Assembly (NCBI RefSeq): GCF_030013205.1
Contig: NZ_CP122648.1
Origin: Escherichia coli
Lineage (GTDB): Bacteria; Pseudomonadota; Gammaproteobacteria; Enterobacterales; Enterobacteriaceae
Reading direction: 5' to 3' (one strand)
Length of the DNA stretch: 64,000 nucleotides
Shown here: in pieces, positions 1 through 64,000 of the stretch
Position numbering within the stretch: the first letter of the stretch is position 1
Layout of the letters: every line of letters begins with the position of its first letter
Made by a program: the position numbers and the translations under genes
Notes under the pieces: generated by a model
The model's database searches: none
Told to the model about the DNA's origin: nothing
What the model saw: only the letters and a program-made list of their open reading frames with translations

Positions 1-1448
<1,448 letters not shown>

Positions 1449-1540
1449 CTATTAATTGGCTGATCGGACTTGTTCGGCGTACAAGTGTACGCTATTGTGC
1501 ATTCGAAACTTACTCTATGTGCGACTTACAGAGGTATTGA

Positions 1541-2761
1541 ATGAAACGTGCAGTGATTACTGGCCTGGGCATTGTTTCCAGCATCGGTAATAACCAGCAG
1601 GAAGTCCTGGCATCTCTGCGTGAAGGACGTTCAGGGATCACTTTCTCTCAGGAGCTGAAGGATTCCGGCATGCGTAGCCACGTCTGGGGCAACGTAAAAC
1701 TGGATACCACTGGCCTCATTGACCGCAAAGTTGTGCGCTTTATGAGCGACGCATCCATTTATGCATTCCTTTCTATGGAGCAGGCAATTGCAGATGCTGG
1801 CCTCTCCCCGGAAGCTTACCAGAATAACCCGCGCGTTGGCCTGATTGCAGGTTCTGGCGGCGGTTCCCCGCGTTTCCAGGTCTTCGGCGCTGACGCAATG
1901 CGCGGCCCGCGCGGCCTGAAAGCGGTTGGCCCGTATGTGGTCACCAAAGCGATGGCATCTGGCGTTTCTGCCTGCCTCGCCACGCCGTTTAAAATTCACG
2001 GCGTTAACTACTCCATCAGCTCCGCGTGTGCGACCTCCGCACACTGTATCGGTAACGCAGTAGAGCAGATCCAACTGGGCAAACAGGACATCGTGTTTGC
2101 TGGCGGCGGCGAAGAGCTGTGCTGGGAAATGGCTTGCGAATTCGACGCAATGGGCGCGCTGTCTACCAAATACAACGACACCCCGGAAAAAGCCTCCCGT
2201 ACTTATGACGCTCACCGTGACGGTTTCGTTATCGCTGGCGGCGGCGGTATGGTGGTGGTCGAAGAACTGGAACACGCGTTGGCACGTGGTGCTCATATCT
2301 ACGCTGAAATCGTTGGCTACGGCGCAACGTCTGATGGCGCAGACATGGTTGCTCCGTCTGGCGAAGGCGCAGTGCGTTGCATGAAGATGGCGATGCACGG
2401 TGTTGATACCCCAATCGACTACCTGAACTCCCACGGTACTTCGACTCCGGTTGGCGACGTGAAAGAGCTGGCGGCTATCCGTGAAGTGTTCGGCGATAAG
2501 AGCCCGGCGATTTCTGCAACCAAAGCAATGACCGGTCACTCTCTGGGCGCTGCTGGCGTACAGGAAGCTATCTACTCTCTGCTGATGCTGGAACACGGCT
2601 TTATCGCCCCGAGCATCAACATTGAAGAGCTGGACGAACAGGCTGCGGGTCTGAACATCGTGACCGAAACGACCGATCGCGAACTGACCACCGTGATGTC
2701 TAACAGCTTCGGCTTCGGCGGCACCAACGCCACGCTGGTAATGCGTAAGCTGAAAGATTAA
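1541..2761 (+). CDS. fabB: 3-oxoacyl-ACP synthase I (KAS I)
   Basis: 406-aa [25 protein letters not shown]... with the characteristic ketosynthase sequence; expected neighbours present. Confidence 0.95.
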
Positions 2762-2767
2762 TTCGGA

Positions 2768-2803
2768 GTAGGTCGGATAGGACGCGTCAGCGTCGCATCC
2801 GAC
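2768..2803. repeat. REP-like palindromic element downstream of fabB
   Basis: gtaggtcggataggacgcgtcagcgtcgcatccgac, a typical enterobacterial REP unit with a GC-rich imperfect palindrome. Confidence 0.5.
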
Positions 2804-3022
2804 GATATGCGGCAATGCTGCCTCCGGTACTAAAGAATAAGGGAACCCGATGGTTCCCTTTTTCACATTATTGACAATCGCCGCCTGTTCCAGGCAAACT
2901 TCCCGCTTTGTCGATTTCCTTCTGAAAAGACGTACGCGTTAAATCCTGCCAACGCACCGTAACCCTGAAACCAGAGATATGAGACGGGGAAATTCCTCGC
3001 CTTGCGCTGCATTCTGGAGTAA

Positions 3023-5196
<2,174 letters not shown>

Positions 5197-5297
5197 TACG
5201 TATCCTTATACCTGAAATCTTCGCAAGTATGCCTGGCCGCGAGATTATGGCACACTTGTCCGGTTAACTCTCGTCTCATACAGGTAACACAAACGTG

Positions 5298-5317
5298 AAA
5301 ATCCTTGTTGATGAAAA
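5298..5317. repeat. attL core: left copy of 20-bp direct repeat AAAATCCTTGTTGATGAAAA (native pdxB start GTG-AAA-ATC-CTT-GTT-GAT-GAA)
   Basis: Exact 20-bp repeat also at 32441..32460; the left copy is preceded by GTG and continues the pdxB N-terminal codons (V)KILVDE before diverging into phage DNA. Confidence 0.7.
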
Positions 5318-5395
5318 AAATGATGATTTAATTTATTGATATAAAAGGATTTATATCAGCACGTGTCCACGTAGTGACCACATTTTCGAGTTACA

Positions 5396-5433
5396 GATAA
5401 CACAAAGCCCGTTTTCACGGGCTTTGTGTTATC
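5396..5433. terminator. Long perfect hairpin (16-bp stem), probable bidirectional terminator
   Basis: gataacacaaagcccg / cgggctttgtgttatc inverted repeat just downstream of the minus-strand cargo operon ending at 5463. Confidence 0.5.
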
Positions 5434-5462
5434 TGGATTGTGGCTAAGCCACATGATTTATG

Positions 5463-6356
5463 CTATTTCCAGTTACAAGCAGCTTGAAGTGGTTTTAGCG
5501 CGTTTGACAGGCCGTTTAAATTGAAAGTTGCACTTACAGGGCTCTCATTATAAGGAGTTATTTTTGTATACATTTTGTTTGAGTTGGCTAGTTTTCGGAT
5601 GAAATCAATGTCATTACCTTTATAAAAAACAGCCTTTGTATCTGTAGATACTAGCCAGTTTCGCTCAACTGCTTTCTGTTTATCAAGACGATAAAGCATG
5701 CTGGTTTGTTCAAGGCCTAAATATACATCCCAACTAAGAAATACTTCGGTTTTCTTTTCTCGGCAAGCTATAAACAGAGTGGGAGTAACCGCTTCTCCAA
5801 ATGGAGTTCTGATATAATCATCACTTTCTAACGATAAAATTACATTTTTCGAATCATCAATTGGCGATGTAGTAATGGATGTGTGCCATTTTCCTACATC
5901 TGTGGCTTTCTCTAATTTTGATTCAGCTTGAACAGCTTTATCCTGTGGGAATAGTTTATCGTAGCAGTTTAGTCTGGCTTCTTTATCATTTTCTGCTCGG
6001 CATTTAGATATCTCAGAAAGATTTGGTTGCTGAGCCTCTGTTGTTACTGGCTTTTCCGTTTTAGATTTTGAGTTTACAGATGGAGTAAATGTTGGAGAAA
6101 AAAAACGATCATAACAAGATAAACGTCTGTCATCATCTTTCTCATCAGGGCATTGATCTCTGCTTTCGAATTTTTCAGCAACTTTCGTTCGAGTCGGTTG
6201 TATTGACTTATCGTAACAAGAAAGTCTGTCTTTATTATTTTCTATTGCTCGGCACTGGAGTACTGCATTGAAGTTATTATGTTCAGTTGCTGCGTGAACA
6301 GGCAGTACACTAATTGATATAAATGATGCACCTATAGAAAAAATTATATTTTTCAT
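5463..6356 (-). CDS. Secreted protein with three Cys-containing repeats (RLSCYDK-type) and a C-terminal domain of unknown function
   Basis: 297-aa ORF; N-terminal signal peptide (cleavage near VHA-AT); three ~40-aa repeats each with an R-L-(S/N)-C-Y-D-(K/R) motif; AT-rich, atypical composition; inside the prophage boundaries. Confidence 0.6.
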   Translation of the reverse strand: MKNIIFSIGASFISISVLPVHAATEHNNFNAVLQCRAIENNKDRLSCYDKSIQPTRTKVAEKFESRDQCPDEKDDDRRLSCYDRFFSPTFTPSVNSKSKTEKPVTTEAQQPNLSEISKCRAENDKEARLNCYDKLFPQDKAVQAESKLEKATDVGKWHTSITTSPIDDSKNVILSLESDDYIRTPFGEAVTPTLFIACREKKTEVFLSWDVYLGLEQTSMLYRLDKQKAVERNWLVSTDTKAVFYKGNDIDFIRKLANSNKMYTKITPYNESPVSATFNLNGLSNALKPLQAACNWK

Positions 6357-6360
6357 TTTG

Positions 6361-6702
6361 TTATCCTTTTGGTTTAGTAAGAAATACTAAAATTCCGATA
6401 ATGATATCGCCAATAACCCATAAACTTCCAATGGTAATTAAACCTAAGCCTGTACCAATAACTGCACCGGCTTTTTCGGCATCGGATGTAGCATTATTTA
6501 TTATTTCACTAGTGCCTCCCAGTCCAACTAAAAGCGTATAGATCATAAAAATATTAAATAATATAAATATCCACTTGATGAGCTTTCCAAAAAATGAACG
6601 CTTAAGTTTTTTTATTTGTTTACCGCAAGCAGGGCAATACAATGCTGAATCGCTCACCTCTTTCTGGCATTCAGGACATTTGATTAATGCCATGTAATCC
6701 AC
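6361..6702 (-). CDS. Small membrane protein with N-terminal zinc ribbon (CPEC...CPAC) and two predicted TM helices
   Basis: 113-aa ORF (real start may be the Met at 6690, MALIKCPECQ...); 4-bp gap to the downstream secreted-protein gene suggests an operon. Confidence 0.55.
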   Translation of the reverse strand: MDYMALIKCPECQKEVSDSALYCPACGKQIKKLKRSFFGKLIKWIFILFNIFMIYTLLVGLGGTSEIINNATSDAEKAGAVIGTGLGLITIGSLWVIGDIIIGILVFLTKPKG

Positions 6703-6954
6703 CTCCTTTGGATCAATACGAGTTGATATTTGTTACAAAACATTTTGATTTTATCAGATTTTTTTTTATTGATAAGTGTCAATTGATTAGCTGGTATAGA
6801 GTGAGACATATAGAAGGGCAGATCTGTATCAGTAGTGATGCAAAAATCCCACAGTTTCATGGAATTTTTGCATTTAGAGCCGTGAGATAGGGTGCCTTAT
6901 CGACCTTACCCTGGCAACCGATTGACGGGGGATTACTCCCCCGTCGCGGTTTCC

Positions 6955-7095
6955 TTACTGCTTACACTGTAAGAACGCCGCAAACTCCGCTCCCCAGAAA
7001 CTCATCCGTATTTCGCACAGCGAACCGTGCAACATCCAGATGATGAGGATTACCGTCACGCAGAACGTGATGGCTGTAAGCGATTTTTGCGACAT
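6955..7095 (-). CDS. hok: Hok/Gef-family type I toxin (46 aa)
   Basis: Unlisted short ORF MSQKSLTAITFCVTVILIIWMLHGSLCEIRMSFWGAEFAAFLQCKQ: single TM helix followed by SLCEIR and E-F/V-AAF motifs typical of Hok/Gef; AAGGAG Shine-Dalgarno 9 nt upstream; structured flanks. Confidence 0.65.
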   Translation of the reverse strand: MSQKSLTAITFCVTVILIIWMLHGSLCEIRMSFWGAEFAAFLQCKQ

Positions 7096-7285
7096 AGCAC
7101 TTGCTCCTTTTCCGGAGAGGCGCTAACCTTTCACTTGCTTAGGGTAGACGGTTAGGGCCTCGGTTAAACAAAAGTGTTTTCCGGGGCCTTTCCACATCTG
7201 GCCTTCGGGTATTCCCTCCGACCATCAGCCGAAAGGCACCCGCGCGTAATCTATCGCTTTTTTGTTACTCCGGCAATTCTGCTTG

Positions 7286-7546
7286 TTAATTCTGAGGTAA
7301 AGGCAAACTCATCTGATTGTTTCCCCTGTGTGAAGCTGGTAGCTCATGCCACGGGATACCTTCTGAAGAGTGAACGCCGGAGGCGTGTTTCGATGTGAAT
7401 TTATGGAAAGCTTCCAGTGTTGAGAAGCATACGCCGCATTCCAGATTGTTACACTGGTAATACTTTTGCCGCACGGTGTTTGAATCATTTTCCGGACGAC
7501 TTGTGCGGATACGGGCAGATGCGCCACAAAGCGGACAACGGAACAT
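7286..7546 (-). CDS. ogr: Ogr/Delta-type zinc-finger late transcription activator
   Basis: 86-aa ORF MFRCPLCGASARIRTSR...YYQCNNLECGVCF, with the Cys-X2-Cys...Cys-X4-Cys pattern and N-terminal similarity to P2 Ogr. Confidence 0.85.
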   Translation of the reverse strand: MFRCPLCGASARIRTSRPENDSNTVRQKYYQCNNLECGVCFSTLEAFHKFTSKHASGVHSSEGIPWHELPASHRGNNQMSLPLPQN

Positions 7547-7630
7547 AGCGACCTCCCTTAACGTGGTGTTGCCGCTATTCTAGATTGTACGTTCCCTAAT
7601 TCCAACTAACAGCTCGCTCTGTGCGAAGAG

Positions 7631-7686
7631 TGAAAATTGAACTTTCAATAGTTGTTGAACTTTCATACATCCAATGTGAAAATTCA
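7631..7686. promoter_or_regulatory. Direct repeats (TTGAACTTTCA x2, TGAAAATT x2) upstream of the orphan cargo gene
   Basis: 11-bp exact repeat at 7637..7647 and 7655..7665, plus TGAAAATT at 7631 and 7677, in the AT-rich leader of the 7738 ORF. Confidence 0.35.
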
Positions 7687-7737
7687 TACGTTCATAATAG
7701 TTAAAATTTAAAATATTGTATATCAGGTGAATAAAGC

Positions 7738-8760
7738 ATGGGAAGAGATATAACGCTGTACCCTAAAAAAGCAACTAGAAACGAACTTAAAAATTACCTT
7801 GAAAATTTAGGTTTTAAAAGGTGTAAACATTTGTGGGAATGGCCCCAAGGAACGTTGAATTACTCTTGGTTTGATGATACGGACTTCAAATCTACAGATG
7901 GAGTTTCGGCTGATATATATCCTGTTTCAAATGACGAATTACACATATCTGGTAATAAATGGGCATTGCATGTGCGTAATTTATATAGCGCTAGTTGGCA
8001 TGATGTAAAAATGCTTAATGATGTTCTAAAAGGCGCAAGGAGTCTTTTTGGTGGAACACTTATAGGTGATTATGGGAAAAATAGGTACGCTCCTCTATGG
8101 AAGGATTCTAGTAGTCCGATCAGTCGTGGCATTTCTTCAATATTTAATCATGTCCATCATGAGATTTCCGCTGTTAAACATGCCTTACCTGAACCTTCTA
8201 TTAAATTAAACCTACCGGAAGATGGCGGCTTATCCGAATACTTTGATTACATGCAATGTATGGATCCCAGTAGAGTTATATATAATGGATTAGTACCTTT
8301 TGCGGTTGCTATGTTTGAATACTTTTTCTCTAGAGCTTTTCAAATACTTATAAAGTACGATCCTTTCGCAATAGCAAAAAGAACATCGTATAAGCAAAAA
8401 GTTGATTTTGATATTCTGCTTGAGATAGAGAAAGGAAATATTTCAATAGAAAGTGTTATTGCAAGAAATTACACTTTTCAAAACTTAACCCACCTAAACA
8501 AAGCATATAAAGAGTGGCTGGATATAGATGTGAGAGCGATTCTTTATAAGAAAAAAAGAATTGGAAAATCAGTTGATTTTCTTGAGAATCGAATTTCTGA
8601 AATCATACAATATAGACATGGGATAGTTCATCACTTTGAGTTGGATAGGACCTTAAATCGGGATGGATATATTCATATATTAGATGCGCTAGAAAAAAGC
8701 ATAATTGAATTTATCCATTACATAGAAGGCAAATACAAATTTAAATTAAATGCGTATTAA
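7738..8760 (+). CDS. Orphan AT-rich cargo gene; hypothetical protein with HEPN-like R-x4-H motif near the C-terminus (candidate abortive-infection/defence protein)
   Basis: 340-aa ORF on the strand opposite the flanking late genes D and ogr; low GC; strong start context; C-terminal ...YRHGIVHHFELDRT...; followed by a hairpin. Confidence 0.6.
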   Translation: MGRDITLYPKKATRNELKNYLENLGFKRCKHLWEWPQGTLNYSWFDDTDFKSTDGVSADIYPVSNDELHISGNKWALHVRNLYSASWHDVKMLNDVLKGARSLFGGTLIGDYGKNRYAPLWKDSSSPISRGISSIFNHVHHEISAVKHALPEPSIKLNLPEDGGLSEYFDYMQCMDPSRVIYNGLVPFAVAMFEYFFSRAFQILIKYDPFAIAKRTSYKQKVDFDILLEIEKGNISIESVIARNYTFQNLTHLNKAYKEWLDIDVRAILYKKKRIGKSVDFLENRISEIIQYRHGIVHHFELDRTLNRDGYIHILDALEKSIIEFIHYIEGKYKFKLNAY

Positions 8761-8788
8761 GCAATCAACCTTACATAGGGATGACAAA

Positions 8789-8826
8789 GTCCGCTTCTGA
8801 CACGGAGCGGACCGTCGTTTATGTTT
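8789..8826 (+). terminator. Putative intrinsic terminator after the orphan cargo gene
   Basis: gtccgc...gcggac stem followed by a T-rich tract (cgtcgtttatgttt). Confidence 0.4.
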
Positions 8827-8880
8827 AATTCTATACTGTAAACTTGCCAGTTTAAGTTTGAGCTAATATGTCTAAGTTGC

Positions 8881-9990
8881 TCACTCTGTTTCTGCTATCC
8901 ATTCCGGGATTTTTGCCTCAAGCTCAAGCTGTGTGGTAAAGCCGCTGTTATCAATGGTGTGCTCGGCTTTCGCAATAATCCAGTCCTGATTATCAATCTC
9001 GCTTTTAAATCCTGTTACCGTGCCATGCATTTCGGGGTAGAGTTCTGCACGTCCACGCACCAGCGTGATGGAAAACGATGCGGCTCCGCGTTGTAGCTGC
9101 TGCCACTTTGCCGCCGCTGCGCGTCTTGCTGCCTGCTCGTTCTGATAAGTCTTGCGTAACACAAACACATTGCCTTCCGCGCCTTCCATATAATCACCTT
9201 CACGGCTGCTGCTTTTCTCCTTTTTGGGTTTTGGCGGTTTGCGGCGTTTCACGCTGACTTTTTTCTTTTTCCCGTAATTAAGATCAAGCCAGTAAGCGCG
9301 TACCCCCGTATACGCCTCGCGGTCAGCAATGCGGAACTGATGGCGATCGCCGCTGCTGCGTGTGATGGCGAACGATGGCAACGGCTGGCCCTGTGCGTTC
9401 ACGCCACCGCCGGGCATGATGAATAACAGATTACCGCTTTTTACCGTGGTGATTGCGCCCAGCATTTCCGCCATGCGCGTAAGGAAGGACATGTCGCTTT
9501 CTTCAGTCTGGTCGGCGTGGTCGATTTCGATATCCATCAGCATTTCGCTGATTTGCGGTTTCAGGCCGTACCGATGAGCGATGGCGGATACCACACGTTC
9601 AACGGTCACATCATGCCAGGACGCCTCACGTTTAACATTAAATTCATCCCGAAAATCTGCGCTTCTGGCTGAAACAGTCAGCCTGTCCGGCGGTCCTTCG
9701 TGAGCGATTTCATCAATAATGTAAGTGCCTTTTTCTGTCAGCGGTTCCCCTTTCCAGCCAATGAGAACCGTCAGACGCGCGCCCCGTGGCGGTAGCTGCA
9801 ACTGGCCATCGGCATCATCCAGCGTGATGGTGAGCTGGTCCGCCTCAAATCCCCGGTTGTCGGTCAGTGACAGGCTCATCAGGCGTTCTGCCACGCCGGA
9901 CAGCGTTTTACCCTCGGCGAGAATATCAAAATCCGGCATTTTCACGGGGTCTGTGCCCTGACTGAGCAATTGCATGGTGGTGTCGGTCAT
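8881..9990 (-). CDS. P2 gpD-like tail protein (late control gene D family)
   Basis: ORF 8881..10122; likely true start is ATG at 9990, preceded by GGGAGGG (MTDTTMQLLSQGTDPVK...); Lys-rich central stretch and overall gpD-like size. Confidence 0.75.
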   Translation of the reverse strand: MTDTTMQLLSQGTDPVKMPDFDILAEGKTLSGVAERLMSLSLTDNRGFEADQLTITLDDADGQLQLPPRGARLTVLIGWKGEPLTEKGTYIIDEIAHEGPPDRLTVSARSADFRDEFNVKREASWHDVTVERVVSAIAHRYGLKPQISEMLMDIEIDHADQTEESDMSFLTRMAEMLGAITTVKSGNLLFIMPGGGVNAQGQPLPSFAITRSSGDRHQFRIADREAYTGVRAYWLDLNYGKKKKVSVKRRKPPKPKKEKSSSREGDYMEGAEGNVFVLRKTYQNEQAARRAAAAKWQQLQRGAASFSITLVRGRAELYPEMHGTVTGFKSEIDNQDWIIAKAEHTIDNSGFTTQLELEAKIPEWIAETE

Positions 9991-10147
9991 CTGTTCCCTC
10001 CCTGTGCGGCATGGTCGCATGTGCGTGCGGAGGGGGTTACTGCTTTTTGTTGTCGCCGTGGCGGGAGAATAGCGCAGGGGTGAGATTACGCGCGTGGTGG
10101 GTGATGATTGTTGCTGAATCATTTAACGGATACAAGGGGCTGAAGCT

Positions 10148-11332
10148 ATGAGTGAAACTCGTTTTCATGGTGCCCGTGTTACGGAAAATACCGACCTGGT
10201 AACAGCGATTAACGATGTTGATTCCAGCGTTATCGGTATCGTGGCAACGGCGGATGATGCGGACGCGAAGCTGTTCCCGCTGAACAAGCCCACATTGCTG
10301 ACCCGCGTCAATGACGTGCTGGGAAAATGCGGAACAACGGGGACGCTTTATCGTGCGCTTAAGGCCATCGCAGACCAGGTGAGCACAAAGGTGATCGTCG
10401 TTCGCGTGGCTGAACACAAAGAAGAAGACGGAAAGACGCAGGATCAACTGGTTATCGGTGGTTCTGAGGATGACGGCAGCTATACGGGGATGTATGCGCT
10501 GCTTGTTGCAGAGCAGGATGAAAGCATCGGATACCGTCCGCGTATTCTGGCCGCGCCGGAGCTGGACACGGAGGCTGTAACAAAATCCCTGTGCGTGATT
10601 GCAGGTAAACTGCGCGCGTTTGTGTATGCCTCATGTCACGGCTGTAACACGATGGCTGAGGCGATTACCTACCGCCAGAAATTCAACGAACGTGAGGTGA
10701 TGCTCTTATGGCCGGACTTCATCGCCTACAACCCGAAAAGTGGCAAAAACGAAACGTTCCCCGCGCCTGCCTATGCGTGCGGCCTTCGTGCGTACATTGA
10801 CCATGAGCAGGGCTGGCACAAATCGCTGTCCAACGTTCCGGTTAAAAATGTGCTGGGGATGTCCAGGCATGTGTTCTGGTCGTTGCAGGCCGAAGACAGT
10901 GATGCCAACAGCCTCAACAACAAAGAAATCACGACCATTATTCGTCGCAACGGGTTCCGCTTCTGGGGCAACCGCACACCGGAAACGAACGCCTACATCT
11001 TTGAGGTGTATACCCGAACCGCACAGGTGCTGGCTGATTCAATTGCGGAAGCGCAGTTTGAAACCATCGACAGTCCACTGACGCCTGCGAACGTGAAAGA
11101 TGTTATCAGTGCCATCAGGGCAAAACTGGATTCACTGGTTACTGCCGGGAAACTGATTGGGGCGTCGTGCTGGTATGACGTGGTGGATAACGGCACCACG
11201 AATTTACGTCAGGGGCGCGTGCGTATTCGCTACAAATATACGCCTGTTCCCCCGCTGGAAGACATGGAGCTTTACCAGTCGTTTACTGATGAATTCTTTG
11301 GTCCCGCATTTGCGGTGCTGGGAGGTGCCTGA
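10148..11332 (+). CDS. Contractile tail sheath protein (P2 gpFI-like)
   Basis: 394 aa; aligns by eye with P2 FI (FPLNKP, CxKLRAF, IRRxGFRFWGNRT, YxYTPVPPLE motifs). Confidence 0.9.
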   Translation: MSETRFHGARVTENTDLVTAINDVDSSVIGIVATADDADAKLFPLNKPTLLTRVNDVLGKCGTTGTLYRALKAIADQVSTKVIVVRVAEHKEEDGKTQDQLVIGGSEDDGSYTGMYALLVAEQDESIGYRPRILAAPELDTEAVTKSLCVIAGKLRAFVYASCHGCNTMAEAITYRQKFNEREVMLLWPDFIAYNPKSGKNETFPAPAYACGLRAYIDHEQGWHKSLSNVPVKNVLGMSRHVFWSLQAEDSDANSLNNKEITTIIRRNGFRFWGNRTPETNAYIFEVYTRTAQVLADSIAEAQFETIDSPLTPANVKDVISAIRAKLDSLVTAGKLIGASCWYDVVDNGTTNLRQGRVRIRYKYTPVPPLEDMELYQSFTDEFFGPAFAVLGGA

Positions 11333-11844
11333 TGGCTGTACCAAAACATCTTCGCTTTTTTACGCTGTTTGTGGATGGTGAAAACGAAGTGGGTAAGGTG
11401 ACGTCCGTCACTCTGCCTAAGCTGACGCGCAAAACCGACAGCTACCGGGGTGGTGGCATGATGGGTGCGGTAAGTATTGATCTCGGTCTGGACGACTCCG
11501 CGCTTGATGCGAGCTTTGTCATGGGGGGCGCAGTTCGTGAGCTGTTCCTTAAGTATGGCGGCACGATTGACGGCACGCTGCTGCGTTTTGCGGGTGAATA
11601 CTACACCGATGCAGAAAGCGACCTGTATGAAGTCGAAATGCGCGGACGTGTGACGGAAATTGATATGGGGGAAGCCAAACAGGGCGAAGCCACATCACAC
11701 ACTTACGCCATTAAAAACACCTACTACAAGCTGAGTGTTAACGATCGCCCGTTGTGGGAGATTGACCTGCTGAACTTCATTTACCGGAAGGACGGCAAGG
11801 ACATTGTGCCCGATCGCATCCGTTCCGCGCTCGGGCTTGGCTGA
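11332..11844 (+). CDS. Tail tube protein (P2 gpFII-like)
   Basis: 170 aa, immediately after the sheath gene with overlapping stop/start (ATGA). Confidence 0.85.
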   Translation: MAVPKHLRFFTLFVDGENEVGKVTSVTLPKLTRKTDSYRGGGMMGAVSIDLGLDDSALDASFVMGGAVRELFLKYGGTIDGTLLRFAGEYYTDAESDLYEVEMRGRVTEIDMGEAKQGEATSHTYAIKNTYYKLSVNDRPLWEIDLLNFIYRKDGKDIVPDRIRSALGLG

Positions 11845-11899
11845 TAAGTAATATGCAGGCGGCGCAGTGCGTCGCCTCTGACTGAAAAGGAGACAACTG

Positions 11900-12274
11900 A
11901 TGAAAGACATCGATACTGAAACCCGGAATAACACCGTGGCGGATGATGTGACGGCAGGTGAGGATATGGCTGTCGAACATGGCGTAAAACTGACCCGACC
12001 AATTGAGCGTGGTGGCGAAAAAATCACGTATGTGGAGATCACCGGGGCTATTGAACAGGCTGGATCCCTGCGTGGTCTGTCGCTGTCTGATGTGCTGAAT
12101 CTGAAAGCGGATACCATGTTCACGCTGTTGCCTCGCGTGACCTCGCCACGACTGGATGAAGTGATGATTAAAAAAATGTCGTCACGCGATTTTATTCAGT
12201 TGTGCGCTGTGGCTGTAAATTTTATGAGCGAGCCAGACTCTGGCGCGAAGAGCGTGCAGGAGACGGCAGCGTAA
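11900..12274 (+). CDS. Tail assembly chaperone (P2 gpE-like)
   Basis: 124-aa ORF between tube and tape-measure genes, with an overlapping -1 frame ORF (E'). Confidence 0.75.
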   Translation: MKDIDTETRNNTVADDVTAGEDMAVEHGVKLTRPIERGGEKITYVEITGAIEQAGSLRGLSLSDVLNLKADTMFTLLPRVTSPRLDEVMIKKMSSRDFIQLCAVAVNFMSEPDSGAKSVQETAA

Positions 12275-12438
12275 TCACCCTGGTGTGCTTTGAGCACATC
12301 GAAGATCTGGTGGCAGATATCGCCGCCATTTTTAACTGGTCGCCCGCCGAAATCTTCATGATGACGCCCGGCGAAGTGGTTAGCTGGCGTGAGCGGGCGG
12401 CACTTCGCAGCGGGAATGCAGACAATGAAGACTCTTGA
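12202..12438 (+). CDS. E' extension, -1 frame of the tail chaperone (predicted E+E' frameshift product)
   Basis: ORF in the -1 frame overlapping the 3' end of E; candidate slippery heptamer A-AAT-TTT at 12217..12223 in the E frame. Confidence 0.5.
   Translation: MRCGCKFYERARLWREERAGDGSVITLVCFEHIEDLVADIAAIFNWSPAEIFMMTPGEVVSWRERAALRSGNADNEDS
12217..12223 (+). promoter_or_regulatory. Candidate programmed -1 ribosomal frameshift site (AAATTTT)
   Basis: XXXYYYZ heptamer inside the E/E' overlap, in the correct phase for E to E' slippage. Confidence 0.4.
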
Positions 12439-15232
12439 CATCCGGGTCGCTTTCAGCGCCGTTGACAGGCTGACCCGGCCTGCCGAAAACGCCCGCCGCC
12501 TGATGGGGCAGTTTGGTGACTCCATCCAGCGAACGCAGGGGGCGATCAAAAATCTCGAGCGTCAGGCGCGTTCATTTGAGCGCGCCCGTGACGCTGTCAG
12601 TAAAGCGGATGCTGGCATATTGAAAGCACGACGCCAGCTTAACGCCCTTAATCAGTTACAACGCACGGGTACAGTGCTCAGCGAAAAACAACAAAAGCTG
12701 ATGCAGCAGTTAAGCACCCGGCTTGAACGCCTGAATGAATCGCGCACACGGGAAATTCAGAAAATGCGGGAGCTTGGCGGAGAGCTGAAACGCCACGGCA
12801 TTTCCCTGACAGGCAGCGATAACACCATCCAGCAGGCCATCAGACGCACCGAACAGTACAACAACCAGCTTGAACGCGAACGGCAGGCGCTTGCGCGTGT
12901 AACACGGGCGCGTGAGCGGTATTCGCGCGCGCAGGAAACAGCGGGAAAACTGAAAACAGGTGGTGCGCTGGCAATTGGTGCGGCAACGGCGGGCGGCTAT
13001 GCTGCCGGGCGTTTTTTGCAGCCTGCGATCGGGTTCGGCAAAGAGATGTCCCGCGTTCAGGCACTGACGCGAATCGACAAAAACAGCCCGCAGTTTAAGG
13101 CGCTGCGTGAGCAGGCGTTAAAACTTGGCTCTGAAACACAGTTTACTGCGAGTGATGCCGCCAGTGGGCAGAGCTTTCTGGCAATGGCTGGTTTTACTCC
13201 GCAGGCCATTCAGGCCGCATTGCCCGGTGTTCTTAATATGGCGCTGGCAGGTGGCGTCGAACTCGGCGAGACGGCTGATATAGGCTCCAATATCCTCACA
13301 CAGTTCAACCTGACAGCCGATCAAATGGACCGTGTTGGCGATACGCTGACAGCAGCATTCACCCGGACCAATACTGATTTACGCGCGCTGGGCGAAACCA
13401 TGAAGTATACCGGTCCGGTTGCCGCAAAACTTGGTATCAGTCTTGAAGAAGCGGCGGCCATGGCCGGGATGCTTGCCAATAATGGTCTTCGCGGAAGCGA
13501 TGCTGGTACGGCCATGCGCGCAAGTCTGTCCCGCCTTGCATCACCGCCAAAAGCTGCGGCTGATGCACTGAAAGAGCTGGGGGTGTCAGTTGCTGACGCC
13601 AGAGGCAAAATGCGCCCGATGGAGGATGTGCTGCTTGATCTCTATAAGGCGACACAAAAATACGGACAGGTGGACCAGGTTTCCTTCTTCAAGGACATCG
13701 CCGGAGAAGAGGCGTTCGTTGGTTTGCAGACGCTTGTTGCGGCGGCTGGTTCAGGAGAGCTGCAAAAACTGACCAGAGAATTGCAGGGGGCAAGGGGAGA
13801 GGCCGATCGCGTCGCAAAAGTAATGGCCGATAATCTTGATGGGGACCTGAAAAATCTCGACAGCGCATGGGAAGGTCTTCGTATTCGCATCAGTGATCTG
13901 GTTGACGGTCCGCTGCGTTCTGTCACGCAGTGGCTCACGCGGGTGCTTGAAAAAATCACCTCGCTGGCGCAGGCCCATCCGGTACTGACGCGCCAGCTAC
14001 TGATAGCAGGCGGTGCGTTGCTGGCAATGACTGCAACGATTGGCTCGTTGTCGCTGGTTATTGGGGTGCTTTACGGGAAGCTGGCCACCCTGCGTCTTGG
14101 TTTTGACATTCTTACCCGGTCAATGAATGTCGTCAGGGTGTTGCCTGCGCTGTGGGGAATGGTGACGGGTTCCGTTTCTTTACTGGGAGGCGCCATCGGG
14201 GCGTTGTTCAGTCCGGTTGGTCTTATCGTGGCTGCGCTTGCCGGAGCTGCCGTTCTTATCTGGAAATACTGGGATCCCATCAGGGCATTTTTTGCCGGGG
14301 TGTTCAGCGGGATTATGGAAAGGCTGACCCCGTTGCGCGAAACCTTTGAACGGTTTGGTCCTGTTTTTGACACAATCGGAAGCGGGATCAGCCAGGTGTT
14401 TAACTGGTTTAAATCGCTGCTGTCACCGATGGAGTCCAGCAAGGAAACGCTGGATAAATGTACCAGTGCTGGCGAGATATTCGGTAACGTTCTTGGCGGT
14501 GCGTTACAGCTTGTTCTGACACCTGCAAAAATGCTACTGGATACGCTGGCGTGGATACTTGAAAAACTTGGCGTCCTTCCGGATGAAGCGGAAAGGGCGC
14601 GCAAGAAAATCGAAGACGCACAGCGTGCGGCCATTCTTCAGGACAAGGTTGTCTTGCTTCAGGGTGACCTGGCGAAAATCAATCCGCCGAAGCCTGTGGA
14701 AAATGGCAATGGCACCGGAGGTAATAAACCCAAAGACAACAAACCGCTCACAGACAGCAATACCGGGACGCTACGCAGACTCAGCAAAATTGCTGATAAC
14801 ACAGGTAAGCTGGTTGATGAGACGAAAAAACGCATTGGCCCCGGCGATATTGTCTTTAAGAACCTGCCCCGCGCACTTGCTGTTCGTGGAGAGTGGCAGG
14901 AGCGGAAGATTGCGCAGGTCAGTAAGCCTGCCCCCGCAATTAATATCACACCCGTGGTCCCGGCTCCGCTGCCTCCGGCGCTGGTCCCTGTTGTTGCGGC
15001 CAGCTCCCGCCCGGTGGCGGAGGCCATACGATCTCCAGTGGCATCAGTTCCTGTAACTTCCCGTAACCGGGAGCCTGTTGCCTCCGGATTTGGTGGTGAA
15101 ATTCATGTTCATCTGCATAACGTTGTTACGCAGAATCCCCGCGAACTGGCGAAACTGGTCGGTGAAATGGTCAGGGCAGAAATGGAACGGCGCGCCCGTG
15201 CCGGGCGTGGCAGTTTTTACGATAAAGATTGA
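12389..15232 (+). CDS. Tail tape measure protein (P2 gpT-like)
   Basis: 947 aa, long coiled-coil-rich N-terminus and C-terminal hydrophobic segments, position after E/E'; true start probably a downstream Met (12416 or 12425). Confidence 0.85.
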   Translation: MSGRHFAAGMQTMKTLDIRVAFSAVDRLTRPAENARRLMGQFGDSIQRTQGAIKNLERQARSFERARDAVSKADAGILKARRQLNALNQLQRTGTVLSEKQQKLMQQLSTRLERLNESRTREIQKMRELGGELKRHGISLTGSDNTIQQAIRRTEQYNNQLERERQALARVTRARERYSRAQETAGKLKTGGALAIGAATAGGYAAGRFLQPAIGFGKEMSRVQALTRIDKNSPQFKALREQALKLGSETQFTASDAASGQSFLAMAGFTPQAIQAALPGVLNMALAGGVELGETADIGSNILTQFNLTADQMDRVGDTLTAAFTRTNTDLRALGETMKYTGPVAAKLGISLEEAAAMAGMLANNGLRGSDAGTAMRASLSRLASPPKAAADALKELGVSVADARGKMRPMEDVLLDLYKATQKYGQVDQVSFFKDIAGEEAFVGLQTLVAAAGSGELQKLTRELQGARGEADRVAKVMADNLDGDLKNLDSAWEGLRIRISDLVDGPLRSVTQWLTRVLEKITSLAQAHPVLTRQLLIAGGALLAMTATIGSLSLVIGVLYGKLATLRLGFDILTRSMNVVRVLPALWGMVTGSVSLLGGAIGALFSPVGLIVAALAGAAVLIWKYWDPIRAFFAGVFSGIMERLTPLRETFERFGPVFDTIGSGISQVFNWFKSLLSPMESSKETLDKCTSAGEIFGNVLGGALQLVLTPAKMLLDTLAWILEKLGVLPDEAERARKKIEDAQRAAILQDKVVLLQGDLAKINPPKPVENGNGTGGNKPKDNKPLTDSNTGTLRRLSKIADNTGKLVDETKKRIGPGDIVFKNLPRALAVRGEWQERKIAQVSKPAPAINITPVVPAPLPPALVPVVAASSRPVAEAIRSPVASVPVTSRNREPVASGFGGEIHVHLHNVVTQNPRELAKLVGEMVRAEMERRARAGRGSFYDKD

Positions 15233-15238
15233 GGAGTC

Positions 15239-15733
15239 ATGGCCATGATGATGATCTACGGCATGTTTGTTTTTGAGCTGCGCACGCTGCCGCATCAGCA
15301 GTTACAGCAAAACAAAAGCTGGCGGCATGTGAAAAATGAACGCGTTAACCGTTCAGCAAGCTGGCAGTATATCGGTGCAGGTGATGATCGCATCGTTCTT
15401 TCTGGTGTGCTTTATCCTGAAATTACAGGTGGCGAAGTGTCGCTGTCGCTGCTGACCACGCAGGCGTATACAGGACGCCCCTGGCCTCTTATTGATGGCG
15501 TCGGGCAGATTTACGGCATGTATGTCCTGACCGAAACGAATACGACCCGTTCCGAGTTTGATCGCTACGGTAAGGCGAAAAAGATAGAATTTTCACTGAC
15601 CCTTGAACGCTGTGATGAGGATTTGCGGGAGCGCCTGCAATCCTCATCGTTCAGCGATATGCTGTCCGGCTTCAAAGATAAAGTGACATCATCCCTTAAC
15701 AGCGCGGCCAGTTCAGTTAAAGGGCTGTTCTGA
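15239..15733 (+). CDS. Tail protein (P2 gpU-like)
   Basis: 164 aa MAMMMIYGMFVFELRTLPHQ...; N-terminal similarity to P2 U; directly follows the tape measure gene. Confidence 0.75.
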   Translation: MAMMMIYGMFVFELRTLPHQQLQQNKSWRHVKNERVNRSASWQYIGAGDDRIVLSGVLYPEITGGEVSLSLLTTQAYTGRPWPLIDGVGQIYGMYVLTETNTTRSEFDRYGKAKKIEFSLTLERCDEDLRERLQSSSFSDMLSGFKDKVTSSLNSAASSVKGLF

Positions 15734-15903
15734 TTTAATGCTGGCCACTCATACCCTCATACCTGGTAATAAGTGGCCAGTCTTAACACTCACCATTTGA
15801 TTGCACCAGTGTTAACGATTTGTTACTGGACATCAGGCACGCTGGATAGCCAGTAGAAACATACCATTAAAATTATTACAATAATTGGTCACATGATTAT
15901 CTT

Positions 15904-16467
15904 ATGCTGAATAATAGAGATATGAATATTAATGAACTTAAAGATTGTATTCACTATGAAGTAATCGGTAGCGAGCGTCCTTTCTCCTGGCGAAAGGCAA
16001 TTGTTCGCGCAATAAAACATAGAAGAGTTCGTTATTTATTTTGGTGGCGCATAGCCAAATACCTTTTTGATAAAGGCGGATACTGTCGGAAGATTGCGGG
16101 GAAAATAGAACGTTTCATTCTTGATAAATATAATGTAACAGTCCCTTTAACTGTAAATATAGGGAAAGGCTTTGATATTTCTTATCTCAACAGTGTTGTT
16201 ATCGGTCACAAAGTAACAATCGGTGAAAATTGTTCAATAAAACCAGGGGTAACTATTGGGCTGCGTGGTGATTTTAATGATATGGATATTGTTATAGGAC
16301 ATAATGTGACCATTGGTTGTAATGCCACCATTCTTGGTGGCAAAGTGCGTATAGGAAACAATGTCACAATAGGTGCTCATGCATTGGTATTGCATGATAT
16401 TCCAGATGATTCAACATTCATCACTAAATTTCAGTCTGAAGTTATCTGCTCGTCCTCCCGCACATAA
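15904..16467 (+). CDS. Hexapeptide-repeat (left-handed beta-helix) acyl/acetyltransferase, cargo at the Z/fun position
   Basis: 187 aa with tandem [LIV]-G-x-x-x-x hexapeptide repeats ([22 protein letters not shown]...[16 protein letters not shown]...); AT-rich; convergent with and overlapping the 3' end of the tail-fibre assembly gene. Confidence 0.7.
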
Positions 16468-17048
16468 CCCTGATTCATCAGCTCTGGCCATACGATATCC
16501 GGAGCTGTACTGGTGTCAATTCTACTCACTAATACTCTGTATTTTCTCCAGGAATCCAGTTGTGAATTTTCCTCGTTTGTTGCTATTTCAAGATTAACTG
16601 CATCCTGCAGAATTGCGATGTTATCTGTTGCTTCCTGGATCAACCTTGCCTTTTTCTCTTCCGCTTCCCGTATCCGAAACAGTTTTTCTGCTTCCTCATC
16701 CTTCACCCAGGATACGCCGTCCCACTTCTGATACTCCCCTGCTGGCGACAACCAGGTGACATTCTCTGGTAGCGGTCCGGGTTCAGAAATAAACAACGCG
16801 TCCCCCGATGCCACGTCATAGACCGTTTTACCACGATGGTCTTCAACAATATTCCACGATTCATTTTCACTGTTAAAAACTGCCACAAAGCCAGCAGGAA
16901 TTTCCGGTGGGGCGATATCTGTAGAATTGGCTGGCAGCCCTGTATGAGGTGGAATATATGCGTCACCTTCACCAATAAACTCATTAGTTCCGGCCAGCAG
17001 GTTATAAATTTTTACAGTACGTGATTGTTCACTCATTCTGAATGCCAT
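16431..17048 (-). CDS. Tail fibre assembly protein (P2 gpG / Tfa family)
   Basis: 205 aa; typical Tfa N-terminal region; start overlaps the stop of the upstream tail-fibre fragment (TAATG). Confidence 0.8.
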
Positions 17049-17395
17049 TATGCAAGCCTCACAATATAATTAAATGCGATGTTTTTAACGGTGTTTTCCG
17101 CGTTACCAGCAGCGTTAACGGTGATGGTGTGTCCATGTGAACCAATCGCAACAGAGTGCGTATGAGCGCCAATAGCTGATTGAGTGTGACGCCATACGCC
17201 CCACGGACCATCAGTGCCATTCCACTTATTGGCGAGTTTACGCATGTATACATTGCCGTCTCTCGTGATAAAACGTTGCGTGCCTGCAAAATTGCCAGCT
17301 GCAAAAACCTCAAGCACACCGACAGCATTATCTTCCGGGAAATTTTTCTCCAGTGTTGCGTTGGTGGATGTTGCTTTAGACCAGATGCCAGTGCA
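17048..17395 (-). pseudogene. Tail fibre gene (H-like), 3' fragment only
   Basis: Open frame from the stop at 17396..17398 to 17048 encodes ...[40 protein letters not shown], a typical tail-fibre C-terminus; no N-terminal part; fused out of frame to the truncated capsid gene. Confidence 0.7.
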
Positions 17396-18033
17396 TCAGC
17401 GTTCGCATACTTACCCGCGTGCGCCACGGTGTTGTCCATGTTACGGGAGGTCAGCGTCACGTCATTCATAACGCGTTCGCTGGCGTCGGTTCTGATGTGC
17501 TCCAGCCACCCCACGTTAACGTCCTGAAGCAACTTGTTGGTGCTGAAGTTGGACTCATCCGCGTGAGACGTGCCGTTGAAACCGATCATGATTCGGTCAA
17601 GCGCCACCTGTCGGGCAATCTGTGCGCTGATGCGGGACTGAAAATCGCTGTGTGCCGACCAGGCATCAAGCTGCGGATACGAAATAAACGTGTCGTAGTT
17701 CACCTGTTCGCACTGGTATTTGCGGTTTTTCAGATCAACCACGTTATTCGGGTTACGGCGTTTTGTTCCGTCATAACTGGTATTCGTGCGCGCAATCGGT
17801 CCTGTGGTATCCAGGAGGATTTTTTCGCCCTTCTGGTCGGTCACGCCGATCACGTTAATTCTTTTTGTAAATTCGGTGCTTTCCTTTGAGGCGTTTTCAA
17901 AACGCTGCTGTACCGAGGGTTCCACGGTAAATCGCGATACCAGTGCGGAAACCGGGATATTGTTAAGCGACGCCTGCTGCGCCATATAGCAACCCAGCTT
18001 GTTGCGGGTAATATCTGACATCACCAGATTCAT
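17381..18033 (-). pseudogene. Major capsid protein gene (P2 gpN-like), truncated after ~217 codons
   Basis: N-terminal 217 aa align with P2 N (FTVEPSV, GEKI, KYxCxQ, IMxGFNG, LQDVxVGWL, RVM); after ADALAS the frame runs into tail-fibre DNA and yields low-complexity sequence. Confidence 0.75.
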
Positions 18034-18056
18034 AAAAAATTTGCTCCTTTGTCTTA

Positions 18057-18926
18057 TCAGAAGTCAGCCAACTGGTCGGAGGCTGCGCCTGTTGCGGTGA
18101 ACCGGTTCTGCGGATCGCCGTCCTGCGTGCGCAGTTTTTCCTTCAGTTCTGCCAGCTCTGTGGTCAGTAAAGTGATTTTCTGGCTGTCCTGCTGATGGCG
18201 GGTTTCCAGCACATTAAAACGGTCGATAATGTCGGCCTGTGACGTTGCGACACCTTCCACCGCTTCCTGAATACGGGAGAAACTGGCGTCATCCGCTTTG
18301 CGGCCACGGCCAATAATCCCCATAACGCGGTTAAACCACTGGGTGCCTTCCTCCTGACGTTGTTCGGTGAGTTCGATAAGTTCTGACTCCATAGCGGCGG
18401 TAAACATCGCCACGTCTCCCTGCTGACAGTTGAATGTCATCAGTTGCATACGTTGTTGTGCCGCAAAGGCCAGACGTTCCGTGCCCAGGCTGGCGGGGGT
18501 GTCGGTCATTGCCAGCCCGCGCAGGTAAGGGCCTCCCGTGATGGTTGACTGTGGTTCCAGCTCAATACTGGAGTAAATTTTTTTACCATCGTTAAGCAGG
18601 GACATCATGCGAGCGGTCGGCTCAATTTCGGCATACAGTGCCGTGCGACCTGCCAGCGGGCCATCGGTTATGTCTTCGGTGCTCAACCCCACAACATCGC
18701 CCATAGCGGAAAACTCGCTACCGGGGAGTGGTGACAGGATGTGCTCAATATTCACACGTGCACCATAAACGGACGGGTTATAACTGGTGGCGGCAGCTTT
18801 CAGCATGTCGCCGTTGATTTCGCGCCCGTCTGCCGTTACACCGGAGACAGCCACGCGAAACTTTTTGCGGGATGTCTTTTTTTCATTAGCCATAGTTTTT
18901 GCCCCTCTGACTGGTTCTTCAGTCAT
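18057..18926 (-). CDS. Capsid scaffold protein (P2 gpO-like)
   Basis: 289 aa, similar to P2 O (FRVAVSGVTADGREI..., GLAMTDTPASLGTE); divergent from the terminase gene. Confidence 0.85.
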   Translation of the reverse strand: MTEEPVRGAKTMANEKKTSRKKFRVAVSGVTADGREINGDMLKAAATSYNPSVYGARVNIEHILSPLPGSEFSAMGDVVGLSTEDITDGPLAGRTALYAEIEPTARMMSLLNDGKKIYSSIELEPQSTITGGPYLRGLAMTDTPASLGTERLAFAAQQRMQLMTFNCQQGDVAMFTAAMESELIELTEQRQEEGTQWFNRVMGIIGRGRKADDASFSRIQEAVEGVATSQADIIDRFNVLETRHQQDSQKITLLTTELAELKEKLRTQDGDPQNRFTATGAASDQLADF

Positions 18927-19047
18927 GATGGCAAAGCGTAACAGGCTGATACAAAGGGCTTTTGTTGTAAGAAAACAGTCAGAACAGGGGGTTAAGGAGA
19001 ACGGTTTCGCGCGCGGGTAATCTTCCTGTAATTACTCAGGGGGAGCA

Positions 19048-20799
19048 ATGATTCAGGACGCTTTTGTGCGCCAGCGTGCGCGACAACTTTACTGGCAGGG
19101 TTATCCGCCCGCAGAAATATCACGTCTGATGGGAATAAACCCGAACACGATTTATGCGTGGAAAAAACGCGACCAGTGGGATGAAACGCCACCCGTGCAG
19201 CGTGTCACGCAGTCCATCGATGCGCGCCTCATCCAGCTTACTGAAAAACAGAATAAAACAGGCGGTGACTTTAAGGAAATAGACCTGCTGACCCGGCAGC
19301 TTAAAAAACTGCATGATGGCCAGCCGGATGTGACGGCCACAGGAAAGAAAGGCCGGGCGAAAAAACTCAAAAATCATTTCACGCCGGAACAGATTGCCGC
19401 ACTGCGGGAAAAAATCATCAGCAGGCTGGAGTGGCATCAGCGGGGCTGGTTTGACTCCCTGACCCTTTGCAGGGAAGCCGGGATACGTAACAGGATGATC
19501 CTGAAATCCCGACAGATTGGGGCGACCTGGTATTTTGCACAGGAAGCACTGCTGATGGCGCTGCGTGACGATGTGGCGCAACCTTACCAGCGTAACCAGA
19601 TTTTTTTGTCTGCGTCGCGTCGTCAGGCGTTCCAGTTTAAAAGCATTATTCAGAAGGCCGCGGCTGAAGTTGATGTGGAGCTGAAAGGGGGCGATAAAAT
19701 CATCCTCTCCAACGGCGCAGAGCTGCATTTTCTCGGCACTTCTGCTGCGTCGGCACAGTCCTATACGGGCAATTTTTATTTTGATGAATTCTTCTGGGTC
19801 AGTCGCTTTGCTGAACTGCGCAAGGTGGCTGGCGCTATGGCAACCCTCAGCGGACTGCGGCGCACCTACTTCTCCACGCCATCCACCGAAACGCACGAGG
19901 CATACGCCTACTGGAACGGCGACCGCTGGAACGAGAAAAAGGCCACGCATAAACGCCAGCGTTTTTCTGTGGACTGGAAAACGCTGCATAACGGGCTTAT
20001 CTGCCCTGACCGGACGTGGCGGCAAATTGTCACGCTGGAAGATGTGGTTAATCACGGCTGGAAACACACCGATATTGACGAAATCCGTGATGAAAACACC
20101 GAAGACGAGTTCCTCAATCTCTATATGTGTGAGTTTGTTCGCGAAGGGGAATCGGCATTTAACCTGAATATCCTGATTGGCTGCGGTGTTGACGGATACG
20201 ACGACTGGAAAGACTGGAAACCTTTTGCTCCCCGCCCGATGGGGAATCGTCCGGTATGGATTGGGTATGACGCAAACGGCAGCAGTGGCAACGGCGACAG
20301 CGGCGCTGTGTCCGTGGTGGTTCCTCCGGCTGTTCCTGGTGGCCGTTTTCGAACGGTGGAGACGCGACGCGTTCAGGGGCTGGAGTTTGAAGAACAGGCC
20401 AGAGTCATTGAAGAGTTCACGTATCGCTACAACGTGGAACACATCGGCATTGATGTGACGGGCGGGAACGGGGAGGCTGTTTATCAGATAGTGAAACGGT
20501 TTTTCCCTGCTGCTATTCCGTACACCTTCACGCTGTCATCAAAACGGTCGCTGGTACTGAAAATGCTGCAAATAATGCGTGCCGGGCGGTGGGAATACGA
20601 TCGCGCCGAACGCGAGCTGGTCGCGGCCTTTAACGCCGTGCGTAAGGTGAAAACACCGGGCGGCTTTATCACTTACGAAACGGACCGCGCGAGGGGGATC
20701 AGCCACGGCGACCTTGCGTGGGCAACCATGCTTGCTGTCATTAACGAACCGATTGGCGGCGAAGGAGAAAACGAGCGTTTCACGGTTATGGAGTTCTGA
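19048..20799 (+). CDS. Terminase large (ATPase) subunit (P2 gpP-like)
   Basis: 583 aa with N-terminal HTH-like region and nuclease-like C-terminus; size and position as P2 P. Confidence 0.85.
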   Translation: MIQDAFVRQRARQLYWQGYPPAEISRLMGINPNTIYAWKKRDQWDETPPVQRVTQSIDARLIQLTEKQNKTGGDFKEIDLLTRQLKKLHDGQPDVTATGKKGRAKKLKNHFTPEQIAALREKIISRLEWHQRGWFDSLTLCREAGIRNRMILKSRQIGATWYFAQEALLMALRDDVAQPYQRNQIFLSASRRQAFQFKSIIQKAAAEVDVELKGGDKIILSNGAELHFLGTSAASAQSYTGNFYFDEFFWVSRFAELRKVAGAMATLSGLRRTYFSTPSTETHEAYAYWNGDRWNEKKATHKRQRFSVDWKTLHNGLICPDRTWRQIVTLEDVVNHGWKHTDIDEIRDENTEDEFLNLYMCEFVREGESAFNLNILIGCGVDGYDDWKDWKPFAPRPMGNRPVWIGYDANGSSGNGDSGAVSVVVPPAVPGGRFRTVETRRVQGLEFEEQARVIEEFTYRYNVEHIGIDVTGGNGEAVYQIVKRFFPAAIPYTFTLSSKRSLVLKMLQIMRAGRWEYDRAERELVAAFNAVRKVKTPGGFITYETDRARGISHGDLAWATMLAVINEPIGGEGENERFTVMEF

Positions 20800-21845
20800 T
20801 GAGCAGAAAAAATAAAAAAGTGCGCATGAGTTCACGCATTGATCTCGCTGATGCGCTCAGGAAAGAATCATCGCTCAGTGCATTCACATTTGATGGTCCT
20901 TATCGCCTGACCGGGCATGACCTGCTGGACAATATGTACTGTGCTGATAACGGGCGGTGGTATGAAACCCCGGTGGACTGGTACGGTCTGGCAAGAGCAG
21001 CCCGGCAAACGTCCTGGCATCAGTCTGCGCTTTACTTTAAGCGCAATGTATTACTCGGTTGCTACATCCCGCACCCGCTGCTTTCCCGGCAGGATTTCTC
21101 GGCGCTGGCGCTGGACTGGTTTGTGTTCGGTAACGCATTCCTTGAGCTTCGAAGCAATATGCTCGGCGAACCGCTTAAATTACGGCACGCACTGGCGAAA
21201 TACATGCGACGCGGAAGCGATCTTGAATCATGGTGGTATGTGCAGGATGGCAAGGACGCGTTCCAGTTTCGCCCTGGCAAAGTGTGCCACCTGATGAATC
21301 CGGACATTAACCAGGAAATTTACGGCATGCCGGAATATCTTGGCGCATTACTCTCGGCAAGCCTGTCTCATTCGGCGGACATGTTCAGAAAACTGTATTA
21401 CGACAATGGATCCCACGCCGGGTGCATTATCTACATCGGTGCAGCGCAGGTAAACCGCGAAAGCATGGACTCCCTGAAAGAAACGCTACAGGGTGCGCGT
21501 GGTGGTGGTGCGTTTAAAAACGTGCTCATTCATGCGCCCAACGGGGGCAAAGAGGGGGTGCAAATTTTGCCGTTCCAGCAGATCACCGCAAAGGATGAGT
21601 TCATGAATGTTAAGGCGGCATCCCGTGATGATGTGCTGGCTGCGCACCGCGTTCCGCCGCAACTGATGGGGGCGATGCCGGGTGAAAAAAGTGCGTTTGG
21701 TGATGTGGAGAAGGCCGCGCGGGTTTACGCAATTAACGAGCTGATGCCCGTCATGGAGGCCATGAAGCACATCAATGACTGGCTTGGCGAAGAGGTGATC
21801 CGCTTTAACCCTTACGCACTGTTAGACACCCAGCCCACATCCTGA
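20799..21845 (+). CDS. Portal protein (P2 gpQ-like)
   Basis: 348 aa immediately after the terminase gene (ATGA overlap); P2 portal is ~344 aa. Confidence 0.8.
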   Translation: MSRKNKKVRMSSRIDLADALRKESSLSAFTFDGPYRLTGHDLLDNMYCADNGRWYETPVDWYGLARAARQTSWHQSALYFKRNVLLGCYIPHPLLSRQDFSALALDWFVFGNAFLELRSNMLGEPLKLRHALAKYMRRGSDLESWWYVQDGKDAFQFRPGKVCHLMNPDINQEIYGMPEYLGALLSASLSHSADMFRKLYYDNGSHAGCIIYIGAAQVNRESMDSLKETLQGARGGGAFKNVLIHAPNGGKEGVQILPFQQITAKDEFMNVKAASRDDVLAAHRVPPQLMGAMPGEKSAFGDVEKAARVYAINELMPVMEAMKHINDWLGEEVIRFNPYALLDTQPTS

Positions 21846-21861
21846 CGCGCTTCGCTTGTCT

Positions 21862-21906
21862 GCTGCTTCGCCGGGGCATAAAAAATTTATGCCCCGGCGA
21901 AGCAGC
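21862..21906. terminator. Long GC-rich perfect hairpin after the portal gene (bidirectional terminator; cos region lies beyond)
   Basis: gctgcttcgccggggcataaa / tttatgccccggcgaagcagc inverted repeat. Confidence 0.6.
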
Positions 21907-22332
21907 TCCTGTATCAGTCAGATAATTTCACGACGCTTTCCTGCTTATTGCCATCATCGACGGTCAGACTCTTACGCAATCCCACCGCGTTGACTGCATG
22001 TTCTTCGACGCCTCAGTGCGATTTTGACGGCCTTACCTTTCACCCCATCAAATTAGAATCCCTCACGTCTTTTTCACACTCAGCGTGAGAAATACAGCCA
22101 TTCTGTTGTGTTGCTGCGACATCGTTCAGGGGATGCTATTTACCCCCTGAAACGCGGGCTGTTCCCCCGTCACCTGCGCGCAGAAAAAACGCGTTTTTTT
22201 GTGCACGTACGGATCCTTGACGGATCCAGCCACCACGCGGGCCGGAAGTACAAAAAGTCGTTCAAAAAAATTGTGCAAACTTGTGCACTATCGTGCAAAC
22301 AAAAAAAGCGCCTTATCGGCGCTTCAAAAGTA

Positions 22333-22602
22333 TCAATTGTTGCTGTGTATTAATCGCCAACCACGAACATATGCTTCATAGGCATCTCTGTGCCTTACAG
22401 TTCCAGCCTGGCTAAACGGAATGTTAGCTAAAACTAAATCATTCTGAGCCATAGCGCGTCCTTCAAGCGCATCTTTTATGCCTAGCTCAAAAGCACAGGC
22501 AGCGCATTTGTGCCGACCTTCTTGTCCTTGATATTCAGGGAGAGACAGAAATGTTGGATTATAACGATGAGGGTTCTTGCAAATACCTGTTTTAGCCCGC
22601 AC
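22333..22602 (-). CDS. Hypothetical small protein, Cys/His-containing
   Basis: 89-aa ORF between the cos region and parR; no clear family assignment from sequence. Confidence 0.4.
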   Translation of the reverse strand: MRAKTGICKNPHRYNPTFLSLPEYQGQEGRHKCAACAFELGIKDALEGRAMAQNDLVLANIPFSQAGTVRHRDAYEAYVRGWRLIHSNN

Positions 22603-22732
22603 TTTATTTACCTCATAGGAAAAATATGCGTGCCTTTACAGAGGTGCGTGTAAGCAATAAAATATACGACGCACATTTTGATTTACTTCGGAAGGCACGC
22701 ATATCAGGTTAAGTGAGTCCGACCGAGTTTTA

Positions 22733-22765
22733 CGCCCCAATAGTTGCTGCTATTGGGGCGTTTTG
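22733..22765 (+). terminator. Intrinsic terminator hairpin plus U-tract on the plus strand, ending a structured region
   Basis: cgccccaatagttgctgctattggggcg followed by ttttg; a long-range complementary pair tatgcgtgcctt / aaggcacgcata lies upstream at 22615..22693. Confidence 0.45.
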
Positions 22766-22966
22766 CATGGACAATGCCGCGCAATTATCTTGTCGCTCAC
22801 AATGCGAACGATCTTACAAAAAGGCACATTACTGTCAAGATAATTGATCGTTTTAATCGATAGATAATAGACAATCTATTTGTTTAACAGATCGATTATT
22901 GAAGTAAGTGTGCCAAGTGGAATGATACTGTCTCTATAAACGTGAGCATTTTTCGCGCAGATGCTT

Positions 22967-23278
22967 TTACTCAGGAAATAACGCCCGGATATTCCCAGCC
23001 ATCTGGCTGGTTATCTTAGCCACTGGTGCAGACTGTGCTTCAAACTTTTTTGAGCTGATTTGTGTCACAGGTAACATCTCATCATCAGCCCATGCGGCCA
23101 GTCGGTAAGCCTCTGCCGGATTCGTCTTCAGAAGTGCCAGCCCGGCCAGAAAAGCCACGCGTTGGCCGCTTTTGCGGGCTTCTGGTGTAAGGCTGTCCAG
23201 CCAGGCGCATGCTTCTCCTTCGTTCTTGACGGCAGCTGGCTTCAGATAGAAACTTATCCGTCTGGTTGGTGTTGTCAT
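22967..23278 (-). CDS. parR: ParR-like centromere-binding adaptor
   Basis: 103 aa from the ATG at 23278, preceded by AGGAG 7 nt upstream and only 4 nt after the parM stop; resembles R1 ParR (RRISFYLKP...LDSLTPEARKSGQRVAFLAGLALL). The longer annotated ORF 22967..23413 overlaps parM and is rejected. Confidence 0.7.
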   Translation of the reverse strand: MTTPTRRISFYLKPAAVKNEGEACAWLDSLTPEARKSGQRVAFLAGLALLKTNPAEAYRLAAWADDEMLPVTQISSKKFEAQSAPVAKITSQMAGNIRALFPE

Positions 23279-23282
23279 TGGT

Positions 23283-24242
23283 TTACTCCTTGTCCATTGC
23301 GTACAGCCCATTAACCAGAGCAAACTGTGGCACCCCGTCCGCGATGAAAGTCGCATTAACTCCGCAGGCTTCGCGGATAGCGGGTGCCACAATCTCCGCC
23401 CCGCCACCGACAACCATCACCCGCCCGTAACCCGAAAAACCCGCCAGCGCGCGGATCACGCGTTGTTTCAGTGTTTCTTCCTTTTCACGAATAACCGCCA
23501 TCAGGCTGGCGTAATGCGCGTCATTGTGGATGTGCTGGCGCAGCCAGGCTTCATCATGGCGATGTTCGATAATGGTATTGGCGATGTGGTGACTGGTACG
23601 CATACCGTTAGTGGCCATCACCGACAGTACGGCATCGGCCATCAGGGAAACGCCTACGTGTGGATCGCAAAACACCTGGCTGATACCTGCCAGTTGTCCC
23701 TGAACCTTTGCCACATCCAGCGTGGTTCCGCCTAAATCCACAATCAGCAGGGATTCAAACGGACTCATGTCAGCCAGTGCTTTAAAGCCAGCCGGAATGG
23801 ATTCAGGCATAACCCGTACGTTACGGATAGTGAATGCTTCGCCGTTCTGGTACTCCACCGGGCGCATGACGTTCGCTTTTTTGCGGTTGATGTTGGCCAT
23901 GTCCGGCTGTGCGTTTGTGTCGAAATATTCGCTCAGTGGCAGGGTGACAACCACATCCACTTCCTGTGGTGTGATGCCTGATTTGACCAGCGCGTGATGA
24001 ATGGCAATGACATTCACATCGCTGTACTGGTATTGCGTGTCGGTCGTCTGGACAAAGCGATCGCTGACCGGATCAAAACCATAGCGCACGCCATCAAGCA
24101 TGTAGTTCGCGGGCTGCGTGCCACCGAACGGCGCAGACCATTCCGACTTGAAGCTGTTCGGGCTGATGGCGTTGCGGCGTTCGCCGTTCTCAGTCCATGC
24201 CAGCTTGATGTTGGTGGAGCCGTCATCGATACAAATTTTCAT
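23283..24242 (-). CDS. parM: ParM/StbA-family actin-like segregation ATPase
   Basis: 319 aa MKICIDDGSTNIKLAW...SPNSF...VMPESIPAG...LIVDLGGTTLD...VMVVGGGAE; close to plasmid R1 ParM along the whole length. Confidence 0.85.
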   Translation of the reverse strand: MKICIDDGSTNIKLAWTENGERRNAISPNSFKSEWSAPFGGTQPANYMLDGVRYGFDPVSDRFVQTTDTQYQYSDVNVIAIHHALVKSGITPQEVDVVVTLPLSEYFDTNAQPDMANINRKKANVMRPVEYQNGEAFTIRNVRVMPESIPAGFKALADMSPFESLLIVDLGGTTLDVAKVQGQLAGISQVFCDPHVGVSLMADAVLSVMATNGMRTSHHIANTIIEHRHDEAWLRQHIHNDAHYASLMAVIREKEETLKQRVIRALAGFSGYGRVMVVGGGAEIVAPAIREACGVNATFIADGVPQFALVNGLYAMDKE

Positions 24243-24274
24243 GTCGCTTTTCCTTATGTTGATTAATTAATCGC

Positions 24275-24382
24275 TTACGGGATTCTGAAATCCCGTTTTT
24301 GCCTGTTTTATGCGCGCTTCATATATCGCGGCGCGTTTTTTGCTCATTTACGGGATTTGTGAATCCCGTTTCTGTCTGTTTT
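24275..24382. promoter_or_regulatory. parC-like centromere/operator: two 35-bp direct repeats, each holding a 20-bp palindrome, flanking a putative promoter
   Basis: Repeat A 24275..24309 (ACGGGATTCTGAAATCCCGT) and repeat B 24348..24382 (ACGGGATTTGTGAATCCCGT), 73 bp apart, directly upstream of parM; repeat B overlaps the last codons of the A-like ORF. Confidence 0.6.
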
Positions 24383-27141
24383 TTGTTTCCACTGGTCAGG
24401 CCTCCCCGCAGCAGGTCTGCTTTGCGGCGGGCGCGTTCAGTGGTTTCACTGATTCTCTGTGCGTGCTCTGCGTCGCGGATGGCGCGCAGCATGTCAGAAA
24501 GCACGGTAACGGGTGTTTTCATGGTGTTCTGGTCCTGCTGAAGTGTGGATGCCAGGCGTGCGGCGGCTTCGGGGTCTGATGCCCCCAGCTGTTCCAGATA
24601 GCTGGCGACCGGGTTATGGCGGATCTCCGTGCTGCTTACGCCGTGGTTACGGCTCAGGCGCTGCCAGAGCTGCGTGATCCGGCTGTCCGGTCGGGTATCC
24701 GGTTTGCGTACAATTTCAAATCCCTGCGGTGCAATGATGCTGCCGTCGACGTACAGACTGCCGCCCCGTAACAGGTGCTGCATCTGCTGTTCACCGATAT
24801 GCAGGCCGAGAGATTCAGCAGACTCCCGCCATTCTTTAGCGAGTAACTCGTGGTTATCAGGCAAAGGCCGTGGCTGTTTGCGGCTCTGTGTCCAGTTCTG
24901 CATTTCATCACTGCTGTTTTTTGCCTGTTTGTCACGCAGCGAACGCATCAGCGCCCGGCGTTCGTGCCGTTTCAGTGAGCGCATCCATTCATTCACGTCA
25001 ACGCCGTCAGGAAGCTGCGGCCACGGTGCTGGCCGTTCTTCCGGCTGTTCTGTCCCGTTGTTGTCCGTTTCCTGTACACGGGGACAGTTATTGCCACGAG
25101 TCCAAGGGGCGGCAGGGCCGCCCTGAAGGTCAAAACCATTTTCGCGGGCGCTGTCTTCCGCTTCCGGTTTACGTCTTACCAGCTTCCAGTTATCCGGATG
25201 TGTGCACACACGGGAAGACTCCCCGATGAGCGGTGACCAGATCCCGTAAATCTGTACGCTCTGTTCGCCGTAATCGTTCAGCTCATCTGCGAGGTCGTAG
25301 GCGGTGCGAATCAGGTAGTCTTTGCGTGGAACAAGTACGCCGCCCTGTTTTTCAATGTAGGAGGCAAAACACCCGGCATCAGCGGCAGCGAGCACTGCAT
25401 CCATTGCGTCATCCTTCAGTCGTTGCGGGCCTTCCGGGTTGCGTGCCATCTGGCTGGCAAGGCGGCGCAGTTCACGCCACACCTGACGGGAGGGGATGCC
25501 AAAGAACTGGAACTGGCGGACCCGGTGAAGGCGCGCCCAGCCGATGGCGCGCTCCACGCTCTCGGCCATTGATTTTCCGGTTTCGTGGTCAACGCGTGGC
25601 TTGCCCGTTTTCGGGTCGATACCATCCACGGCGCGGCTGTCCAGGTTCTTTCCGATGTAGGTGGCGATGTAGCTGGTTGGCGTGCCTTTTGAGCCGTCGA
25701 CGTACTCCGCCTTAAAACGCGGAGTTATGTCATCGCCCAGCTCGTGGCGGTCTTCCTGAATGGCAATATCGCAGACGTGGGACACGATGGTTTCAATCTC
25801 GTCCGGATGTGCAAAGACCATCATATGCCAGTGCACAGTGCCGTCATGGTGAGGCTCCACCGTGCGGATGCCATACCAGCGAAGACCGTCGCGGTTCAGT
25901 TTTTTGCGGACCGCCGCAAAAAACGTGTTAACCAGGTAATCGCTGGAGTCGCGCATGGTGGCCCCGTTCCATTTGGGATTCGGATGACCGTTCTCTGTTG
26001 TGGCGTGGTATTTTGACGGGCAGGTGACAGTCAGAAACACCGCTCTGTCGCCACGGGCTTCGGCCAGAAGTTCCAGTCCCTTCATGGTGGCCATCATTTC
26101 TGCCTTACGGTGAACCGGGTTACTTACTCCCGCGTAATACACCGTCTCGAGATCAATCGTGAACCCGTCTTCATTTTCCAGCATGAAACTTTTCAGGAAA
26201 TCGCGTGTTTTCTCGCGCTGTGCGCGAAACTCGCTTAACGCGTCCTGGCTCAGATAGGGTGATGTTTTTCTGGAAACCAGACAGGCGGCGCGGAGTTGTT
26301 CTTCTCTCCACTCGCAACGTAACAGCCACAGTTTGCGTTTCCACCATTCCGCACAGGTCAGGCGAAGGATTGCGCCCGGCAGCAGCTCCGTGTCCGGTTC
26401 GTTCCTCCGGTCTTTGTCTGTTGTCAGTGCGTCATAATGTGGAGGCATGGCGTGCAGGTGTAACGCCATGCGGGCCAGCATCTGATACGCCTTCAGCGTT
26501 ACATCCATGGTCAGTTCGCCATCAGTAGCGCCAAAGCCATCGCAGAGTTTTTCGAAGGTGCTGCTGAACATCGCCGCCGTCATGGTGGCCAGCGTCTGTA
26601 TCTGGTGTTTGTTGAGCTGCGGCAGGTAAAGCAAATCGTCCAGGCGTTCGCGTCCGGCAAGGGAGCGATAACCCGGTGTCAGCCAGCGGTGATCGGTGCG
26701 GTCCAGACGTTCGAATATTTTGCGCAGGGTTCCGCGCGCGTAGCGTTCCGCCTGCCAGCTCTTTTTGCCTTTCTGACGATCGGCTTCCTGCTTCTTGCGC
26801 AGGAAGGAGAGGTGGCGAATAAGCGGATCGCGCAGATAGGACGGCAGCAGGCGCAGCGAGGCCATGGCTTCATCCACCGCGCCGCGTGCCTGTTTTCTGG
26901 CGTCTCCTGCCAGTGTGATGGTTTTGTCCTGTTTTTCCTGTGCGTCCAGGCTTTTATTAATCAGGTTGCCCAGCGGCGTGGCGGAGAACGCCGCATCAGC
27001 CATTTCCTGGCGGCGCTCGTTCTCTACCCGGTAGGCATCCAGCCAGGAGGAAAGCGCGGATTCAGGAGCGGAGATCCCCGTTCCTTCACGCCCCACTGCG
27101 TGGCGCGGTTGTTGCCAGTCCCTGATGTACTCTGCCGTCAT
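24319..27141 (-). CDS. Replication initiation endonuclease (P2 gpA-like, rolling-circle)
   Basis: 940-aa ORF containing SKYH and VEPHHDGTVHWHMMVF, matching the P2 A signature (VEPHHDGTPHWHMMLF) and the catalytic Tyr region; longer than P2 A (761 aa), so start and C-terminal extent are uncertain. Confidence 0.85.
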   Translation of the reverse strand: MTAEYIRDWQQPRHAVGREGTGISAPESALSSWLDAYRVENERRQEMADAAFSATPLGNLINKSLDAQEKQDKTITLAGDARKQARGAVDEAMASLRLLPSYLRDPLIRHLSFLRKKQEADRQKGKKSWQAERYARGTLRKIFERLDRTDHRWLTPGYRSLAGRERLDDLLYLPQLNKHQIQTLATMTAAMFSSTFEKLCDGFGATDGELTMDVTLKAYQMLARMALHLHAMPPHYDALTTDKDRRNEPDTELLPGAILRLTCAEWWKRKLWLLRCEWREEQLRAACLVSRKTSPYLSQDALSEFRAQREKTRDFLKSFMLENEDGFTIDLETVYYAGVSNPVHRKAEMMATMKGLELLAEARGDRAVFLTVTCPSKYHATTENGHPNPKWNGATMRDSSDYLVNTFFAAVRKKLNRDGLRWYGIRTVEPHHDGTVHWHMMVFAHPDEIETIVSHVCDIAIQEDRHELGDDITPRFKAEYVDGSKGTPTSYIATYIGKNLDSRAVDGIDPKTGKPRVDHETGKSMAESVERAIGWARLHRVRQFQFFGIPSRQVWRELRRLASQMARNPEGPQRLKDDAMDAVLAAADAGCFASYIEKQGGVLVPRKDYLIRTAYDLADELNDYGEQSVQIYGIWSPLIGESSRVCTHPDNWKLVRRKPEAEDSARENGFDLQGGPAAPWTRGNNCPRVQETDNNGTEQPEERPAPWPQLPDGVDVNEWMRSLKRHERRALMRSLRDKQAKNSSDEMQNWTQSRKQPRPLPDNHELLAKEWRESAESLGLHIGEQQMQHLLRGGSLYVDGSIIAPQGFEIVRKPDTRPDSRITQLWQRLSRNHGVSSTEIRHNPVASYLEQLGASDPEAAARLASTLQQDQNTMKTPVTVLSDMLRAIRDAEHAQRISETTERARRKADLLRGGLTSGNKKQTETGFTNPVNEQKTRRDI

Positions 27142-27147
27142 AGTGAT

Positions 27148-27513
27148 TTACTTCGTCATGCCATTCAGGGTGTCGCGGCAGACTGTAGCCAGCCGCTGAA
27201 TTTCCAGCACGGTGTCTTCTGTGTCGGCATGGCGATGTGTGATGCGGATGCTGTCGGCAATCACATCGACGATTGCAGAGGATGGGCGCTGGTAAATGCC
27301 AATAACGGACGGGGTGCCACCTTCAATGCGGTAAAGCCTGTAATTTCCCTCGTGGCTGTCAATCATGTAGCGACCATCAATAACAATCTTTCCGTCAGCG
27401 AGCTGCGGTACAGGCAGGGATTTCAGGTACATGTCATAACGATCACGCACGCGAGCGGCAAGATCACGCTCTGTGTTGAGCAGGTATTCAAGAAAGTCGT
27501 TGGCGAGAATCAT
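27148..27513 (-). CDS. Early-region hypothetical protein
   Basis: 121-aa ORF immediately upstream of the A-like gene, same strand. Confidence 0.5.
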   Translation of the reverse strand: MILANDFLEYLLNTERDLAARVRDRYDMYLKSLPVPQLADGKIVIDGRYMIDSHEGNYRLYRIEGGTPSVIGIYQRPSSAIVDVIADSIRITHRHADTEDTVLEIQRLATVCRDTLNGMTK

Positions 27514-27585
27514 TGCGGCAATCCTCTTGTTACAGATGTGCGAAGGCCTCCCGCCGCAAGGTGCAGGAAAGGCCCGGAACAGGAA

Positions 27586-27816
27586 TTAATGGAGTTTGTT
27601 TTGCTGCTGGATGAGCTGTTGAAGCTCGTGCAGATCATCCGCCAGATAGCTGAAAACAGAGGCGGAATAAATGTTTGATAGTGCGTGGCTGCGCTCATGC
27701 AACATATTGATGTGCATGATTTGCGCGACGCGTGATGCGCGGGAAAGTCTGCGGTTGATTTCAGTCTGGATGTGACGACGCTCCGCGATAGCGCGGTGTG
27801 GTTTGCGGTTTGCCAT
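27586..27816 (-). CDS. Early-region hypothetical small basic protein
   Basis: 76-aa ORF with an AAGGGG Shine-Dalgarno upstream. Confidence 0.45.
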   Translation of the reverse strand: MANRKPHRAIAERRHIQTEINRRLSRASRVAQIMHINMLHERSHALSNIYSASVFSYLADDLHELQQLIQQQNKLH

Positions 27817-28138
27817 GGTGTGGCCCCTTGTGTAGTAAGTTGTGAAAACTCACCATCCAGAGCTGCGAAACTGTGGGTGGCGAGACGTACGAGGTTCGCA
27901 GTACCGGCTACACAAGAACCCGGCCCGACCGAAGTCGGCCCCGTACGCCCCGCCATAATTCTGACGCGAAAAAAACGTGGCAATACAGTACGCACAAAAA
28001 AACCGCTGGCGCGGTTGTGCGCTTGTGTAGTCAGCAGGCTGCGAAACCCGGCACCCGTTTTGTGAGGTGCAGCGGAAATGTAACCTGACTGATTGCGGCA
28101 TGGCAAGCGGTTTTTTTGTGTGTGCATGTTCTGGTTTC

Positions 28139-28438
28139 TTAGTGGTTCAGAAAAAAATCAAAAACCTTGTCAATGCGTTGCAGCAGCTCTTGCTGTATTG
28201 CTTTCGGCGTTTCCGGTTCGCCTGGCGCCTCCAACGTCGCGCAGAAATCCTCGATTTCATGACGGAGCGTCAGGCGAATGGCGAGAGGTGTGGTTCTGGC
28301 GTGCTCCAGCTCATCCAGCAGCGCCAGCACAGCAGACGGCGAGAGCATTGCGCGAAACGCCAGTAATTTTTGAGGCGTTGCCATTCGTTGCAGGTCAGTC
28401 GCCAGTTCGCGTAATTCCTGGTGGTTGATGGCGCTCAT
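28139..28438 (-). CDS. Early-region hypothetical protein
   Basis: 99-aa ORF; stop/start overlap with the neighbouring ORF (ATGA-type coupling). Confidence 0.5.
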   Translation of the reverse strand: MSAINHQELRELATDLQRMATPQKLLAFRAMLSPSAVLALLDELEHARTTPLAIRLTLRHEIEDFCATLEAPGEPETPKAIQQELLQRIDKVFDFFLNH

Positions 28439-28680
28439 GCTCTGGCTTCCTTCAGTAGCTGGTTAAACGTGTTGGTAAGTGGATTGCCGCACCCGAACGG
28501 CATCGGGTTTATCTGGTAAGAAAAGCGACCGCCTGTTTTGCGCTCTTTTCTTATGACTGAACCGCTGCGCCAGAGTCGGCGTAACTCCGCATTAATGGCT
28601 GTGGTTGGGGTATTCAGTGCTGCGGCGATTTCTCCACCGCTACACCCCGGATTGGCGGCGATATAGTCCAGAATGGTCAT
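28435..28680 (-). CDS. Early-region small DNA-binding-like (winged-helix) protein
   Basis: 81 aa MTILDYIAANPGCSGGEIAAALNTPTTAINAELRRLWRSGSV...; translationally coupled to its neighbours. Confidence 0.5.
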   Translation of the reverse strand: MTILDYIAANPGCSGGEIAAALNTPTTAINAELRRLWRSGSVIRKERKTGGRFSYQINPMPFGCGNPLTNTFNQLLKEARA

Positions 28681-28880
28681 CTGCGTGACTCCTGTACCTG
28701 TCGGATAAGGTTCACCCGCACCACATTCGTGGCGCAGAAGTAAGTGCCGTCAGTGAGATAGATGTGATGTGCATCCTTTTCTGAACGGTGTTTGTCGATT
28801 GTGGTAATCAGGCGTTCGTCGACTTCGTATTCACGCCCTCTGGAGGTAAAACGAACGACAGGAAAATGCTTAATTGCCAT
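28677..28880 (-). CDS. Early-region hypothetical protein
   Basis: 67-aa ORF overlapping the downstream start. Confidence 0.45.
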   Translation of the reverse strand: MAIKHFPVVRFTSRGREYEVDERLITTIDKHRSEKDAHHIYLTDGTYFCATNVVRVNLIRQVQESRR

Positions 28881-29076
28881 TACGCCTCCTTGGCGTGTGC
28901 GAATACCTCCGCGAATGCGGATTGTTTTTACATTTTCTTATTTAATCTGTGGTTTTATTTGCTCTGTTATTCGCCAGTGAAAAAGCGTTCAATCTTTTTT
29001 ATTGAATGAATAATTCGCATAATCCCAATAGCGCAGGCCACCGAAATAATCAGAACAAGCCATGAGATAAATATAC

Positions 29077-29319
29077 TCATGCGATATTCCCCAGCTCATA
29101 CGGTTCAATATGTTCCCCGCATTCTGCGGCACAGATCAGCTCGGAAAGTTCGTTAAGTGCATCCAGATCATCAGCGTAAAAAGCCACGTCATACAGACTT
29201 CGGATTGCTCTGGTCAATGAGTCACGGGCCGCACGTTCAGCATGAGCGCCTGATGCACTTAAGCGAAAATAAAAGCGCTCAAGTGCTTTGTTAATGAGAG
29301 TTTTATATTCTTTGCCCAT
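29077..29319 (-). CDS. Early-region hypothetical protein
   Basis: 80-aa acidic ORF in the cox-to-A operon. Confidence 0.45.
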   Translation of the reverse strand: MGKEYKTLINKALERFYFRLSASGAHAERAARDSLTRAIRSLYDVAFYADDLDALNELSELICAAECGEHIEPYELGNIA

Positions 29320-29330
29320 CGCAACGCCCT

Positions 29331-29618
29331 TTAATCTGCTTTCTGAATTTCAGTTTCTGAATCCATACAGATAATTTCGATATAGGGTTTATCGCCATTA
29401 ACCTGACGAGCCTTTTCAGCTTCGCTAATGATTTCGCGTACGGTCTGGTACGGAAGTTCCACGATCAGTCGCGTGCCGTTCAGATAAACGTAAGTGGCTT
29501 CGGCGGCTCCGTTTTTCCCCGCCGGAGCCACTCCATCAATAGCGGATGCGCGTAATAACAGTTCACCGCGAAAATCAATAAAGCGGATAAATACACCTTG
29601 AGTATGGTCTTTAGTCAT
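29331..29618 (-). CDS. Early-region hypothetical protein
   Basis: 96 aa from the ATG at 29618 (AGGTG Shine-Dalgarno); the longer ORF to 29717 overlaps the upstream gene. Confidence 0.45.
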   Translation of the reverse strand: MTKDHTQGVFIRFIDFRGELLLRASAIDGVAPAGKNGAAEATYVYLNGTRLIVELPYQTVREIISEAEKARQVNGDKPYIEIICMDSETEIQKAD

Positions 29619-29628
29619 AAAGCACCTG

Positions 29629-29970
29629 TTATAAATCAGCCTGTTTAATAAAACTCTGTCCACGCAGCAGACGATCAACCGTGCGAAGCGCTTCGTATAA
29701 TGTGAAATCCTGCCCAAACTGATTGTCGCCGCTGCTCAGAGCAAAAATGCGGTTTCCGGTAAACGGATTGCGCGGGCATTTGTGGACCACGATTCCAGCT
29801 TTCTCAATCAGCCAGGCATGCTCGCCGATTTGTTTTACTGGGTAGCCATCCGGCGTTGCGTGTGTATCACTCAGGCTGTAGCGGATGTTGCTGCGTGATG
29901 CACTGGTAGCAAAACGGTTAGCGTGGCGTTCTGCACCATTGCGAAAGCGTGAATTACGTTGCTGTTTCAT
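29629..29970 (-). CDS. Early-region hypothetical protein
   Basis: 113-aa ORF. Confidence 0.45.
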   Translation of the reverse strand: MKQQRNSRFRNGAERHANRFATSASRSNIRYSLSDTHATPDGYPVKQIGEHAWLIEKAGIVVHKCPRNPFTGNRIFALSSGDNQFGQDFTLYEALRTVDRLLRGQSFIKQADL

Positions 29971-30222
29971 GTTAAAGACTCTGTACAGATTTAATTATTC
30001 CGGCATAGAGGCCGAACTCAAAATATTTGCGATTAAATCGCATCGCATTGTTTTCACGTTTTGCGGACTGCTGGTTCATTTTCGTTTGCCTCCGCACATG
30101 AGAATTGCGCCGCTTAAGAGGTAACCGAAGTTAATTGATAGTATTACAATTAACATAAGGTCCAATTTGTCCATGCCACACATAATTACCCTCATTGCAG
30201 TAGTTGTGGGTTGTCAGGTTTC

Positions 30223-30429
30223 TCACCCGATAAACCAGATAACAAACGCTATCAACATCGCCCCAATAGCTGCCGGGAAAAGTCCTTTGGTATAAGCGGC
30301 GATATATTCAATGCTGAGTTCAATAAAGCGTTCTTTATGTCCCGTTAACTTGCGAAACAAATAGATCTCTATTACGCCTATCTCAATAAAAACAAGGGTC
30401 AGAATGGCGCTGATGATATGGCTGGTCAT
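30223..30429 (-). CDS. Small hydrophobic membrane protein
   Basis: 68 aa with two predicted TM helices, directly downstream of cox. Confidence 0.45.
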   Translation of the reverse strand: MTSHIISAILTLVFIEIGVIEIYLFRKLTGHKERFIELSIEYIAAYTKGLFPAAIGAMLIAFVIWFIG

Positions 30430-30435
30430 TTATGA

Positions 30436-30723
30436 CTAAAGTCCCAGCCACAACAACCATGCGTCGCGGCGTTCTTTCGGTTGCTCAAAAAACGCTTTGC
30501 GCATGCCTTCGTTAAATGCTGGCAGATATACCCAGTTTTCTGATGCACGCGTCTTTACTGAACCTGGTTTCACAAAGTCAATTGTTGGTAGCTTTGCTGC
30601 GTCAATCATGGTTCTGACTGTGGATTCCTTGCGGCCGATCATCTTGGCGAATAGTTGATATGGCACCGCTTCAAGTGGATATGGTGCTACCTGAATGAAC
30701 CCCCCAAGCTCTGATTCGCTCAT
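30436..30723 (-). CDS. cox: Cox-like excisionase / early repressor
   Basis: 95 aa; ...YQLFAKMIGRKESTVRTMIDAAKLPTIDFVKP...WVYLPAFNEG...RRDAWLLWLGL matches P2 Cox (YWVYLPAWNNG...RDGWLMWLGL). Confidence 0.85.
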   Translation of the reverse strand: MSESELGGFIQVAPYPLEAVPYQLFAKMIGRKESTVRTMIDAAKLPTIDFVKPGSVKTRASENWVYLPAFNEGMRKAFFEQPKERRDAWLLWLGL

Positions 30724-30782
30724 TGTGGTAATCTCCCTAATTCGTTCGAATGGCTCAAAATGGCTTATATCGGCTTATTTGA

Positions 30783-31157
30783 GTGTTTTTATGTTTGTGC
30801 CCGATGTGGCATGTTGTGATGGAGGATATGCCCGATATGGCATCTTTGTCAAGCATGGGTGAAAAATTTCGCCTGATTCGTGAAGCAGAAGGTATGACCC
30901 GCCAGGAGTTTGCGGATTGTGTTGGGCTGCCTTATGGGACGGTAACTAACTATGAGGTGAGGGGGAAGCAAGTAACAGAGGGTGCCTTACTTAAGGTTAC
31001 GAAACACCCTAAATTTAAGAAGTATGCTTATTGGTTATCAACAGATGAAACGATGCCGGAGGTCGGGCAAATTTCTCCGGCTCTCTCTCTTGATGGTTCC
31101 TGCAATTCGGAGGGAGATCGCGTTTCAACCGAAACAATCCAAAAATTATCCCGCTGA
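30783..31157 (+). CDS. Immunity repressor (P2 C-like)
   Basis: HTH region ...QEFADCVGLPYGTVTNYE... and C-terminal ...KYAYWLSTDE...VGQISPALS resemble P2 C; true start probably an internal Met (about 30837). Confidence 0.75.
   Translation: MFLCLCPMWHVVMEDMPDMASLSSMGEKFRLIREAEGMTRQEFADCVGLPYGTVTNYEVRGKQVTEGALLKVTKHPKFKKYAYWLSTDETMPEVGQISPALSLDGSCNSEGDRVSTETIQKLSR
30799..30843. promoter_or_regulatory. Putative C-repressor operator: 14-bp direct repeats GCCCGAT(G/A)TGGCAT in the C/cox switch region
   Basis: Repeats at 30799..30812 and 30830..30843 between divergent cox and C; P2 C is known to bind direct repeats at the early promoter. Confidence 0.45.
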
Positions 31158-31253
31158 GGCCAGAAAACTGGTTAGACCTGCTTTTTGTCTGGTCTGATTA
31201 TTGCTGGAAAGAGGCTGGAGAAATTGTAGAGCGGTTCATTGGAGGGCTTCGTA

Positions 31254-32258
31254 ATGTCGATTAAGAAGCTCGAAGATGGTCGTTATTTGCTGGACATCAG
31301 GCCGAACGGACGCAAGGGAAAGCGCGTGCGTAAGGTATTTGACAAAAAATCGGTAGCGGTGGCCACTGAACGCTACATCATGGCGAACGCTGAAAAGCGG
31401 GAATATATACAGGGCTACCGTGATCGTCGAACGCTAAATGATTTGCTTGAGTTGTGGTGGATGTATCACGGCCAGCACAGGCGTAAGGCGGAAGAAGACC
31501 GAAAACAACTGCGCAACATAATCAATGAGCTTGGCGCTGATATGCAGGCTGTGGATCTTGATAAGCTGAAAATTATCGCGTGGCGTTCTCAAAAGATAGC
31601 TGATGGATTGAAACCGTCATCTGCTAACAGGTACATGAATCGGTTATCCGGAATGTTTACCGTGCTGAAAAAAATAGGTCTTTGGGATGCAGAACATCCA
31701 GTAAGGGGAATTTCTATTCTTTATGTATCTCCACGAGAAATGGCGTTCCTGTCACAGAAGGAAGTGGCGCTATTGCTCGATACACTGGAGGGCGACTACT
31801 GGCGTGTTGCGCTTTTGTGTTTAAGCACAGGGGCGCGCTGGAGTGAAGCTTGTAAGCTTCGTGGTGAACAGATAGTTCATAACCGTGTAACGTTTCTTGA
31901 AACCAAAAATGGCCGGAAGAGAACAGTGCCAATTTCGCAGGCAGTTTGTGAGGCGATCAAAACCAGAGAAACAGGCGGCTTGTTTGAGGTGAAGTACCGG
32001 GAATTCTGCCTGGCGCTGAAAAGAGTTAAGCCCGATTTACCAAAAGGCCAGGCTGCACATGTGCTGCGGCATACGTTCGCCAGCCATTTTGTGATGAACG
32101 GAGGAAACATTATTGCGCTTCAGAAGATTCTTGGTCACGCAACCATTCAGCAAACAATGGCATATGCGCATTTTGCACCGGATTACCTGCAGGATGCGGT
32201 GGCCCTTAATCCGCTGAAAGGTGGCGTAAGTGTCCACGCAGTGTCCACGGGGGATTAA
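31254..32258 (+). CDS. int: Tyrosine integrase (P2 Int-like)
   Basis: MSIKKLEDGRYLLDIRPNGRKGKRVRKVFDKKSVAVA... is close to the P2 Int N-terminus; C-terminal region has HxxR and a catalytic Tyr context; adjacent to attR. Confidence 0.9.
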   Translation: MSIKKLEDGRYLLDIRPNGRKGKRVRKVFDKKSVAVATERYIMANAEKREYIQGYRDRRTLNDLLELWWMYHGQHRRKAEEDRKQLRNIINELGADMQAVDLDKLKIIAWRSQKIADGLKPSSANRYMNRLSGMFTVLKKIGLWDAEHPVRGISILYVSPREMAFLSQKEVALLLDTLEGDYWRVALLCLSTGARWSEACKLRGEQIVHNRVTFLETKNGRKRTVPISQAVCEAIKTRETGGLFEVKYREFCLALKRVKPDLPKGQAAHVLRHTFASHFVMNGGNIIALQKILGHATIQQTMAYAHFAPDYLQDAVALNPLKGGVSVHAVSTGD

Positions 32259-32416
32259 TTTTATATAGCCTGAAACGGCTTAAAGGGCGATACTGAATAA
32301 CAATTTTTCAGTATTGCCCGTCTAAATGGTTATGTTGTTATCTGTATGATTATTAATGTTTTTTCAGATTAAACAGCAGTTTGCAAATGGGCGTTTGTTG
32401 ATAAAGGAGCCTTAGA

Positions 32417-33574
32417 TTGTCAGAGACTGAAAAAGGGTTAAAAATCCTTGTTGATGAAAATATGCCTTATGCCCGCGACTTATTTAGCCGTTTGGGTGAG
32501 GTGACCGCGGTTCCCGGGCGTCCAATCCCCGTGGCTCAACTGGCAGACGCGGATGCGCTGATGGTGCGTTCGGTCACGAAAGTGAATGAATCTTTGCTGG
32601 CAGGAAAACCCATTAAATTTGTTGGCACTGCCACCGCGGGGACCGACCATGTCGATGAAGCGTGGTTAAAGCAGGCGGGAATTGGTTTTTCCGCGGCACC
32701 AGGCTGTAATGCGATTGCGGTGGTGGAATATGTTTTCTCCTCACTGCTGATGCTTGCCGAACGCGATGGATTTTCACTGCGCGAGCGTACCGTGGGGATC
32801 GTGGGCGTTGGTAACGTTGGTCGGCGTTTACAGGCACGACTGGAAGCGTTAGGGATTAAAACCTTACTTTGCGATCCGCCTCGCGCCGACCGTGGGGATG
32901 AGGGTGATTTCCGCTCGCTGGATGAATTAGTTCAGCATGCGGATATTCTGACTTTCCATACGCCACTCTTTAAAGATGGTCCGTACAAAACGCTACATCT
33001 GGCGGATGAAAAACTGATCCGTAGCCTGAAGCCCGGAGCGATTCTGATTAACGCCTGCCGTGGCGCAGTCGTCGATAATACTGCCCTATTGACCTGTCTG
33101 AACGAAGGCCAGAAGTTAAGCGTAGTGCTGGATGTCTGGGAAGGCGAACCGGAACTCAACGTGGAATTGCTGAAAAAAGTGGATATCGGCACGCCGCATA
33201 TCGCAGGCTATACCCTGGAAGGTAAAGCACGCGGTACTACGCAAGTGTTTGAAGCCTATAGCAAGTTTATTGGGCATGAACAACACGTTGCGCTGGATAC
33301 GTTGCTGCCCGCGCCAGAGTTTGGCCGCATTACGCTGCATGGTCCGCTCGATCAACCGACGCTGAAAAGGCTGGTGCATTTGGTGTATGATGTGCGCCGC
33401 GATGACGCACCGCTGCGTAAAGTCGCCGGAATACCGGGTGAGTTCGATAAGCTGCGCAAAAACTATCTTGAGCGCCGTGAATGGTCATCTCTGTATGTGA
33501 TTTGTGATGACGCCAGTGCGGCATCATTGCTGTGTAAACTGGGTTTTAACGCCGTTCATCATCCGGCACGTTAA
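32417..33574 (+). CDS. pdxB: Erythronate-4-phosphate dehydrogenase with phage-supplied 5' end
   Basis: Body matches PdxB ([15 protein letters not shown]...); here the reading frame starts at TTG 32417 behind an AAAGGAG Shine-Dalgarno in phage DNA, giving MSETEKGL + KILVDEN... Confidence 0.85.
32441..32460. repeat. attR core: right copy of the 20-bp direct repeat, inside the pdxB 5' coding region
   Basis: AAAATCCTTGTTGATGAAAA identical to 5298..5317. Confidence 0.7.
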
Positions 33575-33639
33575 TCTCTTCTTCATGCTCTCTGCTGTAA
33601 TATTGGCAGGGAGCTTTGCTATTTCTGGAGTAAACCACC

Positions 33640-34653
33640 ATGTCTGAAGGCTGGAACATTGCCGTCCTGGGCGCAACTGGCGCTGTGGGCGAAGCCCTGC
33701 TTGAAACGCTGGCTGAACGTCAGTTCCCGGTTGGGGAAATTTATGCACTGGCACGTAACGAAAGCGCAGGCGAACAACTGCGCTTTGGTGGTAAGACAAT
33801 CACCGTGCAGGATGCCGCTGAATTCGACTGGACGCAGGCACAGCTGGCGTTTTTTGTCGCAGGCAAAGAAGCTACCGCTGCCTGGGTTGAAGAAGCGACC
33901 AACTCAGGTTGCCTGGTGGTCGATAGCAGCGGATTGTTTGCTCTCGAACCTGACGTACCGCTGGTGGTGCCGGAAGTAAACCCGTTTGTACTGACCGATT
34001 ACCGCAACCGGAATGTCATCGCCGTACCGGACAGTCTGACCAGCCAACTGCTGGCGGCACTGAAACCGTTAATCGATCAGGGCGGTTTGTCGCGTATCAG
34101 CGTTACCAGCCTGATTTCAGCCTCCGCCCAGGGCAAAAAAGCGGTCGATGCGTTAGCGGGGCAGAGTGCGAAATTGCTCAACGGCATTCCGATTGATGAA
34201 GAAGATTTCTTCGGGCGTCAGCTGGCGTTCAACATGCTGCCGTTACTGCCGGATAGCGAAGGTAGCGTGCGTGAAGAACGTCGTATCGTTGACGAAGTAC
34301 GCAAAATCCTGCAGGACGAAGGGCTGATGATTTCGGCAAGCGTCGTCCAGGCACCGGTATTCTACGGTCATGCCCAGATGGTCAACTTTGAAGCTCTGCG
34401 TCCGCTGGCGGCAGAAGAAGCGCGTGATGCGTTTGCTCAGGGCGAAGATATTGTGCTCTCTGAAGAGAACGAATTTCCGACTCAGGTGGGGGATGCTTCT
34501 GGTACGCCGCATCTTTCCGTTGGCTGCGTACGTAATGACTACGGTATGCCGGAGCAAGTTCAGTTCTGGTCGGTGGCCGATAACGTTCGCTTTGGCGGCG
34601 CGCTGATGGCAGTAAAAATCGCCGAGAAACTGGTGCAGGAGTATCTGTACTAA
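33640..34653 (+). CDS. usg: USG-1 protein (aspartate-semialdehyde dehydrogenase paralogue)
   Basis: 337 aa, Rossmann N-terminus VLGATGAVG; position between pdxB and truA. Confidence 0.85.
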
Positions 34654-35465
34654 TGTCCGACCAGCAACAACCGCCAGTTTATAAAATTGCGCTGGGCATT
34701 GAGTACGACGGCAGTAAGTATTACGGCTGGCAACGGCAGAACGAAGTCCGCAGTGTGCAGGAGAAGCTGGAAAAGGCGCTCTCCCAGGTGGCGAACGAAC
34801 CGATCACCGTCTTCTGCGCCGGGCGTACTGACGCAGGTGTACACGGCACCGGGCAGGTTGTGCATTTCGAAACGACCGCGCAGCGCAAAGACGCTGCGTG
34901 GACGTTGGGCGTAAATGCGAATTTACCTGGTGACATCGCCGTGCGTTGGGTTAAAGCTGTACCTGATGATTTTCATGCCCGATTTAGCGCCACGGCTCGC
35001 CGTTATCGCTACATCATCTACAATCATCGGCTGCGCCCGGCGGTACTGAGTAAAGGGGTAACCCATTTTTACGAACCGCTGGACGCTGAACGGATGCATC
35101 GGGCCGCGCAATGCTTGCTGGGCGAGAATGATTTCACCTCGTTCCGTGCGGTGCAGTGCCAGTCCCGAACCCCGTGGCGCAACGTTATGCATATTAATGT
35201 CACGCGTCACGGTCCTTATGTGGTGGTAGATATCAAAGCGAATGCCTTTGTACATCATATGGTCAGGAATATTGTCGGCAGCCTGATGGAAGTCGGTGCC
35301 CACAACCAGCCGGAGAGCTGGATAGCAGAGTTGCTGGCGGCAAAGGACAGAACGCTGGCGGCAGCAACGGCAAAAGCGGAAGGGCTGTATCTGGTCGCGG
35401 TGGATTACCCTGACCGGTATGATCTTCCAAAACCGCCAATGGGCCCGCTATTTCTGGCGGACTAA
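34653..35465 (+). CDS. truA: tRNA pseudouridine(38-40) synthase
   Basis: 270 aa; ...[11 protein letters not shown]... catalytic Asp motif. Confidence 0.9.
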
Positions 35466-35547
35466 CAAGAATAATGCTCGGAACATTTCAGGCTGTAGCC
35501 AACGTAGTTACAGCCTGAAAGATGACGAGTACAAGGCATAGGCTAAT

Positions 35548-36207
35548 ATGGACCTGATTTATTTCCTCATCGATTTTATCCTGCACATTGACGTGCATCT
35601 GGCAGAACTGGTCGCGGAGTATGGCGTCTGGGTTTATGCCATTTTGTTCTTAATTTTGTTCTGTGAAACCGGTCTGGTGGTAACGCCGTTTTTACCGGGT
35701 GATTCATTGCTGTTTGTTGCCGGTGCGTTGGCATCACTGGAAACCAACGATCTCAACGTCCATATGATGGTGGTGCTGATGCTGATCGCCGCGATTGTGG
35801 GTGACGCGGTGAACTACACCATTGGACGGTTATTTGGTGACAAACTGTTCAGTAATCCGGATTCGAAAATCTTTCGTCGCAGTTATCTTGATAAGACTCA
35901 TCAGTTTTACGAGAAACATGGCGGCAAAACGATTATTCTCGCCCGTTTTGTGCCGATCGTCAGAACGTTCGCGCCGTTCGTTGCGGGAATGGGCCACATG
36001 TCGTATCGTCATTTCGCCGCTTTTAACGTCATCGGCGCGTTGCTATGGGTACTGATTTTTACCTACGCGGGTTATTTCTTCGGAACGCTCCCCTTCATTC
36101 AGAGCAACCTTAAACTGATGATTGTTGGCATTATTTTTGTTTCAATATTGCCAGGTGTTTTCGAATTTATTCGCCACAAACGCGCTGCGGCACGCGCCGC
36201 AAAATAA
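35548..36207 (+). CDS. dedA: DedA-family inner membrane protein
   Basis: 219-aa hydrophobic ORF in conserved context. Confidence 0.85.
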
Positions 36208-36362
36208 AAAGTAACTCCGCGGTTCGACCACTTTTTTATCCAAAGTTTCGGGCTGTTATGTTTTAATGTGCAACATTCATGGTCTGTTGGGGGCAAAAAT
36301 GGCATTATGCGTCCCCAAAGATAAAACTGGCATCGAACCAGGTTCAGACAGAAAGGTCCCTA

Positions 36363-37277
36363 ATGAGCTGGATTGAACGAATTAAAAGCAACATTACTCC
36401 CACCCGCAAGGCGAGCATTCCTGAAGGGGTGTGGACTAAGTGTGATAGCTGCGGTCAGGTTTTATACCGCGCTGAGCTGGAACGTAATCTTGAGGTCTGT
36501 CCGAAGTGTGACCATCACATGCGTATGACAGCGCGTAATCGCCTGCATAGCCTGTTAGATGAAGGAAGCCTTGTGGAGCTGGGTAGCGAGCTTGAGCCGA
36601 AAGATGTGCTGAAGTTTCGTGACTCCAAGAAGTATAAAGACCGTCTGGCATCTGCGCAGAAAGAAACCGGCGAAAAAGATGCGCTGGTGGTGATGAAAGG
36701 CACCCTGTATGGAATGCCAGTTGTCGCTGCGGCATTCGAGTTCGCCTTTATGGGCGGTTCCATGGGGTCTGTGGTAGGTGCACGTTTCGTGCGTGCCGTT
36801 GAGCAGGCGCTGGAAGATAACTGCCCACTGATCTGCTTCTCCGCCTCTGGTGGCGCACGTATGCAGGAAGCACTGATGTCGCTGATGCAGATGGCGAAAA
36901 CCTCTGCGGCGCTGGCAAAAATGCAGGAGCGCGGCTTGCCGTACATCTCCGTGCTGACCGACCCGACCATGGGTGGTGTTTCTGCAAGTTTCGCCATGCT
37001 GGGCGATCTCAACATCGCTGAACCGAAAGCGTTAATCGGCTTTGCCGGTCCGCGTGTTATCGAACAGACCGTTCGCGAAAAACTGCCGCCAGGATTCCAG
37101 CGCAGTGAATTCCTGATCGAGAAGGGCGCGATCGACATGATCGTCCGTCGTCCGGAAATGCGCCTGAAACTGGCGAGTATTCTGGCGAAGTTGATGAATC
37201 TGCCAGCGCCGAATCCTGAAGCGCCGCGTGAAGGCGTAGTGGTGCCACCGGTACCAGATCAGGAACCTGAGGCCTGA
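36363..37277 (+). CDS. accD: Acetyl-CoA carboxylase carboxyltransferase beta subunit
   Basis: From [13 protein letters not shown]..., with the zinc-ribbon CDSCGQ...CPKCDHH; ORF track start 36279 is an upstream extension. Confidence 0.9.
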
Positions 37278-37346
37278 TAACTGATAAGGGCAGGGCCACT
37301 GGCTCTGCCCTTTTGCTATTCTCACCGTAACGAATCAGCGGATACC

Positions 37347-38615
37347 ATGATTATCAAACGCACTCCTCAAGCCGCGTCGCCTCTGGCTTCGTGGCTTTCT
37401 TATCTGGAAAACCTGCACAGTAAAACTATCGATCTCGGCCTTGAGCGCGTGAGCCAGGTCGCGGCGCGTCTTGGCGTCCTGAAACCTGCGCCATTTGTGT
37501 TTACCGTTGCGGGTACGAATGGCAAAGGCACCACCTGCCGTACGCTGGAGTCGATTCTGATGGCGGCAGGGTACAAAGTGGGCGTCTACAGTTCACCGCA
37601 TCTGGTGCGTTATACCGAGCGCGTACGTGTGCAGGGTCAGGAATTGCCGGAATCGGCCCACACCGCCTCTTTTGCGGAGATTGAATCGGCACGCGGTGAT
37701 ATTTCCCTGACCTATTTCGAGTACGGTACGCTGTCGGCGTTGTGGCTGTTCAAGCAGGCACAACTTGACGTGGTGATTCTGGAAGTAGGGCTGGGCGGTC
37801 GTCTGGACGCAACCAATATTGTCGATGCCGATGTCGCGGTAGTAACCAGCATTGCGCTGGATCATACCGACTGGCTGGGGCCAGATCGCGAAAGCATTGG
37901 TCGCGAGAAAGCAGGCATCTTCCGCAGCGAAAAACCGGCAATTGTCGGTGAGCCGGAAATGCCTTCTACCATTGCTGATGTGGCGCAGGAAAAAAGTGCA
38001 CTGTTACAACGTCGGGGCGTTGAGTGGAACTATTCCGCCACCGATCATGACTGGGCGTTTAGCGATGCTCACGGCACGCTGGAAAATCTGCCGTTGCCGC
38101 TTGTCCCGCAACCGAATGCCGCAACGGCGCTGGCGGCACTGCGTGCCAGCGGGCTGGAGGTCAGTGAAAATGCCATTCGCGACGGGATTGCCAGCGCAAT
38201 TTTGCCGGGACGTTTCCAGATTGTGAGCGAGTCGCCACGTGTTATTTTTGATGTCGCGCATAATCCACATGCGGCGGAATATCTCACCGGGCGTATGAAA
38301 GCGCTACCGAAAAACGGGCGCGTGCTGGCGGTTATCGGTATGCTACATGATAAAGATATTGCCGGAACTCTGGCCTGGTTGAAAAGCGTGGTTGATGACT
38401 GGTATTGTGCGCCACTGGAAGGGCCGCGCGGTGCCACGGCAGAACAACTGCTTGAGCATTTGGGTAACGGCAAATCATTTGATAGCGTGGCGCAGGCATG
38501 GGATGCCGCAATGGCGGACGCTAAAGCGGAAGATACCGTGCTGGTGTGTGGTTCGTTCCACACGGTCGCACATGTCATGGAAGTGATTGACGCGAGGAGA
38601 AGCGGTGGCAAGTAA
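37347..38615 (+). CDS. folC: Folylpolyglutamate synthase / dihydrofolate synthase
   Basis: 422 aa; P-loop-like TVAGTNGKGTT. Confidence 0.9.
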   Translation: MIIKRTPQAASPLASWLSYLENLHSKTIDLGLERVSQVAARLGVLKPAPFVFTVAGTNGKGTTCRTLESILMAAGYKVGVYSSPHLVRYTERVRVQGQELPESAHTASFAEIESARGDISLTYFEYGTLSALWLFKQAQLDVVILEVGLGGRLDATNIVDADVAVVTSIALDHTDWLGPDRESIGREKAGIFRSEKPAIVGEPEMPSTIADVAQEKSALLQRRGVEWNYSATDHDWAFSDAHGTLENLPLPLVPQPNAATALAALRASGLEVSENAIRDGIASAILPGRFQIVSESPRVIFDVAHNPHAAEYLTGRMKALPKNGRVLAVIGMLHDKDIAGTLAWLKSVVDDWYCAPLEGPRGATAEQLLEHLGNGKSFDSVAQAWDAAMADAKAEDTVLVCGSFHTVAHVMEVIDARRSGGK

Positions 38616-39255
38616 GTTTCAGAATCGGTTAGTGGGCACGATCGTGCTGGTGGCGCTGGGGGTGATTGTACTTCCAGGGCTGCTGGACGGGCAGAAAAAA
38701 CATTATCAGGATGAGTTCGCGGCTATCCCGCTGGTGCCAAAAGCGGGCGATCGCGATGAGCCTGATATGATGCCAGCCGCCACCCAAGCGCTGCCGACGC
38801 AGCCGCCGGAAGGCGCAGCGGAAGAGGTGCGGGCAGGTGATGCCGCAGCACCGTCGCTCGATCCGGCCACTATTGCAGCCAATAACACCGAGTTTGAACC
38901 GGAACCTGCACCGGTCGTCCCACCGAAGCCGAAACCGGTAGAGCCGCCGAAACCGAAGGTTGAAGCACCACCTGCGCCGAAGCCGGTCGTGGAAGAAAAA
39001 GCAGCGCCAACGGGTAAAGCCTATGTTGTACAACTGGGCGCACTGAAAAATGCCGATAAAGTGAATGAGATTGTCGGTAAGCTGCGCGGTGCCGGTTATC
39101 GGGTTTATACGTCGCCATCCACGCCAGTGCAGGGTAAAATTACTCGTATTCTGGTTGGGCCAGATGCCTCGAAAGATAAGCTGAAAGGTTCGCTGGGTGA
39201 GTTGAAGCAACTTTCTGGCTTAAGTGGCGTGGTAATGGGTTATACGCCGAATTAA
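38605..39255 (+). CDS. dedD: Cell division protein DedD (SPOR domain)
   Basis: GTG start with GAGGAG Shine-Dalgarno (VASKFQNRLVGTIVLVALG...); Pro/Ala-rich linker and C-terminal SPOR-like domain. Confidence 0.8.
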   Translation: MASKFQNRLVGTIVLVALGVIVLPGLLDGQKKHYQDEFAAIPLVPKAGDRDEPDMMPAATQALPTQPPEGAAEEVRAGDAAAPSLDPATIAANNTEFEPEPAPVVPPKPKPVEPPKPKVEAPPAPKPVVEEKAAPTGKAYVVQLGALKNADKVNEIVGKLRGAGYRVYTSPSTPVQGKITRILVGPDASKDKLKGSLGELKQLSGLSGVVMGYTPN

Positions 39256-39261
39256 TACGGT

Positions 39262-39375
39262 CTTATCTGATGCGACGCTGGCGCGTCTTATCAGTCCTAC
39301 GCAGGAGTAGAAACGTAGGTCGGATAAGGCGTTTACGCCGCATCCGACACGCATTGCCCGATGCCGCAAAGGCAT
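39262..39375. repeat. REP/BIME-type palindromic repeat cluster after dedD
   Basis: Several REP-like units (gcgacgctggcgcgtc; gtaggtcggataaggcgtttacgccgcatccgac). Confidence 0.5.
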
Positions 39376-39513
39376 AAAAAGTCGATGGCGTTGAATATTT
39401 TTTCAGCGCCATTTTTATTGATGCGTGGGAAGGAAATCCCTACGCAAACGTTTTCTTTTTCTGTTAGAATGCGCCCCGAACAGGATGACAGGGCGTAAAA
39501 TCGTGGGACACAT

Positions 39514-40002
39514 ATGGTCTGGATTGATTACGCCATAATCGCGGTGATTGCTTTTTCCTCTCTGGTTAGCCTGATCCGCGGCTTTGTTCGTGAAGCGTTA
39601 TCGCTGGTGACATGGGGTTGTGCTTTCTTTGTTGCCAGTCATTACTACACTTACCTGTCAGTCTGGTTTACGGGCTTTGAAGACGAACTGGTTCGAAATG
39701 GGATTGCCATCGCGGTACTGTTTATCGCTACCCTGATCGTTGGTGCTATCGTGAACTTCGTGATAGGCCAGTTGGTGGAGAAAACGGGGTTGTCAGGCAC
39801 CGATCGGGTGCTGGGCGTCTGTTTCGGTGCGTTGCGCGGTGTGTTGATTGTTGCCGCCATTCTCTTCTTTCTCGACTCCTTTACCGGGGTGTCGAAAAGC
39901 GAAGACTGGAGCAAATCACAGCTGATCCCGCAGTTCAGTTTTATCATCAGATGGTTTTTTGATTATCTGCAAAGCTCGTCAAGTTTCTTGCCCAGAGCGT
40001 AA
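39514..40002 (+). CDS. cvpA: Colicin V production membrane protein
   Basis: 162-aa hydrophobic ORF preceding purF. Confidence 0.85.
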   Translation: MVWIDYAIIAVIAFSSLVSLIRGFVREALSLVTWGCAFFVASHYYTYLSVWFTGFEDELVRNGIAIAVLFIATLIVGAIVNFVIGQLVEKTGLSGTDRVLGVCFGALRGVLIVAAILFFLDSFTGVSKSEDWSKSQLIPQFSFIIRWFFDYLQSSSSFLPRA

Positions 40003-40038
40003 GTGCTCTGAGATGTGGCTTAACGAGGAAAAAGACGT

Positions 40039-41556
40039 ATGTGCGGTATTGTCGGTATCGCCGGTGTTATGCCGGTTAACCAGTCGATTTATGATGCCTT
40101 AACGGTGCTTCAGCATCGCGGTCAGGATGCCGCCGGCATCATCACCATAGATGCCAATAACTGCTTCCGTTTGCGTAAAGCGAACGGGCTGGTGAGCGAT
40201 GTATTTGAAGCTCGCCATATGCAGCGTTTGCAGGGCAATATGGGCATTGGTCATGTGCGTTACCCTACGGCTGGCAGCTCCAGCGCCTCTGAAGCGCAGC
40301 CGTTTTACGTTAACTCTCCGTATGGCATTACGCTTGCCCACAACGGCAATCTGACCAACGCTCACGAGTTGCGTAAAAAACTGTTTGAAGAAAAACGCCG
40401 CCACATCAATACCACTTCCGACTCGGAGATTCTGCTTAATATCTTCGCCAGCGAGCTGGACAACTTCCGCCACTACCCGCTGGAAGCCGACAATATTTTC
40501 GCTGCCATTGCTGCCACAAACCGCTTAATCCGCGGCGCGTATGCCTGTGTGGCGATGATTATCGGCCACGGTATGGTTGCTTTCCGCGATCCTAACGGTA
40601 TTCGTCCGCTGGTACTGGGAAAACGTGATATTGACGAGAACCGCACAGAATATATGGTCGCTTCCGAAAGCGTTGCGCTCGATACACTAGGCTTTGATTT
40701 CCTGCGTGACGTCGCGCCGGGCGAAGCGATTTACATCACTGAAGAAGGGCAGTTGTTTACCCGTCAATGTGCTGACAATCCGGTCAGCAATCCGTGCCTG
40801 TTTGAGTATGTATACTTTGCTCGCCCGGACTCGTTCATCGACAAAATTTCCGTTTACAGCGCGCGTGTGAATATGGGCACGAAGCTGGGCGAGAAAATTG
40901 CCCGCGAATGGGAAGATCTGGATATCGACGTGGTGATCCCGATCCCGGAAACCTCGTGTGATATCGCGCTGGAAATTGCTCGTATTCTGGGCAAACCGTA
41001 CCGTCAGGGCTTCGTTAAAAACCGCTATGTAGGCCGTACCTTCATCATGCCGGGTCAGCAACTGCGTCGTAAGTCCGTGCGCCGTAAACTGAACGCCAAC
41101 CGCGCCGAGTTCCGCGATAAAAACGTCCTGCTGGTCGACGACTCCATCGTCCGTGGCACCACTTCTGAGCAGATTATCGAGATGGCACGCGAAGCCGGAG
41201 CGAAGAAAGTGTACCTCGCTTCTGCGGCACCGAAGATTCGCTTCCCGAACGTTTACGGTATCGATATGCCGAGCGCTACGGAGCTTATCGCTCACGGTCG
41301 CGAAGTAGATGAAATTCGCCAGATCATCGGTGCTGACGGGTTGATTTTCCAGGATCTGAACGATCTGATCGAAGCCGTTCGCGCTGAAAACCCGGATATT
41401 CAGCAGTTTGAGTGTTCGGTGTTCAACGGCGTCTACGTCACCAAAGATGTTGATCAGGGCTACCTCGATTTCCTCGATACGTTACGTAATGATGACGCCA
41501 AAGCAGTGCAACGTCAGAACGAAGTGGAAAATCTCGAAATGCATAACGAAGGATGA
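40039..41556 (+). CDS. purF: Amidophosphoribosyltransferase
   Basis: 505 aa starting MCGIVGI (N-terminal nucleophile Cys) with a PRPP-binding motif. Confidence 0.95.
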
Positions 41557-41650
41557 TGCCTTCGCTCAGGGTGCCGGTCTGGCACCCTGACTTGCAACTC
41601 CCGCCGAAATCCTGCAAAGTCTGCCTGCAAGTCTGACAGGGCAACTATTT

Positions 41651-42220
41651 ATGAAACGACTCATTGTAGGCATCAGCGGTGCCAGCGGCGCGATTTATGG
41701 CGTGCGCTTATTACAGGTTCTGCGCGATGTCGCAGATGTTGAAACGCATTTGGTGATGAGCCAGGCCGCGCGCCAGACCTTATCCCTCGAAACGGATTTT
41801 TCCCTGCGCGAAGTGCAGGCATTAGCCGATGTGACGCACGATGCGCGCGATATTGCTGCCAGCATTTCTTCCGGTTCTTTCCAGACACTGGGGATGGTGA
41901 TTTTACCCTGTTCAATCAAAACCCTGTCCGGCATTGTCCATAGCTATACTGATGGCTTACTGACCCGTGCGGCAGATGTGGTGCTGAAAGAGCGTCGCCC
42001 GTTGGTGCTCTGCGTACGTGAAACACCATTGCACTTAGGCCATCTGCGTTTAATGACTCAGGCAGCAGAAATCGGTGCGGTGATTATGCCTCCCGTTCCG
42101 GCGTTTTATCATCGCCCGCAATCCCTTGATGATGTGATAAATCAGACGGTTAACCGTGTACTCGATCAATTCGCCATAACGCTTCCTGAAGATCTCTTTG
42201 CCCGCTGGCAGGGCGCATAA
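41651..42220 (+). CDS. ubiX: Flavin prenyltransferase UbiX
   Basis: 189-aa flavoprotein fold; conserved context. Confidence 0.9.
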   Translation: MKRLIVGISGASGAIYGVRLLQVLRDVADVETHLVMSQAARQTLSLETDFSLREVQALADVTHDARDIAASISSGSFQTLGMVILPCSIKTLSGIVHSYTDGLLTRAADVVLKERRPLVLCVRETPLHLGHLRLMTQAAEIGAVIMPPVPAFYHRPQSLDDVINQTVNRVLDQFAITLPEDLFARWQGA

Positions 42221-42485
42221 CTCCGCTGTTGCCCTGTTTCAGGGCAATTTTGCAACCGCGATCAAATCCTCGACATTTTGTTCCTTTCGATGAATCGAAA
42301 CGCTGCGATTCAACCGCCATACCTGCTATCTTCAACTTCAGGACAATAATGCAACGTCTTATTAACATGTTTAACGTTGAATGTTACTGCTGTCGTAAAG
42401 ATGGCATAAGACCTGCATGAAAGAGCCTGCAAACACACAACACAATACACAACATAAAAAAGCCATTTTCACTTGAGGGTTATGT

Positions 42486-43268
42486 ATGAAGAAGTCGATT
42501 CTCGCTCTGTCTTTGTTAGTCGGTCTCTCCGCAGCGGCTTCCAGCTATGCGGCGCTACCGGAGACGGTACGTATCGGAACTGATACCACCTATGCGCCGT
42601 TCTCATCGAAAGATGCCAAAGGTGACTTTGTTGGCTTTGATATCGATCTCGGTAACGAGATGTGCAAACGGATGCAGGTGAAATGTACCTGGGTTGCCAG
42701 TGACTTTGACGCGCTGATCCCCTCACTGAAAGCGAAAAAAATCGACGCCATTATTTCGTCGCTTTCCATTACCGATAAACGTCAGCAGGAGATTGCTTTC
42801 TCCGACAAGCTGTACGCCGCAGATTCTCGTTTGATTGCCGCCAAAGGTTCGCCGATTCAGCCAACGCTGGATTCACTGAAAGGTAAACATGTTGGTGTGC
42901 TGCAGGGATCAACCCAGGAAGCTTACGCTAACGAGACCTGGCGTAGCAAAGGTGTGGATGTGGTGGCCTATGCCAACCAGGATTTGGTCTATTCCGATCT
43001 GGCTGCAGGACGTCTGGATGCTGCGTTACAAGATGAAGTTGCTGCCAGCGAAGGATTCCTCAAGCAACCTGCTGGTAAAGACTTCGCCTTTGCTGGCTCA
43101 TCAGTGAAAGACAAAAAATACTTCGGTGACGGCACCGGTGTAGGGCTACGTAAAGATGATGCGGAACTGACGGCGGCGTTTAATAAGGCGCTTGGCGAGC
43201 TGCGTCAGGACGGCACCTACGACAAGATGGCGAAAAAGTATTTTGACTTTAATGTCTACGGTGACTGA
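42486..43268 (+). CDS. argT: Lysine/arginine/ornithine periplasmic binding protein
   Basis: 260 aa with signal peptide; paralogous to the downstream hisJ. Confidence 0.9.
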
Positions 43269-43488
43269 TACGTCGCAGGGAAGCTGTACCTGATGGAATG
43301 ATCATCATGGTGCACGGCAGGTTTGTTGCACTATCGTAGTGCATTGAAATGCATACTTAAGCATTTTTAATGAAAAATAATACGTCTAACGGGGCGGGAT
43401 ATTTTGCCTTGATGGTCAATTTTATGGCACGATAAGTGTAACAAACCTGTAAATATTCCCTATAAAAAGACTGTCAGTTGAGGACATT

Positions 43489-44271
43489 ATGAAAAAACTG
43501 GTGCTATCGCTCTCTCTGGTTCTGGCCTTCTCCAGCGCAACTGTGGCGTTTGCTGCGATTCCGCAAAACATCCGCATCGGTACCGATCCGACCTATGCGC
43601 CATTTGAATCAAAAAATTCACAAGGTGAACTGGTTGGCTTCGATATCGATCTGGCAAAGGAGTTGTGCAAACGCATCAATACGCAATGTACGTTTGTCGA
43701 AAACCCACTGGATGCGTTAATCCCGTCCTTAAAAGCGAAGAAGATTGACGCCATCATGTCATCGTTTTCCATTACGGAAAAACGTCAGCAAGAAATAGCA
43801 TTCACCGACAAACTATACGCAGCCGATTCTCGTCTGGTGGTGGCGAAAAATTCCGACATTCAGCCGACAGTCGAATCGCTGAAAGGCAAACGGGTAGGCG
43901 TATTGCAGGGCACCACCCAGGAGACGTTCGGTAACGAACACTGGGCACCAAAAGGCATTGAAATCGTTTCTTATCAGGGGCAGGACAATATTTATTCTGA
44001 CCTGACTGCCGGACGTATTGATGCCGCGTTCCAGGATGAGGTCGCAGCCAGCGAAGGTTTCCTCAAACAACCCGTCGGTAAAGATTACAAATTCGGTGGT
44101 CCGTCTGTTAAAGATGAAAAACTGTTTGGCGTAGGGACCGGCATGGGCCTGCGTAAAGAAGATAACGAACTGCGCGAGGCACTGAACAAAGCCTTTGCCG
44201 AAATGCGCGCTGACGGTACTTACGAGAAATTAGCGAAAAAGTACTTCGATTTTGATGTTTATGGTGGTTAA
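43489..44271 (+). CDS. hisJ: Histidine periplasmic binding protein
   Basis: 260 aa, signal peptide, highly similar to argT. Confidence 0.9.
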
Positions 44272-44360
44272 TCGCCATCGGTGAAAGAAAGTCCGCTCCC
44301 TTCGGGTAACCGGAGGGAGACAAGAGGCGGTAATTCACCACACACGACAGGACAGGCAGC

Positions 44361-45047
44361 ATGTTGTATGGGTTTTCAGGTGTTATTTTACAGGGTGCGC
44401 TCGTCACGCTGGAGCTGGCTATCAGCTCTGTAGTGCTCGCTGTAATCATCGGTTTAATTGGCGCTGGCGGTAAGCTCTCGCAAAATCGGCTTTCGGGGCT
44501 GATTTTCGAAGGGTACACCACGCTGATTCGAGGCGTGCCGGACTTGGTGTTGATGCTGCTAATTTTCTACGGTTTGCAGATTGCACTAAACACGGTGACG
44601 GAGGCGATGGGCGTCGGGCAGATTGATATCGATCCGATGGTCGCTGGTATTATTACTCTCGGTTTTATCTACGGTGCTTATTTTACCGAAACGTTCCGTG
44701 GCGCTTTTATGGCAGTGCCGAAAGGACATATAGAGGCGGCGACGGCGTTCGGTTTCACTCGTGGGCAAGTGTTTCGGCGGATCATGTTTCCGGCGATGAT
44801 GCGTTACGCCCTGCCAGGCATTGGCAACAACTGGCAGGTGATCCTCAAATCTACCGCTCTGGTTTCGTTACTTGGCCTGGAAGATGTGGTCAAAGCCACG
44901 CAGCTGGCAGGCAAAAGTACCTGGGAACCGTTCTATTTCGCCATCGTCTGTGGCGTGATTTACCTGGTTTTCACCACTGTTTCCAATGGTGTGCTGCTGG
45001 TCCTTGAGCGCCGCTACTCCGTGGGTGTGAAGAGGGCTGACCTGTGA
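44361..45047 (+). CDS. hisQ: Histidine ABC transporter permease
   Basis: 228-aa membrane protein. Confidence 0.9.
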   Translation: MLYGFSGVILQGALVTLELAISSVVLAVIIGLIGAGGKLSQNRLSGLIFEGYTTLIRGVPDLVLMLLIFYGLQIALNTVTEAMGVGQIDIDPMVAGIITLGFIYGAYFTETFRGAFMAVPKGHIEAATAFGFTRGQVFRRIMFPAMMRYALPGIGNNWQVILKSTALVSLLGLEDVVKATQLAGKSTWEPFYFAIVCGVIYLVFTTVSNGVLLVLERRYSVGVKRADL

Positions 45048-45760
45048 TCGAAATCTTACATGAATACTGGAAACCGTTGTTGTGGACCGACGGTTATCGC
45101 TTTACTGGCGTGGCGATCACCCTGTGGCTGCTGATTTTGTCGGTAGTGATAGGCGGAGTTCTGGCGCTGTTTCTGGCGATTGGTCGTGTCTCCAGTAATA
45201 AATACATCCAGTTTCCAATCTGGTTATTTACCTATATTTTTCGCGGTACGCCGCTGTATGTTCAGTTGCTGGTGTTCTATTCCGGCATGTATACGCTGGA
45301 GATTGTTAAGGGGACCGAGTTTCTTAACGCCTTTTTTCGCAGTGGCCTGAACTGTACCGTGCTGGCGCTGACGCTTAACACCTGTGCTTACACCACCGAG
45401 ATTTTTGCCGGAGCGATCCGTTCAGTGCCGCATGGGGAAATCGAAGCCGCCAGAGCCTATGGCTTCTCGACCTTTAAAATGTATCGCTGCATTATTTTGC
45501 CATCGGCGCTGCGTATTGCGTTACCGGCCTACAGCAACGAAGTGATCCTGATGCTGCACTCTACTGCGCTGGCTTTCACCGCTACTGTGCCGGATCTGCT
45601 GAAAATAGCCCGCGATATTAACGCCGCCACGTATCAACCTTTTACCGCCTTCGGCATTGCCGCGGTGCTCTATTTAATCATCTCTTATGTCCTGATCAGC
45701 CTCTTTCGCAGAGCGGAAAAACGCTGGTTGCAGCATGTGAAACCTTCTTCAACGCACTGA
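45044..45760 (+). CDS. hisM: Histidine ABC transporter permease
   Basis: 238-aa membrane protein; overlapping start. Confidence 0.9.
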
Positions 45761-45767
45761 GAATACG

Positions 45768-46541
45768 ATGTCCGAGAATAAATTAAACGTTATCGATTTG
45801 CACAAACGCTACGGCGAACACGAAGTGCTGAAAGGGGTCTCACTGCAAGCGAATGCCGGAGATGTCATAAGCATCATCGGATCGTCGGGATCGGGGAAAA
45901 GTACCTTTCTGCGCTGCATTAACTTCCTCGAAAAACCGAGCGAAGGATCGATCGTGGTTAACGGCCAGACGATCAATCTGGTGCGCGACAAAGACGGTCA
46001 ACTCAAAGTCGCCGATAAAAATCAGCTGCGCTTACTGCGCACACGCCTGACGATGGTATTCCAGCACTTCAATCTCTGGAGCCATATGACGGTGCTGGAA
46101 AACGTCATGGAAGCGCCGATTCAGGTGTTGGGCCTGAGCAAGCAGGAAGCGCGCGAGCGGGCGGTGAAGTATCTGGCGAAAGTCGGGATAGACGAACGTG
46201 CGCAGGGGAAATACCCGGTGCACCTGTCCGGTGGTCAGCAACAGCGTGTTTCTATCGCGCGGGCGCTGGCGATGGAACCGGAAGTTTTACTGTTTGATGA
46301 ACCTACCTCGGCGCTCGATCCTGAACTGGTAGGCGAAGTGTTACGTATTATGCAGCAATTGGCAGAAGAGGGGAAAACCATGGTGGTAGTGACTCACGAA
46401 ATGGGCTTTGCTCGCCATGTTTCTACTCACGTCATTTTCCTCCATCAGGGGAAAATAGAAGAAGAGGGCGCGCCAGAACAGTTATTTGGTAACCCGCAAA
46501 GCCCTCGTCTGCAACAGTTCCTTAAGGGATCGCTGAAATAA
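45768..46541 (+). CDS. hisP: Histidine ABC transporter ATP-binding protein
   Basis: Walker [13 protein letters not shown] signature LSGGQQQR, Walker [12 protein letters not shown]. Confidence 0.95.
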
Positions 46542-46737
46542 TTCCCCCTCCGGTGGCTAACGCTACCGGAGTATTTTCAAGGGGAATTTGCGAGTCCGCT
46601 TCCGCTGAAATGTAAAAGTTGCAGTCCGCTAAAAATAGTTCTGAATTCGCTGTCCAAAGATAAAAACTGCCTGCTGCATTGGGTGTAAATCGTGGTTATT
46701 GTCGCGTCATCTTAAATTTGAGGGGTGACGGAACGCC

Positions 46738-47640
46738 ATGACAATATCGACAACTTCCACGCCGCATGATGCGGTATTTAAATCTTTTTTACGCCATCCA
46801 GACACCGCGCGGGATTTTATTGATATTCATCTTCCCGCGCCGCTGCGCAAACTGTGTGATTTAACAACACTTAAACTGGAACCAAACAGTTTTATTGATG
46901 AAGACCTGCGGCAATATTATTCCGACCTCTTGTGGTCTGTGAAAACGCAGGAGGGAGCGGGTTATATTTATGTGGTGATAGAGCACCAAAGTAAGCCAGA
47001 GGAATTAATGGCTTTTCGCATGATGCGCTATTCCATTGCGGCGATGCAAAACCATCTTGATGCGGGCTATAAAGAGCTTCCATTAGTGATCCCGATGCTG
47101 TTTTATCATGGTTGCAGAAGTCCTTATCCATATTCACTCTGCTGGCTTGATGAATTTGCCGAGCCTGCGATTGCCCGCCAAATTTATTCATCGGCTTTTC
47201 CGCTGGTGGATATTACCGTGGTGCCGGATGACGAGATTATGCAACATCGCAAAATGGCGCTGTTGGAGTTAATTCAGAAACATATTCGTCAGCGCGATCT
47301 GTTGGGATTAGTCGACCAAATTGTTTCGCTGCTAGTTACAGGGAACACTAATGACAGACAGCTAAAAGCCCTGTTTAATTACGTATTACAAACGGGGGAT
47401 GCCCAGCGTTTCCGTGCATTTATTGGTGAGATAGCGGAACGCGCACCACAAGAAAAGGAGAAACTGATGACTATTGCTGACAGATTACGTGAAGAAGGGC
47501 GGAATGATGGATTAATTCTTGGCAAACGCGAAGAAGCCCTGCGTATTGCTCAGGAGATGCTGGATAGAGGTTTAGACCGAGAGTTAGTTCTGATGGTGAC
47601 CCGACTTTCACCAGACGATCTTATCGCGCAAAGCCACTAA
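46738..47640 (+). CDS. rpnB: Recombination-promoting nuclease RpnB (transposase_31 / PD-(D/E)XK-like; YfcI)
   Basis: 300 aa with the Rpn-family N-terminus (DAVFKSFL...YSDLLW). Confidence 0.75.
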
Positions 47641-47687
47641 CCCTGTAACACCGGGAGTTAACTGGCGGATGTTTGCAGTAAACCACA

Positions 47688-48581
47688 TCAGCGAACGACA
47701 TCCGCCAGCGCCTCTTCTAAATCGTACCAACGAAACGCAAAACCCGCTTCTTCCAGCCGTTTAGGCAGCGCGCGTTGTCCACCTAATACCAGTACTGAAG
47801 ATTCGCCCATTAACAGCCGAATGGCGGTTGCGGGGACGCGCAAAATAGCCGGGCGATGCAGCGCATGACCGAGCGCATGGGCAAATTGTTCATTGCGTAT
47901 CGGGTAGGGCGAAACCATATTAAATGGCCCGCGCAGCTCGTTATCCAGCAGCCAGAGAATGCCGTTGACCATATCATCGATATGAATCCAGGCCAGATAC
48001 TGCCGACCGGAACCAATCGGCCCGCCTAGGCCAAGACGAAACGGCGGCAGCATTTTACCGAGAATACCGCCATCCGGTGCCAGCACTACGCCGGTACGCA
48101 GCAGGCACACTCGCGTTTTGTCACTTTGTGCCCGACAGGCAATTTCTTCCCAGCGGGCGCAGAGTTTATGGGTAAATTCGTTATGCGGCGGTTCCTCTTC
48201 GGTAACCACCACTTCACCTAAGTCGCCATAAAAGCCCGTTGCCGAGCCGGAAATGAGTACCGACGGTGGCGTGTCGCTGGCATTAATCAAATCGACCAGT
48301 TTTTGCGTGATATTCCAGCGGCTTTGGCAGAGACGCTCTTTTTGCTCGTGAGTCCAGCGTTTATCAGCAATCGGTTCTCCGGCCAGGTTGATTACCGCAT
48401 CAACGCCGTTGAGGTTGCTTTGTTCGGCAAGCCCTTGCCATAGTGTCACCCGAGGGCCGAGAACAGAACTGGCTTTCTGCGGGTTACGCGTCATTACCGT
48501 GATTTGATGGCCCAGCTCCAGCAAACGTGGAATCAAATGGCGACCAATTAATCCCGTCCCTCCGGTGATCACTATCTTCAT
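47688..48581 (-). CDS. yfcH: Epimerase-family NAD-binding protein
   Basis: 297 aa, Rossmann motif ITGGTGLIG. Confidence 0.85.
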
Positions 48582-48601
48582 GCAGCCTCCCGATATGGCG
48601 G

Positions 48602-48964
48602 TTAACGCTGCCAGCTTAAGGTCATGGATACCGAATCAGCGTAGCGCAGCGCGTGCAGTTTATCGATCTCCACTTCAGCATACGTCACCCAGTGATGTTC
48701 ACGTGCGATATCGAGCACATCCTGAGTTAATTTTTCCAGCAAAGAGAAACGGTTATTCTCTACATGCTGAATAATGTTTTTCGTTACGGTGCGATAATTC
48801 AGCGCATCGTTGATATCTTCGCTGGTGCGCGCTTTATCGGCGGGATAGTGGATAGTCACATTGATAACAATATCCTGACGGTTGTTAATTTCTTCTTCCT
48901 TAATTCCGATAAACGTACGTAAACGAAGGTTCTTTATACGAATAATAGCGGCAGGTTGTGCCAT
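48602..48964 (-). CDS. folX: Dihydroneopterin triphosphate 2'-epimerase
   Basis: 120 aa, FolB/FolX fold. Confidence 0.85.
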
Positions 48965-49020
48965 TGCAGGTTCTCCGTTGTTTTTCTTAGGATGAAATAA
49001 TACACGAGAACCTGTTTCTG

Positions 49021-50497
<1,477 letters not shown>

Positions 50498-50500
50498 TGA

Positions 50501-51055
50501 GTGATGAAACTGATGTTTGCATCGGACATTCATGGGTCGTTACCGGCGACGGAACGTGTTCTGGAGTTGTTTGCCCAAAGCGGTGCCCAGTGGCTGGTGA
50601 TCCTTGGCGACGTGTTGAATCACGGCCCGCGTAATGCTTTACCGGAGGGTTACGCGCCAGCCAAAGTCGCTGAACGGCTTAATGAAGTGGCACATAAGGT
50701 TATCGCTGTGCGCGGCAACTGCGACAGCGAAGTGGATCAAATGCTTTTGCATTTCCCGATAACCGCGCCGTGGCAACAGGTATTACTGGAAAAACAACGT
50801 CTGTTTTTGACGCATGGTCATCTGTTTGGGCCGGAAAATCTGCCTGCTTTAAACCAGAACGATGTGCTGGTGTACGGTCATACCCATCTGCCAGTGGCAG
50901 AACAGCGGGGGGAGATTTTCCACTTTAACCCCGGCTCGGTGAGTATTCCGAAAGGCGGTAATCCGGCGAGTTATGGCATGCTGGATAATGACGTACTTAG
51001 TGTAATCGCACTCAATGATCAAAGTATCATTGCGCAGGTCGCGATTAATCCGTAA
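50501..51055 (+). CDS. yfcE: Metallophosphoesterase (phosphodiesterase)
   Basis: 184 aa with calcineurin-like motifs (DIHG, GDVLNHG, GNCD, GHTH). Confidence 0.85.
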   Translation: MMKLMFASDIHGSLPATERVLELFAQSGAQWLVILGDVLNHGPRNALPEGYAPAKVAERLNEVAHKVIAVRGNCDSEVDQMLLHFPITAPWQQVLLEKQRLFLTHGHLFGPENLPALNQNDVLVYGHTHLPVAEQRGEIFHFNPGSVSIPKGGNPASYGMLDNDVLSVIALNDQSIIAQVAINP

Positions 51056-51112
51056 TTTACCCACAACTCAAAATGCGCCGTAAGAGCGCCAGAAAAAGAA
51101 GGTTTCCTGATA

Positions 51113-51655
51113 ATGGAACAGCGTCGTTTGGCAAGTACTGAATGGGTGGATATTGTCAATGAAGAGAACGAAGTCATTGCACAAGCCAGCCGGGAACAAA
51201 TGCGGGCACAGTGTCTGCGTCATCGTGCAACTTACATCGTCGTGCATGATGGCATGGGCAAAATTCTGGTCCAGCGTCGTACCGAGACAAAAGACTTTTT
51301 ACCCGGCATGTTAGATGCGACCGCAGGCGGTGTAGTCCAGGCCGATGAGCAACTGCTGGAATCCGCGCGTCGCGAAGCGGAAGAAGAGTTGGGCATTGCC
51401 GGTGTCCCCTTTGCCGAGCACGGGCAGTTCTATTTCGAAGATAAAAATTGCCGTGTCTGGGGCGCGTTGTTCAGTTGCGTCTCTCACGGTCCCTTCGCCC
51501 TACAGGAAGATGAAGTCAGTGAAGTTTGCTGGCTGACACCGGAAGAAATCACCGCACGCTGCGATGAGTTCACTCCAGACTCGCTGAAAGCGCTGGCGTT
51601 GTGGATGAAGCGCAATGCCAAAAATGAAGCCGTAGAGACTGAAACGGCAGAATGA
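51113..51655 (+). CDS. yfcD: Nudix hydrolase
   Basis: 180 aa with Nudix box (GGx5Ex7REAEEELGI). Confidence 0.85.
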
Positions 51656-51680
51656 AAAAAGAGCCGCAATTGCGGCTCTT
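51655..51680. terminator. Bidirectional intrinsic terminator between yfcD and yfcC
   Basis: aaaaagagccgcaattgcggctctt hairpin flanked by A/T tracts. Confidence 0.6.
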
Positions 51681-51687
51681 AACATTT

Positions 51688-53208
51688 TTAGTGGTAGCCC
51701 ATCAACTGAGCGCCGATCACCACGACGCTGGACATAATAAACAGCAGTCCAAGCAGTGTCGAGCCCACCTTCAGCCAGTTACGGAAGTCCACCCGGCAAA
51801 CACCTAGCGTTGCCATTAACGAAGCTGAGGTCGGGTAAATGATGTGGCTGAAGCCATCACCAAACTGGAACGCCAGCACGGTAACCTGACGGTTAACACC
51901 GACCAGATCGCCAAGCGGTGCCAGTAACGGCATGGTTAACGCCGCCTGACCAGAACCGGACGTCACGAAGAAATTAAATACCGCCTGGAAGAGCAACATA
52001 AACCAGGCCGCGACCGCGTTATCCAGACCGCTAATGGCATTGGCAATGCTGTTGAGGATGGTATTTAACACGCTGGCATCACCCGCTTCACCATTACCGA
52101 CCAGCAGCAAAATCCCTTTGGCGAAACCTACCAGCAGGGCAGGGGCGATCATCATTCGCGCCCCTTCGGTGAAGGATGAAGCCATGGTATTAACCGTCAT
52201 GCCGTTAAGGCGGAAAACAACGCCGATGATGCCAATCACCAGACCCATGGTGAAGAACTGGCTGGCAATTTCTGGAATAAACCAGGCATTAACGATCACG
52301 CCCCAAATCACCCAGACCATTACGGCGGTCAGGACAATCAATACCAGCCAGTCACCAAAGGTAAACGGACGTTGTTCAACATCCGCCTGCTTTTCACGAA
52401 AGAAGCGGTCGGACTCATGCACGCGTGACAGAAGAGGATTCTTTTTCACTCGTGAGGCGTACACCATGGTAAAGATCAGGCCAATCAGAGTGGCGATAAC
52501 CCACACCACGATGCGCAACCCGGAGCCAGAAAGCACCGGAACGCCGGCAATCCCCTGAGCAACAACCACACAAAACGGGTTCATCCACGAACTGGCAAAA
52601 CCGATTTGCGTGGCGATATAGGTCACCAGGACGGTGGTAATACTGTCATAGCCTAGCCGGACCATTAGCGGTGCGATGATAATGGCAAAGGCGACGGCCT
52701 CTTCTCCCATACCAAATACCGCGCCGCCAAGTGAAAACAGAATAAAGAGCGCAGGAATAAAGAGAATTTCATTTCCGCGGGTATGGCGAATAAGCGCCAG
52801 GATACCGTTATCAATGGTTCCTGTACGCATCACAATGCCAAACGCGCCGCCAATCACCAGCATAAACATGATGATGCCAACGGCTGTCCCGTATTTCGAT
52901 CCTGAGGTTAACCCTTCAAACGGGAAGTTCATCAGACCCGGGCGTTCATCGCCCGTCGTGAACAGCTGTACGCGGTGATACTCAGGTTCGCCTGCTTCGT
53001 TAGTCAGAATGCGAAAAGAGTGTGGATCTACGACTTTGCGAGTTTTTGTTTGACCATCAACCTGATACTGCACTTCCTGACTGTCAAACATCCCCACCGG
53101 AACTACCCAGGTGGCAAGACTGGTTAAAATGGCAACAAAAAAGATAATCACCAACGTATCGGGCATTGCCCATCTTCTGGTTGGTTTGGATTCAGTGATT
53201 GCGGACAT
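51688..53208 (-). CDS. yfcC: Inner membrane protein (YfcC family)
   Basis: About 506-aa polytopic membrane protein; start chosen at MSAITESKP. Confidence 0.8.
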   Translation of the reverse strand: MSAITESKPTRRWAMPDTLVIIFFVAILTSLATWVVPVGMFDSQEVQYQVDGQTKTRKVVDPHSFRILTNEAGEPEYHRVQLFTTGDERPGLMNFPFEGLTSGSKYGTAVGIIMFMLVIGGAFGIVMRTGTIDNGILALIRHTRGNEILFIPALFILFSLGGAVFGMGEEAVAFAIIIAPLMVRLGYDSITTVLVTYIATQIGFASSWMNPFCVVVAQGIAGVPVLSGSGLRIVVWVIATLIGLIFTMVYASRVKKNPLLSRVHESDRFFREKQADVEQRPFTFGDWLVLIVLTAVMVWVIWGVIVNAWFIPEIASQFFTMGLVIGIIGVVFRLNGMTVNTMASSFTEGARMMIAPALLVGFAKGILLLVGNGEAGDASVLNTILNSIANAISGLDNAVAAWFMLLFQAVFNFFVTSGSGQAALTMPLLAPLGDLVGVNRQVTVLAFQFGDGFSHIIYPTSASLMATLGVCRVDFRNWLKVGSTLLGLLFIMSSVVVIGAQLMGYH

Positions 53209-53397
53209 AGCGCAAATATTCCCTTGCACAAAACAAAGTGGTAAGTATGCAAAGTGAGATGGCGCAATTCATTGATGCAGCGCAGTTAAGCAAGATAATC
53301 AGAAAGGATTAATGCAAATTAAGAGAATAAAAAACCGGAAATAGTGACTATTTCCGGTTCAGATATCCGCAGCGCAAAGCTGCGGATGATGACGAGA

Positions 53398-55542
53398 TTA
53401 CTGCTGCTGTGCAGACTGAATCGCAGTCAGCGCGATGGTGTAGACGATATCGTCAACCAGTGCGCCACGGGACAGGTCGTTAACCGGTTTGCGCATACCT
53501 TGCAGCATCGGCCCGATGGAGATCAGGTCGGCAGAACGCTGTACCGCTTTGTAGGTGGTGTTACCGGTGTTCAGATCCGGGAAGATGAACACGGTAGCGC
53601 GACCTGCAACCGGAGAGTTCGGCGCTTTGGATTTCGCAACGTCAGCCATTACCGCAGCGTCGTACTGCAGCGGACCGTCGATCATCAGGTCAGGACGTTT
53701 TTCCTGCGCCAGACGAGTTGCTTCGCGAACTTTTTCTACGTCGCTACCAGCACCAGAAGTCCCGGTGGAGTAGGAGAGCATAGCAACGCGCGGTTCGATA
53801 CCGAAGGCCGCAGCGGAATCAGCGGACTGAATCGCGATTTCTGCCAGCTGTTCTGCGGTCGGATCCGGGTTGATCGCACAGTCACCGTAAACGTAAACCT
53901 GTTCCGGCAGCAGCATGAAGAACACGGAAGATACCAGGGAGCTGCCCGGTGCAGTTTTGATCAGCTGCAGCGGCGGACGGATGGTGTTTGCGGTGGTGTG
54001 AACAGCACCGGAAACCAGACCATCAACTTCATCCTGTTCCAGCATCAGCGTACCGAGAACCACGTTGTCTTCCAGCTGTTCGCGGGCAACGGTTTCGGTC
54101 ATGCCTTTGTTCTTACGCAGTTCGACCAGACGACCAACATAGCTTTCGCGAACCACTTCTGGATCAACGATTTCAATGCCTGCACCCAGTTCTACACCCT
54201 GAGACGCTGCAACACGGTTGATCTCTGCCGGATTACCCAGCAGTACGCAAGTTGCGATACCACGTTCAGCACAGATAGCGGCTGCTTTAACGGTACGCGG
54301 TTCGTCACCTTCCGGCAGAACGATACGTTTGCCCGCTTTGCGCGCAAGTTCAGTCAGCTGATAACGGAACGCTGGCGGAGACAGACGACGGCTGCGCTCA
54401 GAAGTGGCAGTCAGAGAATCGATCCAGTCAGCGTTGATGTAGTTAGCAACGTATTCCTGAACTTTCTCGATACGCTCGTGATCGTCAACCGGAACTTCCA
54501 GGTTGAAGCTCTGCAGGCTCAGAGAAGTCTGCCAGGTGTTGGTGTTCACCATAAATACCGGCAGGCCGGTAGCGAAAGCACGTTCGCACAGTTTAGAAAT
54601 GCGCGCGTCCATTTCGTAGCCGCCAGTCAGCAGCAGGGCACCGATTTCTACGCCGTTCATGGCAGCCAGGCAAGCGGCAACCAGCACGTCAGGACGGTCT
54701 GCGGAAGTCACCAGCAGAGAACCGGCACGGAAGTGCTCCAGCATGTGCGGAATGCTGCGTGCGCAGAAAGTGACGGATTTAACGCGGCGAGTATTGATGT
54801 CGCCTTCGTTGATGATGGTCGCATTCAGGTGGCGAGCCATATCGATCGCACGAGTCGCGATCAGGTCAAAGCTCCACGGAACCGCGCCGAGAACCGGCAG
54901 CGGGCTGGATTCTTGCAGCTTCGCCGGATCAACATTGTTTACTTTAGCTTTGGAAGAGTCGTCGAAAATCTCGGACAGATCCGGGCGAGTACGACCCTGT
55001 TCATCAACCGGTGCGTTCAGTTTGTTAACGATAACGCCGGTGATGTTGGTGTTTTTGGCACCGCCGAAGCTGTTGCGGGTCAGTTCGATACGCTCTTTCA
55101 GCTGTTCCGGGGTGTCAGTGCCCTGAGACATAACGAAGACGATTTCCGCATTCAGCGTTTTAGCGATTTCGTAGTTCAGAGACTGGGCAAACTGGTGCTT
55201 ACGTGTCGGGACCAGACCTTCAACCAGAACGACTTCAGCGTCTTTGGTGTTAGCGTGGTAGTTTGCGACGATCTCTTCCATCAGCACATCTTTCTGATTG
55301 CTGGAAAGCAGACCTTCAACGTAGCTCATTTTCAGCGGTTCAGCGGCCGTCGTGGTGGAAGAGTTCGCACGCACGATAGTGGTAGTCTGATCGGGCGCAT
55401 CGCCACCGGTACGCGGCTGAGCGATAGGTTTGAAAACGCTCAGACGAACGCCTTTGCGTTCCATTGCACGGATCACGCCAAGGCTGACGCTGGTCAGACC
55501 GACGCTGGTTCCGGTAGGGATCAGCATAATAATACGGGACAC
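53398..55542 (-). CDS. pta: Phosphate acetyltransferase
   Basis: 714 aa ([32 protein letters not shown]...); pta-ackA operon arrangement. Confidence 0.95.
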
Positions 55543-55588
55543 GGTTTATCCTCTTTCGTTACCGCCGATTTGGCGGGTTACAAAACAG

Positions 55589-55610
55589 CACCGCCAGCTG
55601 AGCTGGCGGT
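55589..55610 (-). terminator. Hairpin between ackA and pta
   Basis: caccgccagctgagctggcggtg palindrome just after the ackA stop. Confidence 0.4.
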
Positions 55611-55616
55611 GTGAAA

Positions 55617-56819
55617 TCAGGCAGTCAGGCGGCTCGCGTCTTGCGCGATAACCAGTTCTTCGTTGGTTGGGATAACCACCGCAGGACGGGTACCTTCTTT
55701 GTTGATGAAACCAGATTTGCCGAAACGTGCAGCCAGGTTGCGTTCATGATCAACTTCAAAGCCCAGCACGCCCAGTTTGCCCAGAGACAGCTCACGAACC
55801 ATCGCGGCATTTTCACCGATACCACCGGTGAATACAACAGCGTCCAGACGACCATCCATCAGCGCAGTGTAGGCACCGATGTATTTCGCCAGGCGGTGGC
55901 AGTAAACGTCCATTGCGCGCTTCGCGTCTTCTTTCGTCGCGTAGTTGTCTTCAACATAGCGGCAGTCGCTGGTCACTTCGGTCAGACCCAGCAGGCCAGA
56001 CTCTTTGGTCAGCAGTTTGTTGATTGCGTCAACGCTCATGCCCAGGGTGTCGTGCAGGTGGAAGATGATCGCCGGATCGATATCACCAGAACGGGTACCC
56101 ATGACCAGACCTTCCAGCGGGGTCAGGCCCATAGAGGTGTCAACGCATTTACCGTTGCGGATAGCAGAAACGGAACCACCGTTGCCCAGGTGGCAGGTGA
56201 TGATGTTCAGTTCTTCTACCGGTTTGTTCAGCATTTTTGCCGCTTCCTGGGTTACATAGAAGTGGCTGGTGCCGTGCGCGCCGTAACGACGGATGCCGTG
56301 CTCTTTGTACAGGTTGTACGGCAGGGCGTAGAGGTAAGACTCTTCCGGCATAGTCTGGTGGAACGCGGTGTCAAATACAGCAACGTTTTTGTCTTTCAGC
56401 TGTGGGAAAGATTTCAGAGCTTCTTCGATACCGATCAGGTGAGCCGGGTTGTGCAGCGGTGCAAAAGAAGCTGCATCTTTGATACCCTGAATAACAGACT
56501 CATCGATCACTACGGAGCTGGTATACTTTTCACCGCCGTGTACGATACGGTGACCGATAGCAGTCAGCTGCGCAGACAGTTCTGGTTTTTGTGCCAGAAT
56601 AGTATTAACGATAAAGTTGAGCGCTTCGCTGTGAGCGGCGCCTGCACCTAAAGCCGATTCCTGTTTATTGCCGTCCATTTTCCATTTGATACGTGCTTCG
56701 GGCAGGTGGAAACATTCGGCTAAACCAGAAAGGTACTCTTCACCATTTACTGCATCGATGATTGCAAATTTCAGTGAAGAACTACCGCAGTTCAGAACCA
56801 GTACTAACTTACTCGACAT
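55617..56819 (-). CDS. ackA: Acetate kinase
   Basis: 400 aa ([20 protein letters not shown]...). Confidence 0.95.
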
Positions 56820-57156
56820 GGAAGTACCTATAATTGATACGTGGCTAAAAAAACGTCAGGGAGCCATAGAGCGTAGCGCATGATGACACCGACATTTATG
56901 ATTAACATCATGCACTGCAAATTTTTTTTGCATGATGGAAGAAATATCTTGAGTCTATGCCATTTTGCGTAATTTTCAGCCAATGGCATAATGTATATGA
57001 ATTTGACGACTCAATGAATATGTACTACTTAGGCCTTCAGGCTGCTAAAGGATACCTGATAGTGGGTATGGAAGACAAAATGTTTTGAACGTTGTCCCGC
57101 TGAGTTGTGAATTTGCACAAATTTTTGAATCTTTATATGTGAAGTTGAGGTGAAGC

Positions 57157-57612
57157 ATGTCAACGCCGGATAATCGTTCTGTTAATTTTTTTAGCTTGTT
57201 TCGCCGGGGACAGCATTACTCAAAGACGTGGCCGCTGGAAAAACGCCTTGCCCCGGTCTTTGTCGAAAATCGCGTTATCAAGATGACGCGTTATGCGATC
57301 CGTTTTATGCCGCCGATCGCCGTATTTACTCTCTGCTGGCAGATTGCCCTGGGCGGTCAGCTTGGGCCGGCAGTTGCCACTGCGCTGTTCGCCTTAAGTT
57401 TACCCATGCAGGGATTGTGGTGGCTGGGCAAGCGTTCTGTAACGCCATTACCCCCTGCTATCCTCAACTGGTTTTATGAAGTTCGCGGTAAATTGCAGGA
57501 GTCTGGACAGGTGTTGGCACCCGTTGAAGGCAAGCCTGATTACCAGGCATTAGCTGACACGCTTAAGCGCGCCTTCAAACAACTGGATAAAACTTTCCTT
57601 GATGATTTGTAA
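57157..57612 (+). CDS. yfbV: UPF0208 membrane protein
   Basis: 151 aa with two TM helices; divergent from ackA. Confidence 0.85.
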
Positions 57613-57616
57613 TTGA

Positions 57617-58189
<573 letters not shown>

Positions 58190-58199
58190 GGAGGCCCGC

Positions 58200-58850
58200 G
58201 TGCGGTGCAAAGGTTTTCTGTTTGATCTTGATGGAACGCTGGTGGATTCCCTGCCTGCGGTAGAACGGGCGTGGAGCAACTGGGCCAGACGTCATGGGTT
58301 AGCGCCGGAAGAGGTGCTGGCTTTTATTCACGGTAAACAGGCGATCACCTCTCTGCGCCATTTTATGGCGGGCAAATCCGAGGCTGATATTGCCGCCGAG
58401 TTTACGCGTCTGGAGCAAATCGAGGCCACGGAAACCGAGGGTATTACCGCGCTTCCGGGGGCAATCGCCTTACTCAATCATTTGAATAAAGCAGGTATTC
58501 CGTGGGCCATTGTGACTTCTGGCTCCATGCCGGTAGCGCGAGCGCGCCATAAAGTAGCTGGGCTTCCCGCACCAGAGGTGTTTGTAACCGCTGAGCGAGT
58601 GAAGCGCGGAAAACCAGAACCTGATGCGTATCTGTTAGGCGCGCAGCTGCTGGGGCTTGCGCCGCAGGAGTGTGTGGTGGTGGAAGATGCTCCCGCTGGC
58701 GTGCTTTCTGGCCTGGCGGCGGGTTGTCATGTCATTGCGGTTAACGCTCCGGCAGATACCCCGCGCCTGAATGAGGTCGATTTGGTCCTCCACAGTCTGG
58801 AGCAAATTACTGTGACCAAACAGCCAAATGGCGATGTTATTATTCAGTGA
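58200..58850 (+). CDS. hxpA: HAD-family sugar/hexitol phosphatase
   Basis: 216 aa with HAD motif I FLFDLDGTLVDS. Confidence 0.85.
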   Translation: MRCKGFLFDLDGTLVDSLPAVERAWSNWARRHGLAPEEVLAFIHGKQAITSLRHFMAGKSEADIAAEFTRLEQIEATETEGITALPGAIALLNHLNKAGIPWAIVTSGSMPVARARHKVAGLPAPEVFVTAERVKRGKPEPDAYLLGAQLLGLAPQECVVVEDAPAGVLSGLAAGCHVIAVNAPADTPRLNEVDLVLHSLEQITVTKQPNGDVIIQ

Positions 58851-58936
58851 AACACCTGATCATGATTTAGCCCCGTCTCGTCGGGGCTTTTTTATGGCAG
58901 AATCAAGTCATCCCCCTCAATTAACAAGGATAAGTT

Positions 58937-60769
58937 GTGAACGGTGAATTGATTTGGGTTCTTTCATTACTGGCCGTTGCCATCGTCTTGTTTGCGACGG
59001 GCAGAGTGCGTATGGATGCGGTCGCTTTGTTTGTTATTGTCGCGTTTGCATTAAGCGGAACGCTGACGGTCCCCGAAGTATTTTCCGGCTTTTCCGATCC
59101 TAACGTTGTCCTGATTGCCGCCTTGTTTATTATTGGCGATGGTTTGGTCCGTACCGGTGTTGCCACTGTAATGGGGACATGGCTGGTCAAAGTGGCGGGC
59201 AACAGTGAAATCAAAATGTTGGTTTTGTTGATGCTGACCGTCGCGGGGCTTGGCGCGTTTATGAGTTCAACCGGCGTTGTCGCTATCTTTATTCCCGTGG
59301 TGTTAAGCGTTGCCATGCGTATGCAAACGTCGCCGTCGCGCCTGATGATGCCGTTAAGTTTTGCCGGGCTGATAAGCGGCATGATGACGCTGGTGGCGAC
59401 GCCGCCGAACCTGGTAGTCAACAGTGAATTGCTGCGTGAAGGCTATCACGGCTTCAGTTTCTTTAGCGTAACACCTATTGGCCTGGTCGTGCTGGTGCTG
59501 GGTATTTTGTATATGTTAGTGATGCGTTTCATGCTGAAAGGGGATACCCAGACCCCGCAGCGCGAAGGCTGGACGCGTCGAACCTTTCGCGATCTTATCC
59601 GTGAATATCGACTGACCGGGCGTGCGCGACGTCTGGCTATTCGCCCCGGATCGCCAATGATTGGTCAACGGCTGGACGATCTCAAATTACGTGAGCGTTA
59701 TGGCGCTAACGTCATCGGTGTTGAACGCTGGCGGCGTTTTCGTCGTGTTATCGTGAACGTGAATGGGGTTTCTGAATTTCGCGCGCGTGACGTTTTGCTT
59801 ATTGATATGTCTGCGGCTGATGTCGATCTCCGGCAATTTTGTAGTGAGCAGTTGCTGGAGCCGATGGTACTACGCGGCGAGTATTTTTCTGACCAGGCAC
59901 TTGATGTGGGCATGGCAGAGATTTCATTAATTCCTGAGTCTGAACTTATTGGTAAATCGGTGCGCGAAATTGGTTTTCGTACCCGCTACGGACTGAATGT
60001 GGTGGGGCTAAAGCGCAATGGCGAGGCGATGGAAGGTTCGCTGGCGGATGAGCCTCTGCTGCTGGGCGATATCATCCTGGTTGTGGGTAACTGGAAACTG
60101 ATCGGTATGCTGGCAAAACAGGGGCGTGACTTTGTGGCGCTGAACTTACCAGAAGAAGTGAGTGAAGCATCGCCCGCGCACAGCCAGGCACCCCATGCGA
60201 TTTTCTGTCTGGTGCTAATGGTGGCGTTAATGCTGACCGATGAAATTCCTAATCCTGTTGCCGCTATCATCGCCTGCCTGCTGATGGGGAAATTCCGTTG
60301 TATCGATGCTGAAAGCGCCTATAAATCCATTCACTGGCCGAGCATTATTTTGATCGTTGGGATGATGCCGTTTGCTGTGGCATTACAGAAAACGGGAGGT
60401 GTCGCGCTGGCGGTGAAAGGGCTGATGGACATTGGCGGCGGTTACGGGCCACATATGATGCTGGGTTGTTTGTTTGTCTTGTCGGCGGTTATTGGGCTAT
60501 TTATCTCTAATACCGCAACGGCGGTGTTGATGGCTCCGATTGCGCTGGCTGCTGCCAAAACGATGGGTGTGTCGCCTTATCCATTTGCGATGGTCGTGGC
60601 GATGGCAGCATCCGCCGCCTTTATGACGCCGGTTTCTTCACCTGTTAACACACTGGTTTTAGGTCCGGGAAATTACAGCTTCAGTGACTTTGTGAAGTTG
60701 GGGGTACCGTTCACCATTATCGTGATGGCGGTTTGTGTGGTGATGATCCCGATGCTGTTTCCGTTTTGA
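58937..60769 (+). CDS. yfbS: SLC13/DASS-family transporter with central TrkA-C domains
   Basis: 610-aa polytopic membrane protein. Confidence 0.85.
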
Positions 60770-60775
60770 CAAGAG

Positions 60776-60826
60776 CCTGATGTCGCATCCGGCGCTTATT
60801 GCCTGATGCGACGCAGACTCCGGCTG
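60776..60826. repeat. REP-like palindromic element
   Basis: gatgtcgcatccggcg...gcctgatgcgacgc motif between yfbS and yfbR. Confidence 0.45.
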
Positions 60827-60827
60827 C

Positions 60828-61427
60828 TTACAGCGGTGAATCCTGGCTAATCTCATCGAGCGAAAGATGGAAGCTGGGAACAAAGACTTCCATGAAGTAG
60901 TCCATCTCCTGGCTGCGGCGCGCTTCAAGCGTCGCTTCCAGTCGCGTTTTTGCCAGCAAGAATTCATTATTTCCCGCCGCGAGTTCTTCCAGACATTTCA
61001 GATATGCACATAGTGCATCTGCCTGTTTCACCAGTGATTTTTCTTCATCACTATATGCATGCTCGTCAATTAACGGCGCAAAGATATCCCGCAACTCTTC
61101 CGGAACCATATCGACCAGTTTTTGCTGAGCGATTTTTTCAATCGCCTTGTATTCCTGAGCGATTTGCGAATTGAAGTATTTCACCGGGGTAGGGAGATCG
61201 CCGGTAAGCACTTCTGAGGCATCGTGGTACATCGCCAGTAAAGCGATACGTTCGGCGTTGACATTACCGCCAAATTTACGATTTTTGATAGCTGCCAGCG
61301 CATGGGCGACCATCGCTACCTGCAAACTGTGTTCGGACACATTTTCCGTCCGCACATTGCGCATTAGCGGCCAGCGGTTAATGAGTTTCAGGCGGGAGAG
61401 ATGGGCAAAAAAATGGCTCTGTTTCAT
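60828..61427 (-). CDS. yfbR: 5'-deoxynucleotidase (HD domain)
   Basis: 199 aa with HD motif (HSLQVA...HDASE). Confidence 0.85.
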
Positions 61428-61510
61428 AGTGACCTTACGTATGATGACATCATCAGGTCATTGTGGCGGGATAACACTGCCGGATGCAATCTCCGGCAGT
61501 GAAATTAAGA

Positions 61511-62728
61511 TTACAGCTGATGATAACCAGAAAGGAAACGCGCGAACTTGCTCAAAGACAGCTCGATATCATCGACACGCGGTAGCGTGACAATGCGGAA
61601 GTGATCCGGCCACGGCCAGTTGAATGCCGTCCCTTGCACCAACAGAACTTTTTCCTGCAACAGGAAATCCAGCACCATTTTCTGATCGTCGTGAATATTA
61701 AAGCGTTTGGCGTCGATTTTCGGGAACATGTACAGCGCACCACGAGGTTTCACGCAGGAAACGCCCGGAATATCATTGATCAATTCCCATGCGCGGTTAC
61801 GCTGCTCATAAAGACGACCGCCAGGGGTAATAAATTCACTGATGCTCTGATAACCGCCCAGCGCGGTCTGAATGGCGTGTTGCGCAGGAACGTTAGCACA
61901 CAGGCGCATTGAAGCCAGCATTTCCAGACCTTCGATGTAGCCTTTGGCGTGTTTTTTCGGCCCGTTCAACACCATCCACCCCTGACGGAAGCCTGCAACG
62001 CGGTATGTTTTCGACAGGCCGTTAAAGGTAATGGTCAGCAGATCAGGTGCCAGCGGCGCAATTGAGTGATGCTCAGCGTCGTCGTAGAGAATTTTGTCAT
62101 AAATTTCATCGGCGAAGATAATGAGATTATGCTGACGTGCAATCTCCACTATCTCCATTAAAAGCTCTTTGGAATATACCGCGCCGGTTGGGTTATTTGG
62201 GTTGATAATAACGATCCCACGCGTACGAGGCGTAATTTTAGCGCGAATATCATCAAGGTCCGGGAACCAGTCAGAGGATTCATCGCAAAGATAATGCACC
62301 GCTTTACCGCTGGAGAGCGAAACCGCCGCGGTCCATAGTGGGTAATCAGGTGCAGGAACCAACATTTCGTCGCCGCTGTTCAGCAATGCCTGCATTGCCT
62401 GAACGATAAGCTCCGATACACCATTTCCGATGTAAATATCTTCCACGGTAACATCACGCATGCCACGAGCCTGGTAGTGCTGCATGATGGCTTTACGCGC
62501 GGAGTAAAGCCCTTTGGAATCGCAATACCCTTGAGCGGTAGGCAGGTTGCGAATCACGTCAACGAGGATTTCATCTGGCGCGTCAAAACCGAACGGGGCA
62601 GGGTTGCCGATGTTCAGTTTCAGTACCTTGTTACCTTCTTCTTCTAGGCGTTTTGCTTCTTTCAGCACCGGACCACGGATGTCGTAACAGACATTCTCTA
62701 ATTTGCTGGATTTTTCAATGGGGGACAT
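61511..62728 (-). CDS. alaA: Glutamate-pyruvate aminotransferase (PLP-dependent)
   Basis: 405-aa aminotransferase class I/II, MSPIEKSSKLENVCYDIRGPVLKEA... Confidence 0.9.
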   Translation of the reverse strand: MSPIEKSSKLENVCYDIRGPVLKEAKRLEEEGNKVLKLNIGNPAPFGFDAPDEILVDVIRNLPTAQGYCDSKGLYSARKAIMQHYQARGMRDVTVEDIYIGNGVSELIVQAMQALLNSGDEMLVPAPDYPLWTAAVSLSSGKAVHYLCDESSDWFPDLDDIRAKITPRTRGIVIINPNNPTGAVYSKELLMEIVEIARQHNLIIFADEIYDKILYDDAEHHSIAPLAPDLLTITFNGLSKTYRVAGFRQGWMVLNGPKKHAKGYIEGLEMLASMRLCANVPAQHAIQTALGGYQSISEFITPGGRLYEQRNRAWELINDIPGVSCVKPRGALYMFPKIDAKRFNIHDDQKMVLDFLLQEKVLLVQGTAFNWPWPDHFRIVTLPRVDDIELSLSKFARFLSGYHQL

Positions 62729-63644
62729 GAATCTTGACCTTTTTTGCTGTTATCGCCACTCCCTGCCGTGGAAGTCAGCTTAGAACAATGTACTCCCCCA
62801 GGACGGCGTTTTGAAGGTCTGCAGAATAAGATTTTGCCAGAGGGGAAGACTCGATTGTGCTGTTAATAACTTAATAATGGCAAAATAATGAGGTGTATAT
62901 GCTTAGTAATTAATGTTATGTAGTGAATTGTTCTGATTCTTAATTGTGACTGTGGTTTTTTTATCTGTAAGATAATTGTTTGAAAATGCCTCGTTTAAGA
63001 ATTCACTAATGAATCGTGATGATGATATTTCCGCATTACGGAGAGTTTAACAGCGTGATGATTTCCGAGGTGTCGTAATGGGTGCAAGGTGTGAAACTAT
63101 TGTTAAGCGGGATTAATGTATGAGGATGATGCTAATTAATTATTATTTAATATTCAAAAAGGTTTTGTTGTGCTTATTAATAATAGAAGATTACTTTGCC
63201 TAACATAACATAACTTTGCATCAGATAATTCGCAATGACCCTTATAAATAAAAGGTTTTTGGGGTAAAATGCTCGCATAAATGACGGATCCCTGCTCTTG
63301 ATGCCGCCTCACCATTGCTGTTTGTACGTGTTCGCGTATGACCAGCGATGCTGCACGAGAGTGGAACAAGGACTCACATTTACATTTATACAAACACGCG
63401 CATGTCATAAATACAAAAGAGTGAGTAACTTAATAGATATGCGATTCCTGAAGATATATTCTGTGATCTACTTCAGGCATTATAACGGAACAATGTGAGT
63501 CGCTTTTTTAGTGCAACTCATATGCATTTTTACTTTCGTCCGGGTTCCGGATGAAACTGCCAGGGAGGCACATTACAAATGGAATTGCTTGTTTGTGTAT
63601 GCACAGCATTAACCAGCTCAGTATGAGCCGCCAGTAAGTGATAA

Positions 63645-64000
<356 letters not shown>

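Follow-up and report, generated by a model that had tools for sequence, protein, structure and literature searches.

The reading that best explains the data, to which we assign a probability of about 0.78, is that a prophage of the genus Xuanwuvirus lies in codons 2-8 of the vitamin-B6 gene pdxB in Escherichia coli, that phage DNA lends the gene a Shine-Dalgarno (SD) sequence and a TTG start codon for a functional PdxB of 385 aa, that transcription of the gene is likewise phage-derived, and that the resident copy of the phage is defective. If so, the locus would be a clean case in which phage DNA replaces a host gene's 5' end, including promoter, ribosome-binding site (RBS), start codon and N-terminus, and not the usual 3' end. 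The re-heading of pdxB by a phage is already known, as a paper on the near-identical phage ΦSM describes the same att site, TTG and AAGGAG (Magaziner et al. 2019, J Bacteriol 201:e00638-18; PMC6456863). What is new, as read from the sequence, is that the copy in our window (the whole 64-kb stretch of DNA analysed) is defective, with about 11 kb deleted, that this copy is restricted to a swine ETEC lineage, and that the published -10 box overlaps the SD.

Site-specific integration within the first codons of pdxB

A 20-bp direct repeat, AAAATCCTTGTTGATGAAAA, occurs at 5298-5317 (attL) and at 32441-32460 (attR, where it forms pdxB codons 2-8) and nowhere else in the 64-kb window with up to two mismatches allowed, and a match of any kind appeared in 0 of 100 shuffled sequences. 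The two copies are spaced 27,143 bp apart and bracket a prophage between flk and pdxB, so that the core containing the published ATCCTTGTTGATGAAAA is duplicated at both prophage ends. In the free phages Chuche and P88_4B11, attP corresponds across both arms to the left side of attR, the core and the right side of attL, and in ΦSM the matching sequence could be read as far as the end of the record. The original prediction that the repeat marks the crossover is thus borne out, and site-specific integration within the first pdxB codons is upheld by the attP match together with the 92-99.8% DNA identity of int to sequenced phages. Mechanistically, the tyrosine integrase would recombine the phage attP core with the identical 20-bp stretch over pdxB codons 2-8.

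The unoccupied locus had been proposed as the check that could overturn this view, if the sequence upstream of attR turned out to be native. A composite flk-pdxB query without the insert matched end to end, with identity up to 100%, in 5122 of 5426 complete E. coli genomes, while the same phage arm is carried by 303 (~5.6%), which belong to many lineages and hosts. The sequence upstream of attR is confined to these 303 genomes and is not native, and no other element was found at the flk-pdxB site among the 5426. The 27.1-kb element is thus confirmed as a real site-specific P2-like integration inside the 5' codons of pdxB. When positions 31200-32440 were compared with phages, the whole query was matched by P88_4B11 (99.8%), PhiR44_2 (98.3%), ΦSM (96.9%) and Chuche (92.2%), and integrase and P arm are orthologous to those of ΦSM. 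By sequence comparison, the relatives of the window prophage are therefore P88_4B11, PhiR44_2, Chuche and the Citrobacter phage ΦSM (genus Xuanwuvirus).

The stranded native start at attL

The native flk-pdxB intergenic region (5197-5294, plus strand; the minus-strand flk reaches to 5196) runs straight into pdxB in the 5122 unoccupied genomes and is here parted from the gene body; it holds a weak SD and, presumably, the original pdxB promoter, which we place there on the strength of the work of Schoenlein and Winkler. The orphaned start (5295-5339, plus strand) reads GTG (5295) AAA ATC CTT GTT GAT GAA AAA AAT GAT GAT TTA ATT TAT TGA and encodes VKILVDEKNDDLIY*, with 14 codons before the stop, whereas pdxB in an unoccupied genome is annotated with a GTG start and 378 aa. 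Translation thus agrees with the predicted stop after 14 codons, and native promoter and GTG both stay at attL, now 27 kb from pdxB as had been proposed. Promoter, weak SD and GTG would therefore head a dead-end ORF with a strong hairpin about 80 nt downstream. This perfect 19-bp palindromic hairpin (5394-5434) has a GC-rich core, T-rich flanks and a fold energy of -34.5 kcal/mol for the plus strand (z-score -8.0) and -36.9 kcal/mol for the minus strand (z-score -9.7), and is likely a bidirectional terminator that ends the cargo operon and blocks read-through from the orphaned pdxB promoter.

Between the core and this hairpin, the P' arm carries the tandem repeat GTGTCCACG-ta-GTGACCACA (5363-5382, plus strand), and the P arm carries GTGTCCACG-ca-GTGTCCACG within the 3' end of int (32230-32249, plus strand); exact copies of GTGTCCACG occur in the window at 5363, 32230 and 32241 only. 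Both repeats are candidate arm-type Int sites, a function suggested by the layout of attP in P2.

Phage-supplied translation signals at attR

At attR, AAGGAG (32404-32409, plus strand) is followed by a 7-nt spacer and by TTG at 32417. The TTG and the seven codons after it (32417-32440, plus strand; TTG TCA GAG to GGG TTA) encode (M)SETEKGL, as seen by translation and alignment, and are in frame with the repeat and with pdxB, giving a chimeric ORF of 385 aa (32417-33574, plus strand). The claim that the phage provides RBS, start codon and an 8-residue N-terminus in frame therefore stands, and the gene receives an in-frame substitute for its coding end together with translation signals. The closest in-frame stop upstream is a TAA at 32402, which leaves TTG as the sole start candidate in the phage-derived part. 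The duplex of the phage SD with the 16S 3' end is estimated at -7.9 kcal/mol, whereas the native site reaches -3.8 and an internal ATG +0.4. TTG is a weak initiation codon, which counts against it.

SD, TTG and frame are identical in the 11 aligned attR and attP sequences (nine diverse lysogens and two free phages), in which the extension has two missense substitutions only and every indel lies upstream of it. The attP arm, however, shows just 0-5% divergence across all relatives found, which makes this conservation inseparable from recent common ancestry. The exact 385-aa protein is present in NCBI/UniRef as PdxB, on 200 contigs, it matches the Salmonella PdxB structure 3OET with E = 8e-227, and the pdxB ORF is free of frameshifts and stops in the window and in all sampled lysogens. 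Collectively, the phage P arm would put a strong AAGGAG and a TTG in frame at attR, and PdxB would be a 385-aa enzyme that stays functional with its first eight residues, MSETEKGL, taken from the phage.

The only other candidate start is the internal ATG at 32462-32464 (plus strand), the native Met9, which PGAP selects in most lysogens (about 31 of 40 sampled rows of phage-arm genomes) to give a 370-aa product. This start is central to a competing explanation, which we consider unlikely, in which a promoter-like TTGTCA-17-AAAAAT across the junction (32417-32445, plus strand; a consensus match only) drives an RNA from about 32452, so that the ATG yields a PdxB without native residues 1-8 and the extension is never made. 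The element is the best σ70-like match in the region and the sole promoter-like plus-strand match near attR in a consensus scan, by PWM score it is among the 13 best plus-strand matches of the 64-kb window, and it counts against the TTG, as the RNA would begin after that codon; PGAP also picks the ATG in strain K_EC180 and in six of the eight lysogens fetched. However, equally good matches arise by chance about once per 5 kb, and the ATG has no SD and would be preceded by a leader of only ~10 nt. Moreover, starting at the ATG would delete strand β1, placed at residues 9-13 of the fusion by an AlphaFold model (pLDDT 96.5, the extension itself being of low confidence), would drop the KI[VL][AV]DEN motif, which is conserved across 72 diverse PdxB homologues (Asp in 70 of 72), and would remove the start of the Pfam catalytic domain, as the 2-Hacid_dh match begins at fusion residue 12. 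Met9 is not a conserved alternative start, because the position is Ile in 55 of the 72 homologues. Natural N-terminal extensions of 1-11 residues are found in 28 of the 72, and solved PdxB structures have 3-6 extra residues at the N-terminus. We thus infer that TTG is the start codon in use. One implication is that RefSeq/PGAP holds two different pdxB starts for the same locus, mostly with the 370-aa product that would be without β1.

Function of pdxB and the ΦSM precedent

ΦSM (Shae_phiSM, OR565851; a C. rodentium phage) shares with the window prophage the att core, with the published 17-bp ATCCTTGTTGATGAAAA inside the 20-bp repeat, a P arm with AAGGAG and in-frame TTG, an integrase and arm of 96.9% DNA identity, and a P2-like genome type. 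The two differ in that ΦSM is intact, inducible and 36.8 kb long, whereas the window copy is a 27-kb remnant that has lost ~11 kb coding for morphogenesis and lysis; part of the cargo beside attL differs, the identity block is counted here as 20 bp and not 17, and the lost start codon is ATG in the ΦSM paper (PMC6456863) but GTG in the window strain and in the unoccupied genome checked. A lysogen of MG1655 with ΦSM grew in M9 glucose like the wild type, and its authors concluded that pdxB stays functional (PMC6456863). In the window strain, pdxB would likewise stay functional, which the uninterrupted ORF and the structural arguments support indirectly.

Insertion might instead have effectively silenced pdxB in this lineage; the strain would then subsist in the pig gut by salvage of B6 vitamers, and the SD with its in-frame TTG would be a coincidence of the attP arm. 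E. coli does have B6 salvage, the arm must meet Int/IHF binding constraints anyway, and the SD-TTG in free phages heads a 21-codon ORF spanning attP and thus exists independently of pdxB. Within C. rodentium, its native host, ΦSM occupies a traF-like gene and makes no use of pdxB, which means that the SD and TTG are not necessarily an adaptation to pdxB. Nevertheless, silencing is very improbable in view of the wild-type growth of the ΦSM lysogen with the same arm, the intact pdxB ORF in the window and all sampled lysogens, and the occupation of the site in 303 genomes of many lineages and hosts.

Source of the pdxB transcript

If pdxB is expressed from the TTG, it would have to be transcribed from a phage sequence that lies 5' of the SD. 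The likeliest source would be read-through of the lysogen-active C-int operon, whose genes C and int are co-directional with pdxB and which would lack a canonical terminator, with a possible contribution from weak promoters of the AT-rich P arm, for which transcription starts are predicted at 32343-32357. Promoter-like matches are no better than background, the one exception being the junction element, from which the RNA would begin downstream of the TTG. A terminator scan found no terminator-like site between int and the core. It missed a 13-bp hairpin without a U-tract right behind the int stop codon (32285-32319, plus strand; -21 kcal/mol, z -4.1), which is kept in all relatives examined and would be a weak terminator at most, yet appears stable enough that it could attenuate read-through.

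For ΦSM, a promoter was proposed from phiSITE motifs (PMC6456863), namely a σ70 promoter with TTGCAA (32381-32386) and a -10 box TAAAGG (32402-32407), whose mRNA would use AAGGAG and TTG. A TG one base upstream of TAAAGG resembles an extended -10, and TTGCAA is invariant in the alignment. However, its two hexamers are separated by 15 nt, TAAAGG does not end in the conserved T, and the PWM score is at background, with ~2390 equal-or-better matches on one strand of the window. In addition, TAAAGG shares bases with the SD, and a transcript starting at about 32414 would therefore be without AAGGAG; by this geometry the proposed promoter and the proposed RBS are mutually exclusive, and we regard the model as barely credible.

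Read-through from the C-int operon leads to a further idea, which is tentative and probably not correct, that the pdxB-usg-truA-dedA operon may be a 3' extension of the immunity operon (Pc-C-int), coupling B6 synthesis to lysogeny and making the arm a 'metabolic anchor'. If this were true, B6 synthesis would fall once Cox shuts off Pc, and imprecise deletion of the pdxB-proximal arm would produce a B6 auxotroph. Such auxotrophy upon arm loss would explain why decaying remnants such as this one retain an intact int-attR end despite the loss of 11 kb of structural genes.

Content and decay of the prophage

The element (5318-32440, 27.1 kb) is a defective P2-like prophage of the Xuanwuvirus/P88 type (Peduoviridae), with a gene order as in P2. 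This follows from what PGAP annotates at the identical locus of strain K_EC180 and from BLAST against P88_4B11, which gives five collinear blocks of 92-98% identity. A deletion scar at 15739-17387 puts 1.65 kb, comprising an acetyltransferase gene and tail-fibre fragments, in place of ~11.4 kb of P88_4B11, and no counterpart of P88_4B11 4860-16256 was found in the window. The capsid C-terminus, small terminase, head completion, lysis, baseplate, tail fibre and invertase functions are lost, and the capsid and tail-fibre genes are partial pseudogenes per PGAP, so that a complete P2-type set of morphogenesis and lysis genes is lacking. The scar junction (16900-17900) is found in only seven genomes, all swine ETEC. 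Judged by gene content, the window copy is a non-infective remnant, without ~11 kb of structural and lysis genes, and represents a defective family derivative that is not itself viable.

Both int and cox are still intact. Cox, the excisionase and early repressor, is encoded at 30436-30723 (minus strand; Cox family DNA-binding protein in PGAP), the helix-turn-helix immunity repressor C, first gene of the C-int operon and aimed at pdxB, at 30837-31157 (plus strand), and the 334-aa tyrosine integrase at 31254-32258 (plus strand), with NCBIfam tyrosine-recombinase matches and a DNA identity of 99.8% to P88_4B11 int and 96.9% to that of ΦSM.

Comparison with other integrating elements

Gene-preserving integration is found in the lambdoid phage 21 and the element e14, both in icd, and in P4 and Fels-2, which have tRNA/tmRNA-targeting integrases; in each, attP brings a substitute for the displaced gene end and the target remains functional. 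The same is described for ΦNP in ssrA (PMC6456863). These elements resemble the pdxB prophage in that a phage-borne gene end restores the target, but they replace the 3' end and leave the native promoter, RBS and start in place, whereas at pdxB the 5' end is replaced, so that the phage must supply the signals for starting transcription and translation as well. In 'active lysogeny', as in Listeria φ10403S in comK, B. subtilis SPβ in spsM and skin in sigK, precise excision restores the gene. These elements likewise integrate site-specifically within a coding sequence, but their target is off until excision, while pdxB is predicted to be on with the prophage resident, as shown for ΦSM.

The P2 module shares with the window prophage the order cox, C, int and attP, with int transcribed toward attP, ogr on the opposite side of attP, and direct repeats in tandem in each arm. 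The window integrase is distant at the DNA level from the Wφ/P2 group, with ~70% identity over a third of the gene, and the target is a coding 5' end in contrast to the locI-type sites of P2.

Attachment junctions and the chimeric pdxB

The 20-bp direct repeat predicted to mark the crossover, AAAATCCTTGTTGATGAAAA, lies at 5298-5317 and 32441-32460, at the two ends of the prophage; these are its only copies in the window at up to two mismatches, and none of 100 shuffled sequences contained a match. At attL, on the flk side, the native GTG at 5295 opens VKILVDEKNDDLIY and the frame then reaches a stop, leaving a truncated pdxB start of 14 codons. At attR, phage DNA supplies a Shine-Dalgarno (SD) sequence, AAGGAG (32404-32409), followed after 7 nt by a TTG at 32417, and the eight phage codons TTG TCA GAG ACT GAA AAA GGG TTA are in frame with the repeat and with the rest of pdxB. 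The chimeric open reading frame (ORF) that starts at this TTG (32417-33574) encodes 385 aa and, because an in-frame TAA is found upstream at 32402, the TTG is the sole start candidate in the phage-derived stretch. Reading of both junctions bears out every statement of the original prediction on the sequence; the observation of a prophage-headed pdxB is confirmed, and its interpretation as a phage-supplied start is supported.

The window is from E. coli, and its flanks and insert are essentially identical to those of swine ETEC strains such as K_EC180 (NZ_CP062203.1) and ETEC4067. In K_EC180, the region that PGAP annotates from flk to pdxB has P2-type genes, namely ogr, gpD, tail sheath, tail tube, E, tape measure, U, scaffold, large terminase, portal, ParM-type partition genes, replication endonuclease A, cox, a repressor of the HTH type and an integrase. 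The integrase gene (int) and the P arm, i.e., the phage DNA just left of the attR core, match sequenced phages along their full length (Xuanwuvirus P88_4B11, 99.8% identity; PhiR44_2, 98.3%; Citrobacter phage ΦSM, 96.9%; Chuche, 92.2%), whereas the integrases of other P2-like phages, Wφ and SEN4/5, match the window int at about 70% and over part of the gene only. In the free phage genomes, as read and aligned, the left flank of attR is joined via the core to the right flank of attL, which formally proves recombination between attP and attB. Of 5426 complete E. coli genomes, 5122 contain an end-to-end match to the insert-free flk-pdxB composite, and the annotation of the one unoccupied genome that was fetched begins pdxB at the GTG (378 aa). 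These empty sites lack the sequence upstream of attR, whose proximal 182 bp are present in only 303 genomes of the same set, so that this sequence is phage-derived rather than native. Empty and occupied sites add up to 5425 genomes, thus making this phage family essentially the sole occupant of the site. An assembly artefact, or a native origin of the upstream sequence, is ruled out by the 5122 empty sites together with the free-phage attP. The arm pattern AAGGAGNCTTAGATTGTCAGAGACTGAAAAA gave no match in a contig scan with one genome per species, and in IMG/VR it matched only two contigs; in the one examined, the arm passes into pdxB of the E. coli type at an ordinary attR junction.

Relation to phage ΦSM and origin of the SD-TTG module

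A prophage-headed pdxB is already known, and the original prediction reproduces the finding made for the near-identical ΦSM. In E. coli K-12, the att site of this phage is 17 bp long (ATCCTTGTTGATGAAAA) and lies just inside pdxB; a TTG in frame with the gene, AAGGAG as SD and TTGCAA / TAAAGG as putative promoter were noted, and MG1655(ΦSM) grew like the wild type in M9 glucose, with no transcript mapping or protein N-terminus reported (Magaziner et al. 2019, PMC6456863). What remains of interest is the source of pdxB transcription, the inconsistent RefSeq start of pdxB in lysogens and the possible wiring of the gene to the phage immunity operon; to the published case, the present analysis adds a conflict between promoter and ribosome-binding site (RBS), likelier transcript sources, a rival promoter, the probable closure of the attL side and the defective state of this copy.

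The SD, the TTG and the reading frame are invariant in 11 sampled sequences; as the arm is at least 95% identical among all relatives, this invariance is no evidence of selection. In its own host, ΦSM is instead located in a traF-like gene, and in free-phage attP (P88_4B11, 3719-3784; Chuche, 3720-3785) the same SD-TTG opens a 21-codon ORF across the core. The module need not, therefore, have evolved "for" pdxB. The 21-codon ORF ends at the same TGA in both phages despite sequence differences, the TGA being inside the palindrome TGATATAAAAGGATTTATATCA, and the P88_4B11 core carries a mismatch (GAGGAAAAT vs GATGAAAAA).

Translation start of PdxB in the lysogen

Identical attR sequences carry inconsistent RefSeq/PGAP annotations of pdxB, which starts either at the TTG (385 aa) or at an internal ATG (370 aa) at 32462 that corresponds to native Met9. 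The internal ATG is the PGAP start in K_EC180 and in six of eight other fetched lysogens, and pdxB is annotated into the phage arm in about 9 of 40 sampled lysogen rows. The exact 385-aa chimera is deposited in NCBI and UniRef as 'PdxB' and was seen on 200 contigs; a homologue search with its first 61 residues returned short PdxB fragments only, none with the extension. Ribosome binding, structure and conservation all lead us to favour the phage TTG as the predicted start. In particular, pairing with the 3' end of 16S rRNA has a calculated energy of -7.9 kcal/mol at the SD of the TTG, compared with -3.8 kcal/mol upstream of the native GTG and +0.4 kcal/mol upstream of the internal ATG. In an AlphaFold model of the chimera (pLDDT 96.5), strand β1 is formed by residues 9-13 (KILVD), the eight-residue phage extension being of low confidence, and the Pfam catalytic-domain match starts at residue 12 of the fusion, at position 3 of the Pfam model. 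The motif K-I-[VL]-[AV]-D-E-N shows strong conservation among 72 PdxB homologues (41-52% identity), 70 of which have its Asp; where E. coli has the Met of the internal ATG, 55 of them have Ile. Given the position of β1 and the conservation of the motif, a start at the ATG would delete a conserved core strand. The extension is within natural variation, since 1-11 extra residues precede the motif in 28 of the 72 homologues; the solved structures 3OET and 5DT9 have 3-6 extra N-terminal residues.

Transcription of pdxB in the lysogen

The genes for repressor C and integrase share the strand of pdxB and are directed towards it, and a scan from int to the core called no terminator-like site. In P2 lysogens, the C-int operon is the transcribed one. 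For these reasons, read-through from its promoter, Pc, is our preferred source of the pdxB transcript: RNA initiated at Pc would run on through the P arm into pdxB, raising the possibility that the gene is tied to the immunity operon of the phage. A conserved 13-bp hairpin 3' of int (-21 kcal/mol, z -4.1) was considered as an intrinsic terminator and rejected, as it has no U-tract and was not called by the scan; it could at most be an attenuator. Weak promoter candidates in the P arm, with predicted starts at 32343-32357, represent an alternative source.

Both Pc read-through and these P-arm candidates appear more plausible than the published ΦSM promoter. The -10 hexamer TAAAGG of the latter (32402-32407) overlaps AAGGAG (32404-32409), so that a transcript would start at about 32414 and be devoid of the SD, and the published promoter and the published RBS are thus in conflict. 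In addition, the spacer of this promoter is 15 nt, and its PWM score does not rise above background: about 2390 sites on one strand of the window score as well or better. The main rival is TTGTCA-17-AAAAAT (32417-32445), which scores highest of the σ70-like matches near the junction and from which RNA would start at about 32452, downstream of the TTG; it is disfavoured on structural grounds, since a product translated from the internal ATG would lose the conserved core strand.

The attL side and its cargo

A perfect 19-bp palindrome (5394-5434; -34.5 and -36.9 kcal/mol, z -8 and -9.7) is found about 80 nt past the orphaned pdxB start. It is the probable terminator of the cargo operon as well as of transcription from the native pdxB promoter, which we take to be stranded on the attL side. 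The cargo just inside attL consists of two genes on the minus strand (5463-6356 and 6361-6702). One product, of 297 aa, resembles in its C-terminal part the T6SS-associated VasI/TagO, although at 75.9 bits it does not reach the NCBIfam cutoff of 124, and the other gene encodes a zinc-ribbon protein of 113 aa. PADLOC gave no match for the cargo ORFs, including both of these, and no defence-system assignment is therefore made. The slot between attP and ogr is variable among relatives, with a methyltransferase and Com in Chuche and two extra genes in P88_4B11. Beside ogr, in the cargo region, a Hok/Gef-family toxin gene lies at about 6955-7095 (minus strand) according to PGAP for K_EC180, whose locus is identical. 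In ETEC B7A (NZ_CP035812.1), the same prophage has an IS1A insertion near the flk/attL junction.

Defective state and other prophage genes

The copy in the window is defective, as judged by comparison with P88_4B11, about 11.4 kb of which have no counterpart; the missing stretch extends from the capsid C-terminus to the invertase and includes the genes for lysis, baseplate and tail fibre. Only seven genomes, all of them swine ETEC, were found to share the deletion junction. Over the prophage, the window and K_EC180 differ by two single-base indels, one between 6700 and 7285 and the other restoring the integrase frame; in the window, int is intact, although K_EC180 has it annotated as frameshifted.

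Between ogr and gpD, a 1.3-kb insertion (7583-8870) that is not in P88_4B11 carries an ORF (7738-8760, plus strand) for a 340-aa protein with no match in PADLOC or NCBIfam. The deletion scar contains a gene for a hexapeptide-repeat O-acetyltransferase (15904-16467, plus strand) that adjoins tail-fibre remnants; it has matches to EpsC, CysE and WcaB that fall short of the respective cutoffs, and may be a conversion gene modifying a surface polysaccharide. ParM-type plasmid segregation genes (22967-24242, minus strand) lie between the cos end and replication gene A, and are also present in P88_4B11. In the early region, gathering-level Rfam matches to the C4 antisense RNA (27873-27960, 83 bits) and to the Hfq-binding sRNA isrK (27996-28070, 64 bits), both on the minus strand, overlap a 205-aa ORF (27510-28127).

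What the first reader, a model, noticed from the sequence alone, without database searches (positions are those of the whole stretch)
5440..6890. Two-gene cargo operon next to attL: zinc-ribbon membrane protein plus secreted Cys-repeat protein
Inside the prophage boundary, between hok/ogr and attL, lies an AT-rich two-gene operon. The first gene encodes a 113-aa protein with an N-terminal zinc ribbon (CPEC...CPAC) and two TM helices. The second, 4 bp downstream, encodes a 297-aa exported protein with three tandem repeats carrying R-L-S/N-C-Y-D-K/R motifs and a C-terminal domain I cannot place. This is not part of the P2 backbone. The architecture could fit a moron affecting the cell envelope (superinfection exclusion, host interaction) or an unrecognised defence pair.
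Basis: partly seen in the sequence, partly recalled or inferred. Interest (0 to 1): 0.6.

Follow-up and report, generated by a model that had tools for sequence, protein, structure and literature searches.

The report
Phage cargo: membrane anchor plus periplasmic VasI protein
A defective P2-like prophage carries a conserved two-gene accessory operon, a small zinc-ribbon inner-membrane protein related to the cell-division protein DrpB plus an exported protein of the poorly understood "type VI secretion-associated" VasI/TagO family; it most likely remodels the cell envelope of the bacterium that carries the phage, but its function has never been tested.

Summary
Two translationally close genes lie on the minus strand, 6361-6693 (110 aa; the 113-aa GTG form is an over-extension) and 5463-6356 (297 aa). 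The stretch is AT-rich and lies inside a P2-like prophage bounded by 20-bp att cores (5298-5317, 32441-32460) in the flk-pdxB site, which is empty in MG1655.

The "unplaceable" C-terminal domain is a VasI/TagO domain (Pfam PF11319) with an IalB-like beta-sandwich fold. The three Cys repeats are copies of the family's N-terminal motif. The first protein is a zinc ribbon joined to a two-helix module remotely related to DrpB.

The pair is already annotated in RefSeq ("TagO" plus "zinc ribbon protein"). About 4% of complete E. coli genomes carry it, as do P2-like phages of E. coli, Citrobacter and Klebsiella, always in the variable slot between ogr/hok and att. Both genes are under purifying selection.

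Single proteins that fuse the DrpB-like module to a VasI-like domain exist in other Proteobacteria. VasI-like genes also sit next to repressor genes in unrelated temperate phages.

No T6SS context, no known defence-system match and no literature on function were found. My best guess, at low confidence, is a lysogen-expressed envelope complex that excludes incoming injection machines. Moderately interesting; a new variant of known families.

The parts
6361..6693 (-). Gene 1: 110-aa inner-membrane protein. It has an N-terminal cytoplasmic zinc ribbon and a DrpB-like two-helix hairpin.
   Evidence: ORF. Start fixed by homologue alignment and SD. Pfam zinc ribbon. NCBIfam DrpB/YedR E 1.5e-4. Pfam PF28000 DrpB (weak) on homologues. 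hhalign to E. coli DrpB E 0.0016. AF2 helical hairpin, pLDDT 76.7. phrog_6586 E 8e-43.
6625..6678 (-). Zinc-ribbon codons (residues 6-23, CPEC...CPAC).
   Evidence: C6, C20 and C23 invariant and C9 nearly invariant in 28 homologues. Pfam Zn_Ribbon_1.
6364..6612 (-). DrpB-like membrane module (residues 28-110). It has the motifs RSFFGKLIKWxF and LT(K/R)PK.
   Evidence: 301 representative clusters share this module.
5463..6356 (-). Gene 2: 297-aa exported VasI/TagO-family protein.
   Evidence: Pfam VasI PF11319 residues 118-296, E 1.7e-16. TIGR03360 75.9 bits, below its 124.2 cut-off. phrog_1848. PGAP name TagO.
6291..6356 (-). Signal peptide codons (residues 1-22, cleavage after VHA).
   Evidence: One N-terminal hydrophobic window only, K2, A-x-A-type site. 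No lipobox.
6210..6254 (-). Cys motif repeat 1 (CRAIENNKDRLSCYD, residues 35-49).
   Evidence: AF2 short helical hairpin, pLDDT about 77-82.
6108..6152 (-). Cys motif repeat 2 (CPDEKDDDRRLSCYD, residues 69-83).
5958..6002 (-). Cys motif repeat 3 (CRAENDKEARLNCYD, residues 119-133). This is the copy shared by all family members.
   Evidence: C119, R128, L129, C131 and D133 invariant in 52 homologues.
5466..5909 (-). C-terminal beta-sandwich domain (residues 150-297) with conserved Cys198/Cys294.
6748..6775 (-). Candidate sigma-70 promoter (TTATCA, 16 nt, TG-TAAAAT) upstream of gene 1.
   Evidence: Consensus scan only; the number of such sites in the region is not above the shuffle expectation.
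6702..6708 (-). Shine-Dalgarno AAGGAGG for gene 1.
   Evidence: Sequence.
5395..5434 (.). Perfect 17-bp inverted repeat (AGATAACACAAAGCCCG, 6 nt, CGGGCTTTGTGTTATCT) between the stop of gene 2 and attL. It is a possible terminator or an attP-arm element.
   Evidence: Read directly from the sequence. Not called by the terminator scan.
5298..5317 (.). attL core.
   Evidence: 20-bp repeat. Junction against MG1655.
32441..32460 (.). attR core (overlaps the first codons of pdxB).

Best explanation
SHOWN.
- This is an accessory (moron) operon of a P2-like prophage, in the variable slot between ogr/hok and the attachment site.
- Gene 1 makes a 110-aa inner-membrane protein: a cytoplasmic zinc ribbon, then a two-helix hairpin remotely homologous to the divisome and Rcs-activating protein DrpB. 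Both ends are predicted cytoplasmic, with a periplasmic loop of about 20 residues.
- Gene 2 makes a Sec-exported periplasmic protein: three disulfide-type helical hairpin motifs (C-x11-C, RLxCYD) on flexible linkers, then a VasI/TagO domain with an IalB-like beta-sandwich fold.
- The two genes are inherited together, are translationally close, and are under purifying selection.

INFERRED.
- The two proteins form one inner-membrane/periplasm complex. The DrpB-like hairpin is the anchor and the VasI-like domain is the working part at the periplasmic face.
- In other Proteobacteria the same two modules are one polypeptide, and those fusions lack the Cys motif. The motif may therefore be the docking element of the secreted form.
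- The operon is expressed from its own promoter in the lysogen.

MOST LIKELY ROLE (speculative). It is an envelope barrier of the superinfection-exclusion type. It would interfere with envelope-piercing injection machines, meaning tails of superinfecting phages and possibly T6SS spikes, as they cross the periplasm and inner membrane. This is analogous in layout to T4 Imm (a small membrane protein) plus Sp (a periplasmic protein).
For: Identity and cargo status.

Linkage:
- 236 of the 239 E. coli genomes with the TagO C-terminal domain also carry the whole two-gene stretch.
- The same 19 phage records hold both genes.
- The same arrangement occurs in Raoultella, Klebsiella and Enterobacter P2-like prophages even when TagO has only one motif copy.

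Fusion evidence:
- Five 50%-identity cluster representatives (P0291, P0268, P0270, P0262, P0224) and locus L072 combine the DrpB-like hairpin, a further TM and a VasI-like domain.
- All five representatives lack the Cys motif.
- P0052 fuses the zinc ribbon, one TM and VasI at the same prophage slot.
- An E. coli P2-like variant pairs a 250-aa TagO with a non-homologous zinc-ribbon/TM2-domain two-helix protein.

Expression in lysogens (indirect):
- VasI-like genes lie directly downstream of the repressor gene in Brucella phage BiPBO1 and Klebsiella phage ST11-VIM1phi8.1, and beside the CI region in a Labrenzia phage.
- The slot is a cargo hotspot.

Other support:
- Fold matches occur in uncharacterised proteins of T4-like phages (RB16, KP15), as well as of other phages.
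- Selection: dN/dS 0.10-0.19.
- Structure.
Against: - There is no experimental datum for the pair.
- PADLOC has no match, and no paper mentions it.
- The promoter is a consensus match no better than chance. Expression in the lysogen is not shown.
- Physical interaction is inferred only from linkage and fusions.
- The zinc-ribbon/DrpB-like gene also occurs with quite different neighbours (Photorhabdus, Ochrobactrum, Rhizobium, Haemophilus). VasI-like genes occur without it. Neither partner is therefore obligatory for the other.
- The fused versions sit in ordinary chromosomal contexts, not in phages or defence islands. This points to a general envelope role rather than specifically anti-phage activity.
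- The only genetics on a VasI protein (V. cholerae VCA0118) shows a role in T6SS-dependent killing, not in protection (PMC3166118).
Confidence: 0.3

Rival explanations
1. Envelope-signalling or divisome modulator. The DrpB-like protein acts like multicopy DrpB. It would switch on the Rcs (and Psp) envelope stress responses or bind the septal ring. The lysogen would then make colanic-acid capsule or alter its envelope growth, with TagO as a periplasmic cofactor or input. Protection from phage or T6SS would be an indirect result.
For: - NCBIfam DrpB hit covering 83 of 86 model positions.
- Pfam DrpB (weak) on homologues.
- hhalign E 0.0016 with shared RSxxGKLxxWxF and TRP(K/R) motifs.
- DrpB T89, the one residue whose change abolished Rcs activation, aligns with invariant T106 of the phage protein (PMC11709261).
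- Multicopy DrpB activates Rcs through the RcsC periplasmic domain and also induces Psp, and it is a septal-ring protein (PMC11709261, PMC7648144).
Against: - The homology is remote: 22 bits against a 50-bit cut-off, and hhalign probability 16%.
- The conserved motifs may only reflect membrane insertion.
- DrpB's Rcs effect is a multicopy phenotype with no known physiological role.
- This reading does not explain the strict pairing with a VasI-like protein, nor the occurrence of the module in taxa without Rcs (alpha-proteobacteria, Acinetobacter).
Confidence: 0.2
2. Genuine T6SS accessory. The phage supplies a TagO/VasI protein that improves, or tunes, the host's own type VI secretion system, as VCA0118 does in V. 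cholerae. This would raise the competitive fitness of lysogens.
For: - Pfam VasI domain E 1.7e-16 and the PGAP name TagO.
- VCA0118 is needed for T6SS-dependent killing of amoebae and E. coli, though not for Hcp secretion (PMC3166118).
Against: - The score is below the NCBIfam equivalog cut-off, 75.9 against 124.2 bits.
- None of the contexts inspected is a T6SS cluster. They are P2-like prophages, other temperate phages, a lone Photobacterium gene next to an LprI-like gene, and chromosomal fusions.
- The record for PhiR44_2, which carries the pair, names E. coli C as its host.
- The partner gene has no T6SS counterpart.
Confidence: 0.1
3. Host-interaction or virulence moron. This would be an exported IalB-like protein acting on eukaryotic cells or host factors (adhesion, invasion, serum or lysozyme resistance), like lambda Bor/Lom-type conversion genes.
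For: - The DrpB-like anchor is elsewhere fused or adjacent to LprI (lysozyme-inhibitor-like) domains, although the Pfam scores are weak.
- Carriers include ETEC, STEC and Citrobacter rodentium.
Against: - There is no secretion route beyond the periplasm (a plain Sec signal, no lipobox, no autotransporter).
- The family also occurs in soil, marine and plant-associated bacteria and their phages.
- IalB's own biochemical function is unknown.
Confidence: 0.08

Closest known systems
VasI / TagO (V. cholerae VCA0118; Pfam PF11319 = DUF3121; NCBIfam TIGR03360)
   Same: It has the same domain. The single N-terminal C-x8-RLxCYD motif plus the C-terminal beta domain align over the whole Pfam model (residues 118-296). 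It is exported and has the same conserved Cys pattern.
   Different: - It has three copies of the N-terminal motif instead of one.
- It is encoded on a P2-like phage, not in a T6SS cluster.
- It is coupled to a zinc-ribbon/DrpB-like membrane gene.
- It scores below the equivalog cut-off.
- The function of VasI itself is unresolved (PMC3166118, PMC6653060).
IalB, invasion-associated locus B protein of Bartonella (PF06776; PDB 3dtd)
   Different: The Pfam sequence match to IalB is weak (i-Evalue 9e-4), and IalB lacks the Cys-motif hairpins. IalB has no known partner of this kind.
DrpB (YedR) of E. coli
   Same: It has two TM helices with both ends in the cytoplasm and a loop of about 20 residues. 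It shares the juxtamembrane RSxxGKLxxWxF motif and the C-terminal TRP(K/R) motif, including the residue equivalent to T89.
   Different: It has an extra N-terminal zinc ribbon. The similarity is only remote (22 bits). It is phage-borne and paired with a periplasmic protein. Septal localisation, ftsEX suppression and Rcs activation are untested.
T4 Imm + Sp superinfection exclusion (own knowledge, analogy only)
   Same: The layout is alike: a small inner-membrane protein plus a periplasm-facing protein, made by a contractile-tailed phage to block later injection.
   Different: No sequence or fold relation was detected. The activity is not demonstrated here.
Chain 8z5n_A, a component of the sodium-driven polar flagellar motor (I take it to be the MotY N-terminal domain of the Vibrio T ring; own knowledge)

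Membership tests
VasI/TagO (PF11319, TIGR03360) | Significant match to the Pfam VasI model over its full length | tested here: met
   Residues 118-296 match model positions 1-184 of 184, E 1.7e-16. The two extra N-terminal motif copies hit model positions 1-26 and 1-36.
VasI/TagO (PF11319, TIGR03360) | Score at or above the curated NCBIfam equivalog cut-off (124.2 bits) | tested here: not met
   75.9 bits.
VasI/TagO (PF11319, TIGR03360) | Encoded within or next to a T6SS gene cluster | tested here: not met
   Neighbours are flk, hok, ogr and gpD. All homologue contexts inspected are prophages or lone chromosomal genes.
VasI/TagO (PF11319, TIGR03360) | Exported (signal peptide) | tested here: met
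   N-terminal hydrophobic segment with VHA|A site. This is a rule-based reading, not a dedicated predictor.
VasI/TagO (PF11319, TIGR03360) | Required for T6SS-dependent killing | not testable with these tools
   Needs genetics (compare PMC3166118).
IalB-like fold | Beta-sandwich superimposable on 3dtd | tested here: met
DrpB (NF038392 / PF28000) | HMM score above the curated cut-off (50 bits) | tested here: not met
   22 bits, E 1.5e-4. The Pfam DrpB hits precomputed on homologues are marked weak.
DrpB (NF038392 / PF28000) | Two TM helices, N and C termini cytoplasmic, periplasmic loop of about 20 residues, strongest conservation at the end of TMH2 | tested here: met
   Hydropathy and charge distribution. 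AF2 hairpin H34-66/H71-105. Invariant W92, G95, G100, T106 and P108. DrpB description in PMC7648144.
DrpB (NF038392 / PF28000) | Septal-ring localisation, multicopy suppression of ftsEX, Rcs activation | not testable with these tools
   Experimental properties (PMC7648144, PMC11709261).
Known anti-phage defence systems (PADLOC-DB 2.0) | Match to any defence-protein model | tested here: not met
   No hit at E up to 0.1 for either protein.
Phage moron (accessory cargo of P2-like phages) | Inside the att sites, absent from sister phages at the same slot, deviant composition, own expression signals | tested here: met
   The promoter is only a consensus match.

The most novel reading that the evidence does not exclude
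The pair is a new type of phage-encoded envelope gate. A DrpB-like anchor holds a VasI-fold protein at the periplasmic face of the inner membrane, where it blocks penetration by contractile injection machines, both superinfecting phage tails and T6SS spikes. If so, this would also give the first biochemical function for the VasI/TagO/IalB-like domain, whose role in T6SS clusters has been open since 2011.
Probability: 0.15. Interest if true: 0.75.

Novelty: new variant of a known kind. Interest (0 to 1): 0.42.

Why it matters
VasI/TagO is a large protein family: more than 2,000 AlphaFold-cluster matches at E no greater than 0.001. It is named after T6SS, yet it has no known mechanism.

This locus shows that many members are not T6SS genes at all. 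They are cargo of temperate phages, often beside repressor genes. They have a recurrent membrane partner, a zinc-ribbon/DrpB-like protein that is fused to the VasI-like domain in other bacteria.

That gives a simple two-gene system, testable in E. coli, for finding what the domain does. It also adds a third cargo slot (ogr/hok-att) to the P2 hotspots used to mine phage-defence genes. Finally, it flags a systematic over-annotation ("T6SS-associated protein TagO") in prophages.

Tried and rejected
- **PADLOC scan of both proteins and three neighbours:** nothing.
- **Sequence search of PDB with a 52-sequence profile:** only chance hits, E above 0.2.
- **Genome-contig scan with the zinc-ribbon alignment:** Only about 16 of the 79 distinct loci were usable.
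- **Literature searches:** searches for protein accessions and PHROG ids, for "P2-like + prophage + TagO", and for DUF3121/PF11319 found no functional work on the phage genes. The two P2-hotspot papers do not mention TagO, T6SS or ogr.
- **Canonical T6SS component:** considered and rejected. There is no T6SS context and the score is below the equivalog cut-off.
- **Lipoprotein:** rejected, because there is no lipobox.
- **Lysis function (holin/antiholin):** the operon is not in the lysis cassette, and it survives in a prophage that has lost that cassette.
Full report
**1. What is in the sequence**

Two ORFs lie head to tail on the minus strand: 6361..6702 (113 aa from a GTG) and 5463..6356 (297 aa). 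The region has GC 0.34-0.37 between flanks of 0.52-0.58.

The first ORF really starts at the ATG at 6693, giving 110 aa. Three observations support this:
- All 27 aligned homologues start with M, nearly all of them MAL.
- The Shine-Dalgarno sequence AAGGAGG (6702-6708) overlaps the GTG and sits 8 nt before the ATG.
- RefSeq also annotates 333 bp.

The stop of gene 1 and the ATG of gene 2 are 4 nt apart, with AAGGA just upstream.

Gene 1 encodes a four-Cys zinc ribbon (C6, C9, C20, C23; Pfam Zn_Ribbon_1 E 2.6e-7). Two long hydrophobic helices follow. The N-terminal part and the C-terminal tail are basic and the 20-residue loop is acidic, which predicts N-in/C-in.

Gene 2 encodes several elements:
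- a Sec-type signal peptide (…VHA|A);
- three C-x8-R-L-x-C-Y-D motifs at residues 35-49, 69-83 and 119-133;
- a C-terminal domain with two further conserved cysteines.

**2. Prophage cargo, not core genome**

A 20-bp direct repeat, AAAATCCTTGTTGATGAAAA, lies at 5298-5317 and 32441-32460. MG1655 has the uninterrupted flk-pdxB junction with one copy, overlapping the first codons of pdxB. The pair lies inside this insertion, next to hok-like, ogr and gpD genes.

Distribution:
- The whole two-gene stretch is present in 236 of 5,426 complete E. coli genomes. The TagO C-terminal domain alone is in 239.
- It occurs in phage genome records: E. coli P88_4B11, PhiR44_2, Citrobacter Shae_phiSM, and thirteen Klebsiella P2-like phage records.
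- In P88_4B11 it lies between hok/ogr and the integrase, that is, next to attP.

Sister P2-like prophages carry different things in the same slot. Some have nothing, one has a Com plus DNA-methyltransferase pair, and one has a short hypothetical gene. So this is a variable cargo slot.

Both genes are under purifying selection: dN/dS is 0.10-0.19 against P88 and phiSM, and synonymous sites are saturated against the Klebsiella-group relatives.

**3. What the proteins are**

*The 297-aa protein.* It is a member of the VasI/TagO family. Pfam PF11319 matches residues 118-296 over the full model (E 1.7e-16), and the two upstream motif copies hit the first 26-36 model positions. NCBIfam TIGR03360 gives 75.9 bits, below its 124.2-bit equivalog cut-off.

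Among 92 homologues, the motif copy number tracks protein length:

| Motif copies | Typical length |
|---|---|
| 1 | about 214 aa |
| 2 | about 250 aa |
| 3 | about 298 aa |

*The 110-aa protein.* It belongs to phrog_6586. Its membrane part is remotely related to E. coli DrpB/YedR:
- NCBIfam NF038392 gives E 1.5e-4 and covers 83 of 86 positions.
- Homologues carry a weak precomputed Pfam PF28000 "DrpB" hit.
- hhalign gives E 0.0016, with shared RSxxGKLxxWxF and (Y/L)TRP(K/R) motifs.

DrpB T89 is the residue whose change abolished multicopy Rcs activation (PMC11709261). It aligns with the invariant T106 of the phage protein.

This two-helix module defines a family of 301 representative clusters. 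Members occur with or without the zinc ribbon and with various C-terminal extensions.

**4. Are the two genes one functional unit?**

Evidence for:
- They co-occur in essentially every E. coli genome and phage record that has either gene.
- The same gene order is seen in Raoultella, Klebsiella and Enterobacter P2-like prophages, with one- or three-motif TagO.
- Five representative proteins, plus a Rhodospirillales locus, join the DrpB-like hairpin, a further TM segment and a VasI-like domain in one chain. Pfam confirms VasI in three of them.
- All five representatives lack the Cys motif.
- P0052 fuses the zinc ribbon, one TM and VasI at the same prophage slot.
- An E. coli P2-like variant pairs a 250-aa TagO, convergently, with an unrelated zinc-ribbon/TM2-domain protein of the same overall design.

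Evidence against strict dependence:
- In Photorhabdus, Ochrobactrum, Rhizobium, Methylococcaceae and Bartonella the zinc-ribbon/DrpB-like gene follows a different gene, one encoding a zinc-ribbon/TM/periplasmic-domain protein.
- In Haemophilus it precedes a small Cys-rich exported protein.
- VasI-like genes occur alone in several phages and in Photobacterium.

The module therefore looks like a general anchor that teams up with different periplasmic domains. VasI-like was the most frequent partner in my sample, and weak LprI-like matches were also seen.

**5. Context clues to function**

None of the inspected contexts is a T6SS locus.
- In Brucella phage BiPBO1 the TagO-like gene is immediately downstream of the repressor gene, on the same strand.
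- In Klebsiella phage ST11-VIM1phi8.1 it follows a "repressor protein" gene.
- In a Labrenzia phage it sits beside the CI region.

These are the classical places for genes expressed in lysogens.

Foldseek against viral models finds the fold in uncharacterised proteins of several phages, including the T4-like phages RB16 and KP15. The chromosomal fusion proteins lie among housekeeping genes.

The literature offers little. [quoted passage not shown] Nothing was found on the phage genes. PADLOC has no match.

**6. Most likely mechanism and rivals**

Shown:
- It is a phage accessory operon.
- It encodes an inner-membrane zinc-ribbon/DrpB-like protein and a periplasmic VasI-fold protein.
- The two genes are inherited together.

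Inferred:
- The two proteins form a complex at the periplasmic face of the inner membrane.
- The Cys-motif hairpins are possibly the docking element, because they are absent when the domain is covalently anchored.
- The operon is expressed in the lysogen.

The role I favour, at about 0.3, is an envelope barrier of the superinfection-exclusion type. It would act against injection machines crossing the periplasm. In layout it resembles T4 Imm/Sp, an analogy drawn from my own knowledge.

Rivals:
- a DrpB-like trigger of Rcs/Psp or a divisome modulator (about 0.2);
- a true T6SS accessory supplied by the phage (about 0.1);
- a host-interaction factor (about 0.08).

The remainder is "something else, or no benefit". 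None of these can be settled without experiments.

**7. Novelty and verdict**

The genes are already annotated, and both belong to known families. What appears to be unreported is the following:
- the conserved phage-borne pairing;
- the DrpB relationship of the partner;
- the fusion proteins;
- the multiplied motif;
- the point that "TagO" in prophages is an over-transferred name.

I rate this a new variant of a known kind, of moderate interest.

Noticed in passing
window 7738-8760 (+): A 340-aa AT-rich gene lies between gpD and ogr. It has a weak RiboL-PSP-HEPN match (PF18735, residues 181-329, E 3.7e-4) and an R-x4-H motif (RHGIVH). There is no PADLOC or NCBIfam hit. The D-ogr slot holds different genes in sister prophages. 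It is a candidate HEPN abortive-infection or defence moron.
   Followed up: partly
window 5318-32440, especially 16431-18033: The prophage is only 27.1 kb and looks defective. The tail-fibre assembly gene (16431-17048) abuts a 324-aa ORF of which only the first ~220 residues match the major head protein. No large ORFs for terminase small subunit, head completion, lysis, baseplate or tail fibre were seen. The cargo operon is intact in this remnant.
   Followed up: partly
window 32417-32460 and 5298-5317: The att core overlaps the first codons of pdxB (GTG AAA ATC CTT GTT GAT GAA AA...). At attR the native GTG start and upstream region of pdxB are replaced by phage DNA, and the longest ORF now starts at a TTG at 32417. 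pdxB expression may therefore depend on phage sequence.
   Followed up: partly
window 6882-6950 and 6955-7095 (-): There is a hok/gef-family toxin gene (46 aa; phrog_251 MokW-like). The conserved 69-bp stretch beside it is found in most of the ~790 E. coli genomes that gave any match, and it includes a 10-bp-stem GC-rich hairpin at 6923-6946.
   Followed up: no
window 5395-5434: A perfect 17-bp inverted repeat lies between the TagO stop codon and attL. It could be the operon terminator or a protein-binding element of the attP arm.
   Followed up: no
L085 8001-9126 (E. coli GCA_009776205.1): Another P2-like prophage, at the tamB/ytfP site, carries a two-motif 250-aa TagO convergent with a 98-aa zinc-ribbon/TM2-domain protein instead of the DrpB-like one. 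The design is the same but the membrane partner is non-homologous.
   Followed up: partly
L008 9284-10330, L010, L011, L015, L016: In Photorhabdus, Ochrobactrum, Rhizobium, a Methylococcaceae MAG and a Bartonella MAG, the DrpB-like gene follows a gene of 232-283 aa for a membrane protein with a conserved periplasmic domain (C-terminal ...PEFLFKF; N-terminal zinc ribbon in four of the five, not Bartonella). Pfam finds nothing beyond the ribbon. This is a second recurrent partner of unknown function.
   Followed up: partly
L003 (OR565851.1) and L001 (NC_049343.1): There are annotation slips in public phage records. In Shae_phiSM the label tagO is on the zinc-ribbon gene, the real TagO gene is 'hypothetical', and 'ogr' labels a gpD-sized gene. 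The 'complete genome' of phage 500465-2 includes the host genes mnmC, fabB, yfcJ and flk.
   Followed up: no
L092 10001-11513 (Photobacterium phosphoreum): A lone VasI-family gene, not in a T6SS cluster, sits next to an LprI (lysozyme-inhibitor family) gene. LprI-like tails, with weak Pfam scores, also occur fused to the DrpB-like module in P0204 and P0229. This hints at a shared peptidoglycan or lysozyme theme.
   Followed up: no
E. coli genome hits, e.g. NZ_CP025911.1 (146-kb plasmid): Nine of the 240 places holding the TagO gene are on plasmids rather than chromosomes. These may be prophages integrated in plasmids, or phage-plasmids.
   Followed up: no

Follow-up and report, generated by a model that had tools for sequence, protein, structure and literature searches.

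A small minus-strand locus in the 64,000-nt stretch of Escherichia coli DNA analyzed here (the window) is, with a probability that we place at roughly 90%, a hok/sok-family type I toxin-antitoxin cassette of Hok cluster 72, forming the final element of a P2-like (Peduoviridae) prophage that is defective, and lying between the late activator gene ogr and the prophage-chromosome junction. An earlier note on this DNA had proposed a Hok-type type I toxin locus at this site, and our analysis supports a hok/sok-type reading.

The Hok/Gef ORF claimed in that note exists on the minus strand at 6955..7095 (46 codons and a stop; MSQKSLTAITFCVTVILIIWMLHGSLCEIRMSFWGAEFAAFLQCKQ). It is matched by Pfam HOK_GEF (PF01848, E 4.3e-7, model positions 5-42, 38/42 covered), by PHROG 251 (E 2.5e-23), and by NCBIfam HokA (E 6.1e-9), with NCBIfam scores that lie far under their cut-offs, as in the 35.8 bits obtained for the HokA equivalog NF007290 versus a curated cut-off of 89. 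Residues C12, T14, E28, E37, and A39 are invariant in an alignment with HokA, HokB, HokC, and R1 Hok, and identity is 43% to K-12 HokA and 39% over 31 aa to R1 Hok. Judged by its sequence, the 46-aa peptide is a member of the Hok family, not HokA. The ORF had been described as unannotated, which is true of the raw sequence only: RefSeq already holds an identical ORF (WP_000078920.1, ‘Hok/Gef family protein’), and the phage record NC_049343.1 calls it ‘MokW-like host killing’. A Shine-Dalgarno (SD) sequence had likewise been proposed, and AAGGAG is found at 7104-7109 (mRNA 133-138), 8 nt from the ATG. Values of dN/dS for hok are mostly 0.15-0.35, also between alleles differing at 45/138 nt; as read from these substitution rates, the Hok peptide is shown to be under purifying selection. 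PADLOC returned no match for Hok or its neighbors.

The cassette lies directly downstream of ogr, where the earlier note had placed it, and at the very end of a P2-like prophage. The ogr/Delta-like zinc-finger late activator gene (7286..7546, minus strand), named as such by RefSeq in an identical copy, matches NCBIfam NF007241 at E 1.6e-11, under the cut-off of that model, and its stop codon precedes the hok +1 by 44 nt. The prophage is defective, with about 10.4 kb of capsid-to-tail-fibre genes absent. Its description as also carrying parMR held in part: RefSeq names ParM and a partitioning protein in a 98.7%-identical prophage, but the ParM match in our own scan was weak (E 5.9e-4). Of 5426 complete E. 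coli genomes, 1752 carry the locus. Related prophages retain the ORF, with 80 of the 96 IMG/VR copies directly downstream of ogr, 75 of these at identical spacing. The 15-mer scan of IMG/VR also gave chance matches in unrelated phages, which were removed by requiring GGTTAGCGC downstream. In one Peduoviridae lineage, the cassette is fixed at the ogr end beside the attachment junction, a sensible place for a module that punishes prophage loss. We found no paper containing both ‘hok’ and ‘ogr’ in the literature searched.

In P2 itself, ogr is followed by a rho-independent terminator (ogr/F-operon), Int arm sites, an IHF site, and the attP core, with no hok. The repeats seen here could accordingly be imagined as no more than the attachment site and ogr/late-operon terminator that belong to any P2-like phage, with the small ORF a chance frame, and the junction with neighboring DNA (6882-6892) does fall at most 10 bp from the last repeat. 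This account has almost no prospect of being correct, and we consider it refuted: the cassette is also found in places without ogr as its neighbor (following lom in Stx phages, next to ykgM, and on plasmids of the IncI1 and IncF types), the family matches of the ORF are significant, the leader fits a hok covariance model, and dN/dS is below 1. On the minus strand, no terminator-like site was found between ogr and hok. A search for an attachment site revealed no direct repeat of at least 12 nt between the hok end and the int end, and local alignment of these ends was unconvincing; a 13-mer, CCCTATCTCACAG, is common to phage copies and an empty flank and has no second copy in the window.

The elements of a complete hok-type mRNA can be placed on this sequence. 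The putative hok promoter (7248..7276, minus strand) consists of a -35 element TTGCCG (7276-7271), a 17-nt spacer, and a -10 element TAGATT (7253-7248), with 6 nt to the +1 at G7241; the ATTGC and TA.ATT motifs stand at a constant distance from GGGTGCC in copies with otherwise unrelated upstream DNA. The predicted full-length hok mRNA spans 6890..7241 (minus strand, about 352 nt), its 5′ end placed by homology and its 3′ end from the fbi element. The tac element GGGUGCCUUUCGGCU occupies 7227..7241 (mRNA 1-15). Its predicted partner is the complementary fbi element (6890..6904, mRNA 338-352) while the RNA is full-length, and ucb once the RNA is truncated. The ucb box GGCCCC (7183..7188, mRNA 54-59), homologous to R1 A70-C75 and bearing an A.C mismatch identical to that described for R1 (PMC9841398), has GAGGCC as its partner in the full-length RNA and tac in the truncated RNA, with a pairing probability of 0.99 in each state. 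GAGGCC (7156..7161, mRNA 81-86) is by alignment with hokB, hokC, and R1 the homolog of the R1/hokB mok SD. The dcb box GGUUAGCGCCUCUCC (7114..7128, mRNA 114-128), whose GGTTAGCGCCTC does not vary among 51 sequences, acts as the hok anti-SD as well, with CUCC masking the hok SD in a hairpin, and its partner switches between the hok SD and GAGGC in the predicted folds. A stable 3′ stem-loop, GACGGGGGAGUAAUCCCCCGUC (6924..6945, mRNA 297-318), is the presumed stop for 3′ exonucleolytic trimming, like R1 nt 342-359. The stretch marked in the earlier note, 6890 to 7285, runs from the last base of fbi to one base short of the ogr stop codon.

The richness of this stretch in inverted repeats, also remarked upon earlier, was borne out by seven pairs, among them an exact 9-nt pair (6890-6898 and 7233-7241). 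Folding of a 362-nt minus-strand RNA gave -160.1 kcal/mol versus -119.8 ± 5.2 for shuffled sequences (z -7.76; 0/100 shuffles as stable), and in the minimum free energy fold the tac/fbi helix forms 15 pairs joining the 5′ and 3′ ends, with a pairing probability of 1.0. Conserved hok mRNA structural elements are present and kept across 50 distinct copies, with 92.0% of cells paired versus 38-43% in slid controls and with 28 pairs showing compensatory changes versus a shuffle mean of 18.8, a count reached by 0/500 shuffles. The 3′ stem-loop is 98% paired, with compensatory changes in 5/9 pairs. The tac/fbi helix is 95.5% paired over the 50 copies with one-sided changes only, a figure subject to ascertainment bias in that the 5′ arm was fixed by our own 15-mer search; compared with R1, GGGUGCC/GGCACCC versus GGCGCUU/AAGCGCC differs on both sides at two positions. 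The ucb and dcb boxes are almost invariant within the subfamily, making covariation uninformative there either way. Rfam RF01794, which although named ‘sok’ models the hok leader (hokC, hokB, and R1 are matched on the hok-sense strand from +1 to AUG), matches 7241-7082 with 51.9 bits (E 1.9e-10 over 1.1 kb, a small search). This score falls short of the 59-bit gathering threshold, and the match is absent from a gathering-threshold scan of the window; control scores were 118 bits for hokC, 110 for hokB, and 89 for R1, and sister copies scored 33-50 bits. That tac/fbi, ucb, dcb, and the 3′ stem-loop sit at positions homologous to those of R1 and K-12 hokB is consistent with the fold-back regulation that the earlier note had proposed.

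The same comparisons point to an antisense gene within the leader. A putative Sok promoter on the plus strand (7101..7129) has a -35 element TTGCTC (7101-7106), a 17-nt spacer, and a -10 element TAACCT (7124-7129), which is carried by the complement of the dcb box. This spacing equals that of annotated K-12 sokB (TTGCCG, 17 nt, TAAGAT, 7 nt to +1), and the -10 element and the TTG of the -35 element are invariant in 51 sequences. The predicted Sok antisense RNA (7137..7193, plus strand, about 57 nt, both ends approximate) would comprise a 17-nt single-stranded 5′ tail, a hairpin at 7154-7190, and a UUUCC tail, a call made from its fold and from side-by-side comparison with annotated sokB and sokC. 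An antisense Sok gene with its own promoter and terminator hairpin can thereby be recognized in the leader, and the antisense RNA suspected earlier gains support from the geometry that the predicted promoter and hairpin share with annotated sokB. A strict consensus promoter scan detected neither the hok nor the sok promoter; both promoter calls rest on homology and conservation.

We modeled the mRNA as full-length and as 1-320 RNA. In these predictions, the pairing of tac moves from fbi (probability 1.0) in the full-length RNA to ucb (0.99) on truncation, the pairing of ucb with GAGG falls from 0.99 to 0, and that of GAGGC with dcb rises from 0 to 0.93-0.96. The anti-SD pair C125-G138 drops from 0.99 to 0.05 on truncation, and blocking the stretch complementary to Sok restores it to 0.99. 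The hok SD, fully paired in the predicted full-length fold, opens only partly in the truncated one, where its mean unpaired probability is 0.15 and C127-G136 remains paired at 0.74. Because in our control the same software, RNAfold, failed to recover the refolding of truncated R1 mRNA that experiments have established, we treat the predicted switch as a hypothesis that is suggestive only.

Read as a mechanism, these folds would imply that the full-length hok mRNA is stable and inert until slow 3′ trimming strips fbi, upon which tac would re-pair with ucb, and the freed GAGGC would bind the dcb box and so open the hok SD. Short-lived Sok would bind the mRNA at about nt 49-105 via its 5′ tail, returning the anti-SD to the hok SD and probably directing cleavage by RNase III. 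If Sok synthesis stopped, Hok would be made and the inner membrane depolarized; this could come about if the prophage DNA were lost, if an infecting phage shut transcription off, or if transcription reading through from ogr and the late operon collided with the sok promoter.

Of the hok/mok/sok organization named in the earlier note, the hok and sok parts stand and the mok part does not: with ATG, GTG, and TTG starts checked, no mok frame in this allele reaches the hok start or its SD, while the R1 control was correctly detected. Frame analysis shows that GAGGCC is followed by no start codon. In R1, mutation of the mok start codon or early stops in mok abolish toxicity, and mok must be translated as far as the hok SD region but need not be translated further (PMC9841398). 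If R1 rules applied, this copy would be silent, since no mok frame reaches the hok SD. The same is seen in 27 of 46 distinct intact alleles, in which no mok frame reaches the hok start and hok stays at 46 codons.

These observations could mean that the locus is a hok relic, decaying and no longer translated, which the loss of its mok frame has disarmed, like the inactivated hok loci of K-12, and which survives only by being carried along in a dead prophage. The missing mok frame fits this view, as do the 10.4-kb gap in the prophage, the disruption of K-12 hokA and hokC by IS elements, and the existence of decayed copies (the Escherichia albertii copy L011 with a stop at codon 2, L057 interrupted, L103 frameshifted). 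However, both promoters, tac, ucb, dcb, the SD, the 3′ hairpin, and fbi are intact and nearly invariant over the 50 distinct copies, and the low dN/dS, which spans 0-0.59 among alleles without mok, and the constant 46 codons would be hard to explain if Hok were never made. We therefore judge a relic to be unlikely.

Another possibility is an active cassette in which a short upstream ORF takes the place of mok. A 24-codon ORF (7123..7197, minus strand; ATG at 7197, mRNA 45; TAG at 7123-7125, mRNA 117-119) stops 15 nt before the hok SD, such that a ribosome stopping at its TAG would sit on the 5′ arm of the anti-SD hairpin and open the hok SD by translational coupling. It is preceded by GAAGG and ends one base before the anti-SD arm GCGCCUCUCC, exactly the same configuration is found in eight distinct alleles, and R1 needs translation only as far as the hok SD region (PMC9841398). 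Yet the point at which the ORF ends varies widely between alleles (13 to 97 nt before the hok ATG), the ORF ranges from 1 to 61 codons among homologs (in L008 it is ATG-TAG), both predicted states have its start region enclosed within the tac stem, and base pairing accounts for the invariance of ATGT at mRNA 45-48. Compared across homologs, the upstream ORF is not conserved as a gene, and coupling through it strikes us as improbable.

The modeled folds suggest control without mok at this locus. We tentatively propose, as an idea somewhat more apt to fail than to hold, that cluster 72 runs its switch without mok and with dcb acting as the hok anti-SD, 3′ processing opening the hok SD and Sok reclosing it by taking GAGGC from dcb, and that the cassette, having replaced the P2-like ogr/late-operon terminator, could have its convergent sok promoter silenced by late transcription, tying Hok release to lytic development. 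The likely role of the hok/sok cassette would be prophage stabilization (addiction) and/or abortive-infection defense. In intact relatives it may also aid lysis, by analogy with hokW-sokW, a role that does not apply here because the prophage is defective.

As a discovery, the locus carries little weight: it is already annotated and catalogued, roughly one in three complete E. coli genomes carries it, and it is ordinary but for its missing mok. Its fixed position and the test of mok that it offers are of modest use to specialists, cluster 72 being a natural experiment on the need for mok, with Hok selected throughout and the mok frame present in some alleles but absent from others. Should Hok prove to be translated in the absence of mok, the textbook model drawn from R1 would not apply to every member of the family, and annotation tools should not demand mok.

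In a 2026 catalogue of Hok homologs (Escalera-Maurer et al., bioRxiv 10.1101/2025.08.07.668861), entry 72_1621 of cluster 72 differs from this peptide by one residue (V15A), and 72_1589 represents the Stx-phage version. Both are labeled as belonging to a ‘highly abundant cluster’ and appear in Table S2 among the homologs chosen for toxicity tests. Only 19_179, 60_1482, and 69_1540 are named as non-toxic, two Table S2 rows bear no construct name, and cluster 39 could not be cloned; by elimination, we infer that 72_1621 is probably toxic. The preprint reports hok to be enriched in prophages, contains no analysis of mok, Sok, or mRNA structure, and does not mention ogr, P2-like, or Peduoviridae, and the exact V15 allele was not found in the supplementary text searched.

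Like hok/sok (parB) of plasmid R1, the locus encodes the SLCEIR and E..AAF Hok motifs on a stable mRNA predicted to be closed by tac/fbi pairing of its 5′ and 3′ ends, in which ucb pairs with the GAGG box with the same A.C mismatch, a dcb box is present, a GC-rich 3′ hairpin is followed by fbi, and a convergent Sok promoter has its -35 element abutting the hok SD. The two differ in that the mok AUG lies 8 nt past GAGG in R1, whereas here CCCUAACCGUC offers no start codon. They differ also in leader length (146 nt here versus 173 nt), in mRNA length (about 352 nt versus 398 nt, with fbi at nt 392-398 in R1), in the distance from the 3′ hairpin to fbi (25 nt here versus 33 nt), in the length of Hok (46 aa versus 52 aa), and in being borne by a prophage here and by a plasmid in R1. 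R1-type loci are too diverged from this locus for blastn, which returned only close copies from plasmids; they were fetched with the Hok protein instead. One reference copy, L003, was truncated by IS150 and discarded, and L013 was used.

Among chromosomal loci, K-12 hokB resembles this one in tac (GGGUGCC), fbi (GGCACCC), AAGGCCCCG, AACCGAGGCC, and the spacing and hairpin of Sok, but has the mokB AUG directly after GAGGCC. HokA is the nearest named protein among the K-12 paralogs; K-12 hokA was tried as a leader reference and rejected, being broken by IS150 and degenerate after reconstruction. Of prophage-borne hok/sok loci, hokW-sokW of the Stx2 prophage Sp5 is an experimentally shown type I toxin-antitoxin system in which Sok vanishes on prophage induction and Hok aids phage release (Takada et al., 2021, PMC8621323). 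HokW is nevertheless a different paralog (51 aa, MKQQKAM...) grouped with HokD in cluster 35, and we rejected it as the nearest relative for lying in a different cluster. The true relative is a separate 46-aa hok that Stx phages also carry, after lom, with 82% nucleotide identity to the locus described here.

We found that the 46-aa Hok/Gef reading frame claimed by the earlier note lies at 6955-7095 on the (-) strand and encodes the peptide MSQKSLTAITFCVTVILIIWMLHGSLCEIRMSFWGAEFAAFLQCKQ, with an AAGGAG Shine-Dalgarno (SD) sequence 8 nt 5' of its ATG, as had been described. The frame matches Pfam HOK_GEF (E 4.3e-7) and PHROG 251 'MokW-like host killing' (E 2.5e-23), as well as the NCBIfam HokA and Hok models, with scores far under their cut-offs. 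It was called unannotated, which holds only for the raw sequence: a 441-base stretch around the locus has 100% identity to E. coli strain 503025 and to 'Escherichia phage 500465-2' (Peduoviridae), in which the same ORF is named 'Hok/Gef family protein' (RefSeq WP_000078920.1) and 'MokW-like host killing', respectively. The locus is present in 1752 of 5426 complete E. coli genomes, 198 phage records and 35 plasmids. A 2026 preprint (bioRxiv 10.1101/2025.08.07.668861) catalogues 32,532 Hok loci, reports that prophages are enriched for hok, and lists among the homologs picked for toxicity testing (Table S2) both 72_1621, which is the window peptide with V15A, and 72_1589, the Stx-phage version, members of an abundant cluster. 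Because 72_1621 is listed for testing and is absent from the three homologs named as non-toxic in the text (19_179, 60_1482 and 69_1540 only), it is, by elimination, presumably toxic; the same text places mok explicitly outside the analysis. The cassette is thus already known, as part of an annotated and abundant Hok cluster. A tandem pair of 46-aa hok loci from this cluster stands beside serS in E. coli STEC1012 (CP061270.1, L009 1-770), and the cassette can therefore duplicate or accumulate at one site.

Features of the predicted hok mRNA are given on the (-) strand, with mRNA position p corresponding to window coordinate 7242 - p. The predicted promoter comprises a -35 element at 7276-7271 (TTGCCG), a 17-nt spacer and a -10 element at 7253-7248 (TAGATT), with +1 at G7241, and its motifs keep a constant distance from GGGTGCC even in copies with otherwise unrelated upstream DNA. 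The mRNA, whose leader was folded as proposed earlier, has an R1-like layout: tac (7241-7227, mRNA 1-15), ucb (GGCCCC, 7188-7183, mRNA 54-59), a GAGGCC box (7161-7156, mRNA 81-86), dcb plus anti-SD (GGUUAGCGCCUCUCC, 7128-7114, mRNA 114-128), the hok SD (7109-7104, mRNA 133-138), the coding sequence (7095-6955), a 3' stem-loop (6945-6924, mRNA 297-318) and fbi (6904-6890, mRNA 338-352). The arrangement of fbi and 3' hairpin parallels that of R1, whose 398-nt mRNA has, in our control as in the published map, the hairpin at nt 342-359 and fbi at 392-398, and the tac GGGUGCC and fbi GGCACCC of K-12 hokB are identical to those of the window locus. The reported richness in inverted repeats was borne out by seven repeats in the surrounding 350 bp, among them an exact pair of 9-nt arms at its ends (6890-6898 and 7233-7241). 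Compared with dinucleotide shuffles, the fold of the (-)-strand RNA has z = -7.76.

The match of Rfam RF01794 to 7241-7082 scores 51.9 bits (E 1.9e-10 in a small search), under the gathering score of 59, compared to 118 bits for hokC, 110 for hokB and 89 for R1. Sister copies of the window Hok cluster score only 33-50 bits, and because copies of the cluster fall under 59 bits, the gathering-threshold scan of the window did not report the locus. In K-12 hokB, hokC and R1-type sequences (L013, L014, L015), this 'sok antitoxin' family covers the hok-sense strand between mRNA +1 and the hok start codon; it is in effect a model of the hok leader and not of the antisense RNA.

We then aligned 51 sequences (50 distinct), obtained by an exact 15-mer scan of IMG/VR and from E. 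coli, plasmid and phage copies. In the full-length fold, 92.0% of cells were standard pairs, compared to 38-43% with slid partners, and 28 pairs were compensatory, whereas shuffles averaged 18.8 (none of 500 reached 28); five of the nine pairs in the 3' hairpin were compensatory. The tac/fbi helix was 95.5% paired with one-sided changes only, since the search word fixed its 5' arm and within-family covariation could not appear; between families, GGCGCUU/AAGCGCC in R1 and GGGUGCC/GGCACCC in the window do covary. The truncated-form helices tac/ucb and GAGGC/dcb are almost invariant, leaving covariation neutral on both; such invariance would be expected of sequences that take part in several pairings and hold the promoter and terminator of Sok as well.

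The antisense RNA anticipated by the earlier note is predicted on the (+) strand from a side-by-side match to annotated K-12 sokB. The putative gene has a -35 element at 7101-7106 (TTGCTC), a -10 element at 7124-7129 (TAACCT), a start at G7137, a hairpin at 7154-7190 and an RNA 3' end near 7193. It shares with sokB a 17-nt spacer, 7 nt from -10 to the G start, a single-stranded tail of 16-17 nt and a GGCCUCGG...CGGGGCC hairpin.

The locus is indeed immediately downstream of ogr (7286-7546, same strand), whose stop codon lies 44 nt from hok +1; an ogr homolog is directly upstream in 80 of 96 IMG/VR copies, 75 of them with the same spacing. In P2, by contrast, ogr is followed by a rho-independent terminator 'for ogr transcript and F operon' and then attP, without hok. 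No terminator-like site was found between ogr and hok in the window, so late transcription could run on into the cassette, in the direction opposing the sok promoter. At its other end, the junction with neighbouring zinc-ribbon/TagO DNA falls at 6882-6892, within 10 bp of fbi. The 13-mer CCCTATCTCACAG (6880-6892) overlaps the last three fbi bases, follows hok in many phage copies, and also occurs at the zinc-ribbon/TagO flank edge of a strain in which a RES-toxin gene replaces the prophage (L138, ~2079-2091). It may be an attachment core that overlaps the 3' end of hok. The integrase end of the window lacks a further copy of this 13-mer.

The R1 relative acts in post-segregational killing, relatives partially exclude T4 (cited in PMC8621323), and hokW-sokW helps with phage release (PMC8621323). 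The window prophage is defective, with ~10.4 kb from capsid to tail-fibre genes replaced by 1.65 kb, and for such a prophage stabilisation or defence would be the more plausible role. The 10.4 kb present in the 503025 prophage holds the rest of the capsid gene and the lysis, baseplate and tail-fibre genes. Within the replacement (15739-17387, flanks ~15200-18050) are ORFs for a hexapeptide-repeat O-acetyltransferase (15904-16467) and for tail-fibre assembly (16431-17048), together with a tail-fibre remnant; the ORF of the capsid N-terminus (17059-18033) extends into this segment. Gene A, for the replication endonuclease, is intact in the window (940 aa; 24319-27141, (-)) and marked as a pseudogene with an internal stop in 503025 (L016, 14381-17203); these two nearly identical prophages therefore decayed differently. 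The accompanying parMR pair (22967-24242, (-), between gene A and the portal gene) has RefSeq homologs named ParM and partitioning/stability protein; the 319-aa protein itself matches NCBIfam ParM only weakly (E 5.9e-4) and the 103-aa partner had no match in the NCBIfam scan. Between ogr and tail gene D (8881-10122), on the opposite strand, a 340-aa ORF (7738-8760, (+)) has the look of inserted cargo: its DNA is AT-rich (GC 0.30-0.37 versus ~0.53 in flanking phage genes), D adjoins ogr without it in another P2-like prophage (L005), and it is 'hypothetical' in RefSeq with no PADLOC or NCBIfam match. In the early region, upstream of the replication gene, Rfam matches to C4 antisense RNA (27873-27960, (-), 83.2 bits) and the Hfq-binding RNA isrK (27996-28070, (-), 64.1 bits) lie side by side, both above gathering score.

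The hok/sok interpretation of the locus is supported, but the mok part of the proposed hok/mok/sok type is not: a frame scan that correctly recovered R1 mok (AUG 8 nt after GAGG, frame overlapping hok) found no ATG-, GTG- or TTG-start frame reaching the hok SD in the window allele, whose sole upstream ORF runs from ATG 7197 to TAG 7123-7125. The codons that align with the mok AUG in the subfamily are AAG, TCG, CAG, TTG or GTG. Of the 46 distinct alleles whose 46-aa hok is intact, a frame reaches the SD in 19, always in +2 as in R1, and in none of the other 27, which include the window allele; upstream ORFs range from 1 to 61 codons. Across mok-less alleles dN/dS lies between 0 and 0.59, for the most part at 0.15-0.35, even for alleles that differ at 45 of 138 nt. 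Hok is under purifying selection in these alleles, on values from a short gene, in which dS may also be distorted by constraints on RNA structure.

Partition-function folding points to a way in which hok might be controlled without mok. In the full-length mRNA (1-352), tac-fbi (1.0), ucb-GAGG (0.99) and the anti-SD pair C125-G138 (0.99) form, and tac-ucb and GAGGC-dcb do not (0 each). In the truncated form (1-320), which lacks fbi and hence tac-fbi, tac-ucb (0.99) and GAGGC-dcb (0.93-0.96) replace ucb-GAGG (0) and C125-G138 drops to 0.05. With the Sok target (49-105) blocked in the truncated form, tac-fbi is likewise absent, the tac-ucb, ucb-GAGG and GAGGC-dcb pairings are blocked and C125-G138 returns to 0.99. 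We infer that dcb may double as the hok anti-SD, in which case 3' trimming and Sok binding would act directly on the hok SD. Two weak pairs stay on the SD of the truncated form, with a mean unpaired probability of only 0.15, and the same program did not reproduce the established refolding of R1 mRNA; R1, moreover, needs mok despite comparable CUCUU/AGGAG potential. Another possibility is that the hairpin is opened by a ribosome that terminates at the TAG, which lies one base ahead of the anti-SD arm. Alternatively, the window copy may be silent: in R1, toxicity is lost when the mok start codon is mutated or when mok stops early (PMC9841398). The absence of mok from a cluster still under selection allows a direct test of how general the R1 coupling rule is.

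Follow-up and report, generated by a model that had tools for sequence, protein, structure and literature searches.

An AT-rich insert in a defective Escherichia coli prophage raises the question of how a lone gene came to lie between two core phage genes and what its product may do. In the 64-kb window analyzed (the whole stretch of 64,000 nucleotides), the prophage is P2-like, of the Gemsvirus type in Peduoviridae, and virion production from it is no longer possible. The insert measures 1.28 kb at 34% GC and lies between ogr and gpD, both on the minus strand:

7286..7546, minus strand: ogr, late transcription activator, flanking backbone gene (ORF list)
7577..7605, minus strand: promoter-like site for ogr, -35 TTGGAA (7605-7600) and -10 TAGAAT (7582-7577) (promoter scan)
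7579..7587, no strand: left copy of a direct repeat of ~9 bp, TCTAGATTG (comparison with the empty site)
about 7583..8866, no strand: cargo cassette (BLAST of window positions 7250-9400 against the empty-site locus L015)
8871..8879, no strand: right copy of the direct repeat, TCTAAGTTG, separated by 1 nt from the stop codon of D (8881-8883)
8881..10122, minus strand: gpD-like tail protein, flanking backbone gene (ORF list)

In identical genomes ogr is labeled "ogr/Delta-like zinc finger family protein," and gpD is annotated as a tail protein or as phage late control D family. By BLAST, homology between the window and L015, in which the D-ogr site is empty, stops at 7582 and restarts at 8867. 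D and ogr are spaced by 42 bp in most rows of a 40-row spread sample drawn from 1,204 E. coli records with matching flanks, and 64 of these 1,204 records contain the cargo gene. Because a 42-bp gap is the usual D-ogr spacing in related E. coli prophages, the insert is acquired cargo, in agreement with the initial annotation, which had placed an acquired gene at 7560-8830; the insert stands, but its limits are about 7583-8866, slightly wider than proposed. A GC content markedly below that of the phage backbone had also been claimed, and we found 0.337 for the ORF and 0.341 for the insert versus 0.543 for D and 0.483 for ogr. The two repeat copies bracket the cassette, and the empty site has one copy only, TCTAAGTT. 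The promoter-like site for ogr (9/12 matches, 17-nt spacer) has its -35 within the cassette end and its -10 at the junction.

The cassette gene lies on the plus strand, opposite to ogr and gpD as first described, and has the following features:

7637..7686, plus strand: promoter-region repeats, TTGAACTTTCA twice plus three TGAANNTTCA palindromes
7655..7683, plus strand: likely sigma-70 promoter, -35 TTGAAC (7655-7660), 17-nt spacer, extended -10 TGtGAAAAT (7675-7683)
7725..7730, plus strand: Shine-Dalgarno-like AGGTGA, 7 nt ahead of the ATG (sequence reading)
7738..8760, plus strand: CDS for a 340-aa two-domain protein, stop codon included (ORF list)
8789..8822, plus strand: intrinsic-terminator-like hairpin with T-rich tail, 3' of the CDS (folding against shuffles)

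The start codon is secure because the M1-G2-R3-D4 N terminus is invariant in 31 homologues. Against homologues of 81-83% identity, dN/dS is 0.07-0.08 with synonymous sites close to saturation, and the cargo gene is a real gene under strong purifying selection. It is AT-rich even in high-GC hosts (GC 0.34-0.40), and a Maribacter (Bacteroidota) protein is 66% identical to the 340-aa protein. The protein is unusually conserved for a defense gene, which counts against a defense reading.

The likely sigma-70 promoter was found by sequence reading and, at 8/12, scores under the promoter-scan threshold. A TTGAAY...AATGT(G/A)A(A/G)(A/G)AT block is kept upstream of the gene in two other phage settings, L026 and Pantoea L008, amid DNA that is otherwise not conserved, and the promoter block moves together with the gene. 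The TTGAACTTTCA copies lie at 7637-7647 and 7655-7665, and the 10-bp palindrome TGAANNTTCA occurs at 7638, 7656, and 7677 and at no other position in the window. Because the second copy holds the likely -35 hexamer, the repeats lie in the promoter and not in the transcribed leader, which is probably ~50 nt long. Thus, of the repeat-containing leader noted initially, the repeats hold but are better taken as a promoter-region duplication. They are not retained ahead of homologues in other genera and may be an operator or a local duplication. Downstream, the terminator hairpin that had been predicted was recovered at 8789-8812 with a 9-bp stem including 6 GC pairs, and its fold (-26.5 kcal/mol, z -4.69) was matched in stability by none of 200 shuffles.

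The encoded protein divides into two domains:

7738..8112, plus strand: N-terminal alpha/beta domain, aa 1-125, with a proposed role in sensing or regulation
8233..8736, plus strand: C-terminal all-helical HEPN domain of the RiboL-PSP-HEPN type, aa 166-333
8614..8631, plus strand: catalytic-type HEPN motif R293-H-G-I-V-H298 (Rx4H) (sequence reading and alignment)

The HEPN identity of the C-terminal domain, for which a HEPN-like R-x4-H motif in a helical C terminus had been pointed out, is well supported. The 340-aa protein matches PF18735 (HEPN_RiboL-PSP) modestly (i-E 3.7e-4, model positions 29-189 of 191) with Rx4H kept, 34 of 61 relatives match the same model at ≤1e-3 (best, 4.3e-10), and precomputed PF18735 matches are present for most close homologues. 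In the 61-sequence alignment, which reaches about 20% identity, R293 and H298 never vary and H294 is kept in at least 90% of members, with N183 and E194 also conserved. The domain has the all-alpha up-down helical bundle core of the HEPN superfamily and its Rx4-6H motif with a polar residue after the R (R293-H294...H298). HEPN proteins are metal-independent endoribonucleases with a composite dimer site, and RNase activity is predicted for this domain. In the monomer model, pLDDT is low across the catalytic loop (292-300). Ribo L-PSP-HEPN was named computationally in 2013 as a bacterial, active family that carries an Rx4-6H motif and is distantly related to AbiD/AbiF (Anantharaman et al. 2013, Biol Direct 8:15, PMC3710099). 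The 340-aa protein differs in having neither an L-PSP endoRNase fusion nor a ParB neighbor. The suggestion that the protein may be undescribed does not apply to the HEPN domain, which has been named and is in Pfam, but it does apply to the function of the two-domain family and to its N-terminal domain.

This N-terminal alpha/beta domain is specific to the 340-aa subfamily within PF18735. Its fold resembles ZipA C-terminal and KA1 domains, and its conserved positions are G55, D89, N94, F104-G105-G106, G113, and Y117. A search for the domain joined to other effectors gave only fragments of its own family; because it was not found on other effectors, the sensor or regulatory role is proposed purely by analogy.

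Database searches placed the protein in no named defense system. PADLOC, a check suggested with the initial annotation, gave no match for the 340-aa protein (E≤1 for the PD-T4-2_B model) and, among 10 diverse relatives, one marginal match only, to a 2TM effector model (E 0.0013). No NCBIfam model matched the protein, PHROGs returned only phrog_10554 (E 0.086), PDB chains at E≤10 by single sequence or profile gave only a chance epoxide hydrolase (E 1.6), and the BFVD viral structure library gave no match at E≤0.001. We found no experimental defense phenotype for the family in searchable papers and supplements. The searchable parts of the DefensePredictor supplements did not contain the protein's accessions, N-terminal peptide, or internal motifs, nor the N termini of the four alternative cargos described below, and hhalign gave no significant score between the family profile and the HEPN protein of the "GNAT" two-gene system of DefensePredictor.

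Comparison with individual systems led us to reject identity of the 340-aa protein with ApeA, HepS, DARNA, Tha, RnlA, or PD-T4-2. HepS, encoded by the Gifsy-1 prophage of Salmonella, is inactive by default and is activated by a phage protein to cut tRNA anticodon loops (Nature 2026, PMC13043305). It appears to be the best functional analogy, being likewise a prophage-encoded single gene in an accessory slot, with an Rx4-6H motif and without a partner or antitoxin. However, HepS homologues are <250 aa and HEPN-only, with R100/H105 (PMC13043305), whereas our protein has an extra N-terminal domain, its motif at 293-298, and no PDB chain match. Tha-1 and Tha-2 of S. aureus prophages act as abortive-infection RNases triggered by tail proteins (Nat Microbiol 2024, PMC11087260), and they resemble the 340-aa protein as prophage cargo of ~300 aa in which an uncharacterized N-terminal half precedes a HEPN domain (R265-x4-H270) at the C terminus. 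Alignment of the 61-sequence family against 80alpha Tha-1 (gp03) by hhalign was not significant, and Tha-1 weakly matches DUF4145 and HepT-like models and not PF18735. Furthermore, Tha phages carry the cognate inhibitor Ith (PMC11087260), of which no counterpart was identified for the 340-aa protein.

ApeA, too, brings about abortive infection with one HEPN protein, its non-HEPN N-terminal domains building a ligand pocket, and two AFDB structural neighbors of the 340-aa protein (TM 0.71-0.76) bear ApeA-type InterPro labels. At about 580 aa, ApeA comprises N-terminal, Mid, and split-HEPN domains and assembles into decamers or dodecamers (Gao et al. 2020; bioRxiv 10.64898/2026.01.26.701840). The cargo protein is instead 340 aa with two domains, and the PADLOC ApeA models miss it and 10 relatives. 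DARNA/PD-T7-3 has an N-terminal HEPN domain (R117x4H122) and a C-terminal ssDNA-binding domain, the reverse of the domain order here, and PADLOC gave no PD-T7-3 match. The PF18735 label is also found on PD-T4-2_B, part of the validated two-gene PD-T4-2 defense system, but the PD-T4-2_B model did not match at E≤1 and the cassette has a single gene in place of an operon. Resemblance to RnlA is at the fold level only: for RnlA/LsoA (RNase LS, a type II toxin-antitoxin system), hhalign against E. coli RnlA was not significant, and no supported ORF is adjacent.

The distribution of the gene is that of a mobile accessory gene. It occurs in 64 of 5,426 complete E. coli genomes (1.2%), always at the D-ogr locus; the carriers include ETEC of pigs and humans as well as other E. 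coli lineages. Elsewhere, the gene is found in a P2-like tail-fiber region (L026), next to umuDC and tail-fiber genes (L025), 3' of the replication genes of a lambdoid prophage (L008), in an integrase-AlpA-DUF927 island (L007), and in variable chromosomal islets, often alone between housekeeping genes. Neighbors of family members are mostly housekeeping genes or genes of no known function. In a small sample of 10 neighbors tested from six loci, PADLOC gave one strong candidate (PDC-S25, at a distance of about 6 kb), three had weak sub-threshold matches (UvrD-type helicase, HNH), and the others had none. Family members are clearly associated with cargo slots of phages and islands. Support of the classical defense-island kind is weak because the neighbors are mostly housekeeping or of no known function and only one context has a PADLOC candidate.

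With slightly better than even confidence, we favor the 340-aa protein as an infection-activated sensor-HEPN RNase that acts as a stand-alone abortive-infection defense. In this mechanism, a sigma-70 promoter of its own would drive the gene on the strand opposite the late genes D and ogr, and because of this promoter and orientation, expression in the lysogen without dependence on late transcription is probable. The product would join the family-specific N-terminal alpha/beta domain to a HEPN ribonuclease domain at the C terminus, in which Rx4H is intact, and, by analogy with all characterized HEPN defenses of one protein (ApeA, DARNA/PD-T7-3, HepS, and Tha), would probably be held inactive in uninfected cells. 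An infection cue acting through the N-terminal domain or the oligomeric state would probably switch the protein on, and the activated protein may then cut cellular RNA, either tRNA anticodon loops or mRNA. The resulting halt in translation would abort the incoming phage and so protect the lysogen population and the prophage. If the defense role is true, the protein would be a compact one-gene addition to prophage-borne HEPN abortive-infection systems with a new sensor domain. Since the family is conserved across phyla beyond most defense proteins, its trigger and RNA target would be attractive and possibly broadly transferable.

A broader version of the defense reading can be put forward only tentatively. 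The family might represent a new, widespread class of single-protein immune sensor whose ZipA/KA1-like domain (D89, N94, FGG, GxNRY) reads a conserved phage trigger, and the D-ogr junction might be an unrecognized P2 defense hotspot whose cassettes are swapped along with a portable ogr promoter element between 9-bp direct repeats. The trigger would then be phage-derived (a protein, a nucleic acid, or a small molecule) and distinct from those of ApeA, HepS, Tha, and DARNA, and the extreme cross-phylum conservation would reflect a universal trigger and target.

Several other functions could be served by a mobile HEPN gene. One is an addiction or toxin module, in which a HEPN toxin with an unlinked, RNA-based, or intramolecular antidote would serve mainly to stabilize the prophage or island. 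We consider this rather unlikely, as no second ORF of at least 20 aa with any support was found in the cassette, 7500-8900 gave no Rfam match at E≤1, and no structured RNA was detected upstream, where 121 nt folded no better than shuffles (z -0.8). A type III or AbiF-like RNA antitoxin is unlikely on these grounds and because the repeats overlap the promoter and are not kept in other genera, with a novel small RNA as a slim possibility. The probable leader of only ~50 nt also speaks against such a module, as do the lack of a partner or neighboring gene conserved across about 15 contexts and the frequent solitary location of the gene among housekeeping genes, where there is no element to stabilize. 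The initial view of the cassette as single-gene cargo was thus upheld, with one supported ORF that has its own promoter and terminator.

A role in the phage life cycle or host takeover, with the RNase acting on host or competitor RNA in lytic growth or with the gene modulating D and ogr, appears improbable. The gene lies within the late region on the strand opposite D and ogr, so that transcribing it could hinder read-through into ogr, and the cassette end carries the -35 of the ogr promoter. Against this, the gene is dispensable because most close relatives of the phage have an empty D-ogr site, and the same protein is encoded in non-phage settings, namely chromosomal islets and one integrative island. 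Its promoter is sigma-70-type and not late, sequence reading revealed no Ogr-type TGT-N12-ACA dyad upstream, and the gene persists in a prophage unable to make virions. A non-defense protein of RNA metabolism or stress, either an RNase or an RNA-binding protein of housekeeping-like type, that is carried on mobile elements by chance would suit the very high conservation across phyla, the low dN/dS, and the several copies among metabolic genes, but it is very improbable given the patchy, strain-specific occurrence (1.2% of E. coli genomes), the foreign AT-rich composition kept in every host, the phage and island linkage, and the lack of an NCBIfam model or conserved operon.

Beyond the protein, the D-ogr slot itself has several occupants. 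Four other single-gene cargos occur there, encoding a PIN-domain protein, a DUF3800 protein, and two proteins of no known function, and PADLOC recognized none of the five. P2-like phages have described cargo hotspots in the old/tin region (between gpA and the portal gene) and in the Z/fun region among the tail genes (Rousset et al. 2022, PMC9122126; bioRxiv 10.64898/2026.02.27.708500). D-ogr resembles these in lying between two core genes and in receiving alternative AT-rich, often single-gene cassettes; it is not among the hotspots named in PMC9122126 or bioRxiv 10.64898/2026.02.27.708500, in which "ogr" and "gpD" are unmentioned. If defense is true, the junction would be a further P2-like cargo slot, and its other four occupants would become candidate defense genes. 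If it is not, the locus would still be a clean example of single-gene cassette exchange in a P2-like prophage with ogr expression kept intact. All five different cargo cassettes share a conserved TTCCAAC block at the end nearest ogr, a block that the empty site lacks. On the left, the other four cassettes have TYTAAGTTG-like sequence, which recurs on the right in three (PIN, DUF3800, and a 221-aa gene); in a 384-aa cargo allele, the D-proximal end has diverged.

The initial annotation described an AT-rich orphan gene interrupting D and ogr as acquired cargo, and our analysis confirmed both points. The HEPN gene has a GC content of 0.337, versus 0.543 for D and 0.483 for ogr, and lies on the strand opposite to both flanking genes, with the following features in and around it.

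7286..7546 (-), ogr
7577-7605 (-), ogr promoter-like site at the junction, TTGGAA -35 and 17 nt to a TAGAAT -10
7579-7587, left copy of the direct repeat bracketing the cassette, TCTAGATTG
7655-7683 (+), candidate promoter, TTGAAC (7655-7660), 17-nt spacer, TGtGAAAAT (7675-7683)
7 nt upstream of the ATG (+), ribosome-binding site AGGTGA
7738..8760 (+), HEPN ORF, 340 aa
8614-8631, HEPN motif R293-H-G-I-V-H298
8789-8822 (+), terminator
8871-8879, right copy of the direct repeat, TCTAAGTTG
8881..10122 (-), tail gene D
start 10148 (+), sheath gene FI

With a 2.15-kb query that took in ogr, the HEPN ORF, and the end of D, we obtained matches in 1,204 E. coli records; the ORF itself was present in only 64 of these. 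In most of a 40-row spread sample, the flanks were joined in ~858 bp, which puts 42 bp between D and ogr, as at the empty-site locus L015, and comparison with the empty site placed the insert bounds at ~7583-8866. The D-ogr junction (7547-8880 in the window; loci L011-L015) was multi-allelic, being either empty (42 bp) or occupied by a single AT-rich gene, for which at least five unrelated alternatives were found, in either orientation. The alternatives to the HEPN gene were as follows.

(-), 356-aa PIN-domain protein
(+), 389-aa DUF3800 protein
(-), 221-aa protein with an N-terminal hydrophobic segment
(+), 384-aa protein, unannotated

Inserts of all alleles had a GC content of 0.33-0.37, and none of the five cargos had a PADLOC or NCBIfam match. 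Among 5,426 complete genomes, we counted the HEPN gene 64 times, the DUF3800 gene 36 times, and the PIN gene 16 times. The D-ogr junction is a previously unlisted P2 cargo slot, and the HEPN gene is stand-alone, mobile cargo.

A direct repeat of ~9 bp was found on the ogr side of every cassette and as one copy in the empty site. The right-hand copy was present also in the PIN, DUF3800, and 221-aa alleles, and the D-proximal end was diverged in the 384-aa allele. The ogr-proximal ~35 bp, including TTCCAAC, were common to all five cassettes, and the D-proximal ~20 bp were common to most. The empty allele lacked a -35 comparable to that of the ogr promoter-like site at the same spacing before the ogr -10. 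Cassettes may carry or preserve a portable ogr promoter element, which would keep ogr expressed with D displaced by 1.3 kb.

Within the HEPN cassette, the ORF start is secure because the MGRD N-terminus that sets it is invariant. The candidate promoter scored 8/12, under our scan threshold; in two unrelated phage contexts, homologues of 81-83% identity had this conserved block upstream of them, within DNA that was otherwise not conserved. The repeat TTGAACTTTCA occurred at 7637-7647 and 7655-7665, and the palindrome TGAANNTTCA occurred in both repeat copies and at 7677-7686 and nowhere else in the window. The two repeats previously noted in a proposed leader are therefore real, but the leader itself was not upheld, as the repeats and palindromes overlap the candidate promoter and the region folded no better than shuffled sequence (z -0.8). 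Neither element was conserved in other genera, and the repeats would fit a promoter-region duplication or possible operator rather than a leader RNA. The terminator hairpin was recovered as a 9-bp GC-rich stem with a T-rich tail (z -4.7). Neither strand of the cassette contained a further supported ORF, and the cassette had no Rfam match at E<=1.

The sole Pfam match of the protein was to HEPN_RiboL-PSP (PF18735; aa 181-329; i-E 3.7e-4), which 34 of 61 family members matched independently. An AF2 model from 31 homologues (mean pLDDT 85.8; pTM 0.79) predicted an alpha/beta domain (aa 1-125), a long helix (aa 127-149), and an all-helical domain (aa 166-333). The R-x4-H motif read from the sequence held across the 61-sequence family alignment, which reaches down to ~20% identity: R293 and H298 were invariant, as were D89, E194, and F247, and G55, N94, F104, G105, G106, G113, N183, Q248, and H294 were conserved at >=90%. 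The HEPN assignment is well supported. In a Foldseek search of AFDB50, the protein was matched over its full length (TM 0.7-0.9) by proteins of Bacteroidota, Firmicutes, and Leptospira, including a Maribacter protein of 66% identity. The N-terminal domain was seen in this family only.

A word-indexed search returned 295 relatives, the best 120 of which were all ~340 aa with 64-87% identity, from Pantoea, Proteus, Shewanella, Aeromonas, Pseudomonas, Methylococcaceae, and Halochromatium. An exhaustive search returned 284 cluster representatives, many full-length at 20-44% identity. Conservation of the family across phyla is very high and unusual. Against three homologues of 81-83% identity, dN/dS was 0.07-0.08 (dS >1), and the family gene had a GC content of 0.34-0.40 in Aeromonas and Pseudomonas and 0.48 in Halochromatium. 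Judged from these sequence comparisons, the HEPN gene behaves like one that is under strong constraint and has been transferred repeatedly. At four loci holding homologues (L003, L004, L007, and L009; gene at ~10001-11023 in each), the homologue was AT-rich (GC 0.37-0.40; Halochromatium 0.48) within high-GC genomes.

'Ribo L-PSP-HEPN' is listed as a family with the Rx4-6H motif and a distant relationship to AbiD/AbiF (Anantharaman et al. 2013, PMC3710099). PD-T4-2_B, from a validated two-gene system, is also labelled HEPN_RiboL-PSP, and its PADLOC model, like that of ApeA and all others, gave no match to the 340-aa protein. Among characterized HEPN defences that consist of a single protein, HepS (<250 aa, HEPN only) is activated by a tail-tip protein and cleaves tRNA (PMC13043305); Tha (301 aa, C-terminal HEPN) is activated by tail proteins (PMC11087260); ApeA (~580 aa) is activated by deoxydinucleotides and cleaves tRNA (bioRxiv 10.64898/2026.01.26.701840); and DARNA/PD-T7-3, with an N-terminal HEPN, is activated by ssDNA and cleaves tRNA. 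The predicted outline of the 340-aa protein is like theirs, but none is related to it in sequence or shares its architecture, and it therefore falls outside all four.

Analogy and location make defence or abortive infection the best-supported reading of the HEPN gene, one that we consider somewhat probable. It appears unlikely that the gene acts as a toxin or in addiction with an antidote that is cryptic, slightly more unlikely that it serves the cycle of the phage itself, and least probable that it has a non-defence role in RNA metabolism. As a putative defence gene, it is a credible, easily tested candidate that adds one sensor-HEPN candidate to a field already containing several.

Homologues in Shewanella and Aeromonas lay in small variable islets amid housekeeping genes. 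The Pseudomonas homologue (L007) lies in an integrase-AlpA-DUF927 island adjoining a UvrD-type helicase pair; because this AT-rich gene directly follows an MvaT/H-NS-like gene, its position suggests that xenogeneic silencing may control it. In Pantoea, the homologue was downstream of a lambda-P-type replication gene in a lambdoid prophage that also carries a SIR2 gene matching the PADLOC candidate PDC-S25. IMG/VR homologues were in a P2-like tail-fibre region (L026) or adjoined umuDC-like and tail-fibre genes (L025), and those on metagenome contigs were solitary or beside an HNH gene near smpB. We found no recurring neighbour across these contexts, and known defence genes were seldom adjacent to family members. 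Distant members may have partner genes, since a 44%-identical member on a 2.2-kb contig (L017, 349-1380) sits in a tight three-gene array in which its start and stop codons either overlap or directly adjoin those of the genes on each side.

The P2-like prophage in the window sits between flk and pdxB of the E. coli chromosome, and its region was 100% identical to pig ETEC strains, e.g., ETEC4067. The closest phage record was Escherichia phage 500465-2 (Peduoviridae, Gemsvirus), where the HEPN gene (99.7% aa identity) is annotated 'hypothetical protein'. The prophage is defective: at ~17048-18033 (from L029 coordinates), tail-fibre fragments, a 'pyocin knob' domain, and a truncated P2-type major capsid gene abut, and therefore the baseplate, lysis, and head-completion genes of phage 500465-2 are missing. 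The HEPN gene was kept intact. Canonical P2 order is co-linear FI...U-D-ogr. Gene order at 8881-17000 in the window differs from this: the FI-FII-E-E'-T-U block lies on the strand opposite to D and ogr, so that D starts divergently ~26-160 bp from FI.

At the prophage end just downstream of ogr, a 46-aa Hok/Gef-family toxin gene (6955-7095, -) was present, as in every related prophage examined; a window-wide Rfam scan found no antisense RNA family near it at gathering threshold. An AT-rich two-gene islet (5463-6702, -; GC ~0.35) separates flk from this end; it encodes a secreted protein of 297 aa that carries the annotation 'type VI secretion system-associated protein TagO' and a 113-aa zinc-ribbon membrane protein. 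The early region of the prophage matched the Rfam models of C4 antisense RNA (27873-27960, -; 83 bits) and the Hfq-binding sRNA isrK (27996-28070, -; 64 bits), both above gathering scores. The classical gpA-portal cargo hotspot (~22967-24242, -) holds two genes, one for ParM-type plasmid segregation and one for partitioning/stability; genes of this sort are reported for about a quarter of P2-like phages (Rousset et al. 2022, PMC9122126).

Follow-up and report, generated by a model that had tools for sequence, protein, structure and literature searches.

The 64,000-nt stretch of DNA analysed here (the window) contains a prophage of E. coli K_EC180, flanked by flk/tagO and pdxB, that is a degraded, defective member of the P88-like branch of Peduoviridae. 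Genes were mapped from ORFs and PHROG matches and compared with the RefSeq annotation. The minus strand carries an ogr/Delta-like zinc-finger late activator (7286-7546; 86 aa; NCBIfam PRK09678, E 1.6e-11, under the curated cut-off) and an intact D gene (8881-9990; 369 aa; phrog_52, E 3e-166) encoding the baseplate hub/VgrG-like tail protein gpD. The first 120 aa of gpD are 99% identical to D of P88, its whole length is 51% identical to D of P2, and the reading frame is open as far as 10122. A 340-aa cargo gene (7738-8760, plus strand) lies between D and ogr; it is found in phage 500465-2 and not in PhiR44_2, has only a weak Pfam match (HEPN_RiboL-PSP, E 3.7e-4) and has no match in PADLOC or NCBIfam.

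A 157-bp divergent control region (9991-10147) separates D from a plus-strand block of tail genes: FI (tail sheath; 10148-11332; phrog_23, E 3e-125), FII (tail tube; 11332-11844; phrog_55, RefSeq ‘major tail tube protein’), E (11900-12274; phrog_103) with E′ in the -1 frame to 12438, T (tape measure protein; 12389/12425-15232, the second start being that of RefSeq; phrog_28) and, as the final gene, U (tail protein; 15239-15733; phrog_76, E 5e-75). Fusing E and E′ by a -1 shift gives the same C-terminus as P2 E+E′, and A_AAT_TTT (12217-12223) is a candidate slippery heptamer for this predicted event. An inverted repeat directly 3′ of the U stop (15735-15786) would form a stable hairpin (-22.5 kcal/mol, z -4.2), possibly a terminator or a boundary of converging operons. 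It is followed by a hexapeptide-repeat acetyltransferase cargo gene (15904-16467, plus strand; RefSeq ‘transferase’; EpsC/CysE/WcaB-like in NCBIfam, all under cut-offs) in the ‘moron position 2’ slot, which overlaps the 3′ end of G (tail fibre assembly protein; 16431-17048, minus strand; phrog_105, E 7e-94) by 37 nt. Next on the minus strand are an ′H/N′ fusion (17048-18033), in which ′H comprises tail fibre C-terminal remnants and N′ the N-terminal 215 aa of the capsid protein, and the capsid scaffold gene O (18057-18893; phrog_73 and RefSeq annotation), while P (19048-20799) and Q (20799-21845) lie on the plus strand.

The ′H/N′ fusion marks a deletion junction at 17388-17390, where ~7.5 kb present in PhiR44_2, from the N C-terminus through the H N-terminus, is missing. 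At 100% identity this fusion is common to only seven swine E. coli genomes. The integrase gene is frameshifted, and with both changes the prophage is not a complete, inducible genome.

In the P2 record the order is G, Z/fun (minus), then FI-FII-E-T-U-D-ogr, with one strand for all. An earlier note on this DNA, working from the P2 order, had described FI-FII-E/E′-T-U as lying on the plus strand against D, ogr, G and O on the minus strand, with the sheath start facing the D start over 157 bp. ORFs and PHROG matches bear this out (plus-strand block 10148-15733), the distance from the D ATG (9990) to the FI ATG (10148) is exactly 157 bp, and the description is accurate relative to P2 because P2 has all FI-to-ogr genes on one strand. 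D and FI are thus divergent, pointing away from each other, and U converges on G. The neighbour of U had been taken for Z/fun cargo, but it is the acetyltransferase, and no Z/fun homologue is present at this place. As for the proposed in-place inversion cutting D from its operon, the FI-U block and its promoter are indeed inverted compared with P2 and D does form a separate transcription unit, but the event did not take place in this genome.

The same layout is standard in the P88 group. A single unbroken BLAST alignment joins 7000-15738 (ogr to U) to phage 500465-2 (97.7% identity), and over 7000-15738 plus 17388-22000 nucleotide identity to P88, 500465-2 and PhiR44_2 is 94-99%. The D/FI junction is 93.7-99.5% identical in P88, PhiR44_2, P884B11, phiSM, 520873, 503458 and Chuche, and is still detectable at 66-71% identity in phages of Enterobacter, Serratia and Klebsiella. 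The same order is annotated in Xuanwuvirus P88, Gemsvirus 500465-2, PhiR44_2, Reginaelenavirus 3LV2017, Novemvirus phiT5282H, Reipivirus ST16-OXA48phi5.4 and Serratia KSP20, and the junction is colinear in phages of at least five further Peduoviridae genera besides that of P88. Among complete E. coli genomes it was found in 1300 of 5426. D and FI are divergent in all 87 of the related loci fetched that hold both genes, with gaps of 150-157 bp, and a P2-style U-to-D junction, assembled artificially from the window’s own sequence, was found in none of the 1411 genomes carrying these sequences. P88 is a plaque-former with a burst size of ~65 and, in electron micrographs, a long tail (PMC5285337); phiSM is temperate and active (PMC6456863). 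The P88 paper is silent on gene orientation, and we found no explicit description of the P88-type gene order in open-access literature text. The FI-U orientation is the standard, functional gene order of the P88-like branch, a large one among P2-like phages; the divergent arrangement is fixed there and does not stand in the way of full phage function. Because it is standard in this group, the layout here is inherited and old rather than damage or an assembly error.

Three other explanations of the orientation were considered, and each is given almost no weight. The degraded state of the prophage, with its N′/′H deletion and frameshifted integrase, would make a recent private inversion that severed D from its operon plausible if this element were viewed alone. 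The earlier note, which read the locus as an in-place inversion, had itself set against this a family of intact phages sharing the arrangement, and P88, 500465-2, PhiR44_2 and others are such a family. A private event is refuted by the identical layout of viable phages and of 1300 E. coli genomes, and by conservation of the gap, as an element of 150-157 bp, and of its box. The short inverted repeats that the note had suggested looking for at the two junctions were not seen either, a search of 9700-16600 returning nothing there beyond chance level. An assembly artefact, with nothing specific in its favour, fares no better, as the window matches a complete RefSeq chromosome at 100% identity and the same order recurs in independent assemblies, IMG/VR contigs and phage genome records.

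Programmed flipping of FI-U by a Gin/Cin-type DNA invertase draws some appeal from P88 and 500465-2, where a DNA invertase is encoded immediately 3′ of U. However, the window has no invertase gene, the block ends lack inverted crossover sites (the best inverted pair spanning FI-U is 18 nt with 78% complementarity, one arm lying in non-conserved cargo), and the block has one orientation in 87/87 loci, with the flipped junction in 0/1411 genomes; invertase-driven flipping of FI-U is rejected on these results. Tail-fibre and assembly genes are the usual target of invertases of the Mu G and P1 C type, and the invertase of P88 and 500465-2 adjoins duplicated tail-fibre and assembly genes, which by analogy are its probable substrate. 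The lesions that are really private to this prophage are the N′/′H deletion and the frameshifted integrase, not the orientation of FI-U.

The colinear U-D order was found in 360 of 488 phage records, from beta- and gamma-proteobacterial hosts, and is seen in phages of Burkholderia, Pseudomonas, Mannheimia and Salmonella as well as in P2. Phages with the divergent order are monophyletic in trees of both D and FI (simple NJ trees, with seven colinear taxa). Given one divergent clade, and the colinear order in those other phages, the simplest history is a single ancient inversion, and a single origin of the divergent order appears most parsimonious. It would date from the root of the branch and have had one breakpoint between G/cargo and pF and the other between U and D. 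FI-FII-E/E′-T-U and their late promoter would have been inverted, while D-ogr and the genes for head, baseplate and fibre would have kept the P2 orientation. Such an event would have brought the pF activator site beside the start of D.

P2 late promoters share a TGT-N12-ACA element and depend on Ogr (PMC3931495). An exact search of the window for this motif gave no match in the D/FI gap and no enrichment (14 matches vs 16 expected). The right half-site in the window is AGA, and the box becomes visible only once relatives are aligned: an Ogr-type activator box, TGTTGT-N12-AGA, at 10048-10068 (plus strand; inner TGT-N12-AGA, 10051-10068), with its dyad centre at 10059.5. TGT-N12-A(C/G)A is present in 75/75 unique D/FI gaps (length 150-157 bp), at -89 to -97 from the FI ATG; the half-sites are invariant and the N12 spacer is free to vary. 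Several relatives have ACA as the right half-site, and some have a perfect GTTGT-N12-ACAAC dyad. A second TGTTGT-N12-AGA box (18963-18983, plus strand; centre 18974.5) lies in the divergent O/P gap, at a position homologous to that of the activator site which the P2 annotation gives as common to pO and pP. In intact relatives the full motif TTTTGTTGT-N12-AGA is found in the D/FI and O/P gaps only.

Two predicted -10 elements flank the D/FI box, each with the 3′ end of its hexamer 48.5 nt from the dyad centre: GATGAT for FI (10103-10108, plus strand; putative start site ~10115) and an extended -10, TGcGACCAT, for D (10011-10019, minus strand; putative start site ~10004). On the FI side a ‘GA.tAT’ column block is conserved and the geometry agrees with P2 pF; on the D side a conserved ‘TGn-nAnCAT’ block keeps the same spacing across 24 divergent representatives. 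A scan of 9991-10147 found no sigma-70 consensus promoter, as expected for activator-dependent promoters. We propose that the gap may act as a bidirectional Ogr-dependent late promoter, in which one dyad-symmetric Ogr box would lie ~55 nt upstream of two outward start sites, the rightward one serving FI-U and the leftward one D. This would be the scheme of P2, where the RefSeq record has pO and pP share one activator site, each start site lying 55.5 nt from it on its own side. One shared box would thus leave D, as its own transcription unit, still turned on by Ogr along with the other tail genes. Where transcription starts, its dependence on Ogr and the role of the D-side -10 are predictions from sequence. 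The Ogr homologue is divergent, with zinc-finger spacing CX2CX24CX4C and an NCBIfam score under cut-off, and its binding site is for that reason assumed by analogy.

The box might instead serve FI-U only, within the same lineage-typical order, with D expressed from an Ogr-independent promoter or through a second, unrecognised activator site. The weak D-side hexamer (GACCAT) and a predicted D leader of only ~14 nt are in its favour. Against it, the D-side block stands at the exact mirror distance from the dyad in the 24 divergent representatives and resembles the O-side TGcCATCAT of the O/P gap, the D/FI gap offers no sigma-70 consensus promoter, and in P2 there is a precedent, the site common to pP and pO; we regard one-way use of the box as unlikely. 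A bidirectional D/FI promoter is the reading that we favour. In its strongest form, which we hold to be somewhat probable, one ancient inversion would have made the one-way pF of P2 into a second two-way late promoter, with FI-U and D driven in opposite directions from a single Ogr box, and would have placed the virion genes on two symmetric control regions, P/O and D/FI. That these two regions alone would suffice for all virion genes follows from the intact relatives, which have neither an S-V gap nor a pV box. For the overall account, a lineage-typical order that arose by one ancient inversion, with the D/FI gap as a putative bidirectional Ogr-dependent late promoter, we estimate a probability of about 0.88.

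The orientation seen in the window is ordinary for P88-like phages, and not every P2-like prophage can be judged against P2 synteny. Since the alternative order is present in about one complete E. coli genome in four, genome scans would be wrong to report it as a rearrangement. What inactivates this prophage has now been mapped to the N′/′H deletion and the integrase frameshift. The conserved D/FI gap offers a testable case of how one dyad-symmetric activator site could be put to two-way use once an inversion has occurred; if this holds, it would be a natural example of an operon split by inversion with its regulation kept through such a site.

Compared with the P2 F operon (pF-FI-FII-E-E′-T-U-D, then ogr), the genes of the window are homologous one for one (FI ~40% identical over the N-terminal 120 aa), the E/E′ -1 frameshift design is shared, and the activator box lies at -97 from the FI ATG, against -91 in P2. 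In P2, however, the seven genes share a strand, with D last and overlapping the U stop, whereas in the window FI-U is inverted and D is on the other strand. A counterpart of the D/FI gap is P2 pP/pO, where a single dyad-symmetric TGT-N12 box likewise sits midway between outward genes, with start sites ~55 nt to each side, and the O/P gap of the window has the same box as its D/FI gap. In P2 the shared-box design is found at P/O only; in the P88-like branch it is found twice, the second time at D/FI, where two-way use is predicted.

Phages P88 (Xuanwuvirus), 500465-2, PhiR44_2, P884B11 and Citrobacter phiSM have the gene order and orientation of the window from ogr to Q, the P88 group being 94-99% identical to it in the tail block, with 98% identity at the D/FI junction. 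Unlike P88, the window lacks ~7.5 kb, has a frameshifted integrase and carries the 340-aa gene between D and ogr; 3′ of U it has the acetyltransferase in place of the invertase module of P88. Redistribution of P2-type tail genes among late operons, each behind a TGT-N12-ACA-like box, has been described in Stenotrophomonas phage Smp131 (PMC3931495), but the rearrangement there is a different one, in which V/W moved and U-D are still colinear.

The window is identical (100%) to part of the chromosome of the swine isolate E. coli K_EC180 (NZ_CP062203.1, from position 1589940). Host genes (mnmC, fabB, yfcJ, flk and tagO) occupy the first ~6.7 kb, followed by a P2-like prophage that runs from ~6.9 kb to its integrase gene (31254-32257) and lies between flk/tagO on one side and pdxB, directly beyond the integrase, on the other. 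The gene map, from an ORF listing and PHROG profiles, comprises ogr (7286-7546, minus strand), a 340-aa cargo gene (7738-8760, plus) and D (8881-9990, minus); then, all on the plus strand, FI (10148-11332), FII (11332-11844), E (11900-12274), E' (-1 frame relative to E, ending at 12438), T (ending at 15232), U (15239-15733) and an acetyltransferase gene (15904-16467); then G (16431-17048), an 'H/N' fusion (17048-18033) and O (18057-18893) on the minus strand, and P (19048-20799) and Q (20799-21845) on the plus strand. In P2 the order is G, Z/fun, then FI-FII-E-T-U-D-ogr, with the tail genes all on the same strand, and the earlier note correctly placed FI to U opposite to D and ogr when this map is set against the P2 annotation. 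The D and FI start codons point outward, with exactly 157 bp between them. The D start differs by record: RefSeq K_EC180 has 8881-9681 only (266 aa, 'VgrG/Pvc8 family'), phage 500465-2 an extended 413-aa orf running across the putative promoter gap (window equivalent 8881-10122, minus), and PhiR44_2 the 369-aa form, which homology favours.

P88-like peduoviruses normally have this divergent order, which is widely deposited. In a megablast search of phage genomes with window 7000-22000, the ogr-D-FI-...-U stretch aligned as a single piece with phage 500465-2 (97.7% identity); identity was 91-95% to P88, P884B11, 520873, phiSM and Chuche, and likewise to 503458 from D onward only, while PhiR44_2 matched on one strand (82% query coverage). 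In the deposited annotations of relatives, D and ogr run in one direction, FI-U in reverse, and G-H-I-J-W-V onward back in the first direction. A probe across the D-FI junction (window 9400-10750) found a single matching place in each of 13 phage records (93.7-99.5% identity). It also matched, both flanks joined and at 66-71% identity, in Enterobacter phiT5282H, Serratia KSP20, Klebsiella 3LV2017 and ST16-OXA48phi5.4 and about 25 more Klebsiella phage records; annotation bears out the divergent order in the distant genera Reginaelenavirus, Novemvirus and Reipivirus. An IMG/VR scan with a D alignment gave 80 loci (D 69-99% identical to that of the window), and among these and other fetched relatives all 87 loci holding D and FI were divergent, the only colinear locus being that of P2.

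To the earlier note the opposed strands looked like an in-place inversion, against which it named an assembly artefact, or a family of intact relatives with the arrangement, as refuting. An in-place inversion is unsupported, as the junction is common to viable phages and 1300 of 5426 complete E. coli genomes have it as one place, and an artefact fares no better given how widely the arrangement is deposited; related intact phages, including P88 and phiSM, do have the identical order. P88 forms plaques (burst size about 65) and has a long tail in EM images (PMC5285337), and phiSM, a temperate phage, is active (PMC6456863), so the arrangement is fully functional. A synthetic P2-style junction (window U end plus D start) was absent from all 1411 E. 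coli genomes carrying these sequences, and the orientation is therefore fixed, without flipping. No open-access papers discussing the divergent order were found. The match to the junction probe is split in several O157:H7 strains into two pieces lying ~1.2 kb from each other, and the probe's initial ~245 nt (within D) find no match; the annotation places an IS30-family element under the match, and it appears to disrupt the prophage in or beside D.

A tblastn probe joining the P2 U C-terminus to the D N-terminus identified the colinear junction in 360 of 488 phage records, with hosts including Escherichia, Yersinia, Salmonella, Klebsiella, Pseudomonas, Ralstonia, Burkholderia, Mannheimia and Stenotrophomonas, and annotation confirmed colinearity in six genomes of six genera; P88-like records gave two half-matches. 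The 24 non-redundant divergent representatives group together in the NJ trees of D and of FI, as a single long-stemmed clade apart from P2, SEN1, SopEPhi, ST11-OXA245phi3.1, Dobby, the Mannheimia phage and ST79. From these simple trees, the most economical reading would be that a single inversion took place where an enterobacterial sub-branch arose. The short inverted repeats sought at both block ends, as the earlier note proposed, did not exceed chance, as expected of an old event.

The cause of the prophage defect is a private N'/'H deletion, not the FI-U orientation. Window 17173-17390 corresponds to the PhiR44_2 H gene (11698-11915 of that record) and 17388-18100 to its N and O genes (19442-20153), matches distant enough in PhiR44_2 that about 7.5 kb must be missing. 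The join (17388-17390) is a 3-bp overlap that joins N' of the capsid gene to 'H, a remnant of the tail fibre (17048-18033), with loss of M, L, X, the lysis genes, R, S, V, W, J, I and part of H. The junction was found at 100% identity in only seven complete genomes, all from swine. The integrase is also frameshifted (RefSeq).

Directly 3' of U is a stable hairpin (15735-15786; -22.5 kcal/mol, z -4.2), beyond which lies variable cargo convergent with G. In P2-like phages this slot, flanked by G and FI, is known as 'moron position 2' (PMC3573123), and it has kept its place beside G. Here it holds a hexapeptide-repeat acetyltransferase (EpsC/CysE/WcaB-like, all below family cut-offs) overlapping the G 3' end by 37 nt, whereas P88 and 500465-2 carry a DNA invertase and alternative fibre genes, ST16-OXA48phi5.4 carries DUF262 genes and PhiR44_2 is almost empty. 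Phage vB_EcoM-613R2 has the acetyltransferase-G-'H module at 97% identity.

The 340-aa cargo gene between D and ogr, on the strand opposite to both, is found in 500465-2 and missing from PhiR44_2. Its sole match is a weak one to Pfam HEPN_RiboL-PSP (E 3.7e-4), with none in PADLOC or NCBIfam; it may be defence-type cargo in a slot not usually among the listed P2 hotspots. Within the prophage, ParM-type plasmid segregation and partition genes (22967-24242, minus) adjoin a 940-aa replication endonuclease (24319-27141), longer than P2 gpA. The left flank of the window is colinear with the 500465-2 record (NC_049343.1), which, although labelled 'complete phage genome', contains host mnmC, fabB, an MFS transporter, flk and tagO and is therefore a mis-delimited prophage excerpt.

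All 75 unique D-FI gaps contain TGT-N12-A(C/G)A starting 89-97 nt upstream of the FI ATG, with the D ATG 151-158 nt upstream of it. In a box-anchored alignment of the 24 divergent representatives, little or nothing changes in the half-sites and T-rich left flank (TTTTGTTGT ... A.A aCc), and the sequence of the 12-nt spacer is essentially random; a perfect GTTGT-N12-ACAAC dyad is seen in several relatives. Two more conserved blocks mirror each other around the dyad centre (10059.5): an FI-side -10-like 'GA.tAT' (GATGAT, 10103-10108, plus) and a D-side extended -10-like 'TGn-nAnCAT' (TGcGACCAT, 10019-10011, minus), both hexamers ending 48.5 nt from the centre. This geometry matches P2 pF (TGT 91 nt upstream of the FI ATG; -10 ending 49.5 nt from the box centre, mapped start 7-9 nt further) and the single activator site that the P2 record annotates as serving both pP and pO, whose start sites lie 55.5 nt to each side. 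The gap has no sigma-70 consensus promoter, which fits activator-dependent late promoters, and the P2 late promoter consensus TGT-N12-ACA is Ogr-dependent (PMC3931495). Given the box conservation, the -10 geometry and the Ogr-like zinc-finger gene at 7286-7546, we propose that the 157-bp gap acts as a bidirectional Ogr-dependent late promoter, with predicted starts at ~10004 for D and ~10115 for FI-U; the inverted block would have taken its own promoter along. This putative two-way promoter is a modest, testable addition.

An identical box type is present in the O-P gap (18963-18983), with TGcCATCAT on the O side, 49.5 nt from the box centre, and the full motif is limited, in PhiR44_2 and P88 (both intact relatives), to the D-FI and O-P gaps. 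A perfect TGTTGT-N..-ACA box (TGT-N12-ACA; 22104-22121), in the cargo region beyond Q and with a counterpart in PhiR44_2 (24770-24787), could be a further Ogr-responsive site. In P2, orf30 and pV lie between S and V, whereas in PhiR44_2 and another intact P88-like relative R, S and V abut or overlap (14463-16136 and 15026-16699, respectively) with no box upstream of V, so that the O operon may continue through G, leaving just two bidirectional late control regions.
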